Shown here one piece after another: positions 1 through 63,201 of a stretch of 63,201 nucleotides of DNA (positions within the stretch are counted from its first letter, which is position 1; each line of letters starts with the position of its first letter). Position numbers and translations under genes: made by a program. Source of the stretch: Rhizaria sp. SCN 62-66. Its lineage: Eukaryota. A model generated the notes under the pieces. That model worked only from the letters and a program-made list of their open reading frames with translations, ran no database searches and was not told where the DNA came from. Location: assembly GCA_001724265.1 (NCBI GenBank), contig MEDY01000144.1, positions 1 through 63,201 on the forward strand. The letters are read 5' to 3'.

Positions 1-1512
1 CACCTTTATATACCCGCCCCGAAACGACCGTGGGTGGTGTTTGCCCCAGTGTGAGCCTGTGAGACTTGGTGTTTTATGCAGAATGTCGGTTGTGACAACA
101 GCAGCAGGTAAAAAACAGATAAAACGAAGCCAAAAAACCTGCACAGTTGCAAATAAAATCCCACTCAAGAATGTTGTGGTGCCGAGGCGCGTATATGATC
201 AAACAGCTGAAAACAGCTGCGTTAGGATCGGAGCTTGTGGGGTGCTTTTGCTGAGGCGGACCCGGTAGGATCAAGACCAAAAGTAATGAATGCAATATTT
301 ACGTATTACAAGTACTCAATCCAACGAGTCAGAGGTACGAGGATTGTAAGCGTATTACGGAGTAGGTTGGAACTTCCGAACATCAAGAACTTAAGCTGAG
401 GCAAGCATATAAATAAGCAGCGTCGAGTGGAGAGCTCGTCCTGGTTTTGGTGATATACCGGCCTGCTCGGGTACGCACGACATAACATGGCCAACAGACA
501 CAGCTCCGCGCAGCAGCCTCACAGGACTCGGCTTGAAGACGATGAACCATGGCGTATCATGTGACCCATGATCTTTCACAGACTTCTCGGGATCGATGCT
601 ACGGGGATACATCAACACTGTGCCGACGGGGTGCGTTGCAGCCGCGTCATCAACGCCCCGCGCAGCTGGATTTGTGTACTCGTCATAGACGATGTTGCTT
701 TTCGGAAGTGACAAGGGTGTAGTTGCTTATGAAAGAGTAACGCTGTCATAGTGCAGTGCGATTAACGGCAAGACGTCACAGTGTCTTGACCGGCCGGCGT
801 GAGGCGTCTGTGAAGCCTGCAACCAGGCGCGTGATTTGCCGCCGCCATGCGGAAGTGGGGTGCACTGCATTTAGTCGTCACATCGTCAAGCCGGATCACC
901 ATACTGTACGGGTCATGCAGATTAGACATCGCGTTGTAGAGACCAAACGACATGGTGACGTCAGACTTCATGTTGTCCCTCGCGAACACAAGAATGGGCT
1001 CGCGCGCTTTGACTTGCAGCAGTGCAAGCATTGCTGGGAACGGCGTGACGTTGGTCCGAATTGGGGCAGGGTGGGCCGCATACTTGGTCATACAGCTCTG
1101 TACGTGTTATTGGTCCCAGGTTATGTACAACCTCAAAATAAACTCGAATCAACACAAACTAAAGGGTTGACACGCAATAGCTACCAAAAGTCCGCATACA
1201 CTTGATTAAAATCGAAAATAATAAGTGTACATGATTGTAATTTAAAATTAGTTCATGCGATTGGCACGCGGACCTGCAAGACTCCCAACGGTCAAAAAGT
1301 TGTTTGCCAAAGAACCATCCTCAATGTTGCTCAAACACCTGAACCTGATCGTCAGCAAGGCATCTAACGCCTGAAATCTACTGTCAAGTTTGCGTGAAAT
1401 AAGTTTCTTCACTAATACTATTGCACTCTTTGTTTCTATTTTAGTAGCTCGCCTTCTTTTCCCGACAGCTCCCTCTTCCCTTCCCAATCAACCTTTATCC
1501 TTGAGTCATCCA

Positions 1513-3174
1513 ATGGCCCACCGCGAGCCTAAGTCCTCCACAGCTGCGGACCCTGTCGCGCGTCGTACGCGCGCAGCAGTTTCATCCGCGCCGTCTGCAT
1601 CTGGATCCAGCGGCAACTTTGCCTCGACACAAGGCGCTGGTAACGGCGGCAACGGCTCCAGCTCCGTCGGCGCCGTCGTCTCGTCGTCGTCGTCGGCGGG
1701 CCGCACCATGGCAGACTGGCGCAAGCTCGAGAGCGATCTTCTCTCTAGCAACGCCGCGCTGCGCCGCCACGTGGAGGAGCTAGAGAGCAAGCTGTCCGCC
1801 ACGGCGTCGCTGGCGATGACCCGCGAGGCGGAGCTGGAGAGCGTCATCACGGAGCAGCACAACGCCATCGGCCAGCTCCAGGCGCACGCGGCCACCGCGC
1901 AGGCCGCGGCGACAGACCGCGCAGCCGCGCTTGAGGGCGAGGTCGCTGTGGTGTCCGCCGCGCGCGACGCCGCGGTGGCGGAGCTGCGGCGCAAGACGGA
2001 GTCGCTGTCGGCGCGCGTGCAGGCGCTGCTCGACGACCGGCACCGCTTCGAGGCGCGGCTCGAGAGCGCCGGCGTCGACGTCGTGGCCGCCGCGCAGATG
2101 CAGAGGCTCGACGGGTCGATTGTCGCGCCGCCGGCCGCGGGAAGTGGCAACGGCTGGGCGGCCAGCGAGGGCCTCGCCAAGGGCGGGATTGGGTCCGACG
2201 CCTACAGCGCCCACTCAGATGTACGACATATTATCATATCTTTTATCAGCAATAATGATGCAATCGAAGGCAGATGTACAGTTTTTTACTCGAACGATTC
2301 ACTCGTCTGAAATTAATTTATGTTAATATTCACTGACCACATCGATATGCGATAATGCTTTGTTTTGTTTCATCTTTCACAGTCGCTCGACTCGCTGCTG
2401 ACGTCGATGCGTGCGGCTCGCGAGCGCATAGTCTCGGTGCGCCACCGCTTCGAGAGCTCCGCGGCCGCGCTGTCTGCAACACAGGATCCCGCGCTGCCGC
2501 CGGCGAGCCCTGCGCGGCTCAAGGTGCGCTCGCGCCTCGCCGCGGCCGCGGCCGCTGCCGTGGCCGCCGCGAGCGAGGCCGCCGACGCCAACGCCACCGC
2601 GCTCGGTCGCAGCTTTGACAGCGACCTTAACTCGAGCCGCATCGCCCTGGCCGCCAGCTCTGCCGCCGCCGCCGCCGCCGCTGCGGGAGCCTTTTTGGGC
2701 ACCCCCGGCAAGTCTGGGCACCCGTTCCCGCCGCCCGTGAGCGCCGTCAAGAGCCGGTTCGGCGGCAACGGCTCTCGCGGGTACGACCATGCGAGTGTGG
2801 CCGCCGACACAGACCCCGAGTTCGACCACGATGCCCAGGCTGAGGCTGAGGGCGACGTGTACGCCGAGACGGACGCGGTTGAGGGCGACGCCGGCTACAC
2901 CGCCGAGGGCGACGCCGTTGACGTGCAGGCGGACGCGGAGGCGTTTGAGGGAGCTGAGGGAGACGCCAACGGCGCCGGCAATGAGTATTACGACGATGAC
3001 CAGAGTGGCCAGGCCAACGGGGCGAACGGCGACGAGGACTACGACAACGGCGACGCCCAAGGTCCATACGCTGGCGAGGGTGACGACGCGGCTGCGTACG
3101 ACGGCCAGGGCGATGAGTACGACCAGGGCGAGGGAGACGAGGTTGATGACCATCACTCCTACGCCAACCAGTGA
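1513..3174 (+). CDS. Hypothetical protein (~499 aa) with a predicted coiled coil and an acidic D/E/G/Y-rich tail; exons 1513-2220 and 2383-3174
   Basis: ATG at 1513 follows a pyrimidine-rich leader. Two GC-rich ORFs join in frame across an AT-rich phase-0 intron 2221-2382 (GTACGA...TTTCACAG). Ends in TGA. Heptad-like stretch WRKLESDLL...LESKL...LEGEV. Confidence 0.8.
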
Positions 3175-3382
3175 GCGCAAGTTGTATGTTTTACGCCAGT
3201 GAGTAACTTGCGGCTTGCGGTACCGTACCGAAGGGCCAGTTGACGTATCCAGATATCAATGTAGAAAAGCCTTGTTTATTTCCCACAATTACAATACAAA
3301 GTACATGTACAGTACAACATGACAGTGAAAACTCAATAACCGTTGACATGTTTTATGATACATGTGGCATCTTAATCACGCC

Positions 3383-4123
3383 TTATTCCGGCTGGTCAGG
3401 ATCATACGCACTCTCAGTCACGGCCGCAGCCGCAGTGCCGACTTCAGTGACAGCATCAGACTCAGCGTCACCAGTAGCCGCGCTTGCACTCGCATTCGGG
3501 GCAATGGGGCGCTCCTTGGCGGAAAGTTTAGCCGCCTTCATTGCGGCCACAGCGCTGCGCTGCTCCTGCCTCGCCTTCGCCCACGCGTTGCCACTTGCGC
3601 CCACACTGCTCACGCCCACACTGCTGGCGCTCGCGCTCGCGTCTGACCCGCCGGCAGCTGTCGCACCGGCTCCATTGCCGCCACCAGTCTCAGCGCTGCT
3701 TGTGACTTGCGCCGGCTTCGCTTGGAACACGAAGCTGATGCGGGCGCGCTGGTCGGGCAAGCTGGCGTACGCTGCGTCAACCTCAGCTGCAGCCTTCTCG
3801 GCAGCCGCCTTGGCGCGCGCCGCCATCGCCTTGGTCGCCTCCAGGCTCGCATTTGCCTGCTTGTCGCCCGTACTTGCAGCGGCAGCGGCGGCGACGGCGG
3901 TGTCGGCAGCGGCCGCGGTCTCGGCGGCAGCAGCGGCCGCCTTGGCAGCCGCGTCCGCCTTGGCGGCGTCCGCGGTCGCCAGCGCGTCCTCGGTGGACCG
4001 GCGGCCGTGCGAGGCAAATAAGCGCAGTGGGAGACGCAGCGGCAGGCAGTGCAGCGGGGGCGGGACCAGGAGGGTCACCGCAGTGCCGGCTGCGTCACCG
4101 CTCTCCGCAGTGACAGTGTAATC

Positions 4124-4155
<32 letters not shown>

Positions 4156-7100
4156 CGTTAGAAGTGCTGCTTGTGGGGCGCAATGTGACTGTGATCACGA
4201 GAGGAGTCGTCATTAACGCCAGCGCAGCGGCCGCAGTCGCTTCTTCGCTCGGCAATAGCAGAGGGTCCTTCGTGGGGTGGCCCTCGCGCACGCGCTTGCG
4301 GCGGGCCACGCGACCAGACTTCGAGCCATCAGCAGCATCGCTCTTGTTCGCGGCGGTGCCGGAGTCGGAGTGGTCAGCGTCAGAGTCGGTGTCGGAGTCG
4401 GAATCGGGCTTAAGCACCTTATTCTTCTGCTTATTATCAGTACTGCCCGCGTTATTCGCACCGCTGCTCTCCGGGTCATTGAACCGGGGCACCGCGGCCG
4501 CGCGCTCAAGCATCTTGACGCTCGCGCCGAACACACTGAGCCCAGTCGCGGAACTGTCATTGGCGCTCTTCAGCGCTGTGTCGCGACGTGACCACGCCTG
4601 GAAGCCTTGGTTCGCTGCAAGAGATGTGACGTTGGTCACGAACGCAGCGCGCTGGGCCTCGGGCAAAGGGACGTGTTTCAGGGTCTCGAGTGTGAGCACA
4701 GTGGTAGTCAGCGGATACGCCGACAAGGACTTCCCGGATTCAGCCGCGCTACTAACAAGGGCAGTGCTGTTGCTCTCTGAATGTGACTGTGAGTATGCGA
4801 AAGGCGAGAGGTTGTACGACTTAAGACGCATCGCAGCGTCAATACCGCAAATAATGCGGCTAAACCTCAAAACACCCGCCTTAGTCTCAGCCACCTCGCA
4901 CACATTCACGTCCGCCTCAGATTCAACAGCGGCACTGGTGTTGCCGTGGTCCCCGCTGCCGAGTGCGACGCGGGAGCGCACGCGCGCGTTGTGCGACTGC
5001 AGCCGGTCGAGCGCGTCCTGTCCCGGCGGCAGCAGCACGACGCGGAGTCCGTACTCGCGGTGGTTGTAGCCAATGCCGAAGCCGTAGCGGCCACCGGCGC
5101 CGTAAACCGCGGCGGGCGAGCTGCTCGCGCCGGCATGGGCACTACGCGGGAGCGACTGTGAGCCGAACACATACTCGGGCGAGAACGCGGAGACCGTGTA
5201 CGGCACAGGCTTAGTGCCGCTGCTCACAGTCATCTTAGTCTCACTGCCCACTTCCTCGACCTTTGCCGACTCAGCCGCGGGGGCGCTTGCGACAACGCGG
5301 CGGAGAGAAGCGGGCTCCGGGGGAACAGTGCCGAAGTCTAAAGCGTGCAACTGGCGGGTCAGAGCGTTCTCGGCAAGAACGACGACGGATTTGATATGCT
5401 AAAATTTACAAGCAAGACAAACGGAAGGCATAGAGCAAAAGAATAAATAATATTTGTGAGAAAAAATTCGAAAAGTAGAAGAGATCGAGAATTTACGAAT
5501 CACAAAATTAGGTTCGACAGAGACATAGCTGTGCACGTACCTGCTTGTTCCGAACCTCGAAGCCGTCCCGGTGGAGGTCCTCGACGCCCCACGCAAACCA
5601 GGGCCCGACGATGACGTCGCCCCAGTACCCCGGCAGACTGTACCGGCCCAGCCCCGCGGCCGCGGCCACGGCGCGGGCCCCGATCGCGGGCCCGCCGCGC
5701 TTGCCCCCAGCCACTGTGGCAAGTCCGGCGTTCATGCGGGCGAAGCCGCCGCTGTACTGACCGTGCGCGCCGCCGCTGCCACCGGCCTCGCCGCTGCTGC
5801 CAGCGGCGGCCGCGGACTCGGCGGATGCCACTGTGCGCACGTGGGTGACGGAAGAGCCATCGAACAACCCGCGCTGCTGCTACTGCTGCTGCTGCGGGCC
5901 GCTGCCGCCGTTGTTCTGGGTCGAGTAGCGCGAGCGCGAAGCCGCGGTGGACACGTCGGTGGCCTCACGGCGCGAGATAAGCGTCGAGTTCGACCACACA
6001 AACGCGCCGCTGCCGGCCGGGACTGCGGCGGCAGCGCTGTTGAGCGCAATAGAGTTACCGCTATCGTGACTTGGCCCTGCACTCGCAGAGCCAGCGCTCG
6101 CAGGCGTAAGGGTGTTACACAGATTAGACTGAGAGAGCGGGTTCTGCTCGCCATTGCGCGCGGTCGCGGGGGTCTTGTTCGTCGGCTCGTCCTCATAGGC
6201 CTGCCCAGTCTCGCGCCAGCGCTTGTAGTTCCACCCGTGCACGACGGAACACGTGCCCTGCAGCCGGAACGTGAGGTCGAAGTCGAACAAGTTAAGCCGC
6301 GAGTCAAAGCGCTGACCCAGATACGCGCGGACACGCGTGTCGCGCAGCTTCGCAAGAGAGAGCACTGACGCGGAGGGCGCGAGGGACGACGACGGGGGCA
6401 GCGCAGCGGGGTTCGGGGTGAAGGGCGGAGGCGGGGGATAATACAGAGGGAAAGGCGAGACGACGAAGTCCGCCGCGTCATCAGCAACCTTGCTCTCAGA
6501 GCTGGCACTCGGAGCTGCCGTCGCGCTCGCGCTAGCGCTCGAGCTTGCGCTCGCGCTGGCGCCAGTCATAGCCTTGGGCTTGGCCACCGTGGTCTTCTTC
6601 GACTTCTTGCGCTTAACGTCACCAGCGGAACTGTCCTCTGTGATAAACAGGCCGAAGCGCGCCATCACACTGGCAGAGTCGCCGTCGTCGTCATCGTCTG
6701 CAGCAGCAACAGCCTGAGAAGCAGTCTTGTCAGAAACAGTGGTCGTAGCATCCGCAACAGACTTACCAGTGCTCTCAGATGTAGCAGCAGGTGTCGTCTT
6801 ATTCTTAGTGTTCACGCTGCCCACCGCGGCTGCACTGCTACCGTGGCCGTCATCCTTGATCGAGCCAGCGCGGCCGCCCTTCGCGTTCGCGAGCGTGGCG
6901 GCTTCAAGCGCAACAACCCGGCGCTGCCACTTGGCCCACCGGGCGCGCTCCTCGCGCATGCCCGCCGACACCATGCGCACAACTCCGGCCCGCCCCTCTT
7001 GGTGCCCGCCCGGCACATGTGCCGCCGCCGCGGGGCCTGTGGTTAAGTCGGGGTCGGCGGTGACGCTCTCGTCGCCGTTGCTCCCACTCAGGCTAGAGCT

Positions 7101-7988
7101 AATGTTCGTAGTGCCGCTGCCGCTGCTGCCGCCGCTGCCGCTGCCGCTGCTGTTGCTGCTGTTGACTGCGGTTGAGATGGTGCCCGCGGCGGCGCCGACC
7201 CAGTCCCTGATCACGGTCGCAAGGTCGTCCTTCTCGCGGCCCTTGAGCCAGGCAACGTCGACGAGCGGCGCGAGCGGGCCGGTCTCCTCCTCGACGAGCA
7301 GCAGCACACGTGGCACAGCGCGCGCGGCCAGGTAGTGGTACTGCGGCCACGTCAGCAGCGCGTTGCTGTGCAGCGCGAGCAGCAAGCGCGCGCGGACCGG
7401 CGCTGAGAGCGCCTCGTCGGTGGCGACCGTGAGCAGCAGGCAGTGGCGCGCCAGCCCCTCTAGAGAGGGCTCCGCGGTGTAGAGCGCAACGTGCTCACGG
7501 TCGGGCTCACGGGCGTCGCTAGGAGCACTCGTGATGGAGGCGCTTGCAGGGGCGATGGCGCGGCGCCAGCGCGGCAGCTGCGACAAGGTGTGAATGGTGT
7601 GGCGGGCGTCGCCAGCGTGGAGCTGGAGCATGTTCAGAGCTGCCGTGGGAGTAAACGAAGTTGCTGTGGAAGGCCCTGCGTTCGTGAGAGAAGAAGCTGA
7701 GGCTGCGCTGCTGCTGCAGTGCGACAAGAGCGCGGTCGCGGAGGACTTTGCTGCGCTCAGATCAACGGTGCCAGTGCTGGTATTGTTGGCTACCGCAGCC
7801 AGATGCGGGGCAAAGATCGCTGTGGCTGCAGCATTGAGTGTAGTGAGGTCGACTGAGGGATGCGTGAAGAGTGGCTGTGAGTCACCTCCGTCGACGTACA
7901 TCCGGTCCAGCAGGTCGACAGAAGGGGAAAAACCCCAGAAGTTGGGGTGCCCAATACCTTCAGCCTCAGACTGGCCGTTAGGGTTCAT
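3383..7988 (-). CDS. DNAAF3: Dynein axonemal assembly factor 3 (PF22-like), ~1487 aa with long low-complexity insertions; exons 7988-5541 and 5398-3383; in-frame TAG at 5882-5880
   Basis: Recalled DNAAF3-family motifs in order: GIGHPNFWGFSPSVDL; LEGLARHCLLL; LKGREKDDL; RVRAYLGQRFDSRLNLFDFDL; YKRWRETGQAY; and, after the TAG, GYWGDVIVGPWFAWGVE...RNKQ|HIKS; LETLKHV. Phase-0 intron 5540-5399 (GTACGT...TTTTAG). Ends in TAA. Confidence 0.85.
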
Positions 7989-8492
7989 TGCAGAAAGACT
8001 TTGACGTGCAAGATCTGACTAAGGGGTGGGGGAAACTGGAGATTGTAGGAGTGTCGAGAGCTCTGCAGAAAAATAGCCAGGAAACAGCATATTGTGAGAA
8101 CTTCAGGGATATAATAAAGTAAATAAGTACAAGCGTCACGATTGCTGATCATATCCATCAGATATCACTATTGACGATGATATGAGCTCTTTATACTCAT
8201 TTGTTGAACGACCAACATTCAAAGTTCGAACCGTTTTTCGTTTGAGCTTCGCGAAGGTGGAGTAGCTCACAGTCAGGAAAAGGCTAATATTCAAGTTGTT
8301 TTCAATCGTGATCGATTGTATTATTGCACCGTTCGTGCATTTATTAATACAGGGACTAAATCTGTTCCATATGAACTTGTTTTTGTTTCTTCATATCATT
8401 ATCATTATTCGCAAATCCTTCATTTCCAAGACTCAACTCTGAGCGCAAACCGCGATCTCAACCTAACATCAGCATCGCACGTAGCCGCAATC

Positions 8493-9428
8493 TTACTTGC
8501 CCTGCGCAGCGCCATCCTTGTTAGCGTTGTTGATCTCCTCGAACACCTCGACCGCGAGCGCCGAGGGCCGGCCCTTGACGTCTGGCGACGCGAAGGCGCC
8601 CTGCTCGCGGTCGCTGCGATCCCTGTGCCCGTGCTTGTTGTCGTCAGCGGAGGTGGGGACCTCGCCCCAGTCGTCGTAGGTCGTGACGGGGTACTTGACC
8701 GCGCTGCGCGGGTCGCAGTATTGCAGCACGCCCGCCTCAGTCATCAACAGCACGCCGCACCGGTCGTAGTAGCTCACGTTGACGCTCACGCCCGCGTAGC
8801 CCGCGTGCGCGTGCTCGTGCGCGTGGCCGGCGTCCGCGGCGGCCTTGCCGTGGCCGCCGGCGTGGCTGTAAGCCGCCGCCTCGCCGCAGCTCGCGCCCGC
8901 GCCGGCGTCGTTGATGCTGGTGATGGGCGTGAAGGTGTGCACCTGACGCACGCGGCCACCCTCGCTGACCGTGATCACCACGGGCGTCGCCGCCGCGTCG
9001 CCGCCCTTGCACGTGTACGGGTGCGGCAGCAGCGGCTGCGCGGTGATGTGCGTGTGCGACAGCGCCTCGTCCTGCGGCGCGCCGCCCACCAGCACGTCCG
9101 TCACGCTGCCCGCCGCGCTGTCGCTCATGGCGCTGACGTTGGGGAGGTGGAACTGGATGCCGCTGGTGCGGACGACGCTGTCGCCCGTCGTCGTGTTAAG
9201 ACGGTACGCAACGCCGCTGCCGTCGGGCGACGGGGTCAGCTTTAGGTACCACACGCGCTCGCCGATGCCGCGAAGGCCCGCGGTGCCGGCGGCGGCCGCG
9301 GCGGCCGCGGCGGTGGCGTCGTTGGTGTTGAGGGGGGAGATGAAGCGCGTGGTGCCGTTCCAGCGGCCGGAGAAAGCGCGCAGGGTGGCGAGAGCGCGGG
9401 AGTTCTGTGTGTTAATGGGCGCAGACAT
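8493..9428 (-). CDS. Hypothetical protein (311 aa), possibly a beta-barrel fold (N-terminal GxW-type motif FSGRWNGT)
   Basis: Single GC-rich ORF from ATG to TAA with AT-rich flanks and strong third-position GC bias. The fold suggestion is weak inference. Confidence 0.7.
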   Translation of the reverse strand: MSAPINTQNSRALATLRAFSGRWNGTTRFISPLNTNDATAAAAAAAAGTAGLRGIGERVWYLKLTPSPDGSGVAYRLNTTTGDSVVRTSGIQFHLPNVSAMSDSAAGSVTDVLVGGAPQDEALSHTHITAQPLLPHPYTCKGGDAAATPVVITVSEGGRVRQVHTFTPITSINDAGAGASCGEAAAYSHAGGHGKAAADAGHAHEHAHAGYAGVSVNVSYYDRCGVLLMTEAGVLQYCDPRSAVKYPVTTYDDWGEVPTSADDNKHGHRDRSDREQGAFASPDVKGRPSALAVEVFEEINNANKDGAAQGK

Positions 9429-10351
9429 GACGCGAAAGGGGTACTCTTGTACTGTAGAAGAGGGGGTGTACGAATGGAGAGGGCGGAGCAGGCAGGAAAG
9501 AGTGAAAAAGTGTGAGGGGAGGGTCAGGAGAAATTAGCGGATTATGTACGTTTAGTCAAGGCTGAACGAGAGAAACGCAGAGTCATGTAAAATAGAATGG
9601 TGTTTTAATAGAAGTCCATTCAATACCAAGGCTATCTGCACTTGTATCATGGCATAGTGCAGACAGATAGCTGTTGTAGGTAGGGCGTGCCACGTGGGAT
9701 AGTCAAAACTAGAATCTACACCGATAAGTGAGCAAATTCAGGAGCGGTAAATATATAAAAATAGAACATAATAGAATGCTATCGCGCTAGTCTGGGCGTG
9801 TTGGTGTCATTTGGACTTGACGATCTGATCACGAAGGATCATGACGGGAATGTCAGTCGTTAAGCCCCTTTTTCGAGAATCTTCTGGAAGTGTCCTCGAT
9901 CGCAACATCGGCCTGCATACAAGCCGCGCTGCGGTATGTGTGCAGATATAACGCATCTTGAAGGAAACTCAAAGTAGTGATAAAACTCACTCATTTGCTG
10001 TGAATTCAAACGAAGACTAAGACACTGTGTGGAACTGTAGTGAACGGATCATCCTCGATGCATTTGTTGCTCTTCAAACGGGCAGGATCCAAACTTGTTT
10101 GTGGTGGACATCAAATAAAAGCAGACGCCATATGTAAAAAAAGCATCTTTAATCGAGTTATAAAAGAATATGCACTTTGACGACCGTGTGAAGCCAATTA
10201 TTAGCGTTAAAATAAAGAACAGTGTATAATCGTGGAGAAACCAACTTGAATAAGGAAAATTGCACGACCAAGAGATTGCCGATAAACCTTGGCAACCATC
10301 GCTATTCGAACTAGATAACACACAAGCACACAGCGCATCACATTGTCGCTA

Positions 10352-13300
10352 TTATATGTCGGAGAAGCCACGCTTTCCAGATGTGCGAGAAGCCTGCGTC
10401 ACAAACGCCTCGAACAACTGCGCCACAGCATTGCCACCGCCCGCGCCGGAGGCAAAGCCTCCATCTGCAAACGCGCCGGTGAAGCCCTGCAAAGACGCGC
10501 GCAAACCCGCCGGCTGGCGGATGCCGAGCACGCCCGCCTTAATGGCCGCCTTGCGCAGCACGCTGCGCGGCTCGCGTCCGGCGCCGCCCGCCCCGACAGC
10601 GCCTGCCGCGGGCTGACCCGCATAGTCGTTGTCGTCGTCATCATCGTAGTCGTCGTCGCTGCTCAGGTAGCCCGCACCTACGGCCCCTTCGGCGGTGTCG
10701 TCGTCACCCATGTAGCCCGCGCCTGCGCCAGCACCGGCACCGAGACCGGCATCGGCGGCAGCGCCCGCGGCTGCGGCCGAGGCGTCGCGAGCTGCGGGCG
10801 CGCCCGGTTGGGCGGCCTTGGGGCCCTTCTTCTTGGCCTCGACCAGGCCCACCACGGCGGCCGTCTCCGCCGCCGCCTCGGCCGCCGCGCGCGCGCGCAT
10901 GCCCGACGCAACGGCGAGCGCGGACTGCGACGCCGCCAACGCGGCCGCGGCCGAGACTGCGGCCGCGACGGCGACGAGCGGCGGCGCGGCGTCGGTGTTG
11001 GTCGCCGCCGCGCCGCTGCTGACGGGGAAGTCGAACACACAGCGCTTGGTGGCGTAGTCCACGACGGCGAGGCCCGCGCAGCCCAGCGCGGGAAGCGAGA
11101 GTAGCCGTGCCAGCGCGGATACACCCAGGTCGAACCACTGGTCCGCGGAGGGCAGCTCGTCGTTTTCGGCGGCTTTCCTGGCCGCGGCCTCGACGTACGT
11201 GCCCGCGAGCGCGGCGGCGAGGGGAACGGCGTGGTGCGTGGTCCGCAGGAGCAGCACATGGGGCCGCAGTAGCGCCGCGAGCAGGTCCAGCGTGACGGTG
11301 GCGGCGGGGAAGCCCAGGCCCGTGAGCACGGCCAGCGACGGTAGCGGGGCCGGCAGCAGCGCAGGGTAGCTGCGCTTGTTGCTGAGGTACGCGTGGGCAG
11401 CCGTTACCAGGACGCTGTGGCTGAAGGCCGCGCTGGGCAGGGTCAGGGCTGAGGGGTGCTTCGCTGAGACGGTGATGACGTCAGCAGAAGAGCCGTTTCT
11501 AGTGTTGTTGTGAGACGCGCGAGCCTGCTGCTGTTGCTGGTGCTGCTGCTGTTGATAGCGCTGCAGCTGCAGCTGCTGCTGGTGCTGCTGGTGCTGCAGC
11601 ATCACGTCCTCGCTCTCACTGCGTCCGCGGCCGCTAATGTTGCCGCCGCCGTCGGCGCTGGGGCTGCCGACGACGACCGGGGCACCGCCCTGCTGCGCTG
11701 CGGACGCAGCCGCTACAACCACATCCGCGTCGGAGCCGGAGTCAGTCTTGGATTCCTTGTAGTACGCGCCATACAGCGCGGGCACCTTGACCCCGGCCGC
11801 CGCGCTCGCCGCAGAGTCGACTTTGTCGCTCACTGCGGCCGCCGCAGCCAGCACAGCCGCGCGCAGAGCAGCCGCGGCCTCCGCCGCCGCAGCCGCGCCA
11901 GCCGCAGCCGCCGCCGCAGCGGCCTCATCGGGAGTGCCGTTGCCCGCCCTGCCGGCCAGCGCGGCCGCAGTGGCGCCCGCAGCGGTAACCGTCGCCAGCG
12001 ACAACGCCGCGCTGCGGCCGTGTCCGTGCCCTTGGCCGTGGTTGTACCCATGGCGGTCCGCACCACCCTTGGCCTTGAGGTTGACCGGCAGCAGCGTGGA
12101 TTCGTGCGGCAGCAACACCGCCAGCACGGCCGCCGTCGCGCGTGCCTGGTGGCGGATCTCCCGCGTCTTCGCGGCCGCCTCGGCGACGGCGGCGGCAGTG
12201 GCGGCGGCGGCAGCGGCAGGGTTCCGCGCGGCGGCCGCAGCTAACAAGCTGCTGTCGGCAGCGTCGCCCGCCTTGGCAGCAGCCACAACAGGCGGCTGCA
12301 GCGTCAGCACAACCGACACGCAGCGCCACGCGGCCTCGTACTCGCCCAGCGCCAGCGCGCAGCGCGTCGCGGCGGCGTACGCGGCCACGGCGGCGGCCGC
12401 GGCGGCGGCGGCTGCGGAGGCGGGGACCGCGGCCTCGGAGACCAGGAGCGGTTTGTGCAGCGTCGCGCTCGCCGCGCCGGCCCCGCCGCGGGCGCCGTCG
12501 CGGGGCGGCGTGTACGGCGGGCATGGGAAGCACACGGAGCCAGCAGAGCCAGCGCCAGAGCCAGTGCCAGCGCCGTTAGAGCCGGAACCAGAGAGGCCCG
12601 TGTTGACAAGTGGGGTGTAAATAGACGTGAAGAGCGGAGATACCGTTGCGATGGCGGCCAGGGCAAGGCCGGGGTGGTTGCAGCGGTGGCTCTGGAGCAG
12701 GAGCAGCGCGTGCGCGGGCGAGAACGGCACGGCGCTTGAGTTGGAGCTCGAAGAGCTTGCTGCAGCGTTAGCTGTTGCGGCTGCCGATGCTGACGCTGGT
12801 GATGTGAGAGAAGCGTTAATGTTCATGGCGGTAACAACAGTGCGGGTAAACACGAGCGTGTCGTGGGGCGTGACGCCGCAGCCATAGTCAGTCGCAACGC
12901 AGTCGGCGGTAGCGCTCGCGTTGGTGATGCCCGTGCTTGCGAGCTTGCGGGTGGGCAGCAGCAGCGCGGAGCAGACGGAGGCGTGGAACGCAAGCGCCGC
13001 GGCGGGAGACGCGGCAAGGGCCCCGGCAAGCGCGCGTGCGGGCAGGATGCGGGGCACCACGGTGGTGAGCGCGAGCGCGAGGGCGGCGCATGAGGCAGAT
13101 CCCGCAATGAGGCAGTAGACGAGTGCGGCGAGGCTGTGGCCTGCGGAGGCCAGAGTGCGCACGTTGTCCGCAAAGTCCGCGGGCAGCATTCCGACATAGT
13201 GCGCAGACTGCTGGGAAGTGGACGCGGACGCTGATGCGGAAGCACACGCGGCTGAGGAAGCCGGGAGCAGGGAAGGGAAGGTCGAGGCGCAGAGAGAAAC

Positions 13301-13366
13301 GAGGTAGCGGTCTGCAGCGTGCTCCTCAACAAAGCGCGGAAAGTCTCGCGTTAAGTCAAATGACAT
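10352..13366 (-). CDS. Hypothetical Ala-rich protein (1004 aa) with a poly-Gln tract
   Basis: Intronless ORF from ATG to TAA that fills a GC-rich block between AT-rich spacers. No family motif recognised. Confidence 0.75.
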   Translation of the reverse strand: MSFDLTRDFPRFVEEHAADRYLVSLCASTFPSLLPASSAACASASASASTSQQSAHYVGMLPADFADNVRTLASAGHSLAALVYCLIAGSASCAALALALTTVVPRILPARALAGALAASPAAALAFHASVCSALLLPTRKLASTGITNASATADCVATDYGCGVTPHDTLVFTRTVVTAMNINASLTSPASASAAATANAAASSSSSNSSAVPFSPAHALLLLQSHRCNHPGLALAAIATVSPLFTSIYTPLVNTGLSGSGSNGAGTGSGAGSAGSVCFPCPPYTPPRDGARGGAGAASATLHKPLLVSEAAVPASAAAAAAAAAVAAYAAATRCALALGEYEAAWRCVSVVLTLQPPVVAAAKAGDAADSSLLAAAAARNPAAAAAATAAAVAEAAAKTREIRHQARATAAVLAVLLPHESTLLPVNLKAKGGADRHGYNHGQGHGHGRSAALSLATVTAAGATAAALAGRAGNGTPDEAAAAAAAAGAAAAAEAAAALRAAVLAAAAAVSDKVDSAASAAAGVKVPALYGAYYKESKTDSGSDADVVVAAASAAQQGGAPVVVGSPSADGGGNISGRGRSESEDVMLQHQQHQQQLQLQRYQQQQHQQQQQARASHNNTRNGSSADVITVSAKHPSALTLPSAAFSHSVLVTAAHAYLSNKRSYPALLPAPLPSLAVLTGLGFPAATVTLDLLAALLRPHVLLLRTTHHAVPLAAALAGTYVEAAARKAAENDELPSADQWFDLGVSALARLLSLPALGCAGLAVVDYATKRCVFDFPVSSGAAATNTDAAPPLVAVAAAVSAAAALAASQSALAVASGMRARAAAEAAAETAAVVGLVEAKKKGPKAAQPGAPAARDASAAAAGAAADAGLGAGAGAGAGYMGDDDTAEGAVGAGYLSSDDDYDDDDDNDYAGQPAAGAVGAGGAGREPRSVLRKAAIKAGVLGIRQPAGLRASLQGFTGAFADGGFASGAGGGNAVAQLFEAFVTQASRTSGKRGFSDI

Positions 13367-13962
13367 TTGCTACACAAATCCTCACCAGCAAGGTGGTTGT
13401 GAGCGACTACAATAAATAATATGAAGGTGAAAGGCGGTTGGAGGAGGTGAGAGGGTTGTGCTGACCACAAGAATTTGTAACTCGCGTGTCAAATGAAATA
13501 CGGCGCGGAATACAACATGTTAGAGCAAATATAAAATCAGAATGCAATAGACACTAGCGGCACAGTATCGGGGTTTGCTAAACAGAGCTTCAGGCGGATC
13601 GTATGAGCCTACAGGTTGCTTGATTTTACCAGCACACTCCCAAGGATCAGATCCGCTCCTCGACCATGCGTACCGAAAAAATGTCGCGGTTGACTGCAGT
13701 AATCGGCAAGCAGTTCGCGCCATCGCTATGTATATCAAATGCAGCTACCAACATCCGTTGATAGTAATACGCTTGTGTGACCTGAATATATATTCCTTAT
13801 TTATTTCTGCCACTCAAATAACAGTTCTAAAAACACCCTCTAACCTTTCAAAACCTTTCCCAAACTCAGTCCCTAAACGAGCCAAGCCACTCGCTCCTCC
13901 TGCGATCCCTCTGAACCGTCTGGAGAGTCCCACAGCTTCTGAACTTCGCGCACAGGCCACAA

Positions 13963-16900
13963 ATGGCGAGCGAAGCGCCGCCTATGGCCATGTCCGATGC
14001 GGACCTGCCTTCCAAGCACTTCGTTCCGACCCACGCGGCCGACGACGCAGTCGCATTCGAGCAGAAGCTCGAGCAGCCACTCAGCAATCAGCTGCCCGTC
14101 CAGCCCCAGCAGTAGCCCCCCACCCAGGAGGCGTTGCCCAAGGCTGCACCGGTTACGGGATTTGCGTTTGCCGCAGTTACGGGTTCTGTGCCGCCTGAGC
14201 TCCCGGCAACGGCGTCCTCTACCGCCACAGTCGCCACAGCTCCCGCATTCAGCGCCGTTGACCCCAACTCCGTCGCTGGCGCTGCCCCTGCGACGCCGAC
14301 GGCGGACGCTCATGTCAAGTATGAGTCAAGTGCCCACGCCGATGCTACGCCCACTGAAGCCGCGTCCTCGGCCGCAGACCTTGTCTCGCCGCAGTCGCCG
14401 CCGCAGGTTGAGACAGAGGCAGATGCAAACGTGGATGAGACGGCGCCCCAATCGTCCCCGCGAGGCGGCGGCCGCGGGCGCGGGCGTGGCCGTGGGCGCG
14501 GGCGCGGGCGCGGGCGTCCCCCGGCCGACGCGCGCGATGACGGCGGCGACGGCGACGGCAGCAGCCCGGCCGCGAGCGACTCGCACTACCAGGCCGCGGC
14601 GGCCTCTGCGGCGGCTGCGCGCGCGGCGGCGGCCGAGGAAGCCGCGCTTCGCGCCGTGCTACAGCCGTCGGAGCTGTACACGATCACGCCCAAGATGTTT
14701 CGCCACGGTACGCTGCCGGCCGTGATGCCGCTCGCGCTCGCCCGGCCCGTGGGTGCGCCCGAGCCGACCGCCGTGGCCGAGGCAGAGGCGCCCGCGCTCG
14801 CTGTGCCGGCCACGGTCGCGGGCGCGATCCCGCTCGTCGCGGTACTTGTCGCAAACGCGGTCGCCGCCACTGTCGCTGACCCGACGCTCTTCGCAGACGC
14901 CTCCTCGGGCAGTGCGGCGAGTGCCAGTGGCGAAGACAAGGACGGGGACGAGATTGACTGGCAGCGCGTTGCCGCCGCCTACGGACGTGCTGCTGCTGCT
15001 TCGTCGCAAGCCCGCGCATCCCTTGCTGCTGGTGCCACCACGGACGCGGACGCAGACGAGCTGAAGACGCTGTTTCCACCCAGCCTGACCCCGCGCGAGT
15101 GCAAACGCGTCTGGCGCGCTGCCGCATACGTTGCAGTGCCTAAGCTGCAGACGAACACGCTTTTCACGACTGCGGACGCGGCCTATACGCCCCGGTACAA
15201 GCCCCTGCGGCATTCGCCGTCACAATCGTCATCTCAGCCGCAGTTTCAGTCGCAGTCTCAGCGCTTGCAACGACCGTGCCAGTGTGTGACGGGCATGCGG
15301 ACGCTGCCGCTGACTGCGGGCGCAAGTGCGTTCGCGATGCGCGAGTCCTCCTCGGGGCCTTGTCTGCTCACACCTGGTGCGCTGCCCTGGGGCGCCGGCG
15401 CCGCCGAGGCCGCGGCCGCGGAGGTCGAGTACGCCAACATGGCCGCCCACGCGCGGCGCGTGAACTATGTCAAGAAGCGCAACATCTACAACGTCATTGG
15501 TGGCAACAAAAGCGGCGGTGCCAGTAGCGCGCGCGGCGCCGCAAGTCAGAACGGCGCGGTTAGTGCAGCCGAAAGCAGCCCTTTGAGCGCGAACGGTGAT
15601 GCTTTGAGTGCGAGCGCTACGGCCGCAGCTGTTGACTCGCATGCTGTTAGTGCCAGTTCTCCGCATGCAACGGGCAGTGCCAGTGGCTACGGTGATGGGA
15701 TCGTCGTGAAGACGACGGCGTACAGCACTGACGCCGTGTTTGACTTTAACTTTGCGGAAGCCAAATCTCTTCAATCACTTGTCAAGCCTGCGGCGACGAT
15801 TGACAGTACACTGGCGACAACAAACAAGAAAGGTGGCAATACCACGTGCTCGCTTTGTGGCTGCCTTCGCACTGGCGGCGCTGCCAGCACGACTGCGGCA
15901 ATGACCGACGACGCCGCGGCGAAAGACAACGCCGGCCACGACGGCAGCGAGAGTGACGGCGACCTTTCTGACTACGAGGCCCTGCTCCCCGAATACACGC
16001 CCCCGGAGGCGCTCGAGCCGCACCTGCGCGCCCCGCTCGAAGACGCGGACCCCACGCCAGACAAGCCGGACGCATGCGCCCTCGGCGCGGCGACCACGCT
16101 CACGGGCGCGAGCAGCAGCACCGTGCGCGCGCAGGTGACGAACCCCTTCACGCCGCTGGGCTTCGCCACACTGACACACGCGGCGCCGTCGCCGCTGGCG
16201 TACCTGCCGCGCGCCTCCGTGGACATGTTCCTGCTCGACCTGCAGTCGCGGCCGACGGTGCCCGACCGCATCGCCGCGTGGACCGACGCGGGCTCTGCCG
16301 CGGCGGCAACGAATCATACGGCGGCGCAATCTCCTCCTTCTGATGCCGCTGCAGCTGCTGCGGGTCACAGCGAAAGCTGTCGCAGCGGAAACAGCACTGG
16401 GCGCACTCCGGCGGCAGGCCGGTCCGCGGCCGCGGCGACCGCGCGCGCGATGTGGGTCGTTGCCCGCGCGGCCGCCAACGGCGACAACAGGCTCCCGCAG
16501 GCGCTGGTCAATGCGCTGTCGACGCACAGCAACAGCAGCAGCAACAGCAAACCCGCGGTTAAGAGTGCGGATGGCGCGAGCCCCAACGCTGAGTCAGCCG
16601 GCGCAAGCTCCGGCGCTTGCACCAGTGCAGGCGTTGATGCGAGCGAAAGCGTGAATGCGAGTGCTAGTGATGCTGTGGTCGGTACTGTGGATCTTGCCGA
16701 CGTGGCGCCCGCCGCCCCCGCCACGCTGCCGCCGCTGACTACGCTGCCCATCCCTTTGTTCGGCACGAGCAGTAACAACAATAAGGCCAGCACCACTCAC
16801 GCCGGTCCGAAGTCCAGTGCGAGTGCGAGTTCTGCCAGCTCTGCGACGGAGGGTGACGAAGACGTGACTGTGAGCAATGTCGTGAACATGATGAACTCGC

Positions 16901-19900
16901 TGTCACTGACGCTGCTGGCCAAGGCGGCGCGGAATACCAAACACGCGCTTGTGAACAAGACGCCAAGTTGTATGTCTGACGATGTTGCAGACGCTAAAAA
17001 CACCAGCAACGCCGCCGCAAGTAGAAGCAACAAAAAACCTTGTGCGACAAATGATATGAGTGGCTGTATCACAAGCGGCAGCGGCAGCACGAGTATCGCT
17101 GCCTCCTCCGCGGCCGCGATCAAGTCTACCTTCGCCCTTGGCCACGCCCGCATGCGCATGCAACTTGCACACAACGCATCCAGCGTTCCTTCCCCTGCGT
17201 TGTTTGAGGCCGGCGACGTAAAGTTAGGTCGCACCTCGAAGGCCGCGCGGGTGCTCACTGCGGCCGCGCCAGCCCTGGCAGGCGTGTGGAAGAAAGCAGC
17301 ATCTGCTGCTGCTGCTGCGGCTGCAAATACGACTGATTGTGCAACGAACAACAACAGCAACAACAGCAATGTTTGCAAATCTAGCACGGATACGAGCACT
17401 CGGGACTCAAGTGCCAGCGCCAGCGATTCTACAAGCACAGTGCTGCCTGGCGGTATGACGTGGAAGCAAGCGACGCGTGAACTTCTCTCGAGTGTGAACA
17501 CCACATCGTACAAGGCTCAAGCCGCGCTGTCGTTTCTGCTCGCTCTCGAGCAGGGCCACGTGGCTGCCCACGCTGTGCTCAAGCTTCACCGCATCATCGT
17601 GGCAAAGGAGCGCGCACACCGAGCATCGTTGCGGCGCAACGTCGATCACGCTGTATTGACTGGTGACAAGGCGCACCATGCGCTGCAGCTGGACGAGAAT
17701 GCTTCAATCGAGGCCGCTGAGGCCGCGCTTGAAGCGATCTTAGCCACGCCCAATTTGCCATCGGTCGCTAGTCCTGTTGTCCTCTCGCTCGCGGGCTACA
17801 ACAGCGCCTCACACCCCGGTGAAGATGGCAGATTCACCGCAGACTCGTGGCCGGCGCCGCCGCCACACCGCAAATCCCTCTCGCCCGCCGCCGCGGAGAA
17901 ATCCGCCGTGCAAACGCTGCGGCGCGTTGTGACGGCGGCCGCCGCGGGGCAGGGGCGCTGGCAGGTGGCGCAGCGCGCCGCGTTGCAGGTGCATCTCACT
18001 GCGCTCGAGACAGTGGGCAATGCGGCACACGGCCACTTCGAGGGCCTCGGGGACGAGGCTACGTCTCGGTGCCCGCCGAAGGACGCGCTGTATGCGCTGC
18101 GGCAGCAATTGGCCGATGTGGGGCGCAGCACGAACGCGCTTGCCTCTGTCATGTCGAACCATGCTGTTAACACGAAACCGTACAGTTTGAGCACCATCGG
18201 GTTGAATGGGATTGAGACCGTGGTGACCGCGAGCACCGGGACGAAGGACGTTCTAAGCGTGATGAAGACGGCGCAGTTGGCGATGCATCAACACACGTGC
18301 GGCGATCACACCGCCGCAGCTATCGATGACATGCCATGCGGAGATAATACCGCTGTTCTCAGGTCAGGCAGTGCCGGTGCCAGTGATAATACTGATGGCA
18401 CCGCAAAAAACACGAACTCTGCTGTGAACCACCACTCCGGGGTGGCTGACGAAGAGTCAAAGTCTCTCGCCTCACCCGTGCTATCGAAACGTGATGCTAT
18501 GGTGACCGCAGCCCTTGTCATGGGTGCTGCTGCCGCCCCTCTTGCCCCCAGTTTCAACAAGAACAACAAACTGGGCGTGACTGCGAACGGCTCTGGCAAC
18601 ATGGAATCCGCCCTCGCCGGCAACATCCCCATTCTCCCCATGCTCGAGTGGCAGCGCCAGTGTGCGCTCGCCCGCTGGCAGCACGCGCTCGCGCTGGAGG
18701 CGCGTACGCAGGCCGTCAACATGGCAGTGCGCCGCCGCATGCAAGCCGTGACGACGGCGACTATAGCCACCGCCACGCGCAACGCGCTGACCGCGCAGGC
18801 CCAGGCACACGCACACGCCCAAGCGCAGGCTGAGGCGCGGCTGCAGGCAATGGCGCTTGCGCGCAAGCAGGCGCAGGCACAGGCTGATGCTGAGGCCGCA
18901 GCGGCAGCGGCAGCAACTGTTGCTGCCAAGCTCGAAGTTGACGCCGCGAATGCTGCGCTTGAAAGCACAGACGTTGCTGCTGTCGATGCTGATGCTTCTG
19001 GTGTTGCTGCTGGTGTCGATATCAAGCCCAAGACCGAAGCCATGACCGACGACATCGAGGTCACAGCGGTTGCGGTCTCCGCCAACTCAGTTGCAGGCCC
19101 GTCTCTGAGTGAGATCACGGTCAAGTCTGAGCCCGGGACTGCGCCTGCCCACAGCAGTGCTGTTGCTACTCCTATCAGCAGCATCGCTCCTGCCTCTAGC
19201 TCTCGCCGCACCTCTGCTGGCGGCAGCAACAGCCGCATCAAGTCGGAGCCCCTCAGCACGCACGCCAGCGGCATTGGCGCCAACTCCGCCCCGGCGCCGT
19301 CACCACAGGCTTCACCTGCGCCGCCCGCGCCGGCCCCGCTTCACCCCGGCGCGAGCGAGCTGGCCGCGCAGATCTGGTTCGAGGCCAACGCCGAGGTCGG
19401 GCCCGTGCCCGCGCTGCGCCTGCCGCCGCGGCCCGACCTCGCCAAGCTCTCCACGGGCGCGGCGGAGGTCGCCGTCGCGCACGCAGTCGCCACAGAAACG
19501 GCCGTCGCGCTGCCCGACGCCGACAACCTTTGCGCGTCGCAGCCGCCGCAGCAGAAGCGCGTGGAAGGCAAGCGGGGTAAGACGATCAAGACCGACAACA
19601 ACAACGGCGGCGGATCTCGGTCTACCTCTCCCGTGCGGCGCAACGCCTCCGCGTCCGCATCTATGCGCAGCACGCCCGTCAAGAAGGGAAAAGCGACTGT
19701 CGATGCGTCGGGTGGCCGGGGCAAGGGCAAGGGCGCTGCGCGCAGCGGCAAGCGGGGCAAGGCTGAGTCTGCTCCGAAGACTGCGGCTGACGCTGCTCAG
19801 GGCCGCGGCAGGGGTAACAAGCGGGGCCGCGTCGCTGCTGGTATGCAGGCGGCAGGCGACAGCACCAACGCTGCTGAGGATGGTGATGGCGCTGCTGGCG

Positions 19901-22900
19901 GAGCCAGCGACAGTGACGACGACAGCGCTGACGACGATGGCGACATCACCGACGGCAACAGTGGTGACGACGACGATAGCAGTGTCAGTGGTAATGACAG
20001 CGACGGTGATAACGCCAAGGAGCCGTCACTCCCGCCCAAGTACAGTAACATGGCGCGTTCTCAGTCGAAGTACCCCTCAAAGCCCAACCCTTCTCTCCCC
20101 ACTTTCGACCTCTATTGCTTGCCTCTTGAGGACACGCTTGCCACATATCCTCCCGTTCCCGGTACGTAACCACTCCAACGTAAACTATCTCATTTGAAAC
20201 ATCACATCTGATCTCGGACTTTGCATTTGATCTCATAATATCTCTTTATTACTGCGTATTGTCGTTGCTCTCCTGCATTACTTTCCTTCAGGTGGCTTGT
20301 ATTTCTCGCGCCTACGCCGCGCCGCGGGTCTGAGACTCTCGGCGACCTACCCCGCTGCTGCGCTCCCACCCCCGGCCACCGCGAGCCTGTCCCGCGCCGC
20401 CCTCACGCTTGCTTCCGCGCGCCTGTTGCCGGCGCTCGGCGGCCGTCTGCGCGCGCCGGCCCATGCCTCGCTTGCGCTCCCACTGCCCGTTGCCGCCCCG
20501 CTGGCGCCCACGACGGCGCTTCCGGCCCCTCTGGCCACAGCGCACCTCCGCGCGGTCCCGCTCGCGGCCTCGAACTCGGCGCTCTCCGCGATCGCCGCCA
20601 CGGCCGCCGGCGGCGCTGGGTCCGCATTCCAGGGCGTGGGCCCCGGCGGCGGCGCGGGCGCCCTGGGCGGCGCCACCGCGTTGTCTTGGTCCGTCTCGGC
20701 GCCCGCGTCATCGGTGTCGTCGGCCGCGCAGCTGGCGACGGCGGCGGCGACGGCGGCGGCGACCGCCCCCGCGACGGCCGTCGCCGCCGTGTCGGCGCTC
20801 CACGACGCGATGGCCATGCTCAACAGCATGGCCTCGCCCCAGACCACGATAGCCGCCAACGGCGCGGCCTCTGCGCTCACGGGTGCGGGCGCAGGCACGC
20901 AGAGCTCTGGTGCGCCGACAGTGACGCAGGTTATCTACGGCGGTGGCGTCGCCACGCCCGTCGCCATGGCGCCATACACCCCGCAAATGTACAACTCCGG
21001 ACCCAAAGCTACCTCAGGCAACATCGCCGCCGTGGAGGAAGCCGCCGCGGCCAACGCAGTTGTTGACAGCGGTCGTATCGGCGTCACTGGCTTGTGGGAC
21101 GGCATCGCGCCGCCGCCGCAGGTCGCGGCCGGAGCCTCCGCAGCGGCCGCGACCAACGCCGACGTGGCCAAGATGAGCGCAGCGGCGCTGGCGGCGTTGC
21201 CGTCAGTCGCCGTCGCCGCGATCATGCCGCCCGTGCTCACGCTCGCGCTCGGCGAAACCGGTGGTGGTGCGAAAAAGAGCTCGAACAAGAGCGAGAGGAA
21301 GAATGGCGAAGATGACACTGATAACGAGGGCGAAGACGATGAAGCTCTTTGGATGGCGCGCTTTGCTGCCGCAACGGACTATCTCGCGTCGCTCGACGAG
21401 GCGTGGGACTGCGTCAAGCTCAGCCGCATGCTCCTCTGCCTCCGTCTACGTCTTCCGACTACAGCGGCGGCCGCGGCGGCGAGCTCGAGCCTGCTGCTGC
21501 ACCGGCCGGACGCGCCGTCGCTGGCGCCGTCTCCGCACGCGCTCATGCTCGCCCCCGCGCCCCAGTCGAGCTCGTCCGTCTCGGTCGCCGGCACAGGCTG
21601 CGTCGCCACCTCGAGCGCGGGCTGCGTGCTGCTCACGTCCTCGCTCGTGCCTTTCTCGGCCACGCCGTTCGCGTCCGTGTCGACGGGCCCACTGGGGCTC
21701 TACAGCTCATCGCTCGCCCACGCGGCCGCCTCAGCGCGCGGCGCTGGCGCGGCCACGGGCGTCACCAGCGAAGCGCGCCCGATTCCGCCGGCAGTCACGG
21801 CGCGGCACCGCGGCTGGGTCGCCACGGCGCACGCGGACGCCCTCGCTGCGGCCGCGCTGAGCGTCTCGGCCGGCGAGGTCGCAAACATGCTCCGGCTGCA
21901 GAGCGCTGCCGGCGCGGCGGGCGCGGCGGTGGCGGCGGCGGCCTCTGCGGCCGCGGCCGCCGCGGTGACCGGAACGGCCCGCACCCGCGGCGGCGGCAGC
22001 GTCGACAGTTACGGCCACACGATGACGGACTCTGAGCACGTGCACGGCGCGGCGCAGCACGGAGGCAGCTTTGCCGCCGATGCACCCGCTCCGTCCGCGG
22101 TCGTTGTGCCGGACCTCACGACACTGCTAATGGCGCAGGGAGCGAGTCCAGCGCAGCTGCAGTTCAACGTGCGGCAGCCGGCCGTCACGGGCGCAACGCT
22201 GCGCGGCGGCAGCAACATGTACTACCCGTCGGTGGTCGCTGCAAGCTGCGGCAGCAGCAGCGCGGCCTTGACATCGGCAGTGACGACTACCACAACGACG
22301 ACCACGACAACGACGACGACAACGACCTCATCGCCTGCATCTCGTGTGTCGCACTCTTACTCCCAGTCACAGTCGCAGACGCAGTCCATGCAGTGCGACA
22401 TCTCCGCCGGCAACCCGGCCGCGTCTCTCTCGGTCACATCCGGCCTCGTTGGCCTCGGCCTAGGTGTCGGCGCCGGCATCGCCGTCCCGCCTTGTCTCGC
22501 TCTCTCGGCCGCGTCGGCCAACGACCCCCCCGCCGCGGCCGCTGCCGCTGCAATTGCCGCCGCTCTGCCAGCGCCGTTCGCTTGCTCTGGCGGACCGAAC
22601 AGCGCCAGCGGCGTCGCTGCCCCGGGGAGCGCGGGCGCTCTCAGCAGCGGCGTCACGTCAGTGGACATGTCGCTCCACGCGCAGCTCACTGCCGTGTCTG
22701 GCGCGGCCCCGTTCGTGCCTCTCGTCGGCCCGCACTTGCACTCACACTCACATGCGAGCCAGCACGCGGCCGCTTCTGCGGCTGCTGCTGCTGCTGCGGC
22801 CACCAACACCGCCAACGCTGCGGCCATCAACGCGGCCAACGTCGCCGTGTCTGCCGCGACGACCGCGACGACTGCCGCGAGCGTGCGCGTGGTGCTCGGC

Positions 22901-23431
22901 TGGGGCGACAGCGTGGCCTCCGCTGTGGGCTTCGGCTCCGGCGTCAACGCGATGCCGACCAACGCGTCCTTTAACGCCGCGGCCGGCGCAGGCGTGAGCG
23001 GCGCGGCTCCCGGCAGCGGCATGGCGCACTTCACATCAGTCAAGGTGCCGCCCAAGCGGGCCAGGAAGCCCGCGCAGCGCCAGACGCCGGCGGTGCCAGC
23101 AGCAAAGAAGACCCCCGCTGCCGGCAGGAAGCCGCTTGTGGGTGGTGTGCTGCAGGTAGGGGGCGCGGCCAGCGATGCCGCCCCGAAGAAGAGGAACACG
23201 ATCGCATCTGCAGCGGCCCTCAAGGACAGTGCGGTGCTGTCCGCGTTGGTGCCCAAGGTGAAGACTGTGCGCATGTCGAAGCACATGGAGAGCCGCGCAA
23301 TGATGGACGAACACGTTTCAGCGCAACAAACGCCGCTGGCGTTAGAGCAACCACCGGTGGTCGTTGTTAGTATTGTTAGAAACGACAACGATGTGGCTCA
23401 AACTCCTGTCGCTGAGGGTGAGAACGCTTAA
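13963..23431 (+). CDS. Very large low-complexity putative nuclear protein (~3112 aa) with an RG/AT-hook-like repeat and a possible split Myb/SANT-like domain; exons 13963-20161 and 20292-23431; in-frame TAG at 14113-14115
   Basis: ATG at 13963 is in frame with the 14134 ORF through one TAG. Phase-1 intron 20162-20291 (GTACGT...CCTTCAG) joins the two long ORFs. Motifs RGRGRGRGRGRP and IDWQRV...PRECKRVWRAAAY, plus basic NLS-like clusters. Ends in TAA. Confidence 0.75.
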
Positions 23432-23943
23432 TTCAAAGGCTCTTTCAGTTTCATTGAAGTGAGAAGTGCGTCTGTGTGTCTTTCATTTACATTTTTAATC
23501 TTGGTGATGTGATTGTTTTGCGCTCTCGTCCTTGAGCGCTGCATCTCGTCTTCAGTGATATTAGTAGTCGAGCAACTGGCAACACAGGCTAGTGGCGAGA
23601 AAAGGGGGGGGAGCAAGGGGTAGAACCAAAAACCAAAACTTAACTAGAACATTCCAACGTCAATATACAGATAACTCATCATTTTTACACCTTAATAGGC
23701 TCTATTTTAATATCTATTTTTGTTGTCTTTGACATTGCACATATGAGTGGATCTAGGCTTGGATACTTCTCACAGCCATCCTCCTTCGTCATTTCCCAAC
23801 TCCTCACTCCGGCTCTCTCTACAGCTTCAAGAAAGCGGTACGATATTGTCACCAAACAGTGTGCCTGAGCTTTTCAATAGTGGCAAGCGACACATTGTTT
23901 TGGTTTCTCTCATCTCGCCTGAACTAGGCTCTGGCAGGCCCTC

Positions 23944-26900
23944 ATGCGCCCCACCCACTCACCCGGCTCCGGCAGCAGCGGAAACAACAGCAGTAGCGCC
24001 TCCGCCGCTGCCGCTGATCCTGATGCAGACGCCTACCAGCAACGCCTTGCCGCGCATCGAGCCCGTGCCGCGCACAAGGCTGCACAGACGTTGAAGGAAC
24101 TTGACATTTTCGCCTTCAAAACCACCGGCGACGACGATGACGATGACAACATCATCGAAGCGCCACTCTCCTCGCGGTCTGCTGCGGCAAGCGTTGCTGC
24201 GACTGGCAGCTACCGCGCCGCTCGCACGGCCACCAACGCGTCTAGCCTGGCCTCCGGTGGCTCTGGCGCTCCCCGCGGCAGCCGCAGCCGCGCCACCAAC
24301 CCTGCGAAGACGGCGAGGACCGCGCATCCGCACCTTGGCGCGGCGGCAGGCGACAACGACGCCGCCGACGACGAAGACGACGACAGCGGCAGCGAGAGCG
24401 AGGACGACGCGGACCCCGCGAACCAGGCCTCGTCCTCGTTGCTGGTTGCTGTTCCGGCCGCGTCGGCCTCGGCCGCGGCGTCCGGCGGCGCGCACCCCGG
24501 CTCCAGCTCCACCTACAGCAAGGTTAAGAGCAGCAGCAGCAGCGGCAGCGGCGCCGCCGTGACCAGCGCCGACGGGGACAGCGCGCTGGACATCCCACTG
24601 ACGCTGCTGCGCGAGGCCCTGCACGCGCCGCCGTTTGTGGCCGCGACGGCGACTGCGACACGGCTGCCCGTGCTCTGCGGCCGCCTGCTGCACACCAACG
24701 TCATCAACCCAGGGCTGGTGCTAGTTGTCGCCGGGCTCGCCGTCATCGTGCTGCTGGGCACGGGACAGCTTATTATGCTCAACAGCGCTACGCGCTATGT
24801 CGCCACCGACGCCGCCGCCGCGCTGGCCTTCGCGCCCGAGCCAACCAAGCTGCAGAGGCAGCAGCAGGAGAAGCAGCTGCAGCAGCAACTGCTCCAGCTG
24901 CAGACGCCCAACGGACTCTTTGAGCTGCAACGGCAGCGGCGGCAGCAGAAGCAGCCCTTCGCGGTGCCGCCTCACTCCGACAACGGCGGCGTTGGCACCG
25001 GCGCCTTTGACTTCACCCACAGCGACCTAAGCGGCCACGGCGACGGCAGCTACGGCGACAACGACGGCGCCGGCGGCAGCGGCAGCGGGCTGTTCTCGCT
25101 GATTTCCGGCGGCGGCGCGGGCGGTGTTGGGGCGACGCCGTTTACGCGGAAGCCTTTCCCCGAGCCGCGCGGGCTTCCCGCGGCGGCCTCGGCGGCGGCG
25201 CAGGCGTTTCCCTTCGCCGTCGCGGGCCGCAGCGTGCACGCTGCCGCGCTCGCGGAAAGCCTGCACGAGCTCATTGGCGAGCATGGCGTCTACACGGCCA
25301 GGGGCGCGTATGTCCCGTCCAAGGGGCCCGCGCACGTGGACGGGAGCCTGCTAGAGTCCGCGCAGCAGCACCAGCAGCAGCACGGCGACGGGAGTCACGA
25401 TGCGGCTGCTGCCGGTTCGGCTCACTCGGCTAAGTCCAAGGCCAAGAGCGGCTCGTCGCTGACGAAGCGTCAGGAGCGCGACCACCACCTGCACGTGCTG
25501 CTGACGTCGTCCGTGCCCCCGCCCGCGGCGCACGCGTACGGCGCGTCGCTGCTGTGGTCACCTGCGCTGGGCACCTTCGTGGTGGACCCCACCGACCTGC
25601 TCTCGGCGTGCCCCGTGCTGCCCTTCACGGCCGCCGCGACCACGGTGGACACCAGGCCGCGCTCTTCCGACGGCGGTTACCGCGCCGACGCGGGCGCGCA
25701 TGGCGACGACAAGAGCGTGAGCAGTGGCGTAAGCAGCTTGGACGACTTCGACAGCTTGATGAACTCCAAGGGCGGCCACGCGCCCTCGCCCCTGCCTCCT
25801 GCGCCGTCAACGGGCGCGGTCTCGAGTGCGAGCTCTCTCGGCATCGGCCTTGGTCTCGGCCTTGGTGGCCACGCCGCCGGCCCCCAGCAGAGCGGCCTCA
25901 GCGGCCTCAGCGGCCTCAGCGCCTCGATGACGGGCTACTTCGTGGCCCCGGGCACCTCCATCTGGCGCTCGTCGTCGCTCATCACGCCTATCTCCCCCTT
26001 AGACGGCGCAAGCACCCCACAGCAGCAGCAGCAACAACAGCAGCGGCAGCAGCTGCAGAGTGCCCCCGCAACAGGCATCGGCGCCGGCGCGGCCGCGGGT
26101 GCCAGTGCAGGCGCTGGGATCGAGGTGGCGAGCAGCGTGAGCGTGGCGTTGCCCAGCGTCGACGTTAAGCACAGCTGTCCCGCCGTGTCGCCCCTCGACG
26201 GCGACATGTACATGCCCCTCGCTAAGCCCCTGCCTTCGCACGCGCACCTTTTCGCCAACAGCGGCAACGGCAGCGGCAACAGCCAGTTCTCGTCGCTCCT
26301 AAGCACCGGCGCAAGCGTCATCTCGGTCTCGGCCTCAGCCTCGGCCGCGAGTGCGACCGCCCCGAAGGCGGTGGACGACAGCAGCCTGCTCACGGTCACG
26401 CACAGCGGCGACAGCGTGCTGCACGCGCGGATGATCGACGGCCAGGCATCGCACCCGCTGCCACTCTCCGTCGCGCGCCCGCTCGCCGCCGCCATCGCGC
26501 TCAAGTCGAGCCGCGAGGCCGCCACCGTCGCTGCGCTGCTGCCGCCCGGCGCGCTCGCTATGCCGGCCCCCGCGCGCGTGGCCGCGGCCGCCTCCGCAGC
26601 GGCCGCGGCCGCGGTCGCGAGCGGACGCGCGGCCCACGCGCCCCCGCCGCCGCTGTCGGCCGCGGCTTCTGCGAGCGCGGCGGCGGCGGCCAGCGCCCGC
26701 GCCACCAAGGGCCTGGTGTCTGCGGCGCGGCGCGGCGGGCCCATGCTGTGGCACACGGTGACGGTGCGCAACTGCCACGGCGCGGCGCTGTACCGCGTCT
26801 TCTACCGGCACGGAGACAGCGACATCTCACCCGGATCGCTCGGGCTCGCCGCTGCCGCGCTCAACAGCAGCAGCAGCAGTAGCGGTAACAATCACCTTAA

Positions 26901-29190
26901 CAACGCGCACACGGCGAGTTCTTCTAATGTTGGTTTTGCGTCGCTCATCGAGTCTGCCACAGCCCTTCTCTCCGGTCTCGCCTCCAGCTCTAGTTTGACT
27001 GCGGCTGCGAGTTCCGCGACCGACACGCGTCTCACTGGCGCCAGCGCGCAGCAACAGGAGCAGGACCAGTCGCAGCTCTACTGGCTGCCGCCCGTGCTTT
27101 CTCTGGCGCCCGCCGTGGCGTCGCCGATGCGGCCGCCGAGCCTGCTGTACCGCGCGGTCGAGAGTGGCGACGGGCGCGCGGCGCTGGCCGAGGCGCGCGC
27201 GCTCGACGTCGCTATGACCTCTGCGATGGCGGCTGCGGAGGAGGCGGAGAAGAACAGTAAGCGCGCCGCGCGCGTAGCCAGGACGCTCCGCAGCTCGCAC
27301 AGCGCTAGCACTGGCAACGCGGCCGGTGCCATTGGTGGTGGTGCTGGTGGTGGGTATGGGATCGGTGATGCAGCTGAAGACGCCAGCCCCGCTGGCAACA
27401 ATTATGGCCACGCTACTGCCGGTGGCAACAGTCACGGTGAGAGCGCGGGCCAGAGCCAGAGCAAGAGCCCGTCGCACAGCGTGGGCGTGAGCACCAAGGA
27501 CCTGTGGTCGCCGGCGGCTGTGATCCGTGGCTACCGCTCCCAGCGCATCGCCCAGGCGCTGTCACAGGCTATCGCGGTGATCGTCCACTCCTCCACCGGA
27601 CAACCCATCGCCTTCGTCGCGCCCGGCATTGACCCTAACGCCGCCAAGGCCGCCGCCGCCGCCGCCTCCGCCGCCACCGCCGCGGCCGCCGCGGCCGCCG
27701 CGTCGGGCGCCGCCGACACCGCGGGCGTGACCGTGAGCAGCGTCGTCCACGCCTCGCTGGGACTGTACACGCTCAGCGGTGACCGCCTGGCGTGGCTCGT
27801 TCCGGGTGCCGTGGGCCGCCGCGCCGCGCGCCTGCGGGCCGTGACGGCGGCCGCTAAGGACATCGAGGCTGCGTTCGCCGCCGCGGGCACCGGCGTGGCG
27901 GCGGCGATGGCGGCCGGGCTTGCGGGCGCGGGCAGCGCGGCGCCTATCATGGGCTCGCTGGCCGAGTACTTCGCCGCCGACGACTACGACAGCATGGCCG
28001 CTGCGCACGAGCTCAAGAGCGCCCAGACCGACGCCAATGCAGGCGCGCACGGGGCCGCGGGCTCCCGCTTCAAGACCGCGAGTCTCGGGGACGGCGGGGA
28101 CGGCGCTATGAGTTCCGTCCCGCCCCCCGGCAGCATTCCCGCCGCGCACAGCGCCGTGCCGGTGGCGTCGACGCTCGGCGGCTGGACGGTCGTGCCCAGC
28201 GACTTGCTCAGGGCCAGCGACGAGCAGGTCGTCCAAGCGCTCAGGGCTAAGGTCCGTCGTGCCACCGCTGCCGCCGCCGCCGCCGCTAATGCCGCTGCGG
28301 GTCTCCACGGCAACAGCACTGGCACTGGCGCGGCGACATCTCCCGCCGCGAATTCCGCCGCCCCGCCCGCTGTGAGCGGGTACGGCATCATCCGCGGCGG
28401 CTACGGCCGCACCAAGCTCTCCTCCGCCTCCGCCGCCGCGGCCGCTGCGGCCCCCGGCCCCGCCGGCGGGCTCGCGTCAGCGTTTGAGTCGGTTGACGAC
28501 GCCGCGGCGGCCGCGGCCGAAGAGGCCGAGGAGTCGGTCCGCGAGCGCGCACGCGCCGTGTCGTGGGGGCGCAAGGCGCTCATCGACCCCCGCGCGAGCT
28601 CGGCGCTGATGACCGTGCTGGGCCAGATGCGGCTTGAGTTCCACGCCGGCAATCTCGCCCTTGTCACCGCGGCCGGCACGCCCGCTGCCGCCGCCGCGGG
28701 AGCTGACTCGGCAGCTGCAGCGAGCGGCGCCGCGGCGGGCACCGGCGTGTTGACGGACCCTGTGGCGATCGCGGCGAGCGCGGCGGCTGCGCTGGCGCAG
28801 CGGCCGATCCGCGTCGCCGCAGTCCCGGGCTCAGGGCTCTGTAACTGGATCTTCACGCGCGTGGCGCACCTGCTGCTCTTCACCGGCGTGCTCATTGTCG
28901 GCGCCATCCTCGTCGGCATCATGCGGCTCAACGCGGCTGCCGCCAACACCAAGGGGGACCAGAACACCAGCACGCCCGACAGCACGGAGGCCGACGCGGA
29001 GGCCGATATGAAGGCTGCGATTTCGTTTGGCGACGGCGACGGCGACGGCGACGATGACGACGAAGGATATTACTCGCCGCTGACGCTGTCGCAGTCACAG
29101 TCGTCGCAGGAGTATCCCGACACTACGGCCACGGAGAGCGACTCCAACACAAGCGCAGTCCGGGTCACCACGGGTGCGAGCGCCGTGTAA
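23944..29190 (+). CDS. Hypothetical membrane protein (1748 aa) with two predicted transmembrane helices and extensive low-complexity insertions
   Basis: Intronless ORF from ATG to TAA. Hydrophobic segments GLVLVVAGLAVIVLLGTGQLIML and LLLFTGVLIVGAILVGIM. Confidence 0.75.
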   Translation: MRPTHSPGSGSSGNNSSSASAAAADPDADAYQQRLAAHRARAAHKAAQTLKELDIFAFKTTGDDDDDDNIIEAPLSSRSAAASVAATGSYRAARTATNASSLASGGSGAPRGSRSRATNPAKTARTAHPHLGAAAGDNDAADDEDDDSGSESEDDADPANQASSSLLVAVPAASASAAASGGAHPGSSSTYSKVKSSSSSGSGAAVTSADGDSALDIPLTLLREALHAPPFVAATATATRLPVLCGRLLHTNVINPGLVLVVAGLAVIVLLGTGQLIMLNSATRYVATDAAAALAFAPEPTKLQRQQQEKQLQQQLLQLQTPNGLFELQRQRRQQKQPFAVPPHSDNGGVGTGAFDFTHSDLSGHGDGSYGDNDGAGGSGSGLFSLISGGGAGGVGATPFTRKPFPEPRGLPAAASAAAQAFPFAVAGRSVHAAALAESLHELIGEHGVYTARGAYVPSKGPAHVDGSLLESAQQHQQQHGDGSHDAAAAGSAHSAKSKAKSGSSLTKRQERDHHLHVLLTSSVPPPAAHAYGASLLWSPALGTFVVDPTDLLSACPVLPFTAAATTVDTRPRSSDGGYRADAGAHGDDKSVSSGVSSLDDFDSLMNSKGGHAPSPLPPAPSTGAVSSASSLGIGLGLGLGGHAAGPQQSGLSGLSGLSASMTGYFVAPGTSIWRSSSLITPISPLDGASTPQQQQQQQQRQQLQSAPATGIGAGAAAGASAGAGIEVASSVSVALPSVDVKHSCPAVSPLDGDMYMPLAKPLPSHAHLFANSGNGSGNSQFSSLLSTGASVISVSASASAASATAPKAVDDSSLLTVTHSGDSVLHARMIDGQASHPLPLSVARPLAAAIALKSSREAATVAALLPPGALAMPAPARVAAAASAAAAAAVASGRAAHAPPPPLSAAASASAAAAASARATKGLVSAARRGGPMLWHTVTVRNCHGAALYRVFYRHGDSDISPGSLGLAAAALNSSSSSSGNNHLNNAHTASSSNVGFASLIESATALLSGLASSSSLTAAASSATDTRLTGASAQQQEQDQSQLYWLPPVLSLAPAVASPMRPPSLLYRAVESGDGRAALAEARALDVAMTSAMAAAEEAEKNSKRAARVARTLRSSHSASTGNAAGAIGGGAGGGYGIGDAAEDASPAGNNYGHATAGGNSHGESAGQSQSKSPSHSVGVSTKDLWSPAAVIRGYRSQRIAQALSQAIAVIVHSSTGQPIAFVAPGIDPNAAKAAAAAASAATAAAAAAAASGAADTAGVTVSSVVHASLGLYTLSGDRLAWLVPGAVGRRAARLRAVTAAAKDIEAAFAAAGTGVAAAMAAGLAGAGSAAPIMGSLAEYFAADDYDSMAAAHELKSAQTDANAGAHGAAGSRFKTASLGDGGDGAMSSVPPPGSIPAAHSAVPVASTLGGWTVVPSDLLRASDEQVVQALRAKVRRATAAAAAAANAAAGLHGNSTGTGAATSPAANSAAPPAVSGYGIIRGGYGRTKLSSASAAAAAAAPGPAGGLASAFESVDDAAAAAAEEAEESVRERARAVSWGRKALIDPRASSALMTVLGQMRLEFHAGNLALVTAAGTPAAAAAGADSAAAASGAAAGTGVLTDPVAIAASAAAALAQRPIRVAAVPGSGLCNWIFTRVAHLLLFTGVLIVGAILVGIMRLNAAAANTKGDQNTSTPDSTEADAEADMKAAISFGDGDGDGDDDDEGYYSPLTLSQSQSSQEYPDTTATESDSNTSAVRVTTGASAV

Positions 29191-30642
29191 TTGAAATGTC
29201 CGCTGACAACTCCTCAAAAGATAACTGCACAACCTCACGTGCTATTAGCATAAGGTGCAATTGATAGTCTTAATGGGGTTTAATTTGTGTGGGTTTTTCT
29301 CGCACAAACCCTCTTTGTAGAAGTCGTGTGTCTCTCATCTGCTTTCTTGTTGGTAGAGAGATTTGCGCAATGTTATATATAATTGTTGATATGAAACCGT
29401 GTATTGTGTACGTTCGTACGTACGTACGTACGTTTTGGAAGACCTTATTTTTGTGTGCACTATTTGTATTTTTGATAGGAATAAACAATATGGTTGTTTA
29501 CAAGTTGTTAACTGTGTGTTGACGTTGTGAGCTCGTAACCATGTGTGTTTCTTCGTTATAATTCACATTTATGAGAAATAAAAGTTTGTATTTTTTGGTT
29601 TTTGTCTTTTTCTAGCTTTATCATGTTGTTCATTTATTACATGGTTGTACATATCATTCACTTTGTATTGGGGATTTTATCCAGGGCGATCCATTTTCTG
29701 ATCGCCTGAAAAATGCATGCAGCAACGAGCATAAAAAATCAACGCAAATCATTGATGATCATCAAAGGTTTTGAACAGGAGACGCATATACTAACAGTAG
29801 ACACAAAACTGACACATATCACGCGTATTTCATTCTGTCTTGACGGCAATCATGCTTACAGGTGTGGCTCTAGGAAACAAACAACGCAAGCAAAGATACG
29901 AATCAGTCATCAGTGGGAGTATTTTAACTATAAAACTGTATTGAAACACGCTCACATTGTCGTTTTTTTTTCTTTCTTTCTTCAGATTCTGACTGTGGCG
30001 CGACGCCACAGGATGAGTAACACGACACATGTAGCTGTAGTGCCAAAATACAAAGAGACACATAAAACAGACAGACGAGACGACACACGACGAAACAAAC
30101 AAAATTCGAGAGTGTTAAAATACTACTAAATGAAGACGCAAATGTTAAACAGGCAATCGTGTTAAGAAAAATAATGAACACGGGTAGAACCGACAGACGG
30201 ATATATAGACAGAACAAATCAAAACAAGACGAAACGAAAGGTAGTGCGTTGGACTGACTTCAGATACATGAAAGTCAGACGCCGCAGCATGGGCATAAAA
30301 GCTACAGTGACGCTGCCTTGATGGTGTCTGTACGGAAAAGCATTGTTGTGATCGATGCGAGTAAATGTCGCTGCTTAAAGGGAAGCAAACCTACATTCAC
30401 ACAGATCGATGCAACAAATACTACAATGTAAGCTAAACACTCTCATGCCACTCATAGCGGGACACAGTGTTCTTGTTGAGGATTGAGCTCATCAGGTGTA
30501 CACTCACTTGCCAACAAACAGTTGAAAGCGAAGCAATGTTGCGTTGACTGGCTGTGATACAACTGAGAGCAATCCCTTCACAAATGCAAACATCACATAC
30601 AAAAGGTAGTAAAACCCACAGGATAAACTTCAGTTAAATTGC

Positions 30643-33600
30643 TTAGACCGAGCTCCTGTCACTGCTCGGGTTCATGCTGAGCGTGAGCGCCGATAGAGCC
30701 GACGACGACGGCGAGCCGAGCAACTGGCTGGCACCACCAGTTTTCTCCTTAGCACCAGCTCCAATACCAGCGCTGATGGCGACAGTAGCGTGTCCACCGA
30801 TACTGAGGTTGTCGTGATCGACAGGGGTCTTGTTGGCCGCAAGCGCGCCGGCAATCGCGAGTGCGGTGTCAACCGCAGCAGGTGATACGAGACCGGTCTT
30901 CTTCGCAGCCGCACTGGCACCGTAGGCGCCACCACCATTGCTGAGACTGACGCTGTTGCTGATGTCGACACGCATCGCACCAGCCTTAAGCGCGGACCGG
31001 AGCGCATTGTTGCTCACGGCAGTCGTGTTGGTCGCGGTCGTAACAAAGCTACTCTTGCCCGCCATCGTCGCGTTAGCGCTGCCGGGCCGCTTGCCCGCGA
31101 TGGTGAGGGAAGACGCTCTAGGGCCATGGTGATTGTTGTGGCTCGTGGAGTGGCCACTCGCAGGCTCATAGTACTCATTCGCGACGTACTGGTCGTCCTC
31201 ATCGTCCTCCTCATCGTAGTCAAAGGAAACAGGAGCACCCGCAACACCACCGTTGGCGTTGAGTGAGACTGCCTTATGCTTGCTATTCGACCTGTTGTGG
31301 CCAGCAGAGTTATTGGTAGCACCCACAGTCTTCACAGTGGAGTTGGCCCCTTTACGTGTAGCTGCATCCGACTGCAGCTGCTGCTTCTGTTGCTTCGGCT
31401 GCGGCCCACGAGCCACACGAGCCACGACAGCAGTCTCACCCACAGTGTTACTGTTCATCTAGCGGCGCTCGTTCGTGATCGCGGCGGGAGCGCCGTTGGA
31501 GCCGTTGCCGACCGGGCTCGCGGGGCTGCGCGCGCCGTTGCGCTGGGGCGGCACGGGGCGCGAAGCCGAGTTGCGGTAATACGCGTAGAGAATGAGGCCG
31601 ATGAAGCAGACGGCGAAGCCGACGGCGTTGAGGGCGGACATGGCATTCTTGAAGATGACGAGTCCGACGATGATGACGACGACGGTCTTGACGGTGGAGA
31701 CGACGCACAGCGTCAGCGCCGAGGTGACCTTTGTGAGCACGTAGTGTGACCACTGAAGGAAGAAAGAGAGCACACCGCCGACGAGGATGAGGGCCGCGGT
31801 CTGCGCAGTCCAGCTCGAGTGCACGAAGAAGGGCGTGGTGTGCATGTGGGGCACCTCGAGGAAGAGGATGAACGGCAGCAGCACCAGCGCCGAGGCCGGG
31901 GAGTGGTAGTAGAGCACGATGATGGGGTGCATCGGGGCGCGCTTGCCCGTCGCGGTGATCGTCGCGGCGGACGCGGCCGCAGCAGCGACGGAGCGGGGGT
32001 AAGGCACGCGCATGACAACGTCATCGTCATCATCGTCATCGTTGTTGCCGTCGTAGTCATCGGCGTCATCGTCGTCGAGCTGGGCGGAGTAGCCGTTGCG
32101 GTTCCGCTTGCTCTTGCCCTTGCTCTTGTTCTTCTTTGCGGTGTTCACGGTGACCGCGACAGAGCTACCCGACGACACGGCAAGACACAGCGCCGATGCC
32201 GGCGGCTGCTGCTTGCCGCTGTCACCGTACTGCGACGACGACAACGCGCGGCCGTTGCTGTCCGCCGCGGCGGCGCCGCCGCTGATGTTGCTGGACGTGG
32301 AGAGCACAGCGCCGCTGGCTTCGGCGAACGAGGCAGACCGCGCGCGGCCCAGCGGGGACCCGTTCGTCCCCGGCGCCCCAGTGCCACTGCCGCCAGGAGC
32401 GCCAGCAGCGTTGCCGTGTGGGCCGGCCGCGGCGGCGGCCCAGGGCCCGCTGGCGGGGCTGTTGCTGGAGAGCGAGGAGCCGCGCGCGCGGCCGCCTCCG
32501 ACCGTGGGCGTCTTGGCCTCCTCTTCGCCATCGTGGTGTCCGTGAGCGACGGCCGCGTTGCTGTGGGACAGCGCCTCGGACTCGGCGTGCGCGGTGTCGG
32601 CGTCCGGGCTCAGGAGTGCCACGGCGCCCGCGCCGGCGTTGCCGTTGGGCGAGAGGCTGGCGAGCGCGGCCAAGAGCTCCTCAGGCACACTCGTCTCCTC
32701 GTCCTTGGCACCAGCACCGCCCACGCCAGCCGCCGCACCGCCCGCGCCGCCGGTCGCGGTCGTGGCCACGGTACCGCTGCCGCTGCCGTTGCTGCCGGTG
32801 CTGTTGGTGGTGTTGACGCGGGTCATCTTGCGCGCGTTGCCGTTCTTGGTGCCGTTGCCATTGCTGTTGCCGTCGCACACGTCGGCGACGTCGGCGTCGA
32901 GCTCTGCATCGGCCTCGGCGTCGACGGGGCTGTTCTCGGCCGAGTCCGTCTCGGGCACAGTGACCTGGACGAGGAGCTGGACGAGCACGTTGGACAGCGC
33001 GGTGATGAGGCACGACATAGTGACCCACGCCACGCCCAGCGCCTGGCCGGGCGCGGGGGCCTCGCCGGCGACTGCGAGCGCAATGCCACCGGCGATGAGC
33101 AGAATGATGGCGAAGAGACGCCAGGAGAAGACCTCGGTGCCCACACAGTACGACACGAGGAGACTGTGGTTGTTGCACACAGCAATTTGTAGAATAGGCA
33201 AGTTGGATGTAAGGACATGAGTGACGAGAGAAGTAGAAAGTACAGCTCATGATTGAGGAATATTGAGGATATTAGAAGTAATTCCTATTGACGTACGTGA
33301 AGACTGTTGCGAGTTGGCGCAGCTCCTCAAAGAAACTCGCCTCGAGGAAGAGAAATGACATGTTTGCGAGCCCGACGTAGAGGCCGACGCACGCGCCCTG
33401 GATGTTGACGATCCAGAACTCGCGCTTGGTCATCTGCGGCGGTGGGACGAGCTTGAACACATGTACGGTGACAAAGCCCATGCCGTAGTGCAGCACGAAC
33501 TGCACGGCCGCGACGAAGAGCGGGAAGGGGAAGCCCCAGCCGGGGCAGCGCTCCTCGGGCGGGTGGCGCGTGTGGGCGAACCCGGACGGCGAAGGGTTGA

Positions 33601-34495
33601 TTTCGGTAGGGCAGAAGTTGACCATGTACTTGTTGTACATGATCATCGAGGTCGAGAACGCGAAGAGCAAAACGGTGACCACGAGCGTGTACGTCATCGT
33701 GGTGCTGTCGCCGCTGATCCAGTCGGATGTCGCCGTCGCAGGCGCGGCGTCGGACACCGCGGTCTCGACGCTCGCGACTGCGGTGCTGTTGCTGCTGCCG
33801 CTGGGGTCAGTCAGGGCAGTGGAAGACTTGTTCGAAGGACTAATGGAGACCAGGGCGACCTCGCTTGAGCCACCCTTCGCCTTGCCGCTGGTACCCTTGG
33901 CAGAGCCCTTCTGCTGCTTCTGCTGCATCTGCTGTTGCTGCTGATGCTGCGGCTGCTGCGTTCCAGGGGGGTTGGTGTTATGCAAGTAGCTCACAACACC
34001 ACCGTTCTGCTGCTGCTGCTGCTGCTGCGCGTGCTTGTTCGTGCTATAGTTGCTGTAATCAGCGTCGGCGTCAGCGTCAGCGTCAGCGTCGGTAGGCAGC
34101 GCTGTTGCCTTGATGCCGTCGCGCCGCTGGCCGCGTGCCAGACGCGGGTGCGTAGTGCGCACGCCTTTGCCCGCGTTACGGCCGCCATAGCCGCGAGCAC
34201 GCTCGTCGATGCCGTCGCAGTCGTCGTCATCGTCGTTGTCATCGTCGTTGTAGGCGCTGTTGATCTTATTCTTGTTGTCAAGAGCGTTCTTGTTGTTGCG
34301 GTAGTGAGACGAAACGGCTGCACTGTAATCGTCGCCATCGTCGTCATCGGCGCCATCGTAGAACGCCGGCGGGCCGTTTGCCGCGTTAATGCTGTGCGCG
34401 GTGCCTGCGGCGCTCAAGTTGGCGCGTGATGAAGCAGACGCTGCCGCGGCCGCGGAGCCGCCGGAGGCGCGCGGGGGACCATAGAAGGACGACAT
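30643..34495 (-). CDS. SLC35/triose-phosphate-translocator (DMT) family transporter, SLC35C2-like, ~1239 aa if TAG is read through; exons 34495-33297 and 33163-30643; in-frame TAG at 31461-31459
   Basis: TPT-type motifs FSTSMIMYNKY, FPFPLFV, GLANMSFLFL, VTSALTLCVVSTVKTVVVIIVGLVIF and multiple TM helices. Phase-2 intron 33296-33164 (GTACGT...CACAG). The frame continues 271 codons past the TAG to TAA at 30643. Confidence 0.82.
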
Positions 34496-35333
34496 CGCGC
34501 GGGGCTCTCGCAACACAGACGAGAGAGGAAGAACGGCGATGACGCGGTCGAGCTGGGGTTCGAGAGATGGTCAGGGAGACCTGCTGTAACCTGCTTTAAA
34601 CGGGGAGGAAGCTCGGTTACGAACCAACGAGAGCGTCGTGATACAAGCTTAGTGGGAAATGAACGTCCACAACGCACTGAAAGGACACGCCGAAGGCGAT
34701 TTCACTGCTCCTACAAAGAGCGCGGGCGAATGAAGGGGAAGATAAAGCATATGTTTGTTAGAGGATTAGCTGACCAGAGCAATCGAGTGGTAAGGCAAGG
34801 GAGCGTGTAACCAAACGGAGGCTCGACAAAAGGCCACAAAGCCACGCAGACGTCCAGCTTCAAACTTAATGGAGAACGTTGTGTTAAATTGCGCAGACAT
34901 GTGCGTTAGCGGCGCGGGAGTGAGCGCTGGGGTAGGAGAGTGTGGATAACGAGTGAATGACGAATCGTCATCTTCCTCCTCTAAGCTCCTCTGCGGACTC
35001 CTTCTCGCAAGATACTGCGCCAAAACAACAAGTTCCACAAGTGCTGCAAATATGCCCGGTAATGCAACCAAACAGCGCTAACGAGAAATGTCACTTGGGA
35101 GCGTATTGTACGAAGGTGTGGCGCGACAGACTACTTTGAAGGGAGGTGGTCGAACTGGGCATCAAGAGGAGCAGACAAGAATAGAGAGTTGTATTCGTCG
35201 ACTGGTCAGCTATTGTATCTTACTCGACCATGCATCATGAGCTCCGTCATCTCGAATGAGAGGACGTTTATTCAAGTTAAATAGTGCTTAAAATTATTAT
35301 ATTCTTATTGTACTTTGCCTTGCTGCGTTTAGT

Positions 35334-38300
35334 ATGGACTACGACGAGGTGGACTCGTCTGGTGTCCCCATGGGCCGCGCAACGGTCGGCAAGTCCTCAT
35401 CCAAACCACACGCCCCGCTCCCGGGACACCAGCATGACACTTCCAGCGGTACCGTCCGACACATCTACGTTCCACGTGCTCGTGCACAACCCAGCTTAGA
35501 CGCTGGCGCTGTTGATGCTGTTGCGCAGTCCGCAGCAGCCCGCTCACAACAGCAAACGCAGCAGCCACCTGTTGGCGTCAGCGCCGCTGTCCCTTCAACT
35601 CTAGCAGCTTCATCAGCATCAGCAACAGCACCAGCACATGTGTCCACCCGCGCCGCACCATTGCTGCCTTCCGAACTGCCAATCCACGCACACGCGGCGG
35701 CCATCCTGGCCCAGTTCGAGAGTAACCAGTTCTCCCTCGTCACAGGTGGCACTGGTTGCGGCAAATCCACCCAGCTTCCTAAAATCCTCCTTAAGTCATC
35801 CCACGCCGCGCAGCACCCAACTTGCGGCATCGCTGTTGCGGAGCCGCGTCGCATTGGCGCGCTCTCGCTTGCCCGGCGTGTCGCCAGCGAGCTCAACTGC
35901 GCTCTGGGCGGGCTCGTCGGCTACAGCGTGCGCTTCGACGTCGCGCGCGGGCGCGACACGCGGCTTACTTTCCTCACCGACGGCGCACTGCTGCACGAGC
36001 TTGTCACCGACCCCACGCTCTCGCGCTACCACACCGTCGTGCTGGACGAAGCGCACGAGCGCTCGCTAGCCACCGACATCTTGCTCGGGCTCCTGCGTCG
36101 GCTGTGCACGCTGCCGCGCGAGCGGGGCGGTCGGCCGGACCTCAAGATCCTGGTCACGTCCGCAACGCTTAACGTCGCCCGGTTTGCGCAGTACTTTGGC
36201 GGCTGCCCGTCGATCTCGGTTGAGGGGCGCGCTTTCCCGGTCAAAATATGGTACAGGAGCGAGATTCCCCGCGACTACACGGAGGCCGCGGTTGAATTAG
36301 CGCTCAAGATCCACGTTGACGGTGAGTCGGCACCGCTTATGCCTGCCACTAGTGCGTCTGCGACGACTTTTGCTAAGGCGGGCTATCCAGCGGCGCCGCC
36401 TGTGGTGTACACAAACAGCGCAGGACTGACTGCTGCTGAGGCTGAGGAAGCAACCATCGGCACCGCGGCGCACGTGGCAGTGAGCACCACGGCTATGAGC
36501 GACACTGACGCGGCTACCACGAACACCAGCAGTACTCTGAGCCACACCGATGATGATGACGACAGTGGCCAGGCGCTCACCGCAGCTGCCATTGCAGCTG
36601 ATGACGCTAAGGCCAAAGCCTTCCGCCAACAGCAACAAGAGCAGCAGCAGCAGGCGAGCGACGTCGACGCCGGCGCCGCCACCGCCGCTGCGGCCGCGCT
36701 CGGCCACATTCTTGTGTTTCTGCCCGGCCAGGGCGAGATCGACCGCGCAGTCGCCCTCACCGAGGCCCGTCTCGACACCCTGTTCGACTCTGGCGTGACA
36801 ATGGGCGACGTCGTCGTGTTGCCCGTGTACTCCGCGCTCACACCCGAGCAGCAGCAGCGCGTCTTTGCGCCCGCCGCTGGCAACACGCGCAAGATTATCT
36901 TCGCGACCAACATGGCCGAGACGGCCGTCACGATCGACGGCGTCCTGACTGTCGTCGACTGCGGGTACGTGCGGCTCAAGCAGTTCTCACCCGTTACGGG
37001 CATGGAGACGCTGGCTGTGGTGCCCGTGTCGCAATCAGCGGCAGAGCAGAGGGCGGGACGCGCCGGGCGGTACGTGTGTAACTGGAGAACTTGTTTGATA
37101 TCATTTTTATTTACATGCGTCTTTTTATCTTTGATCTTCTCACTTTCATTTGATACCGACTTTTGAATCCTTTTATTTTGCTGCATAGCACTGCGCCTGG
37201 CCAGTGCTTTCGCATGTATCCCCCGCCCGTCTTCACGACGCTGACTGCGGACACTGTGCCCGAGATCCAGCGCTCGTCGCTCACGACCACGGTGCTCACC
37301 CTCAAGTCCCTCGCAGCTACATCCGCATCAGCGACAGCGAACAGTCACACAGGTGTTGTGCACAACAACAGTCTCGGCGACCCGTTTTCATTCGCATTCC
37401 TGGACCCCCCGTCGTTTGCTACGTTGGCAAAGTCAGTCCTGTCTCTGGCGTACCTAGGCGCGATCGACCGGACCGGACAGTACGTCATGACTACGAATAT
37501 CGTAACTTGTAGATGTGATGTTGTGAGCTCCATGTGACATGTATATTCTAAGATGCTGACGTTTATTTGACAATTTTGTTCCTGTCCTGACAAACTTTGT
37601 GAATTTTGTTGTTTGCGTTCTCTTAGGTTGACGCCGTTAGGCTCAGTTCTGTCGCGTCTTCCCCTCGAGCCTTCTCTCGGCAAGCTCCTTCTCCTGTCCC
37701 GCCATTACCGCTGCTCCGAGCCCATGCTGCGCATCTGCGCCATGCTTACAGTCGCCGACACACTCATTCCCCGCAGCGCCCCGTCGGCCACCGGCACCCC
37801 CGCGAACCCCGGTGACTCGGCTGCGTTCGCGGCCTTCAAGTCGCAGTACGGCGACGTGCCGGCCCTACTCACAGTCTTTGACCGCTGCGAGAGCGTGCGG
37901 TTTGCGCCCAAGGCGATGGAGGCGATGGGTCTTAACGTGCGGGCTACGCTTGCTGGTAGGGACGCTGTGCGTCACTTATCTACCGCGCTCGATGCAGCGC
38001 TCAATCACGGCAAGAGCAACGCTAACCCAACTGCTAATCACTCTCGCAGTCGTGACCGCGATTATGACCGCGATTATAACCGCGGTCGTGACCGCGATCG
38101 CCGTGATGATGACCGTGGCCGCACACGTGACCATGAGGGCGAGCGTGAGCGTGAGCGTGACAATGGCCGTGACCGCGACCGGAGTAACCGTGATCACGAC
38201 CGTGATCGTGATCGTGATCGCAGTGACCGTGAGCGTGGCAGTCGTGACTACGATCGTGACCGTGAGCGTGGTCGTAATGACGATCGCGACCGCGACCGTG

Positions 38301-38444
38301 GCCGTGACGACCGGAAGCGCGATGACCGTGAGCGCGACCGTGAGCGGCCTGATCGAGACCGTTACGATAGCCACCGCAGTGACCGTGAGCGCCATGAGCG
38401 CGACCGTGACCGTGACCGTGAGCGGGAGCAGGAGCGCTACAGTA

Positions 38445-38475
<31 letters not shown>

Positions 38476-39211
38476 TGACTCGGGCCTCTGGTCTGGCCTG
38501 CCCGAGGCCGACATCTCGTTATCTGCAGACCCTATCACGCTGTGTCGCCGCGCGTTTGCCGTGTGCTACATGCACCACACGGCGATGGCGTTCGGCAACG
38601 AGGGCGCGTACAAGAGCGTATTCGAGCTCGCTTCCGCGTCCGCCGCCGCTGCCTCAAGCTCCAGCGCCGGCGGCGGTGGCGGCAGCGGGTCGCTGCTGTG
38701 GCCGAGCCCGCAGTCGCTGCTTGATCTCACCGCCGGCGCCGACTCGAGGCCTAAGTGGGTGGTGTATCAGGACATCGCGCCGACCGGCCGCAACGTAATG
38801 CGCCAGCTCTGCGCCATCGAGTACTCCTGGGTGCAGCCTCTGCTCTCTCGCGTTGCTAACGCCTCGCTCGCCACTCTCACGGGCCGCACCGATCAGGAGG
38901 TTATTGCTCTCGCGCGCGCACCATCTCTTGCCCCTGCTCCGCTGCCGTTGGCTGCGGCAGCAACAGCTCCTGCCGCCACGGGAGCGAGCTCTGCTTCGAC
39001 TAGTAGCGCCGTGACAAAGACAGACGCTGAAGTTGCGACTGGTAAGGCTGCTGCTTCTGTAGCTGACGCTGCGGCTGCCACCGCTGCTGCCGAAGCTGCT
39101 GCGGCATCTGCAGCGGCCGCAGCAGCAGCTGCAGCTGCGACAAAGGCCAAGGAAGACGCTATTGCTGCGGCCAAGGCTCGCTATTTGGCACGTAAACAAG
39201 GCGGAAAGTAA
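35334..39211 (+). CDS. DEAH-box ATP-dependent RNA helicase (DHX8/Prp22 or DHX40-like), ~1203 aa; exons 35334-37069, 37189-37479, 37627-39211
   Basis: Motifs GGTGCGKSTQ, PRRIGA, TDGALL, DEAH, SAT, LVFLPGQGEI, TNMAETAVTIDG, QRAGRAGR|TAPGQCFRMY, and HA2 region LTPLG...LPLEP. Two phase-2 GTACGT...AG introns (37070-37188, 37480-37626). Ends in TAA. Confidence 0.92.
38045..38430 (+). repeat. Degenerate CGTGAC/CGCGAT hexamer repeat encoding an RD/RE dipeptide tract inside the helicase
   Basis: Translates as RSRDRDYDRDYNRGRDRDRRDDDR...RDRDRDREREQER. Confidence 0.9.
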
Positions 39212-40182
39212 TCGACTCAGCAACGAACAACAAGTCATTATCTAGTCTTATATTAGTTCGGCTCATGCTTGGATACAATAGTTTCTCATACATCAACTAT
39301 GATCAATACAAAGATGCGCATATTCTCCACGATGCCAAATGGAAAGAAGCTCCAATTGGACTCGCATGATAAGCTTACCTGTTTTGACTAGATTTAAGTT
39401 TTGTGTTTTATTTGGGTTTTCAGCTCAATACTTGCTTTCTGATCACACGTTCTTGTTGTTTTCTCTATTCACTCTTCCTGACAGCAATAGCAACAACACC
39501 GTAGTTGTCACTCTCTATTAATATTGCCGAGTCCAAGATGAAGAAGACGAACGTGAACAATGATGAACTATAAGCATCACACCAAGACTGTTTTTAGTTT
39601 CTTAGCGAGGCCGCGTTGAGTTAAGTAACTAGCGGTCTCCAAGTTTGCGCACATACACAAGGGCGCTAACGCAAAAGAAAGATACAAGCGAGAGAGACTA
39701 AAATGAAACAAAACAATGAAAGAAAAAAAACCTGATGAAAACGAAAAAATGGGACTATAAAGTGTGACTCTTGTTGTGTTGTGTTATTATACTACAATAA
39801 CGTGTCGTTAACGTCAGTGAGGGCCTATTCACACATAAATGTTCGACTGATAAGGAAATGCATAAACACTGTCTGAGTGTTATTGCTTGCGTCTCTGTTC
39901 AGGAAACATTGCCAACGATGACAGGAGCTAGAAGAACGCATTGTGAGTCGCAATGCTGCTGCTGCTACTGCTGCAACATCTAGTTTACAACCGTGCTGCT
40001 GTGGCGGAACTGAGGGTGTTCAAGCGCACTAAGCACTTGAATGAATCACACTCAGATCATCCGAAAACAGCGACATCGGTAACACGCACTCCAAGAGAGA
40101 TGCCGTGTTACATATGAAGTCTATGTTGTTGTAGAGTTTCGCATGTACTTGACGTTTGACGAAGACTTGTCGGTTCGACAAC

Positions 40183-41007
40183 TTACGCCTTCTGGACGGG
40201 GAGGAAGAGCTTGAACTCCGGGGGCAGCTCCTCCTCAGAGTACAGACGGTCGCTGAAGTAGATGCGGCGGATGCGGCAGTTGGCGTGGATCTGCACGCGC
40301 AGCGTCTCGATGTAGTTGGTGCCGTAGGCGCGGCGGGTGAAGTCGGAGAGGTTGAACTGGATCTGGTTCCAGCCGTCGTCGAGGCGCATCGGCATGGTGC
40401 AGATGAAGGGCTTGACGCGCGTCGTCGTCTGGTAGTTGCTCGCGCGGAAGCGGCGGCGCACATCCTTGTCGTCAAGCACCTGGACCTCGAAGGTGAAGTA
40501 CTTCTTCATGTTCTTGATGATCATGACGAGGAACGGGAGCTTGATGCCGAGCGTCTTGCTCTCGTCGGCGGGGCACGTGATGAACGTCGTGCTCACGTTG
40601 GTGCCCGCGATCTCGATCACGGACGACTGCACGTCCTCATCGGTGATGCGCTTAATGTGACCGTTGCGGACTGTGAAGTACATGGAGCGTCGAGTGAAAC
40701 GAGTACAAGTTAGAGAACAAAAGAGACGTGAGGTTGTGAAAGCATGTGAACATCTAAACAAGTGACAAGGGGCGTGATATCGTGCGCAAATTCAGAATCA
40801 GAATTGCGACCATAAATAACACACAATAGTGCAACACTAAGACAATGGATATGCCGGGGGAGCGCGATGGACGAGCAGAAGAAGAGAGTAACTAGAAGCG
40901 GATTGCGGAGCGTGCAACGTACCCTGAGCATCCCAGATTTGAAGGGGCTTGCTGCCAATGCTGTAGAGAATTGACAGGAAGCCCGACTGGTAGGTGTTTT
41001 TGAACAT
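40183..41007 (-). CDS. CFAP20: Cilia- and flagella-associated protein 20 (BUG22), 190 aa; exons 41007-40923 and 40670-40183
   Basis: Spliced sequence [44 protein letters not shown]...[29 protein letters not shown]...[23 protein letters not shown] closely matches the recalled CFAP20 consensus. Phase-1 intron 40922-40671. Ends in TAA. Confidence 0.97.
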
Positions 41008-41793
41008 TGTCGACGGACCTGCTACGCGCCGACGCTGTGACGCAAGTAGCGCGAGGGAGGCGAGAAAACAGCAAAGTGAAGCGGGAAACGGAAGTGAGCA
41101 GTCAGCGAGGTGAGGAAGGACACTAACAGAGACCTAGAAAGCAGGAAAGAACATAAGTTCGGGACTTGGCACCAGTCTGAAAAGGTAAATTGATCCACAA
41201 AATACAACTGCACGAACAGTAGGCACACAAGTAGGCACACGGGCGCACACGCAGTGACGGGAAAGACTCGCCTGAGACGTTGCAGTTGCTTGACTGAAGT
41301 CGGAGGGTCAACTTGAGCGCAGAAGTTTGCGGCCTAGCCATCGTGATGAAGGCTACTGAATAAAAAGCAAGATAAACCGATGCATGCTATTCTTTCAAAA
41401 TTCTCGCTATACCCTCTTGACCATATCTAGGACGCGTCTTTCGGTTAATTTGGTTCGCTCGCGTAACCGTCGTTACTAAAAGTGGTTGGCTTTTTCCGAA
41501 GTCCTATTTTTTGCGAACTGAATAGCACCATTAACCTCAGACTTGAGCTCGATCTTTGCCGGAGTCTATCGACGTCATCACTTGCGTTTCACTTTTTTTA
41601 GTGATAGTGCCTGAAAGAAATATAACTTTTACACCATATATTTCAAATGATGCTGTTCCAATGATCACCTGATCTCGGATACCTTTGCTCAAACACCTCT
41701 TCCCACTTCCCGCCCACGTCTGCTTCCTCCTCCCCCTTCCCACGCCCGACGCACCCTGTGCCTTGACTCACCCGTCATCTTAGCTTCTTCCCG

Positions 41794-43656
41794 ATGGATG
41801 TTCACGCTTCCAACTGGATGAGCGAGGCGATTCGCAGCGAGAACCGCCAGCGCGAGCTGTGGGAGCGTCGTCGCGCCTACCCGTCCCCGCAGGGCCCGCG
41901 CGGCCCCCAGCTCCTCAACGTTTCGCTGCCGCCGGTCGCCATCGTGGGCAGCCAGCACGTCTACCGCGACCGCATCGATGTGGCCGCGATGCCCGAGGCC
42001 GGCCGCCGCAACGTCACCGGCGACGGGCTGCCGCTGGCCTGGTCGGCCGAGCCGCACAGTGTGACCCCGAAGCCAGGCACCTACGCGCCGCGACAGCAGC
42101 GGTGGAACCCCGTGGTGGAGCAGGGCTACATCATGAACAACGCGGCCACGGCGCAGTCGCTGCCTTACGCCGCTGCACAGCCCGCGCAGTTTGTCGCCGG
42201 CGGTGCCGGGCTTGACGGCGGCGTGTACGTCAACCCCTCGGTGTACTACGACGCCAGCGGCAACGCCGTGGGCGCGTACCCCGCCTCGGGCTACGCCGCG
42301 GCCGCCGCGCCCCCGCCCGTGCTCACGCAGCCGCAGTACTATTACCAGCAGCAGGACCAGGGCTGGGACGGCGCCGACTACGGCTCCGCGCCTGTCGGTT
42401 ACAGTAACAATGCCAACGCCAACTACGGCCCCAGCTCGCGCGTGACGCGACAGGTGACGCGGCAGGTGCTGGCCCCCGCGCCCGACGGCGTGGCCGCGGT
42501 GCCCGTGGTGGAGCGCGAGATTGTCACGCGCATGGTTCCGCACACAGTCACCTCGAACCAGCTCGTCCGCGTCCCCGGCGTCGAGGAGGTGCGTCTATAA
42601 GATATTCATCGCATATCTATCCTATATCTATCATATGTTTCTCATACTCGCACAATGGCTTAATTGTTACCGCAGGGAACTTGAACATAACTTGTGGTCG
42701 AACTATTTTGATCTGGAGGCTGCGTTTATTATTCCCTCACATATTATTGTCTACTAATTTCCAATACTTTCGTTCTGTCATGTAACGGTAGGTTGAGGAG
42801 CAGTACATCGAGTACGCACCGATCCCGCGCACGCGCACGGTGCAGCGGCCCGTGGAGCGCGTCGTTGAGCGGCCCGTCGCGCATACCGTGCTCGTCCCGC
42901 AGGACACGGTCGAGGAGCACTACGGCGTCCAGTACCGCAACGTGCCCGCGCGCCGCGTCGTCGAGGTCACCGAGGCGCAGGACTACGACCTCGTCCCCGT
43001 GCCCGTTGGCGCGCCCCACGTCGTCTCGCAGGTATGCGCTTTTGTAGTCATATTGCAGTCATGTCTTAACAGTTTCTCCAACTATTCTCATTATCGCGAT
43101 GTCATTTCGCTCACTCTTCTTATTCTTGTTTTAACACTGCTTCCTTTGCTTATAGCGCGAGTACCCCCCGCAGTACTATGCCGCGGGCACGGGCAACCCG
43201 AGCAACGTGTCCTCGCAGGTGGCCTACCACATGTACCAAGACGTCAACACGGCGACAGTAATTCCATGCCCCGCGCACTGCCCGCCCGGCGCGCGCGCGG
43301 CGGCGGTGCCTTACTGCACGCACGACGTGACGCGCGACGCGGCGTCGCAGCAGCCCGTGAGCGCGTGCGCGGGCGCGGCCAAGCATAGCATGATCGGGCT
43401 CGTGCTGCGCGCAGTCGGCTCGCAACGGGTCCGCGTCGTCGGCGTCAAGCCCAACTCGCCGGCGCACCGGGCGGGCGTCTGCGCGGACGACGTCCTGGTC
43501 GCCATCGGCGGCGTGACCGTGCGTGACTTGCAGACTGTGAGCGCGGTCATCCACAACCACTGCGCCAACTACCCCGTCACGCGCGGATGCCGCCCGCTGG
43601 CGCTCACGCTGCGGCGCAACGGGAAGCTAATCCACGCCGCAGTCGTGTGGTGGTGA
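41794..43656 (+). CDS. Articulin/alveolin-like V-P-E-R-rich protein with a C-terminal PDZ domain, ~511 aa; exons 41794-42588, 42792-43031, 43156-43656
   Basis: Repeats VPVVEREIVTRMVP, VQRPVERVVERPV, VPARRVVEV. PDZ-like IGLVLRAVGSQRVRVVGVKPNSPAHRAGVCADDVLVAIGGVTV. Two phase-0 introns (GTGCGT..AG, GTATGC..AG). Ends in TGA. Confidence 0.75.
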
Positions 43657-44588
43657 GCGGGCGCGCCGCGCGACGCACGGCGTGGACGCTACGAGGCGGT
43701 TTGTGTGCGTGTGTGACTTTGTGAAGTGTCAACTGTGAGCGAGACTTATGCGAGAAGCGGGCCAAGCTCCAACCTGGGCTTTTTATGTTCAAGCTATAGG
43801 CGTTGATGACTGTTTCTTTTGGTCAAAATAATCACGATTTATGTGATGCTAGATTTACTTGTGCGAATAAACACTGTTTAAACTGTTGTACCCTTCTGTT
43901 CTAAGTCCCTGGAGTGTGTTTTATACCGTTTCGAGTAGTGACCGTGGGCTGTGGCGGCAGAGCAGACACAAGCGAGGCCGAGGCAAGGGAGAAAAGTCGA
44001 CTCTGAGAATCGAATTTGGGAGATAGGATCTACGTCATGACGACTACGCGAAAAAATCAGAACATCTCTCGGCACGAATTTTCTATGGCTCTTTTTCCTG
44101 AGCTTAATGCGTCTGTTTGTGACTCGCATGAGATCCACAATCAAAGGATGTCTGCTTCTCCTCGGCAATCCCGCCCGACTCTCATCTTCCAAGGCCTAGC
44201 GTTAATATCTGCTTAACCATGCTGGATTCTTAGCATGTATTGGGGTAATAATTGCTGACTACATCTGCTGCACTTGCCGTCTTTTCTTGGAAGTGCTGCT
44301 TCAGCCTTCAAGTCCTCCTTCTTTCGGCACGCGTTTTGCTTTGTCTCGCCTTCTGTCCGCTCTCTTCATTCCGCCTCACCCCAGCGCATTCCGCTTGCTT
44401 TCATTGCTTTCTTACACAGCCCTACCGACTCTACCCTATTGTAGATTTCCCCTTTGTTTCCAATTAGTGCCTTCAAGCACTGTATCAAACAACAACTACC
44501 ACTGACAGCACCGCCACTGTCCCTCCTTCGGAACTGCTAAGCTTCGCACCAGCAACCGCAAGCACACACACAGTCTCCGTCGTTGATC

Positions 44589-46714
44589 ATGAGCCTGAAG
44601 ACCATGTCCAACGCCTCCACGGGCACCGGCAGCAGTAGCGCTAGCAAGACGGGCAACGTTTGGCTCGACCTCCTGCGTGATACGGCCGCCAGTCGCAGCA
44701 AGATCACCAATAAGTCCACGAACCTCGTCGTCCTCGGTACGCTTCTAACTTCACACAACAAACGCGCTCACACATAAAACGCATACTTTCATGCATATTC
44801 AAATATATTTGTTCTCAATTTCGGCAATATTCGTTCTATTTTCTCTGTGGTTTGTCATTTATTTCTCCAGGTGACCGCGCGTCGCAGAAGGCCGCGCTGC
44901 TGAGCCAGTTCGCGGGCTACGTCGGCCCCGCGCCCTCCACCACGCCCAGTCTGCTCGACTTCTCCTACATCCCCGTGACGAACCGCGCGGGCGGCGACAG
45001 CGACGAAGTCTACGGCCGCATGCGCGTGTGGAACATCGACCACGCCGAGCACCTTCCTCTGCTCTCTTCGCTCATCTCATCCTCGTCCTCCTCCTCTGCG
45101 GACAGCAACGGCAACGGCAGCGGCAACAGCACCGGCGACGCCGCCTTTGCCGGCGCGACTCCTGCGAGCACCGACAGCGCCGCCGCAGACGCCTCCGCTG
45201 CCGGCAACGCATCTGACTCCTCGGGCGCCGCCGCCAGCTCAAGTGCCGGCAGCAGCGCCCACGGCGTGCCCGCGGTGTCCCCGGCGGCGCTGGCCGAGAC
45301 CGCCTTCCTGGTCACGCTCCCGCTCTCCGAACCCCACACGCTGGAGGACCGCCTGACGCACTGGCTCTCAACACTCGCGGCGCACCTGGACGCCGTGTAC
45401 GCGTCCCCGGCGTTCCCGACCCCGGCGGCAGCCGCCGCCCGTGCGTCGGTGTACCGCCGCGTCGCACTCTACACGGACCCCACTCCGCACGGCGCGGCGG
45501 CGCCGCTGTCGGCGCAGGAGACGGCCGCCGCGACAGCCGCGGCTGAGGCGAGCCGCACGCCCCCCGTCAACGTGGGCGTACCCGTCGTCGTCGTCGGCGT
45601 CGGCGCCAGCGCACTCTGCCGCACGCTCGTCGCCTCCAGTGGCGCCCCCGCCGCGGCCGCGCAGCTTGAGCTGCTGGTGGCCAAGCTGCGCAAGATCTGC
45701 CTGCAGTACGGCGCCGCGCTGGCATTCACAAGCACCGATGCGGGCTCCGCCGCGGGCAATAAGGTGGTGGACCTGCAGGACTACCTCGCGCACCTGCTCT
45801 ACGGCACACCGCTGGTGGCGCCTGCGCGCTCCGTGGCCACGCCCGCCGACTGGGGCGTGTACCTCCCCACAGGCGCTGATTCGGCCTCGCTGCTGAACTC
45901 GGTCACTGCCGCCAAGCCCGCGCTCGCGGCCGGACTGGCGGAGCCGCTGGCGGCCGTCTTCCCGTCTCCGGTCGCCTCCTCGCTCGCGCGCTACGCAAAG
46001 ACGCTCGCAGAGCAAGTCACGCCCGCGATGACTCCCGAGGAGCTCAAGGCAGCCTTCCTGCAAAGCAAGGGCTCCGCCACGTCCAGTAGCTCCAGCTCGA
46101 GTTCCAGCTCTAGTGCGAGTGCTGCTGCCGCTGCCCCTGCTGCTGCTGCTGCCCCCGCTGCGTCCGCAACCGCGACCCCTGCCCCCGCCACCGGCGCCGG
46201 CCCCCGCGCGACGCCCTCGATCGGCATTGGCGCGCGCACCGCGGGCGCCGCGACCCCAGGCACGGTATCCCGCCCGGCGATCGGCTCGTCGACGGCGACC
46301 CATGGCACTGCGCCCCGCCCCGCGATCGGCGCGTCGACGACGTCCACGCCCGCCTCGACGGGGGGCGCCGGCCTGCGGTATAACTCACAGGCCGGCGCGG
46401 CCACCCCCGTCGCCTCCCTGCTCGACTCTGGCGCGGCCACTGGCGCGGCGGGCGCGGGCGCGGGCGCCTCGGGTAGCGCGTCCCCCGCCGCTCCCGCCGG
46501 CGCGGGCGCGGGCGCGGGCGCTGGCGCTGGCAAGGGCGCGACGCCTGCGCAGAGCTTCTTCAAGAACCTCATGAGCCGCCCCGGCGCCTCAGGCGTGGCT
46601 TCGGGCGCCGCTACGGGCACTGCCGCGGGCTCTGCTGCGACCGCCGCCAAACCGACTCCTGCGGCGGTGGCCGGCGCCGCGAAGCCCGCCCAGTCCGAGC
46701 CGAAGCCGGAGTAA
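44589..46714 (+). CDS. Cytoplasmic dynein 1 light intermediate chain (DYNC1LI-like), ~663 aa; exons 44589-44736 and 44871-46714
   Basis: NVWLDLLRDTAASRSK...NLVVLG|DRASQK; LDFSYIPV; NVGVPVVVVG; LRKICLQYGAALAFTS; VYLPTGADS; C-terminal QSFFKNLMSR resembles the LIC adaptor-binding helix. Phase-1 intron 44737-44870. Ends in TAA. Confidence 0.85.
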
Positions 46715-47275
46715 GTGCCGGCGGCAAGTGTGAGCGCGCATGGATTGAATAATAATGATTGCTGTTTGATCTTTTGTCTTTTTAGTCTTTTGTATTTTGT
46801 TTGCTGTACACATAATAGTCTTTTTAGTTTCGTTTTTTGTTTTCTTTTTGTTGAATGTACGTATGCTTGACTTTTGCGATGATGTTCTGTGCGATGATGT
46901 TCTGTTACTGTCTGTGTGCTTCAAGAGGCTTCTCACAACGATGCTGTCATAAGGAAAGATATTCGTTCATCTGGATGTGTTGCGAAGTCTTACTTCTCTT
47001 GCGTTTACGTTCCACCTTTGTGTTCGTGCTGTTATATAACTCCGTGATTTGTACACATCAGTTGCTTCTCAGAGGTTTCTACGAACATTTTCAGAATACA
47101 CAAACAAACTTGTTTCTACTGATCACTCCTAGAATAGCTAAATAACACTTAATGAATAACACTTACTAAATAGCACTTTTATTGATTGTTCGCGTTTGCG
47201 AATTTGAGGAATTCCTCTCGAGACCAACATCTGGACATGCGTATCGACCTCATTAGGAGAAATGCTGAAAGCAGC

Positions 47276-48426
47276 TCAGTCGAACCCGCCCTTAAGTCCT
47301 GCGCCGGTGTGCATCATCATCATCATTTCGCGCAGCACGTGCGCGGCCTCGTGGATCGTCACCTCGGGCCCCGCCACCGCCGCGGCCGTCACCAAAACAG
47401 GCACAGCCGTGTCCTCCGCGCTGCTCCTCGCGTCTGCCGAGCCCGCGTCTGCGCCCGCGCCGCTGTTGGGGCCCGCCCCCCAGGCCGTCTCGAGCCCGTC
47501 AACGAGCGTGCAGCAGACGTTGTTGAAGTTATTCACGCGCTGGTACAGGTCCGCGACTGCAGACATTAGCATCTCGCGTGTCACCACACCGCCGGGCGTC
47601 GCAGCGGCGGCTGCAGCAGCGGCGGCGGAGGCGGCGGAGGCGGCGGCAGGCGCGGCGGCGGCGGCGGCGGTGAGCTCGGCAGCGGCGGCGGGTGGCAGCG
47701 GGGGCTGGAGCAGTCCTAGCGCCAGCGCCAGCGGCTGCGGGATCGGGTACGACGGCAAGTAGCCCTCAAGCTCCGTCGCCGCCGCCACATGGGCATCCGG
47801 GTCCTCCTCGTCTCCATCAGCGTTCCGAGCGCTCTTGGGGATCGCGGCCTCCGCGACAATGTAGAGGTCAGCCAAGTGTTCCTTCGCGCGCACGCTGTCA
47901 GAGAACTCGCCCTGCGCAAACCACCGCCAGGAGAAGCCCGTGGCGGCGCCGGGGACGAGCAGCGTGCACGCGGCGCGCAGGGCGCGGTCGCTCTCGCCCC
48001 GGCTCCGGTCGGCGGACGCGGGCCGCGTCGAGAGCAGCGAACGCAGCTTCGTGATGTGCACCGTAAGCGCTGTAAGCTTCGACATCAGCTGCGGCCACTG
48101 CGCACGCAGCGTCGGCGCGGGCGGCGGCGGCGCAAGCGGGTCCGACACGGGCGCGGGGGGCGGCGCGAGCAGCGCGTGCAGGTCGGTCATGAGGGCGGTG
48201 ACGCGGGAGGAGATGTCGCGCAGCTGCGACAGGTACTGGTCGAAGTCGGTCTGAGCGGAAACAAAACAGAGAAAAATACACGTCCAGTAAAGCGTGTTGG
48301 GATATTGTGAGATTGCGGTTCGAAACAGATTGGGGTATGCGACGGGTTGTTGCGAACGGTCGATGTTGTAGAGAGGGTGAAGGAACGTACGCGCACGGAA
48401 GCGGCTGAGACAGCGGACGGATTCAT
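47276..48426 (-). CDS. Mediator subunit 8 (MED8)-like protein, ~336 aa; exons 48426-48391 and 48250-47276
   Basis: An N-terminal helix (QLRDISSRVTALMTDLHAL) followed by QWPQLMSKLTALTVHITKL resembles the recalled Med8 WP motif. Phase-0 intron 48390-48251 (GTACGT...CTCAG). Ends in TGA. The gene model is firm; the identity is tentative. Confidence 0.55.
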
Positions 48427-48775
48427 GAGGCTCGTAGTTAACACAACTGTCCAGTTTCCTAGTGGGGCGTTGGTTTACTGCGGTGAGAGCTGTGACAGGG
48501 CCAATGAGCCGGGTGTGGTCTGAGTACTTTCTGGCGAGCTGCGAGAGCGAGGATCAACCAAGCGTGATGCGAGTGATCAAGAAGGATCTATGAGTTATAA
48601 TAGAAGCATAGTATACAAATTTAACGCAAACCGCACAGCACCCAGTTTCAGCGACAAGTACTTTGATTTGATAGTACGCGTTGGAGTTGGGCCAAGTGAT
48701 GCTGCTGAGCGTTGCGTGATGGTCAGTGTGGACGCGAATTTGAATCCGAGATAATTCAGTGGAAAGTCCGTTAAC

Positions 48776-50610
48776 ATGTCCCATTTACGAAATGCGGTAC
48801 GTAATCTATGCATTAATATATTATATTTCAATTATACACCTTGAATCCTTGATTGTCATCATGCGCTCACATGTTTGCCTTCACTCTGTGTTCACCCTTC
48901 TTCACTGCGACAGCGCTACCATTGCTCGCTCTGCAATGTGTGGCTCGCGAACAACCCTACAACTATCCGAGGCCACGAGCAAGGTGCCAAGCACAAAGAG
49001 AAAGCCGAGGAGCAAATGAAGAAGATGCGTGACACGCGCATCCAGAAGGACAAGGTACGTCGAACTCGCTTCGATCCGTTGAGCTTGCTCTCTTAACGCT
49101 CTAGTATATCACGATGAAGTGGCGCACAGCGGATCGCTGTTGCACCATGGCGGCATTGTATGATGCGTTGTACTATTTCATTAATATTATTTGCGTACCA
49201 CGCGAGATAGCAATCAATGAGGCGCACTGTGGCTTGTTTCCACGAACTCATATCACAACTTCTTTCCTTTTTGTCACACCACGGTGTGCGTACAGGCTGA
49301 GTCTGATTTCAAGGCCGAGCTCGCGCGTCTTGACGCTGCCGCCGCCGAGGACATGGCGCGCCTGGAGCAGGGTCTTCCGCTCGGTACGTCTCATCACTCT
49401 GTGAGCTCATGTGTTATCACTCGCTTGACTTAGTTCGTTACAGCACGACCATAGCTGTACTCAAGCACAATGTGAAGAACAAGTGTGAATTGCATTGAAC
49501 TAACTGTTTTTCTTTTTCATCTCAACTCTCATATTATTTAATCATGTCTGTCTTTCTGTGTTTCGCTTCCTTTTAGCCCGTCCCGCTCCCGCCACCGAGA
49601 CCGCTGCCCCCGCCGCCGCCACGGTCCCTGCGCGCGCGCCTCCCTCGGCCGCCGAGCTGCACCAGCGCCACCTGGCTTCCCTCGCAGCCCACAGTTATCC
49701 TGTCCACGGTCACGCTGCTCACAGTCACGCTGCCCACGGTCACCCGCAGCGCCGCACCCCCGACGCGGCCGTGCTGGCCGCCTTCGCGCCCCCGCCGCCC
49801 CCGTCTCTGAACGCTGCAGCCACTGCAAGCTCCACAAACAGCAGCGGCGATAGCGGTTCCGGCTTTGCGCCGCCGCCGCCCCCCGGCCTTGGTGTGACTG
49901 TCAGTGAGAGTGCCAGTGCCAGCGCCGGGCCGCCCGGCTTAACTTCGGGCCCGCCCGGCCTCAGCACTGGTCCCCCGGGCCTCAGCAGCGGCCCGCCCGG
50001 CTTGACTTCTGGTCCCCCGGGCATCGCTGCAGGACCTCCCGGTATCAGTGCTGGACCCCCCGGCCTGGCTTCCGGCCCGCCCGGCTTAACTTCGGCGCCT
50101 CCTGGCATTGCAGGGACGACAACCACGTGCAGTCAACTGGAGCCCGCTGAGTCGTCCGCAGCGGCAGCCCCAGCGCTTGCAGCCGTTTTGCCCGATGTGA
50201 GCAGCTCGACGAGCCTTGGCCAGTGGTCTTTTGTCTCAACTACCGAGAGCAGCAGCGGCGATGACGGCAGCAGCAGCGCCAGCCGCGGCAAGCGCCCGGC
50301 CCCCGACTCGGATGCCGGCACAGACGCCGACGCCGCCAGCGTCGAGAAGGACCTGCGCCGCGCGTACGGCGGCTCTTCTCTCGTTAGTAGCAACAGCAAT
50401 AGTGGCGGCAGCAGCGTCCGCGGCCGCGGCAGCGACGACCTGGACGAGCTGGCAGCGCGCGCCCCGCTGGACCGCGACGAGGAGCTCATCCGCATGGGCG
50501 GCGCGCGCGCCAATAACACCGGCGACGCGGGCGACGACGACGAGGACGGTGCCGTCAAGATCGAGTTCAAGAAGAAGAAGAAGAAGATGGCTATTAAGTC
50601 CGAAGAGTGA
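48776..50610 (+). CDS. U1/matrin-type zinc-finger protein, WBP4/FBP21-like but lacking WW domains, ~427 aa; exons 48776-48796, 48914-49054, 49296-49383, 49577-50610
   Basis: Zinc finger RYHCSLCNVWLANNPTTIRGHEQGAKHKE, then a helical segment ELARLDAAAAEDM, a GQW motif and C-terminal IEFKKKKKK. Three GTACGT...AG introns keep the frame. Ends in TGA. Confidence 0.78.
49921..50109 (+). repeat. Nine tandem 21-nt units encoding x-x-(G/A)-P-P-G-(L/I)
   Basis: SAGPPGL TSGPPGL STGPPGL SSGPPGL TSGPPGI AAGPPGI SAGPPGL ASGPPGL TSAPPGI; 189 nt = 9 x 21. Confidence 0.92.
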
Positions 50611-50756
50611 AATGAGTGACTGTTGCGAGCATATGTGATGACACAATGTGATTTAAGTTACCTAGGCCAGATTCTTGAGCGAATACAGTGATGTTTGTGT
50701 ATTTCTTAAAACTAAGTGGGAGGATTAATTGGCGGATATCACCACATATGCGTGAT

Positions 50757-53700
50757 TTAAATTGAGTTCCAAAACATGTCTTTCTCCACCTCACGGGGTA
50801 CAATGGCGTTACCACCATCGTCGCCACCATCAAGGCCGTTACCGCGACTGTGGTTGTTGTGCCCAAACCCACTGCGCGACAGGTTCACGCCGGCAACGCC
50901 GGAGTTGGCACGGCTACTCGCAGCGGCAGGCTTGTGTGCAATCGCACGCTGTTGCGCGTTCAGTACTCGCGCCAGCTCCATCTTGACCTGAACTTCGCTC
51001 AGCGGGGCCCCGAACGCGCTGCTCTCGGGCCCGTCGTCGCCGCCCGCCGCCGCCGCCCCCGCCGCCGCGCCCCCCGGCCCCGCGCCCCGCCCCAGCCCCA
51101 GCGTCTGGGCCAGAATCGCGCCCGCAGAGGTCGCAGAGGACGCGGAGCCGCGGCCAGACTCGCGCTCGGCGTCGGCCACGGCGGCCTCGGCCACCGCGGC
51201 GGCTACGGCAGCAGCGGCGGCGGCCGCGGCCACGGCGGCCGGAGTCGCAGACGGGTCGGCGGCCACTGCCGCGGCGTCGGCCGCGGCAGACTCAGCTTCA
51301 GCAACCGCGGCTGCGGCTGTGGCGTCAAGATCAAGAACGCCCGCAGTTTGCCCGCGACGACTTTCATTCAAAGCGAATGGGTTCTGAGAAAGCTTCATAA
51401 GTTTGGCAGCGTCGATGTGTTTGTGGGCAGCACCGACACCGATGCTGTTCACATCGTACTTCACACCGCTGGTGCTGCTCGCGTTGCTCGTGCCGCCGCT
51501 GCGGTAGTGGCCGAACGCTGAGGGGGTCGGCACTGTTGGCTTCAGTGACGTAGGCGCAGGGCACTCACCGTCTTCGTCGTCGACGTCTGTGGGCACGCCG
51601 CGCGGTGTAAACGTGAAGTAGCTGTTCGCGACGGTGGTCGCAGCATTCACTGCAACGGGGGCAACGCTTGTGTTCCTCTCAGAGACAATACTGCCCTGAG
51701 CAGCAGTGGCAGCACCAGCGCTCGCACCCGCTGCCGTCGCTCCTGCAGATGATGCGACTGCCGCCGCCGCGGTCGCTTTGCCGTTGCTTTTGCCACTCTT
51801 GGTGGCAGCTGCTGTGCCACGTGCACTCAGAGGCGCATGCGGCTTATGTTGCTGCTGAGATTGCAATTGCGACTGTGAGTCTTGCTCCGACTTAGCATCA
51901 CCGCTCCGCGACTGTGAGCGCGAGAATTGACCACTCACGCGCCCCTTGCCACCGCCAGACTCGAGCGGCAGCGCGATCGACGGCAGGTGCTCGAACGAAG
52001 GAAAACCGTGCTCGTCGTAAGTTAAGCCGCCGTGCCCGCCCATGGACGAGTAATGCGGCTTGTGGCGCGACGGCGAGCGCGAGTGCGGGCGCGAGGGCGA
52101 CTGCGACGGGAGAACTGACTGCGACTGCGAGCGCAAGTGCATCGGGGAGCCGTTGCGCGGCGCAGGCAGCGGCGCGCGCTGTCCTTTAGCGTTCGCGGCA
52201 CGAACGTTCGCAGGATTACTCGGATCAAACGATTTGCGCGCGTCGTTCACAGGGACGTTACTGGGCATCCTTGAGTGCGCGACTGAGGGCATCGCGCTGT
52301 GCGTGGCAGTAGGCAGCGCAGATGAGACCGCACTGTCAGCGCCGCCGACTTTGGCGACGACAAGGCGTTCGGGGCGGCGACCCAGACCGACGCCGCGCCC
52401 AGCAGCAGTAGCTGCGCTGTTGGAGCTCAAAGCGGCAGGAGGGTTTGCGCCGTAGACTCCTACCGCATCATGGTCAGCGTCACGATCATCGACGTTCTTG
52501 GTTGAGCTGGTAAAGTCTTCGGCCGACTCGGGGACGCGTGGGTAGCGCATGGACGGGGAGCTGAACGACTTTGTGACAGTCCAGTAGAGGGAGTCTTTTG
52601 CTTCACCCTGGTCATCAATGCTGCCCATCAGCGCATCGTCGAGCACGTCCTTAGCGCTGTTACCAGCGGCTCCAGCATTGATGTTCTTGTTAGCAGCCTT
52701 GTTGTCAACTGCGCTGCCAGTCGTGGTGCCCTGCGCCGTCGACTGTTGCGCTTGCGTGAACGATGGCGCCCGCGAACCCAGTCCCTGCAGCCGCGCCTGT
52801 TGCGCCTGCGCCTGCGCGTGCGCCTGCGCTCGGTGCATCAGAGGCGCCAGCAACCTGTCGGGTGAGCGAGAGAGCGACTGTAATAAGGCTTCCAGCTGCA
52901 GCTGCGAGCCAAGATCCGAAGCGGAGCTGACGCGACTCAGCGCGCCCGCCTTCGAATCCAAGTACTGCGCCATGTAGGCCCTTACAGCATCGCTGGCAGC
53001 AGCGGCGGCGGCACTCGCGTCATGCGACAGCGGCAGCACGCCTGCCCCCACACCGGTGACGGTGACGGGCGACTGCAACAGCAGCTGTGTCCGCGGCTGC
53101 GAGGGTGACAGGCTTGGTGACACCACCGCGCTATTGTCTCCACTGGACGCTTGCGCTTGTGTTTGTGACAGCAACCGCGATTGCCAACGGGTTTGCGCTT
53201 GTAAGTCGCTGAGCGGCAAGTTGAGCGCGTACAGCGGCCGCGCTTTGCAGGCGCCAACACAGACGCCCGGGCACACTCCCAGGCACCGAGTCTTGTGCTG
53301 TTGCTGTTGTTGTTGTTGAGGGAGTTGCTGCTGAAGCTCATGCTCTTGCGGCAGTGCGAGGAGCTGGTGTGCACCGGAAGTGTTCAGACGAGAGTTAAGC
53401 GCCCCGAAGTCGTCTTCGGTGCCAGCCAAAAGAGCGTTGCCAGCGCCGCTGCGGGCAACATTAAAGCTACTACTGCTGCCGCTGCTGCTGTTGTTACTGT
53501 TACTGAAGCCGTCGCCGCTGCTGTTGGCGACGGCGGGCAAAAACGAGTCTGCAGCGGCGGCTATGCCCGTAAGCAGCTGCGCCTTGCTCGCCTGCGCGGC
53601 CAGCGCCCGCGCGCGCGCCCCCGTCTGCGCAGCCGTGACGTCGACCGAGGTGGCCGCGGCGAGCGCGGAGGCGGGGACGACGCGATGCGCAGCGAACTCG

Positions 53701-54806
53701 CTCACAGCGCAGTCGCGCAAGACGGCCGGCAGCACCGCCTCAACGCTCGTGCTGTCGGAACGAGGACTAGCGGAGGGCATGCTGTTCGGAACCCGAGCGG
53801 GTGTGGCGCTCGTCGCCGCTGAACGTGCAGAGCTTGTTTCTGTCGGAGTCGAAGTTCCAGTTGCAGCAGTTCTCGCAGAAATTGTGGGCGTGAAGAGCTC
53901 GTCTGCAAAGGTCGAGCTGCCTCTCTGCTCAAACTTCTGCAACGCCGCGGTTGCCGCCATCAGCGCGTTGTTGGCGCGCTTCATGGCGAGCGCAGTCTGC
54001 TTCTTGTTCGGCGTCAATGCGGCAGCTGCAGCCGCAGCAGACGATGTCGCTGATGGCGTCGCAGTTGGACTCGCAGCGCTCGGGGCACCGGCGGCCGCGG
54101 CCGTCGCCAAGTCAGGGCCATCACCGGCACTTGCTGTGCCAGCAGCAGCAGTCATCATCGCTGCAAGCGCGGCTCTATTGGCGGCTTTGTTGGCGTTGCT
54201 GAGCGCCCGGGCCGCGAGCCGCTGGTCCTCGTACAGGTGCGAGTGTGCGCGCGCGTGGGCGGCGGCAAGGTGGCGCGCAACGGCGGCTTCGGGTGCGTCG
54301 CCGGGCGCGTCGGAGAAGACAGAGGCGAGCAGGGCCGCGCGGTCGTTGGGCGCGAGCGCGTTGAGGGACGAGGACGAGAGACTGGATGTAGCGGCGGTGG
54401 GGGAGGAATATGGGCTTCGACTCGGGCTTTGTGAAGGTGCAAATGGTGCGCCACTGGAATATGGCTGCTGCATCGGCTGGTGGGAGTTATAGTTGGAGCT
54501 GTTGGCGTTACTGGGGGTGGCGGGCGTGAATGCAGCAAGACGGGATGAGTGCTACATCGTGTCAAGGGTGCTCGAGCCGACTGTAGACAGCACAGGCGAG
54601 GGCGATAGCCTCAGCACATGCGGAGACGGCTCGCAGTAACCAACTCGGGCAAGCGGGTCCCTTGATACGGGAAGCGTTGCGGACTGCGAGGGCGAATGGA
54701 ACGGGTCTCGCGAAGGACTCATCTGGGCCTGCATTGCCCGGGCTCGGTGCTCGAAGAGAGTGAAGTAGTCCGCATCAATAGAGTCGTTGCTTGTCGATGT
54801 TGACAT
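50757..54806 (-). CDS. Hypothetical Ser/Ala/Gln-rich, probably disordered protein (~1349 aa if TAG is read through); in-frame TAG at 54554-54552
   Basis: ATG at 54806 lies at the boundary with the AT-rich upstream spacer. The 84-codon ORF, the TAG and 26 further sense codons run in frame into the 1238-aa ORF. Ends in TAA. Under the standard code the start would be 54473. Confidence 0.72.
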
Positions 54807-55200
54807 ATTATTTGATTTATCAAGTCACAGTTGTTTCGCAAGCGTTCCTTTGTTGCGTTCGTGACGATGAAAATCGGACACAGCTTCACTTTAAAAATCA
54901 TAGCATGAACCCAAGCAAGCTAGATTTTTGGCAGATCGCGCCGTTACTCTAGCCACAATGCAAAGCAGTGCATATAGAGATGAAATAAAGGCGACGTCGT
55001 TCAATTCTAGAACATTTTTGTAGTGTGGCTTTATTATATACGATTTTATCTCTGCATCACGATTAGCCCTTATATCTAGCGGTACGTCACAGGAGAATGT
55101 CACACGCTTGTTGAAAAAAATAATAAGTGTTGATATTGGCCCTGTAAGACAGAGTCAGATGCATAGCAAAAGTAAGAGTACAGTACATCGAGTTTTAGTC

Positions 55201-56618
55201 TCATTCATACTCATTTCCCTCTTCATCAAAGCGTGAATCATCTCCATCAGCCTCAATCCCACCGGTAATCTGCATTTTCTGCTGCTGGACATTCAGTGAC
55301 AGCTGCTGCTGTTGCTGCTGCTGTTGCTGTAGTTGCTGTTGTTCAAGTAACCGACGCTGATTTTGCTGTTGCTCCCTCGCGGCAGCCAATACCTGGCCCG
55401 ACCTCATAGGTCCCCGACCGGTGCCCGCGCCAGCACCGACACCGACTCCGACTCCCACACCACCACCACCACCACCGTGACCGGGAGCGTTATAGCCATG
55501 AGCACCGCTGTTGTTGCTGTGTCCGTGCTGCAGCGACTGCTGAGCCATCGGATGCGAGCTATGAATCGGCACCTCGACACGTCCTTCAGCACCTGCACCG
55601 CGGTGCAGCCCGACGCCGACGTTGAAGCCACCGCTGAGGCTGTTGCTGCCGGTCATGTTGATGTTGTTGGCGACAGGAGCGGGGCGACGGAAAAAGCTTC
55701 CGATGCGACTCACAAAGCCGCCACTGGCGGGCGCGGGCGCGGGGGCCGGCGCGGGGTCGCTGCTGTAGCCGCCGTACCGGCCCCCAGGGCTACTGCCCAA
55801 GTTGTTCACATCGTTGTTGTGATTGCTGTTGTTTGGGCCCGAGCCGGAGCTTGAGTGTGAGCCCGCGCTAGAAGTGTCGACCGCAGTCTCGATGAAGCGC
55901 TCCACCATGCCGGGCTTTGTGTACGCATCCGACGGCAACTCGTCGTGGCCGGAGCACACTGACCCGCCGCAGCCGCCCGTGCTTACACCGGGGACTGGCC
56001 CCGCACCGGACGCCGCGCTGCCGCCCTTGGCAGGCTGGGACACGCGCACCCACACGCGGCGCGTGCTGGTGTTGACCCACACGGCGTGCGTGCGCTGTTT
56101 GACGCCCTTGGTCTTCCACTCGCGGCTCAGAGCCTGGTAGTAGCATTGCCCATCAGTGAGATCGAAGCGGTAACTGTGCCACGGGCAGACCACCACGCGC
56201 GCCGACGTCGCGCCCTCAGCGCCGTCAAGACCGGCGCCATCGCCCGGGCTGGATGCAGCGGATGAGCCGGCTTTGCTTGTGTTGATGACTATGTCTTCAA
56301 TGTCGCCGTCCTGCAGGGGACCGCCGGCATGATAGCACAGCGCATCCATTGCATACAGAGCGAAGCCGGACTCGGTGTCTGCGGGCTACGCGGATTTAAA
56401 AATGAATAGGCATCATGTCGTGGTGTTAAACGTCGTTAGTTCGGTGCTGTCGCGGTGCAATGCATGATGAAGAAAGAGTTGGACGAAGGAGCAAGGGAGC
56501 GACGTACCTGGTTGAAAATCACGATGGGACGCTTGGGGCTTCCCACCGCAGCGCACTTGGTACCGTTTAATGGAATCTCATCAACATGACAAACGTCAAC
56601 GACGTTGCCATCGGACAT
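55201..56618 (-). CDS. Rieske [2Fe-2S] domain protein (RFESD-like), ~431 aa with a long low-complexity tail; exons 56618-56508 and 56385-55201
   Basis: Rieske ligand motifs ALCYHAGGPL and VCPWHSYRFDL, followed by KGVKQRTHAV. Phase-0 intron 56507-56386 (GTACGT...CGTAG). Ends in TGA. Confidence 0.88.
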
Positions 56619-57100
56619 TCTGGAGTTGTGGAAGAGCGATTTTGAAGCGAATGTTCAATCACCACGAACAGGTTTGACACCACAACGGCTATGTATAGTG
56701 CAGAGCTAAGCAGAGAACATAAACGCACATTGGTGAGATTCCAGAATCGAGAAAAGAAATATAACCTATGTGACAAATCACTCGTCGCATAGCACATCGG
56801 GTGACGGTTATTACAAGTCTGTGCAGCTATGTTTCTATGTGGCGTTGCGGAGCGCAGTCATGGAGATGCGGCTCGCGACCAAAGTGGCACCGTAGCGTTT
56901 CATTCGATAACGATGTATTAGCACGTTATTTGAAGAGACCCAGTTAGTATGAGTTGTTCGCTATATTCATAGGATTGGTCATCAAATTATATTCACTAAA
57001 ACGTTGTTTTCCTTTGTCAATTTCTCTTTTTCTAAGGTCACTTTCTGACCCTGTACCACAGCTCGTCTCCGAACAGTTTTGGTGTCTATACAACGACAAG

Positions 57101-57594
57101 ATGTCTACTCCCAAAGGAAAAGGCAATGCCTCATCTTACAATGTCATTAATGGCTCCGAGTATTCCCGTACGTATCTTCATACCTCCTTCAAAACCTTGT
57201 CATCTCTTTAACCCGGCGAGAATGCCAGACGCCGCCTCACTTCTTTACTTGGTTATGTCACTGTCTCATCAACAGAGCAAGCTCTGCACACGGGTCGCCG
57301 CGTGTACACCTCAGAGACCTCGCGTTCCCACTTTGAGCCGGGCGCGATGACCCCTGCGCGCTTCGCGGCCCCCTCCAACGCGCAAAACACGCCCCGCACC
57401 GCCGGCAACACCCCCGCGCACGTCGCGCGCAACGGCAACAACTCCCACGGCGTCACGGCCACCTTCGCGGCCTACTCCCCCGCGCCCTCGGCTCCCGCGT
57501 CCGCCGCGAAGCCCCGCCCCGCGGTTGGCGGCGCGTCCATCGGCGTCACGGCTGCGATGGGCGGCAGCGTTGCAAACACCCCCGTCCATAACAA

Positions 57595-57628
<34 letters not shown>

Positions 57629-60600
57629 GCCGCTGCCGTTACAGCGCGGACCCCGGGCGTCGGCGTCCCCGCGACGCACTATCACGCGATGGCTCCCGCC
57701 GCGGTGGCGAGCCGCGTGACTGCGGGCACGCCCGGACTGCTGGCGTGGCGCGAGGGCGACGCCGAAGCCGCGACGCGCTGCACCCCAGCCGCGGTCAACG
57801 ACAGCCGCGCCGCGGCCGCCATCGCCACGGCCGACGCCTCCGCGCTGCGCCTCTCCGCCGTGCAGAGCAGCGGCCCCAAGGGCGCCGCGGGCGGCAAGCG
57901 CGGGCGCAACGCGCGCATGTCGATGTCGCTCGACGACATGTCCGTGGTAACCATCAGCGACGCCTTCGCCAAGCGCGCTGGCGGGCTCGCCAGCAACAAC
58001 TCGTGTTTTAACTCTTCCGCATTCGCGGCCACGCTGCAGCAGCACACTGTTGGCGGCGGCCTCGCGCGCGCCGGCGCCGCGGGAGCGCGCTTCAAGTTTA
58101 CCGCCACTGCCACCGCCGACGGCGCGGACACCGCCCCTGCCCCGAGCGCCGCCGCAGTCGCTGCGGCCGCCGACGCCCGCGCCCGCGAAGGGTTCAGCGT
58201 GGCGGACATCGGCCAGGGCCGAGGCTACGGCCACGGCGGACTCGCGCGGCCCGCGACGGCGACCGCGAGCGCGTTCGAGCTGACGGGCTACGCGCGGCCC
58301 GGCACCGCGGCCGCGGCCGCCGCCACGGCCGCCGCGTCGCTGGCAGCGCTGAGCCCCGCGGCCAACGCCAGCGCCACGGCGGCCGAATGGGGCGCCGCCA
58401 CGACCAGCGCGGACCTGGGCCGCACCGCCGCGCACAATAGCACATTCGGCGGCGCGACGGCGAGGCCCGCGAACGCGGTGGGCGCGGACCCGGCCGTGGT
58501 GGCTGCACAGGAGGGCACCTGGATGGGCGTGCAGCCCAGCGCGATGCGTGCGCTGTGGGGCGCAATGGACACGAGCCACTTGGGCAACCATGCGCGCCAC
58601 CACCGTCTGCTCGCAGCCTGGGCCGCTCAGCGCAGCCGGATGGAGGCGCAGACCGCGGCCTACAACGGCGCTGTCGCCGCGGGCGGGTCCCCGTTCGCCG
58701 TCACGCAGAATATCGCCGCCGCGACGCTCACCGAGAGCGGCTACACTGCGTCCGGCGCGGCTGGCGCTGCGGGCGGCAGCGGCGGCAACACCACCAACGC
58801 CAATGCGGCTGCCACGCTGTCGTCCGCGCGGACTGCGCCGAGCGTGCCGTACGACATCATCGCGCCGCACGCAGCGGCCGTGGCGCCGCCGTCCGCCGCG
58901 TCGGCCGCCGCGTTTGCCGTGGCTGCGCAGCGCGACCCCGTGACCGGGAGCAAGAAGGGGCTGGGCGCCACCTACCACCCTGGCGCCACGCGCGGGCCCG
59001 CGGCCGAGTCGGCGGCGCTCGTGGCTGGCGCGCGCACGCTCAGCGGCACCAACCTCTCCTTCGGCGCGGAGGCCAGTGCAGCGACTGCGGCTGACTCTGC
59101 GGACGCAACGGGCGACGTGGCCAGCGGCGACAACCACAAGAGGCTCGCTGCGCGCCTCGGCAAGACGTACGTTTCGATTGCAATGCATCTAAATTGCCAA
59201 TCTCTTTTATGATTTAACTTGCGTGTCAAGCTAAATATTTTTACGTTCAATCTATGCTTATTTAACAATATTATCATTGTTTTCCTCACTGATATTTGTC
59301 TTAGGACCGCGAGTGAGTTCACTGCGAACTTCCTTCGCGCTGGCGGCAGCGCGCCCATCAACGCTCTCGGCCGCGGCCGTTACTGCATTCAACCCGCCGC
59401 CTCTGGCGCCGACAGCGACCGCAACAATGCCGGCGATAGCGGTATTGTATTTGCCGATGGCGTCGACCCTTCGTCGCTCACGGTCTCCGCGCCCCTCGGC
59501 AGCCACCGCAACAACAGCAACAGCACGACCGCTCCCACCGCGCGCCCCCCGTCGGCGATCGTGGCCGCGGCGCAGCGGTCCCGCAACGCGGCGATGCTCG
59601 ACAGCGGCGACTTCGACGTCACGCTCACGACTCCCGCCAGTCTGGCCGCCGAGTCCGCGCGCAGCGCGTTGGCCCCCGCGGCCCGCGCCGCCGCCGCGGC
59701 CGCCCCGGCGGCGGGCGTGGCGCGCTGTGTCGATGGCGGCGAGGTCGTGACGGCTAAGGCCGCCGCGGAGACGGCGGCTGACGCACACTCGGCGCCGTTC
59801 GGCACTGCGGTGAACGCGCAGGCTCCCGCCACATGGCAGCACAAGACCGCGGCTGCCGTCGCTGCGCTGCGCTCCTCCGCGGCCGCCGCGTCCAACACGG
59901 CCGACGCCTCGACCGCCCAGGGCGCCGTGTTCGCGCCGGCCCCGGGCACGGCCGCGGCGTGCGGGCGCGAGACGTCACGCGTGGTGCAGCAGATCCTCGC
60001 AGCGGCCGCGCGTGACCCTATCACGGGCCAGGCGGGGCCCATGGCCGGTACCGACGCAGAGGCCGCGGCGCGCGCCGCCACCACGGGCGCCGACCGCGCG
60101 GGCAGCACGAACCGGCCCTACGACAAGCTCGTGCAGCGCATCTTTGGCGTTGCGAGCGAGAACGCGTCGGGCGCTAACACTGCGGACGCTGCTGCTGTGG
60201 AGCCGCCATTCGCGCTCTGGCCCAGCGGTAGCGCTAACGGCGGCGCCGCCGCTGCCAAGACGCCCGCCAAGGCAAACGCTGTTGCGGCCGGCAAGTCCAC
60301 CGGCGCTGTCGCCCCGTACGCGACCGCGGCCGGCGGCTCCGTCGCGTCGCCCGCCGTGCGCGCGGCGGCCCAAACGGCGCTGCGCGACTCGCTGGCCCGC
60401 GCCGACACGGTCAGCGTCTACCGCGCGCCCGTCCCGGCGCCGCTCAGCGAGGCCACGGGCGCAGCGCTGCGCGGCCACACCGCGGCCTACACCACAGCGC
60501 CGGCTCCGGGCTATGCTACCGCGAGCTCTGCTCCCGCGGCGGCGACTCCGTCGGGCAAGAGCGTCTTCGCGAGTGCGTTCAACGTCGCAGACGTCTCAAG

Positions 60601-60790
60601 CGCCAACGCGGGCGGCCACGCGAGCGCCGCGAGAGAGAACGTGTACGGCTCCGGCGCCGCGAGTAGCCGCAACGCGACCCCGGTTAAGGTGGGCGAGAAG
60701 GCGGGCTACAAGCCGCTGTTCAAGCCCGTGTCGGCGTGGCGCGTGCAGAACGGCGCCGTCGTCAACGTCGCTGCCAACGCAAACGAGTAA
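57101..60790 (+). CDS. Hypothetical Ala-rich, probably disordered protein (~1147 aa) with short recurring motifs; exons 57101-57167, 57276-59166, 59305-60790
   Basis: Two frame-preserving GTACGT...AG introns (57168-57275, phase 1; 59167-59304, phase 2). Ends in TAA. Confidence 0.75.
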
Positions 60791-61269
60791 CTGCTCGCAG
60801 CTGAAGCACAGCTTACACGATGTATTTTTGTATTTATATCAACCGATCTACATCTTCGCCAATTTATGCATTCCTACTGTTTTCCCCGTTTCCTTTGTTT
60901 GTTTATGTGTTCGTAAATCCGCTGACTTGAATTGGTTCTAGTCACACAATTACATGCACAGTGTCCTTTCAACCAAGACACAAGCTCTGCCTGTTTCCAC
61001 GACTATGAAATATTTGTAATAATAATACAATACTCATTTTAACACACGTAATATAATGATGCAAATTTGCGATCCTCTATTGCACTTCGTTGATCATCAA
61101 CACATGTCGTACCCAGATTTATATTGAGATACATGTACGACACATTTCAAGTCAAAACACACACCACTTTAAGATCACCCAGTTAGGGAAAATAAATCAC
61201 ACGACGCAACAACTAATTCAATCTTAACCAGAGCCACTAACCTTGTCCGAATCAAGTCAAGTTTGCCAC

Positions 61270-62763
61270 TTACGCGTACTTAGCGAGGAACTCCTTGTGG
61301 AACTTGGCGAGCGCGGCGTTGACGTTGTCGATGTCGGCCTCGGAGGGCAGAATCGTGGTGCGGAAGTGGAAGGTATTCTTCTTCTGCACGAAGCCAGTGC
61401 CGGGCACGACGCAGATGCCCGTGGCATCAAGCATCGCAAGGCAGTAGAACGTGTCGGCAGGCTTGCCCGCGGCCTTGGCTGCGGCGATGGCCTTCTCGGG
61501 GAGCGTGATCTGGGGGAAAGCGTAAAGCGCGCCCTGCACGGGCTGGCACGACACGCCCTCGAGCTCGTTGAGCGCCTTGGCGACGGTGGCGGCGCGGCGC
61601 TTGAGCGAGTCGAGGATCGCGCTCTTCTCGGCCTCGTACACGGGGCCGGAGGGGTCGGAGGGCTTCGGCGGGTTGACCATGAGGCCAACGGTGAGCTGGC
61701 CCGTAACGTTGGAGCAGAGTGAGATGGAGGAGAGCTTGTAGAGCTGGGCGAGGATGTCCTCGGGGAAGTTGGTGAGGTGGAAGTAGCCGCCGCGCTGGCC
61801 GCACTCGCCGATGAAGCCCTTGGACACCGAGTGGAAGGACACGAGCGGGACGGTCGACTTGGTGTCCTTGACGACCTTGCGGAAGGACGTGAAGGGCACG
61901 GTGGAGTAGACGTTGGTCTGGTAGACCTCGTCGGCGAGCAGCACGAGGTTGCGCGCGGCGCAGAAGTCGACGACGGCCTTGATGTTCTCCTCTGACAGAC
62001 ACTGGCCCGTGGGGTTGCCGGGGTTGATGATGACGATGGCGCGCACCGTGGTGCCCGCGGCCACAGCGGCGTCGTAGGAGCGCTCAAGCTCGGGGAGGTC
62101 CATGGACCAGCCGTTCTCCTCGTTGAGGTAGTAGCCCACGAGCTGGCCCTGGAGCAGCGTCATGGACGCGCTGTAGAGCGGATACTGCGGGATGGGGCAC
62201 ATGACGCCGTCTGTGGGGGACGAGATGAGCGTCTGGAGGAGCATCTTGACACCCGAGGACGCACCGTCGGTGATGAAGATGTTCTCGGGGTCCGTCTTGT
62301 GGCCGTCGCGGTCAGCGATGAAGGCCGCGACCTCGTCGCGGATGAAGCTCAGGCCCTTGGAGTGGGTGTAAGCGCCCGTGCCGGAGATCTTGCTCAGGTA
62401 GCTCTTGGCGCGTGCGATGGCGTCAGTGGGGAACGCAGCGGCGGCCGCGGTGTTGGACATGAGCTCGGGGTAGTGGCAGAGCGAGATAACCTGGCGCAGG
62501 AACGTCAGGGGCTTCTGGCCCAGCTCGTGCGGGTTGCCGATGTTGCACGCGACAATCTTCTTGAAGGGAAGCGAGTCGGGGTTCGCGGCGAGCTTCTGGC
62601 GGTAACCATCAGCCTTGATAACGAGCTCACCACGGACGGCGTACTGCGCGTCCTTGACGTGAGGATTGATCGTGTCAAGACTCATCTTGGGGGCGGCGCT
62701 GGACATGAGGCGGGCAGTGTTGAGGGTGGTCGACTTCGACAGGGCGGAAAGGCCGCGGAGCAT
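61270..62763 (-). CDS. Alanine aminotransferase (GPT/ALT family, PLP-dependent class I), 497 aa, with a probable mitochondrial presequence
   Basis: YAVRGEL, CNIGNP, GAYTHSKG, PIPQYPLYSA, IINPGNPTG, LLADEVYQ, PLP-lysine motif SFHSVSKG, GECGQRGGY, VVPGTGF, HFRTTILP. The N-terminus MLRGLSALSKSTTLNTARLMSS is basic, hydroxylated and free of acidic residues. Ends in TAA. Confidence 0.95.
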   Translation of the reverse strand: MLRGLSALSKSTTLNTARLMSSAAPKMSLDTINPHVKDAQYAVRGELVIKADGYRQKLAANPDSLPFKKIVACNIGNPHELGQKPLTFLRQVISLCHYPELMSNTAAAAAFPTDAIARAKSYLSKISGTGAYTHSKGLSFIRDEVAAFIADRDGHKTDPENIFITDGASSGVKMLLQTLISSPTDGVMCPIPQYPLYSASMTLLQGQLVGYYLNEENGWSMDLPELERSYDAAVAAGTTVRAIVIINPGNPTGQCLSEENIKAVVDFCAARNLVLLADEVYQTNVYSTVPFTSFRKVVKDTKSTVPLVSFHSVSKGFIGECGQRGGYFHLTNFPEDILAQLYKLSSISLCSNVTGQLTVGLMVNPPKPSDPSGPVYEAEKSAILDSLKRRAATVAKALNELEGVSCQPVQGALYAFPQITLPEKAIAAAKAAGKPADTFYCLAMLDATGICVVPGTGFVQKKNTFHFRTTILPSEADIDNVNAALAKFHKEFLAKYA

Positions 62764-62766
62764 CAA

Positions 62767-63052
62767 CTACAGAAGCAAAAAAAGAGAGTGGAGCATGTAC
62801 GATAGAGTTAGAAAATGCGTTACAAATACTATGCAGCGATTGATACCCATGTTTTGGAGCGGTATGATGCCAACAAGCCCGGCGGTGATGATGAGAGAGG
62901 GTGATGGGCATTGATGGGATAGGGCCGCCCTTCGCCTCATCTCACGCGTAAATCTCATCATGGCGAATATAAAGTACAAAGCCGCAAAACAAAACCAAGT
63001 CAAAACATGGCTAAAGCAAAAGTATGCAGCGGGGCACAGCTCAGATACGTAC
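62767..63052 (-). other. Probable 5'-UTR intron of the aminotransferase gene (286 nt)
   Basis: Donor AG|GTACGT at 63052; polypyrimidine tract and TGTAG acceptor ending at 62767, 3 nt before the ATG at 62763. Confidence 0.6.
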
Positions 63053-63201
63053 CTTCGAGCGAAGCGTTTTACAACCAGCCCCAAACGGACAGCCTCGCTG
63101 TCACACGGGGGTCGCGAATTGGGCCGATTGCTGTTATTGACGAAATCTTGATAGGTATGTCGTAAAATTGTGTTTGAGTTCGTGCACAACATTTTAATTA
63201 C

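Follow-up and report, generated by a model that had tools for sequence, protein, structure and literature searches.

A probable reassignment of UAG to a rare glutamine codon in a flagellum-bearing eukaryote from engineered water systems

Four of the 16 genes modelled in a 63,201-nucleotide contig – the whole stretch of DNA analysed here, referred to below as the window – carry an in-frame TAG. The reading that we consider probable, though well short of assured, is that UAG is translated in this organism, most likely as a rare glutamine codon, and that UAA and UGA terminate translation. UAG would then no longer act as a terminator, a putative CUA-anticodon tRNA descended from tRNA-Gln would decode it, and eRF1 would have lost the ability to recognize it.

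The window is best explained as a nuclear contig of a eukaryote that bears a flagellum and belongs to the communities of bioreactors and wastewater. It encodes axonemal and dynein genes (as identified with Pfam), the organism has been detected in engineered water systems in several studies, and the DNA runs that contain the window are X1-X4. In a tree of alanine aminotransferase the window falls within a clade of 12 environmental sequences, which stands apart from named fungi, amoebozoans, oomycetes, chlorarachniophytes, cryptophytes, and plants; a GTDB scan with the same protein returned bacterial genes only, at 24-48% identity. The spliced models comprise 16 genes and 15,194 codons within the window. 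The seven modelled introns are 119-193 nt long and all are AT-rich with a GTACGT donor, the genome being GC-rich at about 62%, and GC upstream of the modelled start ATGs (other than ATG 14695, discussed below) is 0.38-0.59. No tRNA genes were found in a tRNA scan of the 63,201-nt window, and an Rfam scan of it gave no match.

TAA and TGA are best explained as the terminators, with TAA preferred. The 16 modelled terminators comprise 12 TAA and four TGA, and none is TAG, as an earlier note made from this sequence had also reported; the absence of TAG beside four TGA has P ~0.06 if the two are equally likely, in what is a small sample, and one of the 16 (42598) may sit in an intron. GC after the terminators is 0.34-0.43 for 15 of them, with 0.49 after TGA 2310, which is read as intronic, and beyond 17 terminator-like TAA/TGA the frame stays open for just 0-51 codons. 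When stops were sought at transitions from coding to AT-rich sequence, 12 TAA, four TGA, and a single TAG were recovered, the last located inside the intron at 49384-49576.

Internal stops within the 15,194 modelled codons are of one kind only: four TAG, no TAA, and no TGA. Since model building extended each frame as far as a TAA or TGA, the absence of these two, to which the earlier note had also pointed, is partly ensured by construction; an independent check is provided by the three-exon DEAH helicase and the two-exon models, which close in frame. All four TAGs lie where that note had placed them (5882-5880, 14113-14115, 31461-31459, and 54554-54552), at a frequency of 0.26 per 1000 codons or about 0.8% of glutamine codons. 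They are followed by 123, 2017, 271, and 1264 open codons, respectively, in sequence with a GC of 0.57-0.73, and its report that no splice signal accompanies them holds, as no GTAnGT donor occurs in the 600 nt upstream of any. Its description of coding-like sequence on both sides is borne out at 5882, 14113, and 31461, but not at 54554, where the upstream signal is weak. When 202 stop codons with 50 stop-free codons on either side were scored for same-frame coding, TAG 5882 ranked first, TAG 31461 second, and TAG 14113 seventh for two-sided signal, and TAG 54554 failed the scan. Further TAGs with coding-like flanks (24515, 11055, 58974, 21702, 45993, 47760, and 52187) were set aside as antisense to modelled genes – at 47760, which was examined closely, the gene is on the minus strand – and TGA 59210 was rejected as an internal stop, as it falls in the intron at 59167-59304.

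The strongest case is that of the DNAAF3-like gene (3383..7988, minus strand; 1,487 codons with a TAA end), in which exon 1 (5541-7988) is joined to exon 2 (3383-5398) across an intron at 5399-5540 (GTACGT...TTTTAG). The model contains Pfam domains DUF4470 (E 6.7e-8) and DUF4471 (E 2.2e-24), both past their curated cut-offs, which together we take to make up the DNAAF3 (dynein axonemal assembly factor 3) family, and it matches 321 proteins at E <= 0.001 in a representative protein library. The TAG (5880..5882, minus strand) is codon 703 and sits inside a (CAG)4-TAG-(CAG)2 run. Positions 26-87 of DUF4471 match ahead of it and positions 111-146 match past it in the same frame, and the post-TAG piece by itself matches DUF4471 with an E of 1.4e-4. 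A homologue of 825 aa (P0128) is collinear with the model, aligning at q543-599 before codon 703 and at q767-850 after it; the second block spans residues 816/817, the predicted splice junction, and further blocks extend to q1468. The start at ATG 7988 is consistent with the N-termini of P0128 and of a second protein (P0127), and in P0130, a relative with 70% identity, the match to the sequence past the TAG has indels that keep the frame and an intron that opens with the same GTACGT. Coding scores are similar on the two sides (z 6.0 before and z 5.2 after the TAG), and in a second haplotype (run X4) six codons are changed at 5592-5646, five of them synonymously, by a hand-derived comparison. 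With homology on both sides and a location in a real exon, the TAG must be passed if the protein is to be made, and these comparisons are decisive in placing it within what reads as genuine coding sequence.

Other records of this locus are of several kinds. A DNA contig from another study (run X3) covering 4165-6411, including TAG 5880, is identical to the window, and a scan of metagenomes using the DNAAF3 alignment beyond the TAG identified one locus (L001, corresponding to window 2430-5659), which ends before the TAG. Because both are identical to the window they may derive from the same clone. An RNA contig at 5369-5819 adjoins the TAG and retains the intron, and the entries in the protein database are split into pieces of 702 aa and 110 aa.

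An explanation that we regard as improbable is that the genetic code here is the standard one and that the four TAGs have separate, commonplace origins. DNAAF3 would then be a recent null allele, arising by a CAG to TAG change in the repeat in a clone for which the gene is dispensable. The identity of the window, X3, and L001 makes a single clone possible, but the gene shows no other damage over its 1,487 codons. Codon usage also has to be considered: with the codons used in the window, TAG is the outcome of about 65%, or some two-thirds, of the nonsense changes that take one step, and a pattern of TAG only is therefore not significant by itself (P 0.17-0.31 under random nonsense changes). The earlier note had relied on that pattern as an argument for a changed code, and we find it to be weak. 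Nonetheless, the standard code requires four coincidences among 16 genes, and TAG ends no modelled gene.

The standard code would also make the TAGs of genes g4/5 and g14 the ends of short upstream ORFs within 5′ leaders, and both are indeed near the 5′ end, at codons 51 and 85. Gene g4/5 (13963..23431, plus strand; 3,112 codons with a TAA end) has exons at 13963-20161 and 20292-23431 separated by an intron at 20162-20291 (GTACGT...TTCAG) and contains no Pfam domains. Its TAG (14113..14115, plus strand), in the context CAG CAG TAG CCC, is preceded by sequence with a coding score of z 4.0 and followed by 185 coding-like codons (z 6.5) before the next ATG at 14695, at odds with a leader ORF. GC upstream of ATG 13963 is 0.51, which is typical of starts here, compared to 0.77 upstream of the alternative ATG 14695. 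Moreover, a contig of run X4 (12819-14292), which represents a different strain, keeps TAG 14113 and has two SNPs elsewhere, which also counts against the standard code; in a poly(A) RNA run (X5) depth is zero in the bin containing the TAG. The same-frame coding potential, the GC-rich sequence, and the long open frame that follows support TAG 14113 as an in-frame coding triplet.

At g14 (50757..54806, minus strand), a low-complexity gene of 1,350 codons with a TAA end and no match in Pfam, the TAG (54552..54554, minus strand; ACG ATG TAG CAC) is codon 85 counted from ATG 54806. Upstream of it the coding signal is low, at -0.10 bits per codon (z 2.6), in keeping with a leader, and GC is 0.42 upstream of ATG 54806, compared to ~0.60 for the downstream alternative start. 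TAG 54552 is thus ambiguous as an in-frame codon, because translation of g14 could truly begin at the following ATG, which is 27 codons downstream.

For the SLC35/TPT gene (30643..34495, minus strand), composed of exons at 33297-34495 and 30643-33163 with an intron at 33164-33296 (GTACGT...CACAG), the standard code would make the TAG the real stop, with either a second cistron or a frame left open by chance beyond it. This TAG (31459..31461, minus strand; CGC CGC TAG ATG AAC) is in the C-terminal tail, 41 residues past the end of the transporter domain, and an ATG comes immediately next; neither feature was mentioned in the earlier note. The tail that follows has no relatives, its matches being its own 271-aa ORF and two distant TPT-domain proteins, and it is stored in the protein database as a separate 271-aa protein, as made by the gene caller. 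Given the distance from the domain, the adjacent ATG, and a tail without relatives, the TAG could be a true stop. However, the 271 open codons beyond it score 0.40 bits per codon (z 9.7, compared to z 5.5 before the TAG), GC over the 150 nt past it is 0.57, and it lacks the AT-rich spacer of modelled gene ends, which instead begins at the TAA terminator of this gene. TAG 31459 is supported as in-frame and coding by its same-frame coding potential, the GC-rich sequence, and the long open frame after it. No homologues were found for the TAG sites at 14113, 31459, and 54552 using Pfam, with relatives searched for the SLC35 tail.

We give little credence to a different possibility, that UAG is still a stop and is efficiently read through by a near-cognate tRNA such as tRNA-Gln(CUG), with no need for a dedicated suppressor tRNA, in an ambiguous or context-dependent code. 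The rarity of in-frame TAG and its confinement to non-conserved segments would fit, as would the C that follows three of the four TAGs, a C after a stop codon being a leaky context. However, the downstream codons are unlike at each site (CAG CAG, CCC CCC, ATG AAC, and CAC TCA, at DNAAF3, g4/5, SLC35, and g14, respectively), no downstream readthrough motif is shared by the four, and none of the local RNA folds at these TAGs is significant. None of the 16 genes uses TAG as its terminator, and with the DNAAF3 TAG placed at 47% of the length, anything short of near-complete bypass would sacrifice most of the product.

Correction of the TAGs by A-to-I mRNA editing (UAG to UGG, encoding tryptophan), as in filamentous ascomycetes, appears very unlikely. 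The A of the DNAAF3 TAG is in a predicted hairpin loop, but this is true of just one of the four TAGs, and its fold falls short of significance (z -1.77; 9 of 200 shuffles equal it). Tryptophan within a glutamine run would be unnatural, and this organism carries axonemal and dynein genes, whereas ascomycetes, to our knowledge, are without flagella. Restorative editing of premature stops acts preferentially on UAG, and in Fusarium graminearum it restores dozens of 'pseudogenes' (PMC10776026, PMC11156358), and the systems are alike in having a genomic in-frame TAG and a full-length protein that is thought to be made; in the sections of those papers drawn on here, though, editing acts at the RNA level, yields tryptophan, is stage-specific, affects well under 1% of genes, and is known only from non-flagellate fungi, and the 71 pseudogenes of the whole Fusarium genome are proportionately far fewer than four of 16 genes. 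Finally, that the TAGs are assembly errors, or are in unconventional GC-rich introns and never reach the ribosome, appears equally unlikely: all four are in low-complexity inserts or tails missing from homologues and none of the listed RNA contigs crosses one, but independent assemblies from other studies are in agreement at 5880 (X3) and 14113 (X4), the inserts are in frame with coding-like codon usage and without TAA or TGA, P0130 conserves part of the DNAAF3 insert as protein with in-frame indels, and all seven modelled introns are AT-rich with GTACGT donors.

If UAG is translated, the amino acid that it specifies is most likely glutamine. Not one TAG occupies a conserved column that can be aligned, all four being in lineage-specific inserts or tails, and for this reason the assignment draws on context at two sites out of four. 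A single transition separates TAG from CAG, the glutamine codon used most, and TAG twice interrupts CAG runs, from which we infer glutamine. The glutamine-run context described in the earlier note is present at 5882 and 14113, and the other two contexts are RR*MN and TM*HS. Its proposal that UAG is a glutamine sense codon is partly supported, with respect to translation through the homology across the DNAAF3 TAG, and with respect to glutamine by context.

There are precedents for reassignment of UAG only, with UAA as the preferred stop (PMC11687900, PMC5304391, in the portions cited here). UAG encodes glutamine, with UAA and UGA as stops, in Iotanema spirale of the Fornicata (PMC5304391) and in the ciliates Hartmannula sinica and Trochilia petrani (PMC11687900). 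In Iotanema, a T32G change in eRF1 is reported at the residues concerned with the third stop-codon base (PMC5304391). As far as these accounts extend, our organism resembles all three in having in-frame UAG only, UAA and UGA stops with UAA preferred (12 of 16 here), and glutamine as the likely meaning. [quoted passage not shown] It also differs from the known UAG-to-glutamine systems in its GC-rich genome, 119-193-nt introns, and long contig. The rhizarian exLh, as presented in the part of PMC5304391 cited, is likewise a non-ciliate with a UAG-only reassignment, and its 56 UAA and 15 UGA terminators are in a ratio near to the 12 and four here. However, UAG in exLh encodes leucine at conserved leucine columns and is found in frame 384 times in 71 genes, whereas the contexts here favour glutamine and the density of UAG is far lower.

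The sparseness of UAG and its restriction to non-conserved segments fit a young or weakly decoded reassigned codon. We suggest, tentatively and with slightly more doubt than confidence, that this is an early-stage, independent UAG-to-glutamine reassignment in an undescribed non-ciliate lineage, which, if true, would be a snapshot of codon capture. Gene ends would already have lost UAG, UAA being the dominant terminator in spite of a GC3 of 0.7-0.9, and UAG would only now be re-emerging as a sense codon through CAG-to-TAG transitions in tolerant low-complexity segments.

Split meanings of UAG and UAA are rare, and in the sections cited are described in Iotanema, one rhizarian, and a few ciliate lineages (PMC5304391, PMC11687900). 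Such codes bear on how UAG and UAA are tied to each other by tRNA wobble and eRF1. At a practical level, gene callers that use the standard code truncate the proteins of this organism at TAG. If the proposed reading is true, a further UAG-only code outside the ciliates would provide an independent data point, and the very low usage of UAG could show a reassignment soon after its onset.

The window is a eukaryotic nuclear contig in which A+T-rich spacers lie between long reading frames rich in G+C (GC3 0.64-0.91), themselves interrupted by short A+T-rich introns, with G+C of 50-71% in 3-kb bins across its 63,201 bases. Among Logan contigs, ten rows from six studies – one row possibly the source itself – contain all or part of it, in bioreactor, wastewater, activated-sludge and microbial-fuel-cell runs. 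The recognizable genes encode a DNAAF3-like protein (Pfam DUF4470 and DUF4471), an SLC35/TPT transporter, a three-exon DEAH helicase, a dynein light intermediate chain, a Rieske protein and an alanine aminotransferase (61270-62766 (-)), and the others encode long low-complexity proteins without a Pfam match; low-complexity inserts in the window's proteins are very large. Scans of the window found no tRNA genes and no Rfam matches.

All seven modelled introns – 5540-5399 (-) in DNAAF3, 20162-20291 (+), 33296-33164 (-), 37070-37188 (+), 37480-37626 (+), 49384-49576 (+) and 59167-59304 (+) – have an invariant GTACGT donor, are 119-193 nt long, and contain 30-39% G+C versus 60-75% in exons. Multi-exon models using these introns close in frame with no internal TAA or TGA, and the DEAH helicase among them is an independent test of the splice sites. 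A relative, P0130, shares this donor at the matching point of DNAAF3. This donor and the A+T-rich introns form a signature that could serve for binning the organism's contigs.

The 16 gene models (15,194 codons) contain four internal TAGs and no internal TAA or TGA, and terminate in TAA (12) or TGA (4) but never in TAG, one terminator (42598) being possibly intronic; all four TAG positions are as the earlier note had claimed. Its further argument, that only TAG and never TAA or TGA occurs in frame, is not statistically significant (P 0.17-0.31 for three or four TAGs): with 417 CAG, 89 TGG, 16 CGA and 85 CAA codons, 65-68% of one-step nonsense changes yield TAG. TAA ends 12 of the 16 genes despite the high GC3, and stop-codon choice appears, in this small sample of 16 terminators, to track the A+T-rich spacers and not coding-sequence composition.

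The four TAGs are unlike true gene ends in both the following G+C and the distance to the next in-frame stop. G+C is 0.34-0.43 in the 150 nt after the modelled terminators, and the next in-frame stop lies 0-51 codons beyond 17 terminator-like stops of a wider set, whereas the frame stays open for 123, 2017, 271 and 1264 codons past the TAGs at 5882, 14113, 31461 and 54554, and the G+C that follows the first three is 0.57-0.73 (54554 failed that filter). A scan for stops flanked by 50 stop-free codons on each side returned 202 (120 TGA, 51 TAG and 31 TAA); TAG 54554 did not pass it, and by same-frame coding score on both sides TAGs 5882 and 31461 rank as the top two and 14113 as seventh. The other high-scoring stops are antisense to modelled genes, except TGA 59210, which falls in an intron.

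The TAG in DNAAF3 (5882-5880 (-), codon 703 of 1,487) is decisively placed inside coding sequence. Pfam DUF4471 matches in the same frame before it (positions 26-87) and after it (111-146), and the 123-residue piece that follows the TAG matches DUF4471 by itself (E 1.4e-4). A search with exon 1, translated with TAG as Q, against 1.84 billion representatives found 321 relatives at E <= 0.001. The relative P0128, of 825 residues against the 1,487 codons of the window's gene, is collinear with residues 4-264 and 543-599 before the TAG and 767-850 after it, across the predicted exon junction 816/817, with further blocks up to residue 1468. P0130, 70% identical, matches the part after the TAG with two in-frame indels and then enters 'VR', the translated GTACGT donor. 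The TAG itself lies within (CAG)4-TAG-(CAG)2, in a 167-residue insert (region 5690-6190 (-)) that is absent from P0128 and separates two conserved blocks only 10 residues apart in that protein. In the protein database DNAAF3 is split at the TAG into pieces of 702 and 110 aa. A further TAG (8019-8021 (-)) is in frame 10 codons 5′ of the start ATG at 7988; it lies in an A+T-rich leader, upstream of a start supported by homology, and was not treated as a coding triplet.

The remaining sites vary in clarity, and the earlier claim that sequence is coding-like on both sides of every TAG stands for DNAAF3, g4/5 (13963-23431 (+)) and SLC35 (30643-34495 (-)), and is doubtful for g14 (50757-54806 (-)). 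In g4/5 the TAG (14113-14115 (+)) is codon 51 of 3,112, with a coding score of z 4.0 before it and z 6.5 over the 185 codons up to the following ATG (14695); like other starts, that at 13963 coincides with an A+T-to-G+C transition (upstream G+C 0.51, versus 0.77 at 14695). The g4/5 protein has no Pfam match, and contains an (RG)n run and long Ala/Ser tracts. In SLC35 the TAG (31461-31459 (-)) lies 41 residues past the end of the TPT domain and directly before an ATG, so that a true stop is conceivable there. Of all segments tested, the in-frame coding signal is strongest in the 271 codons beyond (0.40 bits per codon, z 9.7). The sequence directly after the TAG is no A+T-rich spacer, the frame closes at a TAA right where the spacer starts, and no relatives of the tail turned up in database searches. 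A long Ala/Gly/Ser/Asp-rich stretch lies 5′ of the transporter segment, the gene's sole Pfam match. The g14 site (54554-54552 (-)) is ambiguous: the TAG is codon 85, the upstream signal is weak (z 2.6), and the next ATG is 27 codons downstream.

Contigs of four other runs, compared over 3001-23000, reported no alternative base at TAG 5880 or 14113. A 2,282-nt DNA contig from a different study (X3) matches 4165-6411 with zero differences, spanning the DNAAF3 TAG and intron, and one from a second DNA run (X4) covers 12819-14292 and keeps TAG 14113 with two differences elsewhere. X4, a 2025 run, also contains a coexisting second haplotype or strain, at 6245-6261 and at 5592-5646; in the latter, downstream of the DNAAF3 TAG, six codons are altered, five synonymously (worked by hand), which fits selection on the reading frame. 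The sole locus from a metagenome scan (L001) is identical to 2430-5659 and ends short of the TAG; it and X3 may stem from the same clone as the window. A poly(A) run (X5) has depth near zero in three spacer-dominated bins, versus 3-7 in DNA runs, and is thus mostly RNA. None of the RNA contigs listed for 3001-23000 crosses a TAG, and one (5369-5819) retains the DNAAF3 intron, which could reflect pre-mRNA, DNA carry-over or poor splicing.

A change of code is the best explanation, although 63 kb is not proof: UAG is probably translated, with Gln its most likely meaning. Because no TAG falls in a conserved column, that meaning is drawn from the CAG runs around two of the TAGs and from precedent. 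Code change is favoured since the standard code would need four things together – a null allele in a DNAAF3 otherwise intact over 1,487 codons, an 816-nt coding-like same-frame 3′ region without a spacer after the SLC35 TAG, a coding-like g4 leader of ~700 nt without a start codon, and no TAG among 16 gene ends – and too high a rate of nonsense alleles, three or four per 16 genes being far above expectation for a free-living organism. A mix of ordinary explanations under the standard code is therefore unlikely, even though the restriction to TAG could plausibly arise by chance, the terminators are few, and the X3, L001 and window sequences are possibly one clone. Readthrough of UAG without full reassignment is more doubtful still, as the four sites have no common downstream motif. 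RNA editing is very improbable: the kind of hairpin that characterizes A-to-I editing in fungi surrounds one of the four TAGs, a result that is not significant. An artefact or unconventional introns are just as improbable.

UAG-only reassignment is described for a rhizarian, as Leu, and for Iotanema spirale, as Gln (PMC5304391), and for phyllopharyngean ciliates, as Leu once and as Gln twice, with UAA the preferred stop (PMC11687900); in one ciliate UAA and UAG differ in meaning (PMC10553269). No further reports were found beyond these three, which is not proof of absence. Like known UAG-only codes, the window has TAG in frame and TAA well above TGA as terminator. However, UAG occurs in four of its 16 genes (0.26 per 1000 codons), in contrast to 78-91% of genes in UAG-reassigned ciliates (PMC11687900), a rarity that weakens the case for a code change, and the organism also differs from the known UAG-only cases. 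In an alanine aminotransferase tree (36 rows chosen from 120 proteins listed) the window belongs to a well-supported clade that comprises 12 unnamed environmental sequences and is separate from every named group in the tree, its 11 partners being 57-85% identical to it (closest among the matches listed, 85%). By this one protein, the organism appears to belong to a clade with no named sequenced member among the search matches; the tree leaves the lineage unplaced, and independence from known UAG reassignments is likely. If confirmed, the finding would add to the known UAG-only codes one in which the reassigned codon is unusually sparse, and a useful example of an early stage.

What the first reader, a model, noticed from the sequence alone, without database searches (positions are those of the whole stretch)
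5860..5900. TAG inside a CAG run, between two conserved blocks of DNAAF3
The minus strand reads GGC CCG CAG CAG CAG CAG TAG CAG CAG CGC GGG TTG TTC. The conserved block YKRWRETGQAY...SNSTLIS lies upstream. The conserved GYWGDVIVGPWFAWGVE motif, a canonical intron and a 672-codon last exon lie downstream. Terminating here would truncate a dynein assembly factor in an organism with an intact CFAP20. This is the strongest single site for TAG=Gln, behaving like a synonymous CAG-to-TAG change.
Basis: partly seen in the sequence, partly recalled or inferred. Interest (0 to 1): 0.85.

Follow-up and report, generated by a model that had tools for sequence, protein, structure and literature searches.

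The report
In-frame TAG inside a dynein-assembly gene
An uncultured wastewater protist carries a TAG "stop" in the middle of an otherwise intact cilia gene, and the best reading is that it translates TAG as an amino acid, probably glutamine, which is a rare kind of genetic-code change.

Summary
The minus strand reads (CAG)4 TAG (CAG)2, with TAG at 5882-5880. An independent metagenome study has the same letters.

The gene is a DNAAF3 homologue (DUF4470 + DUF4471). Homology, codon bias and a homology-validated intron all continue past the TAG. A full-length protein therefore needs the TAG to be decoded.

Two more in-frame TAGs, at 14113 (+) and 31461 (-), also have coding sequence on both sides. 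No TAA or TGA does, apart from ones inside introns. Of 17 gene ends, 13 use TAA, 4 use TGA and none uses TAG.

Best reading (0.55): UAG is a sense codon here, probably Gln, with UAA and UGA as stops. This is the code reported for Iotanema and two phyllopharyngean ciliates.

Caveats:
- TAG makes up only 3 of 412 putative Gln codons.
- None of the three sits at a conserved column.
- No tRNA or eRF1 gene is in the window.
- Leaky read-through in a Gln-rich context is a live rival.
- The organism is unidentified.

The parts
5880..5882 (-). In-frame TAG codon, the finding itself
   Evidence: sequence; the X4 and X1 contigs are identical across it.
5874..5894 (-). (CAG)4 TAG (CAG)2 run, read as QQQQ?QQ
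5541..7988 (-). DNAAF3 exon 1, from ATG at 7988 to the last codon CAG before the donor. It has 816 codons including the TAG.
   Evidence: (P0001 starts MNPNGQ).
7353..7667 (-). DUF4470 match (PF14737)
   Evidence: residues 118-222 of the translation starting at 8018, E 6.1e-08.
6189..6371 (-). DUF4471 match upstream of the TAG, profile positions 26-87 of 303
   Evidence: E 1.5e-17 for the upstream piece alone.
5541..5645 (-). DUF4471 match downstream of the TAG, profile positions 111-145 of 303. It contains GYWGDVIVGPWFAWGVE.
   Evidence: the piece 5531-5879 alone scores E 1.8e-4 and 21.3 bits, below the 25-bit cut-off on its own; the family-invariant D and P are kept.
5399..5540 (-). Intron: 142 nt, GTACGT...TTTTAG, AT-rich, phase 0
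   Evidence: the junction ...FEVRNKQ|HIKSVVVLAENAL matches P0004 ...FERRQGQHIRSVVVVSEAEVL.
3383..5398 (-). DNAAF3 last exon: 671 codons plus TAA at 3385-3383
   Evidence: (the blocks HIKSVVVLAENAL and VLTLETLKHVPLPEAQ align to orthologues).
14113..14115 (+). Second in-frame TAG (CAG CCC CAG CAG TAG CCC CCC). It lies 50 codons after ATG 13963 and is followed by 2017 open codons.
   Evidence: an X5 contig covers it unchanged.
31459..31461 (-). Third in-frame TAG (CGC CGC TAG ATG AAC). It lies between 595 and 271 coding-like codons of a TPT-family transporter gene.
40183..40791 (-). CFAP20 main exon, ending in TAA. It shows the organism builds cilia.

Best explanation
The TAG at 5882 is a translated codon, not the end of the gene. 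The organism is an uncultured, GC-rich (about 63%), cilium-bearing eukaryote from wastewater and bioreactor metagenomes. It appears to read UAG as an amino acid, most probably glutamine, and to end genes with UAA (mostly) and UGA. On this reading the CAG-to-TAG change inside the Gln run is synonymous, and a full-length 1,487-residue DNAAF3 is made. Shown here: the base is real; family homology, conserved residues, codon bias and a validated intron all continue after the TAG; two further genes carry an internal TAG; TAG ends none of 17 genes. Inferred, not shown: a tRNA with anticodon CUA charged with Gln, and/or an eRF1 that no longer recognises UAG. The identity of the inserted residue and the genome-wide extent of the change are also inferred.
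For: 1. The base is real. The independent X4 contig covers 5633-6367 with 0 differences. The X5 contig 12819-14292 carries TAG 14113 unchanged.
2. Homology spans the TAG. DUF4471 profile positions 26-87 lie upstream and 111-145 downstream. In an alignment with 11 orthologues, the TAG falls in a lineage-specific insert between the PN.TL.S and RGYWGD blocks, and exon 2 aligns further on. Of 54 columns conserved in at least 80% of 87 orthologues, 10 lie after the TAG. The window keeps 7 of those 10, against 36 of 44 before the TAG.
3. A 71%-identical relative fragment (P0003) keeps the frame after the TAG site despite 15- and 2-residue indels, and it reads V-R just after NKQ, as GTACGT would.
4. 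Codon-bias score, trained without the three genes: TAG to donor 0.223, exon 2 0.275, TPT downstream 0.314, 13963-14112 0.316. True-frame windows average 0.297. Wrong-frame windows reaching these values: 5/410, 2/410, 1/410 and 5/850.
5. In the gene at 13963, the ATG lies 50 codons before the TAG and the next in-frame ATG is 194 codons after it.
6. Gene ends: TAA 13, TGA 4, TAG 0 of 17. TAG is 195 of 897 wrong-frame stop triplets, so 0 of 17 has a rough chance of about 0.015 (my arithmetic). GC falls to 0.34-0.45 in the 150 nt after all 17 ends, but stays at 0.57-0.73 after the three TAGs.
7. No intron of the local style can remove the TAG. All 8 introns examined start GTACG and are AT-rich. 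No GTACG lies between 7898 and 5541 on the minus strand, and there is no AT-rich island near 5880.
8. Gln-like context. 2 of 3 TAGs follow CAG CAG. The previous codon is Gln for 16.6% of Gln codons, against 0.9-4.9% for other residues.
9. The pattern matches Iotanema spirale: stops UAA 104, UGA 15, UAG 0 (PMC5304391, section 7 read).
Against: - TAG is very rare: 3 against 409 CAA/CAG codons in 13,193 coding codons. In Hartmannula and Trochilia it is 18.5-31.8% of Gln codons (PMC11687900, section 10). In Iotanema there are 204 UAG in 126 genes (PMC5304391, section 7).
- None of the three TAGs lies at a conserved alignment column, so neither translation nor Gln identity is shown by homology at the codon itself.
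- The conserved genes in the window (CFAP20, alanine aminotransferase, DEAH helicase, DLIC) contain no TAG.
- With strict short windows, only 5882 passes the both-sides coding test (1 TAG at W=25 and at W=35).
- Three TAGs with no TAA or TGA is also what random C-to-T nonsense changes would tend to give in a CAG-rich genome. My estimate from the codon counts is about 70% TAG per event, so about 0.35 for three out of three.
- No tRNA or Rfam RNA is in the window, and no eRF1 gene.
- The only RNA contig listed near the site (X6, 5369-5819) stops short of the TAG and is unspliced over the intron.
- The sample is one 63-kb contig of about 20 genes.
Confidence: 0.55

Rival explanations
1. The code is standard and the stop is leaky. 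The TAG is a premature stop produced by a CAG-to-TAG change. It is read through at a few per cent by the ordinary near-cognate tRNA-Gln because it sits in a Q-stop-Q context. That would yield enough full-length DNAAF3 for the allele to persist.
For: The site is exactly Q Q Q Q stop Q Q, with C at +4. In yeast, nonsense codons in the Gln-rich domain of Snf5 give about 5-7% full-length protein with wild-type growth. Engineered QXQ contexts give about 1.6-3.6% for UAG/UAA, and Gln is the residue inserted (PMC13192750: abstract and sections 5 and 6 read). The rarity of TAG (3 of 412) and its restriction to low-complexity segments fit tolerated leaky stops.
Against: Site 31461 (R R stop M N) has no Gln context, and 14113 has Gln only upstream. 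Three such alleles in about 20 genes, fixed in samples of several studies dated 2015-2025, would be many for a standard-code organism. This rival does not explain 0 of 17 gene ends using TAG. A general weakness of UAG termination would in practice be an ambiguous code, shading into the main explanation.
Confidence: 0.2
2. TAG is a sense codon here but stands for another residue. Candidates are Leu (as in the rhizarian exLh and the TARA phyllopharyngean ciliates), Glu or Tyr.
For: UAG=Leu with UAA kept as a stop is documented in two lineages (PMC5304391 abstract; PMC11687900 abstract and passages). No TAG in the window aligns to a conserved column, so the residue is open.
Against: 2 of 3 TAGs directly follow CAG CAG. 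This context favours Gln about 10-20-fold over Leu, Glu or Tyr (my likelihood ratio from the frequencies: 0.166 against 0.039, 0.035 and 0.049). CAG to TAG is a single transition.
Confidence: 0.1
3. The allele is null or the copy is decaying. Translation stops at 5882, giving a 702-residue product (as gene callers predicted, P0001). The function is lost, dispensable, or covered by another copy.
For: A gene caller did output the 702-aa form.
Against: There is no second lesion. 113 + 671 codons stay open after the TAG, with codon bias like true coding sequence, and 0 of 897 wrong-frame runs reach 671 codons. The splice sites are intact. 7 of 10 highly conserved downstream columns are kept, including the invariant D and P. 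Two other genes would have to be broken in the same way.
Confidence: 0.1
4. The TAG never reaches the ribosome. It is either removed by an unrecognised intron or changed to CAG by RNA editing.
For: The TAG lies in a 130-residue insert absent from orthologues. TAG and CAG could serve as acceptor sites.
Against: All 8 introns examined begin GTACG, are AT-rich and are 120-190 nt long. There is no GTACG and no AT-rich island near the site. The one GTGAGG upstream (GT at 5968) gives introns of 86, 89 or 92 nt to the nearby AGs, all out of frame (my count). The segment has coding-type codon bias. The relative P0003 conserves the protein from 8 codons after the TAG. No joint across the site is among those listed, though 659 joints were not shown.
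Confidence: 0.04
5. It is a sequencing or assembly error.
For: Trinucleotide runs are error-prone in assembly.
Against: Contigs are identical in the source runs and in an independent study (X4, 735 nt, 0 differences). No indel or other letter is listed at the site.
Confidence: 0.01

Closest known systems
Iotanema spirale nuclear code: UAG = Gln, UAA and UGA are stops (Panek et al. 2017, PMC5304391; abstract and section 7 read)
   Same: In-frame UAG only; UAA is the main terminator and UGA the minor one; UAG is never a terminator (104/15/0 there, 13/4/0 here). In both, the in-frame UAA or UGA candidates turned out to lie in introns.
   Different: There, 204 UAG were found in 126 genes, and 22 of 28 hyperconserved UAG positions were Gln. 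Here there are 3 TAGs in about 20 genes and none at a conserved position. Iotanema is an anaerobic gut fornicate known from a transcriptome. This organism is a GC-rich wastewater eukaryote of unknown affiliation.
Hartmannula sinica and Trochilia petrani (phyllopharyngean ciliates): UAG = Gln (McGowan et al. 2024, PMC11687900; abstract, passages and section 10 read)
   Same: UAG is decoupled from UAA, UAA is the fixed preferred stop, and the calls rest on genomic data only.
   Different: In those ciliates UAG is 18.5-31.8% of Gln codons and occurs in about 80% of genes. Here it is about 0.7%. This window is a 63-kb multi-gene contig of about 63% GC with 120-190-nt GTACG introns. From recall, that is unlike ciliate macronuclear DNA.
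UAG = Leu codes: rhizarian exLh (PMC5304391) and the TARA phyllopharyngean MAGs (PMC11687900)
   Same: UAG alone is reassigned and UAA is kept as a stop.
   Different: The residue is Leu in those lineages. Here the context favours Gln, but this is not proven.
Gln-context read-through of premature stops in yeast (Leslie et al. 2026 preprint, PMC13192750; abstract and sections 5 and 6 read)
   Same: A stop flanked by Gln codons inside a Gln-rich low-complexity segment; Gln is inserted; the mutant gene stays functional.
   Different: That is a low-efficiency event (about 2-7%) in a standard-code organism at laboratory alleles. Here there are three natural sites, one without any Gln context, and TAG is absent from gene ends.
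DNAAF3 / PF22 family of axonemal dynein assembly factors (Pfam DUF4470 + DUF4471)
   Same: Both domains are present in the right order and colinear with 87 orthologues. The conserved RGYWGD..SP motif is kept.
   Different: The protein is 1,487 residues, against about 450-550 in most orthologues, because of Ala/Ser/Gly/Gln-rich inserts. It carries the internal TAG.

Membership tests
DNAAF3 (DUF4470 + DUF4471) | Both Pfam domains are present, above the curated cut-offs, and in order | tested here: met
   DUF4471 86.9 bits (cut-off 25); DUF4470 33.1 bits (cut-off 25).
DNAAF3 (DUF4470 + DUF4471) | Colinear with orthologues along the whole domain, including the part after the TAG | tested here: met
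   the window keeps 43 of 54 columns that are at least 80% conserved, including 7 of 10 downstream of the TAG.
DNAAF3 (DUF4470 + DUF4471) | Acts in preassembly of axonemal dynein arms | not testable with these tools
   Only context is available: CFAP20 lies in the same window.
Nuclear code with UAG = Gln and UAA/UGA as stops (Iotanema type) | In-frame UAG inside genes whose coding sequence continues | tested here: met
   Site 5882 is supported by homology. Sites 14113 and 31461 are supported by codon bias, ATG position and GC profile.
Nuclear code with UAG = Gln and UAA/UGA as stops (Iotanema type) | UAG falls at positions where orthologues have conserved Gln | tested here: inconclusive
   All three TAGs lie in lineage-specific low-complexity segments. 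There is only contextual support: 2 of 3 follow CAG CAG.
Nuclear code with UAG = Gln and UAA/UGA as stops (Iotanema type) | UAG is never used as a terminator | tested here: met
   0 of 17 gene ends (TAA 13, TGA 4). The sample is small.
Nuclear code with UAG = Gln and UAA/UGA as stops (Iotanema type) | UAA and UGA are not used in frame | tested here: met
   The only in-frame candidates, TGA 59210 and TAA 44775, lie in AT-rich GTACG introns.
Nuclear code with UAG = Gln and UAA/UGA as stops (Iotanema type) | A tRNA with anticodon CUA and Gln identity | tested here: inconclusive
   0 tRNA genes by ARAGORN and 0 Rfam matches in the 63-kb window. The rest of the genome is not held.
Nuclear code with UAG = Gln and UAA/UGA as stops (Iotanema type) | Altered eRF1, or direct evidence from peptides | not testable with these tools
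   There is no eRF1 gene in the window and no proteome data.
Nuclear code with UAG = Gln and UAA/UGA as stops (Iotanema type) | Widespread use of UAG as a sense codon | tested here: not met
   3 TAG against 409 CAA/CAG in 13,193 codons. The known cases show 18.5-31.8% (PMC11687900, section 10).

The most novel reading that the evidence does not exclude
A lineage caught early in a UAG-only reassignment. It would be a GC-rich, non-ciliate, cilium-bearing protist in which UAG has already vanished from gene ends and is just reappearing as a Gln codon (about 0.7% of Gln codons), mostly by CAG-to-TAG changes in Gln runs. That would be a natural snapshot of the stage between loss of a stop and its capture as a sense codon. 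It would also have happened against GC pressure rather than the AT pressure usually invoked.
Probability: 0.3. Interest if true: 0.8.

Novelty: new member of a known kind. Interest (0 to 1): 0.6.

Why it matters
Nuclear codes in which UAG changes meaning while UAA stays a stop are few. The papers read here name Iotanema, the rhizarian exLh and three phyllopharyngean ciliate lineages. Another independent case, in a GC-rich multi-gene genome from wastewater, would add a data point on how separable UAG and UAA are.

The very low TAG usage here could also show an early or ambiguous stage that the established cases no longer preserve.

There is a practical point too. Gene callers using the standard or bacterial code cut these genes in two. 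The database holds the 702-aa and 110-aa halves of this DNAAF3 as separate proteins.

Tried and rejected
- Whole genome: none is held, so no genome-wide TAG census and no tRNA or eRF1 search was possible.
The source of the relatives P0003 and P0004 could therefore not be seen.
- Protein word-index searches:
  - One search returned only the window's own 702-aa product, because low-complexity words filled the 8,000 candidates.
  - (256-aa piece across the TAG, lengths 140-448 only) returned nothing at E <= 1e-5.
  - One search showed that the nearest full-length relative, P0004 (825 aa, one open frame), is itself an unnamed metagenome protein.
- Metagenome scan: 1 locus, L001. It is the same organism, identical over 3,230 nt (5659 to 2430), and stops short of the TAG.
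- Genome scan with CFAP20: 1 locus, L002, an unrelated AT-rich contig.
- Taxonomy:
  - CFAP20 against solved structures gave 8 near-tied hits.
  - The Atlas named the aminotransferase as eukaryotic alanine aminotransferase, with mixed phyla.
  - The organism stays unplaced.
- RNA evidence: the polyA run X6 has contigs on both sides of the site (6431-6731, 5369-5819, 4958-5258, 4318-4556). None of those listed crosses 5882, and the one over the intron is unspliced. These are contigs, so nothing can be said about level, splicing share or editing.
- In-frame TGA at 59210 tested as TGA=Trp: rejected, because it lies in an AT-rich GTACGT intron.
- TAG on the plus strand at 11055 passed the first scan. 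It lies antisense to the 10352-13369 gene in a frame with many TAGs, so it was dropped.
- Literature: two searches found no report of a UAG reassignment in a wastewater or GC-rich non-ciliate eukaryote. The library does not cover all journals, and supplementary files were not opened.
Full report
**The observation.** The minus strand between 5900 and 5862 reads GGC CCG CAG CAG CAG CAG TAG CAG CAG CGC GGG TTG TTC, with the TAG at 5882-5880. It is the only stop in a frame that is otherwise open from 8018 to the intron.

The window is a metagenome contig. Of 15 runs listed, 11 rows from 7 studies hold at least part of the 1.1-kb stretch around the site. They come from bioreactor, wastewater and activated-sludge samples. 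When four runs were laid on 3300-15000, a contig of an independent DNA run (X4, another study) covered 5633-6367 with no difference, and the probable source run X1 covered 4165-7107 with none. No run showed another letter or an indel at 5880-5882. These are assembled contigs, so a minor allele cannot be excluded. An assembly error can.

**What the gene is.** The read-through translation matches Pfam DUF4471 (E 2e-24) and DUF4470 (E 6.1e-08), which is the DNAAF3 architecture. Taken separately, the piece upstream of the TAG matches DUF4471 profile positions 26-87. The 116-residue piece downstream matches positions 111-145 (E 1.8e-4, 21.3 bits, below the cut-off on its own but colinear).

An exhaustive HMMER search of 1.84 billion representatives found 193 proteins at E <= 0.001. 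Among them were:
- the window's own two halves, as called by gene finders: P0001 (702 aa, ending at the TAG) and P0002 (110 aa, starting at a GTG after it);
- a 71%-identical fragment of a relative, P0003;
- an 825-aa relative, P0004, which has one open frame.

**The intron.** It runs from GT at 5540 to AG at 5399 (142 nt, phase 0). Homology validates it: the spliced ...FEVRNKQ|HIKSVVVLAENAL matches P0004 ...FERRQGQHIRSVVVVSEAEVL, and a later exon-2 block (VLTLETLKHVPLPEAQ...) aligns to all 11 orthologues compared.

**Where the TAG sits.** It lies in a lineage-specific low-complexity insert of about 130 residues, between the conserved PN.TL.S and RGYWGD blocks. In 87 orthologues, 54 columns hold one residue in at least 80% of sequences. 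Ten of these lie after the TAG, and the window keeps 7 of the 10, including the family-invariant D and P. Before the TAG it keeps 36 of 44.

A model of orthologue P0007 (pLDDT 85.5, pTM 0.84) places the TAG-equivalent point between strands 201-208 and 212-219. Six further strands lie downstream. The model resembles class I SAM-methyltransferase folds, with alignments spanning residues 1 to about 445 (best hit 2vdu_E: Z 10.5, rmsd 3.1, 152 aligned). I infer that a product ending at the TAG would lack part of the core sheet.

**Is the sequence after the TAG coding?** A codon log-odds score was trained on 8,807 codons of other genes. It gives 0.223 per codon for TAG-to-donor and 0.275 for exon 2. 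True-frame windows average 0.297 and wrong-frame windows average -0.331. Only 5 and 2 of 410 wrong-frame windows reach those values. No wrong-frame run among 897 reaches 671 codons. P0003 keeps the same frame from 8 codons after the TAG, through 15- and 2-residue indels, and it reads V-R right after NKQ, as GTACGT would.

**Can the TAG be spliced out?** All 8 introns I could delimit begin GTACG, are 120-190 nt long and are AT-rich. There is no GTACG between 7898 and 5541 on this strand and no AT-rich island near 5880. The only GTGAGG nearby gives out-of-frame introns (my count).

**Is it one site or a habit of the genome?** I scanned every stop triplet that has 50 stop-free codons on both sides. 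Five had coding-type scores on both sides:
- TAG 5882;
- TAG 14113 (+);
- TAG 31461 (-);
- TAG 11055 (+), which lies antisense to a real gene in a frame full of TAGs, and was dropped;
- TGA 59210, which sits in an AT-rich GTACGT intron.

At 14113 the context is CAG CCC CAG CAG TAG CCC CCC. An ATG (CACAA ATG GCG) lies 50 codons upstream, just after an AT-rich island. The next in-frame ATG is 194 codons downstream, in a 2017-codon open frame. An independent X5 contig carries this TAG unchanged.

At 31461 (CGC CGC TAG ATG AAC), 595 codons carrying the end of a TPT transporter domain are followed by 271 codons with a score of 0.314. Only 1 of 410 wrong-frame windows reaches that score, and only 10 of 897 wrong-frame runs are that long.

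With stricter short windows, only 5882 passes.

**Gene ends.** After removing ORF ends that fall inside introns, 17 ends remain: TAA 13, TGA 4, TAG 0. GC falls to 0.34-0.45 in the 150 nt after every one of them. It stays at 0.57-0.73 after the three internal TAGs. TAG is 195 of 897 stop triplets in wrong frames, so 0 of 17 has a rough chance of 0.015.

**Which residue?** Nothing aligns to the three codons, so only context speaks. Two of the three follow CAG CAG. In 13,193 coding codons the preceding codon is Gln for 16.6% of Gln codons, against 0.9-4.9% for any other residue. That gives roughly 10-20-fold support for Gln over Leu, Glu or Tyr. The same context is expected if the TAGs are simply CAG-derived nonsense changes.

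**Weighing the readings.** The pattern matches the code described for Iotanema spirale: internal UAG only, UAA the dominant stop, UGA the minor stop, UAG never a stop (UAA 104, UGA 15, UAG 0; PMC5304391, section 7). It also matches two phyllopharyngean ciliates (PMC11687900).

The main discrepancy is frequency. Here there are 3 TAG against 409 CAA/CAG. UAG is 18.5-31.8% of Gln codons in the ciliates (PMC11687900, section 10), and Iotanema has 204 UAG in 126 genes.

Leaky read-through is therefore a serious rival. A recent yeast preprint shows that stops flanked by Gln codons in Gln-rich segments are read through by tRNA-Gln at about 2-7%, enough for normal growth (PMC13192750, sections 5 and 6). 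Site 5882 has exactly that context, but site 31461 has none of it. That rival also leaves the absence of TAG at gene ends unexplained.

My probabilities are:

| Reading | Probability |
|---|---|
| UAG sense, probably Gln | 0.55 |
| Context-driven leakiness under a standard code | 0.20 |
| UAG sense with another residue | 0.10 |
| Null or decaying copy | 0.10 |
| Removed by splicing or editing | 0.04 |
| Sequencing or assembly error | 0.01 |

**Limits.**
- No genome is held for the window.
- No tRNA or Rfam RNA lies in the window.
- The organism could not be placed.
- The RNA evidence is contigs only and does not cross the site.
- Supplementary tables of the cited papers were not opened.

Noticed in passing
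L002:10001-10615 (record CAXXVR010000009.1, 1.72-Mb contig titled 'MAG: uncultured Desulfobacterium sp.'): The 20.6-kb stretch fetched is 23% GC. It encodes a CFAP20 (67% identity to the window's) with in-frame stop triplets where the query pattern has Gln (DEGWN*I*F against DDGWNQIQ), and it is interrupted by short inserts. It looks like eukaryotic, ciliate-type DNA with TAA/TAG = Gln, filed under a bacterial name.
   Followed up: partly
window introns at about 2222-2393, 5399-5540, 20162-20290, 33150-33296, 37070-37190, 37480-37627, 44738-44870 and 59165-59305: All 8 introns delimited start GTACG (7 of 8 GTACGT). They are AT-rich and 120-190 nt long, set in exons of 65-75% GC. This is an unusually rigid donor consensus and could serve as a marker when binning the organism.
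   Followed up: partly
window 59165-59305 (+): This intron keeps the reading frame of the flanking exons (ORFs 57212-59212 and 59213-60790 share a frame) and contains a single in-frame TGA. At first sight it mimics a TGA read-through.
   Followed up: yes
window 5369-5819 (run X6, record 26): A contig from a polyA metatranscriptome runs unspliced through the DNAAF3 intron. It could be retained intron, pre-mRNA, or DNA carried into the library. X6 depth is 0 in several intergenic bins, which hints at real RNA.
   Followed up: no
model m37d7e5956b42 (orthologue P0007): The DNAAF3 family model resembles class I SAM-dependent methyltransferases: Z 9.1-10.5 over about 125-150 residues, and nearly all of the top 50 entries are methyltransferases. 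The matched strands come from both the DUF4470 and the DUF4471 halves.
   Followed up: partly
window 3383-7988 (-), and most long ORFs (for example 14116-20169 and 23923-29190): The proteins are greatly expanded by Ala/Ser/Gly/Gln-rich low-complexity inserts. DNAAF3 is 1,487 residues, against about 450-550 in orthologues. Five ORFs of 1,005-2,017 residues have no Pfam match at all.
   Followed up: no
window 31456-31461 (-): The third internal TAG is followed directly by ATG (TAG ATG). Under a standard code this would look like two abutting genes with no spacer. There is no AT-rich island between them, unlike at every other gene boundary in the window.
   Followed up: partly
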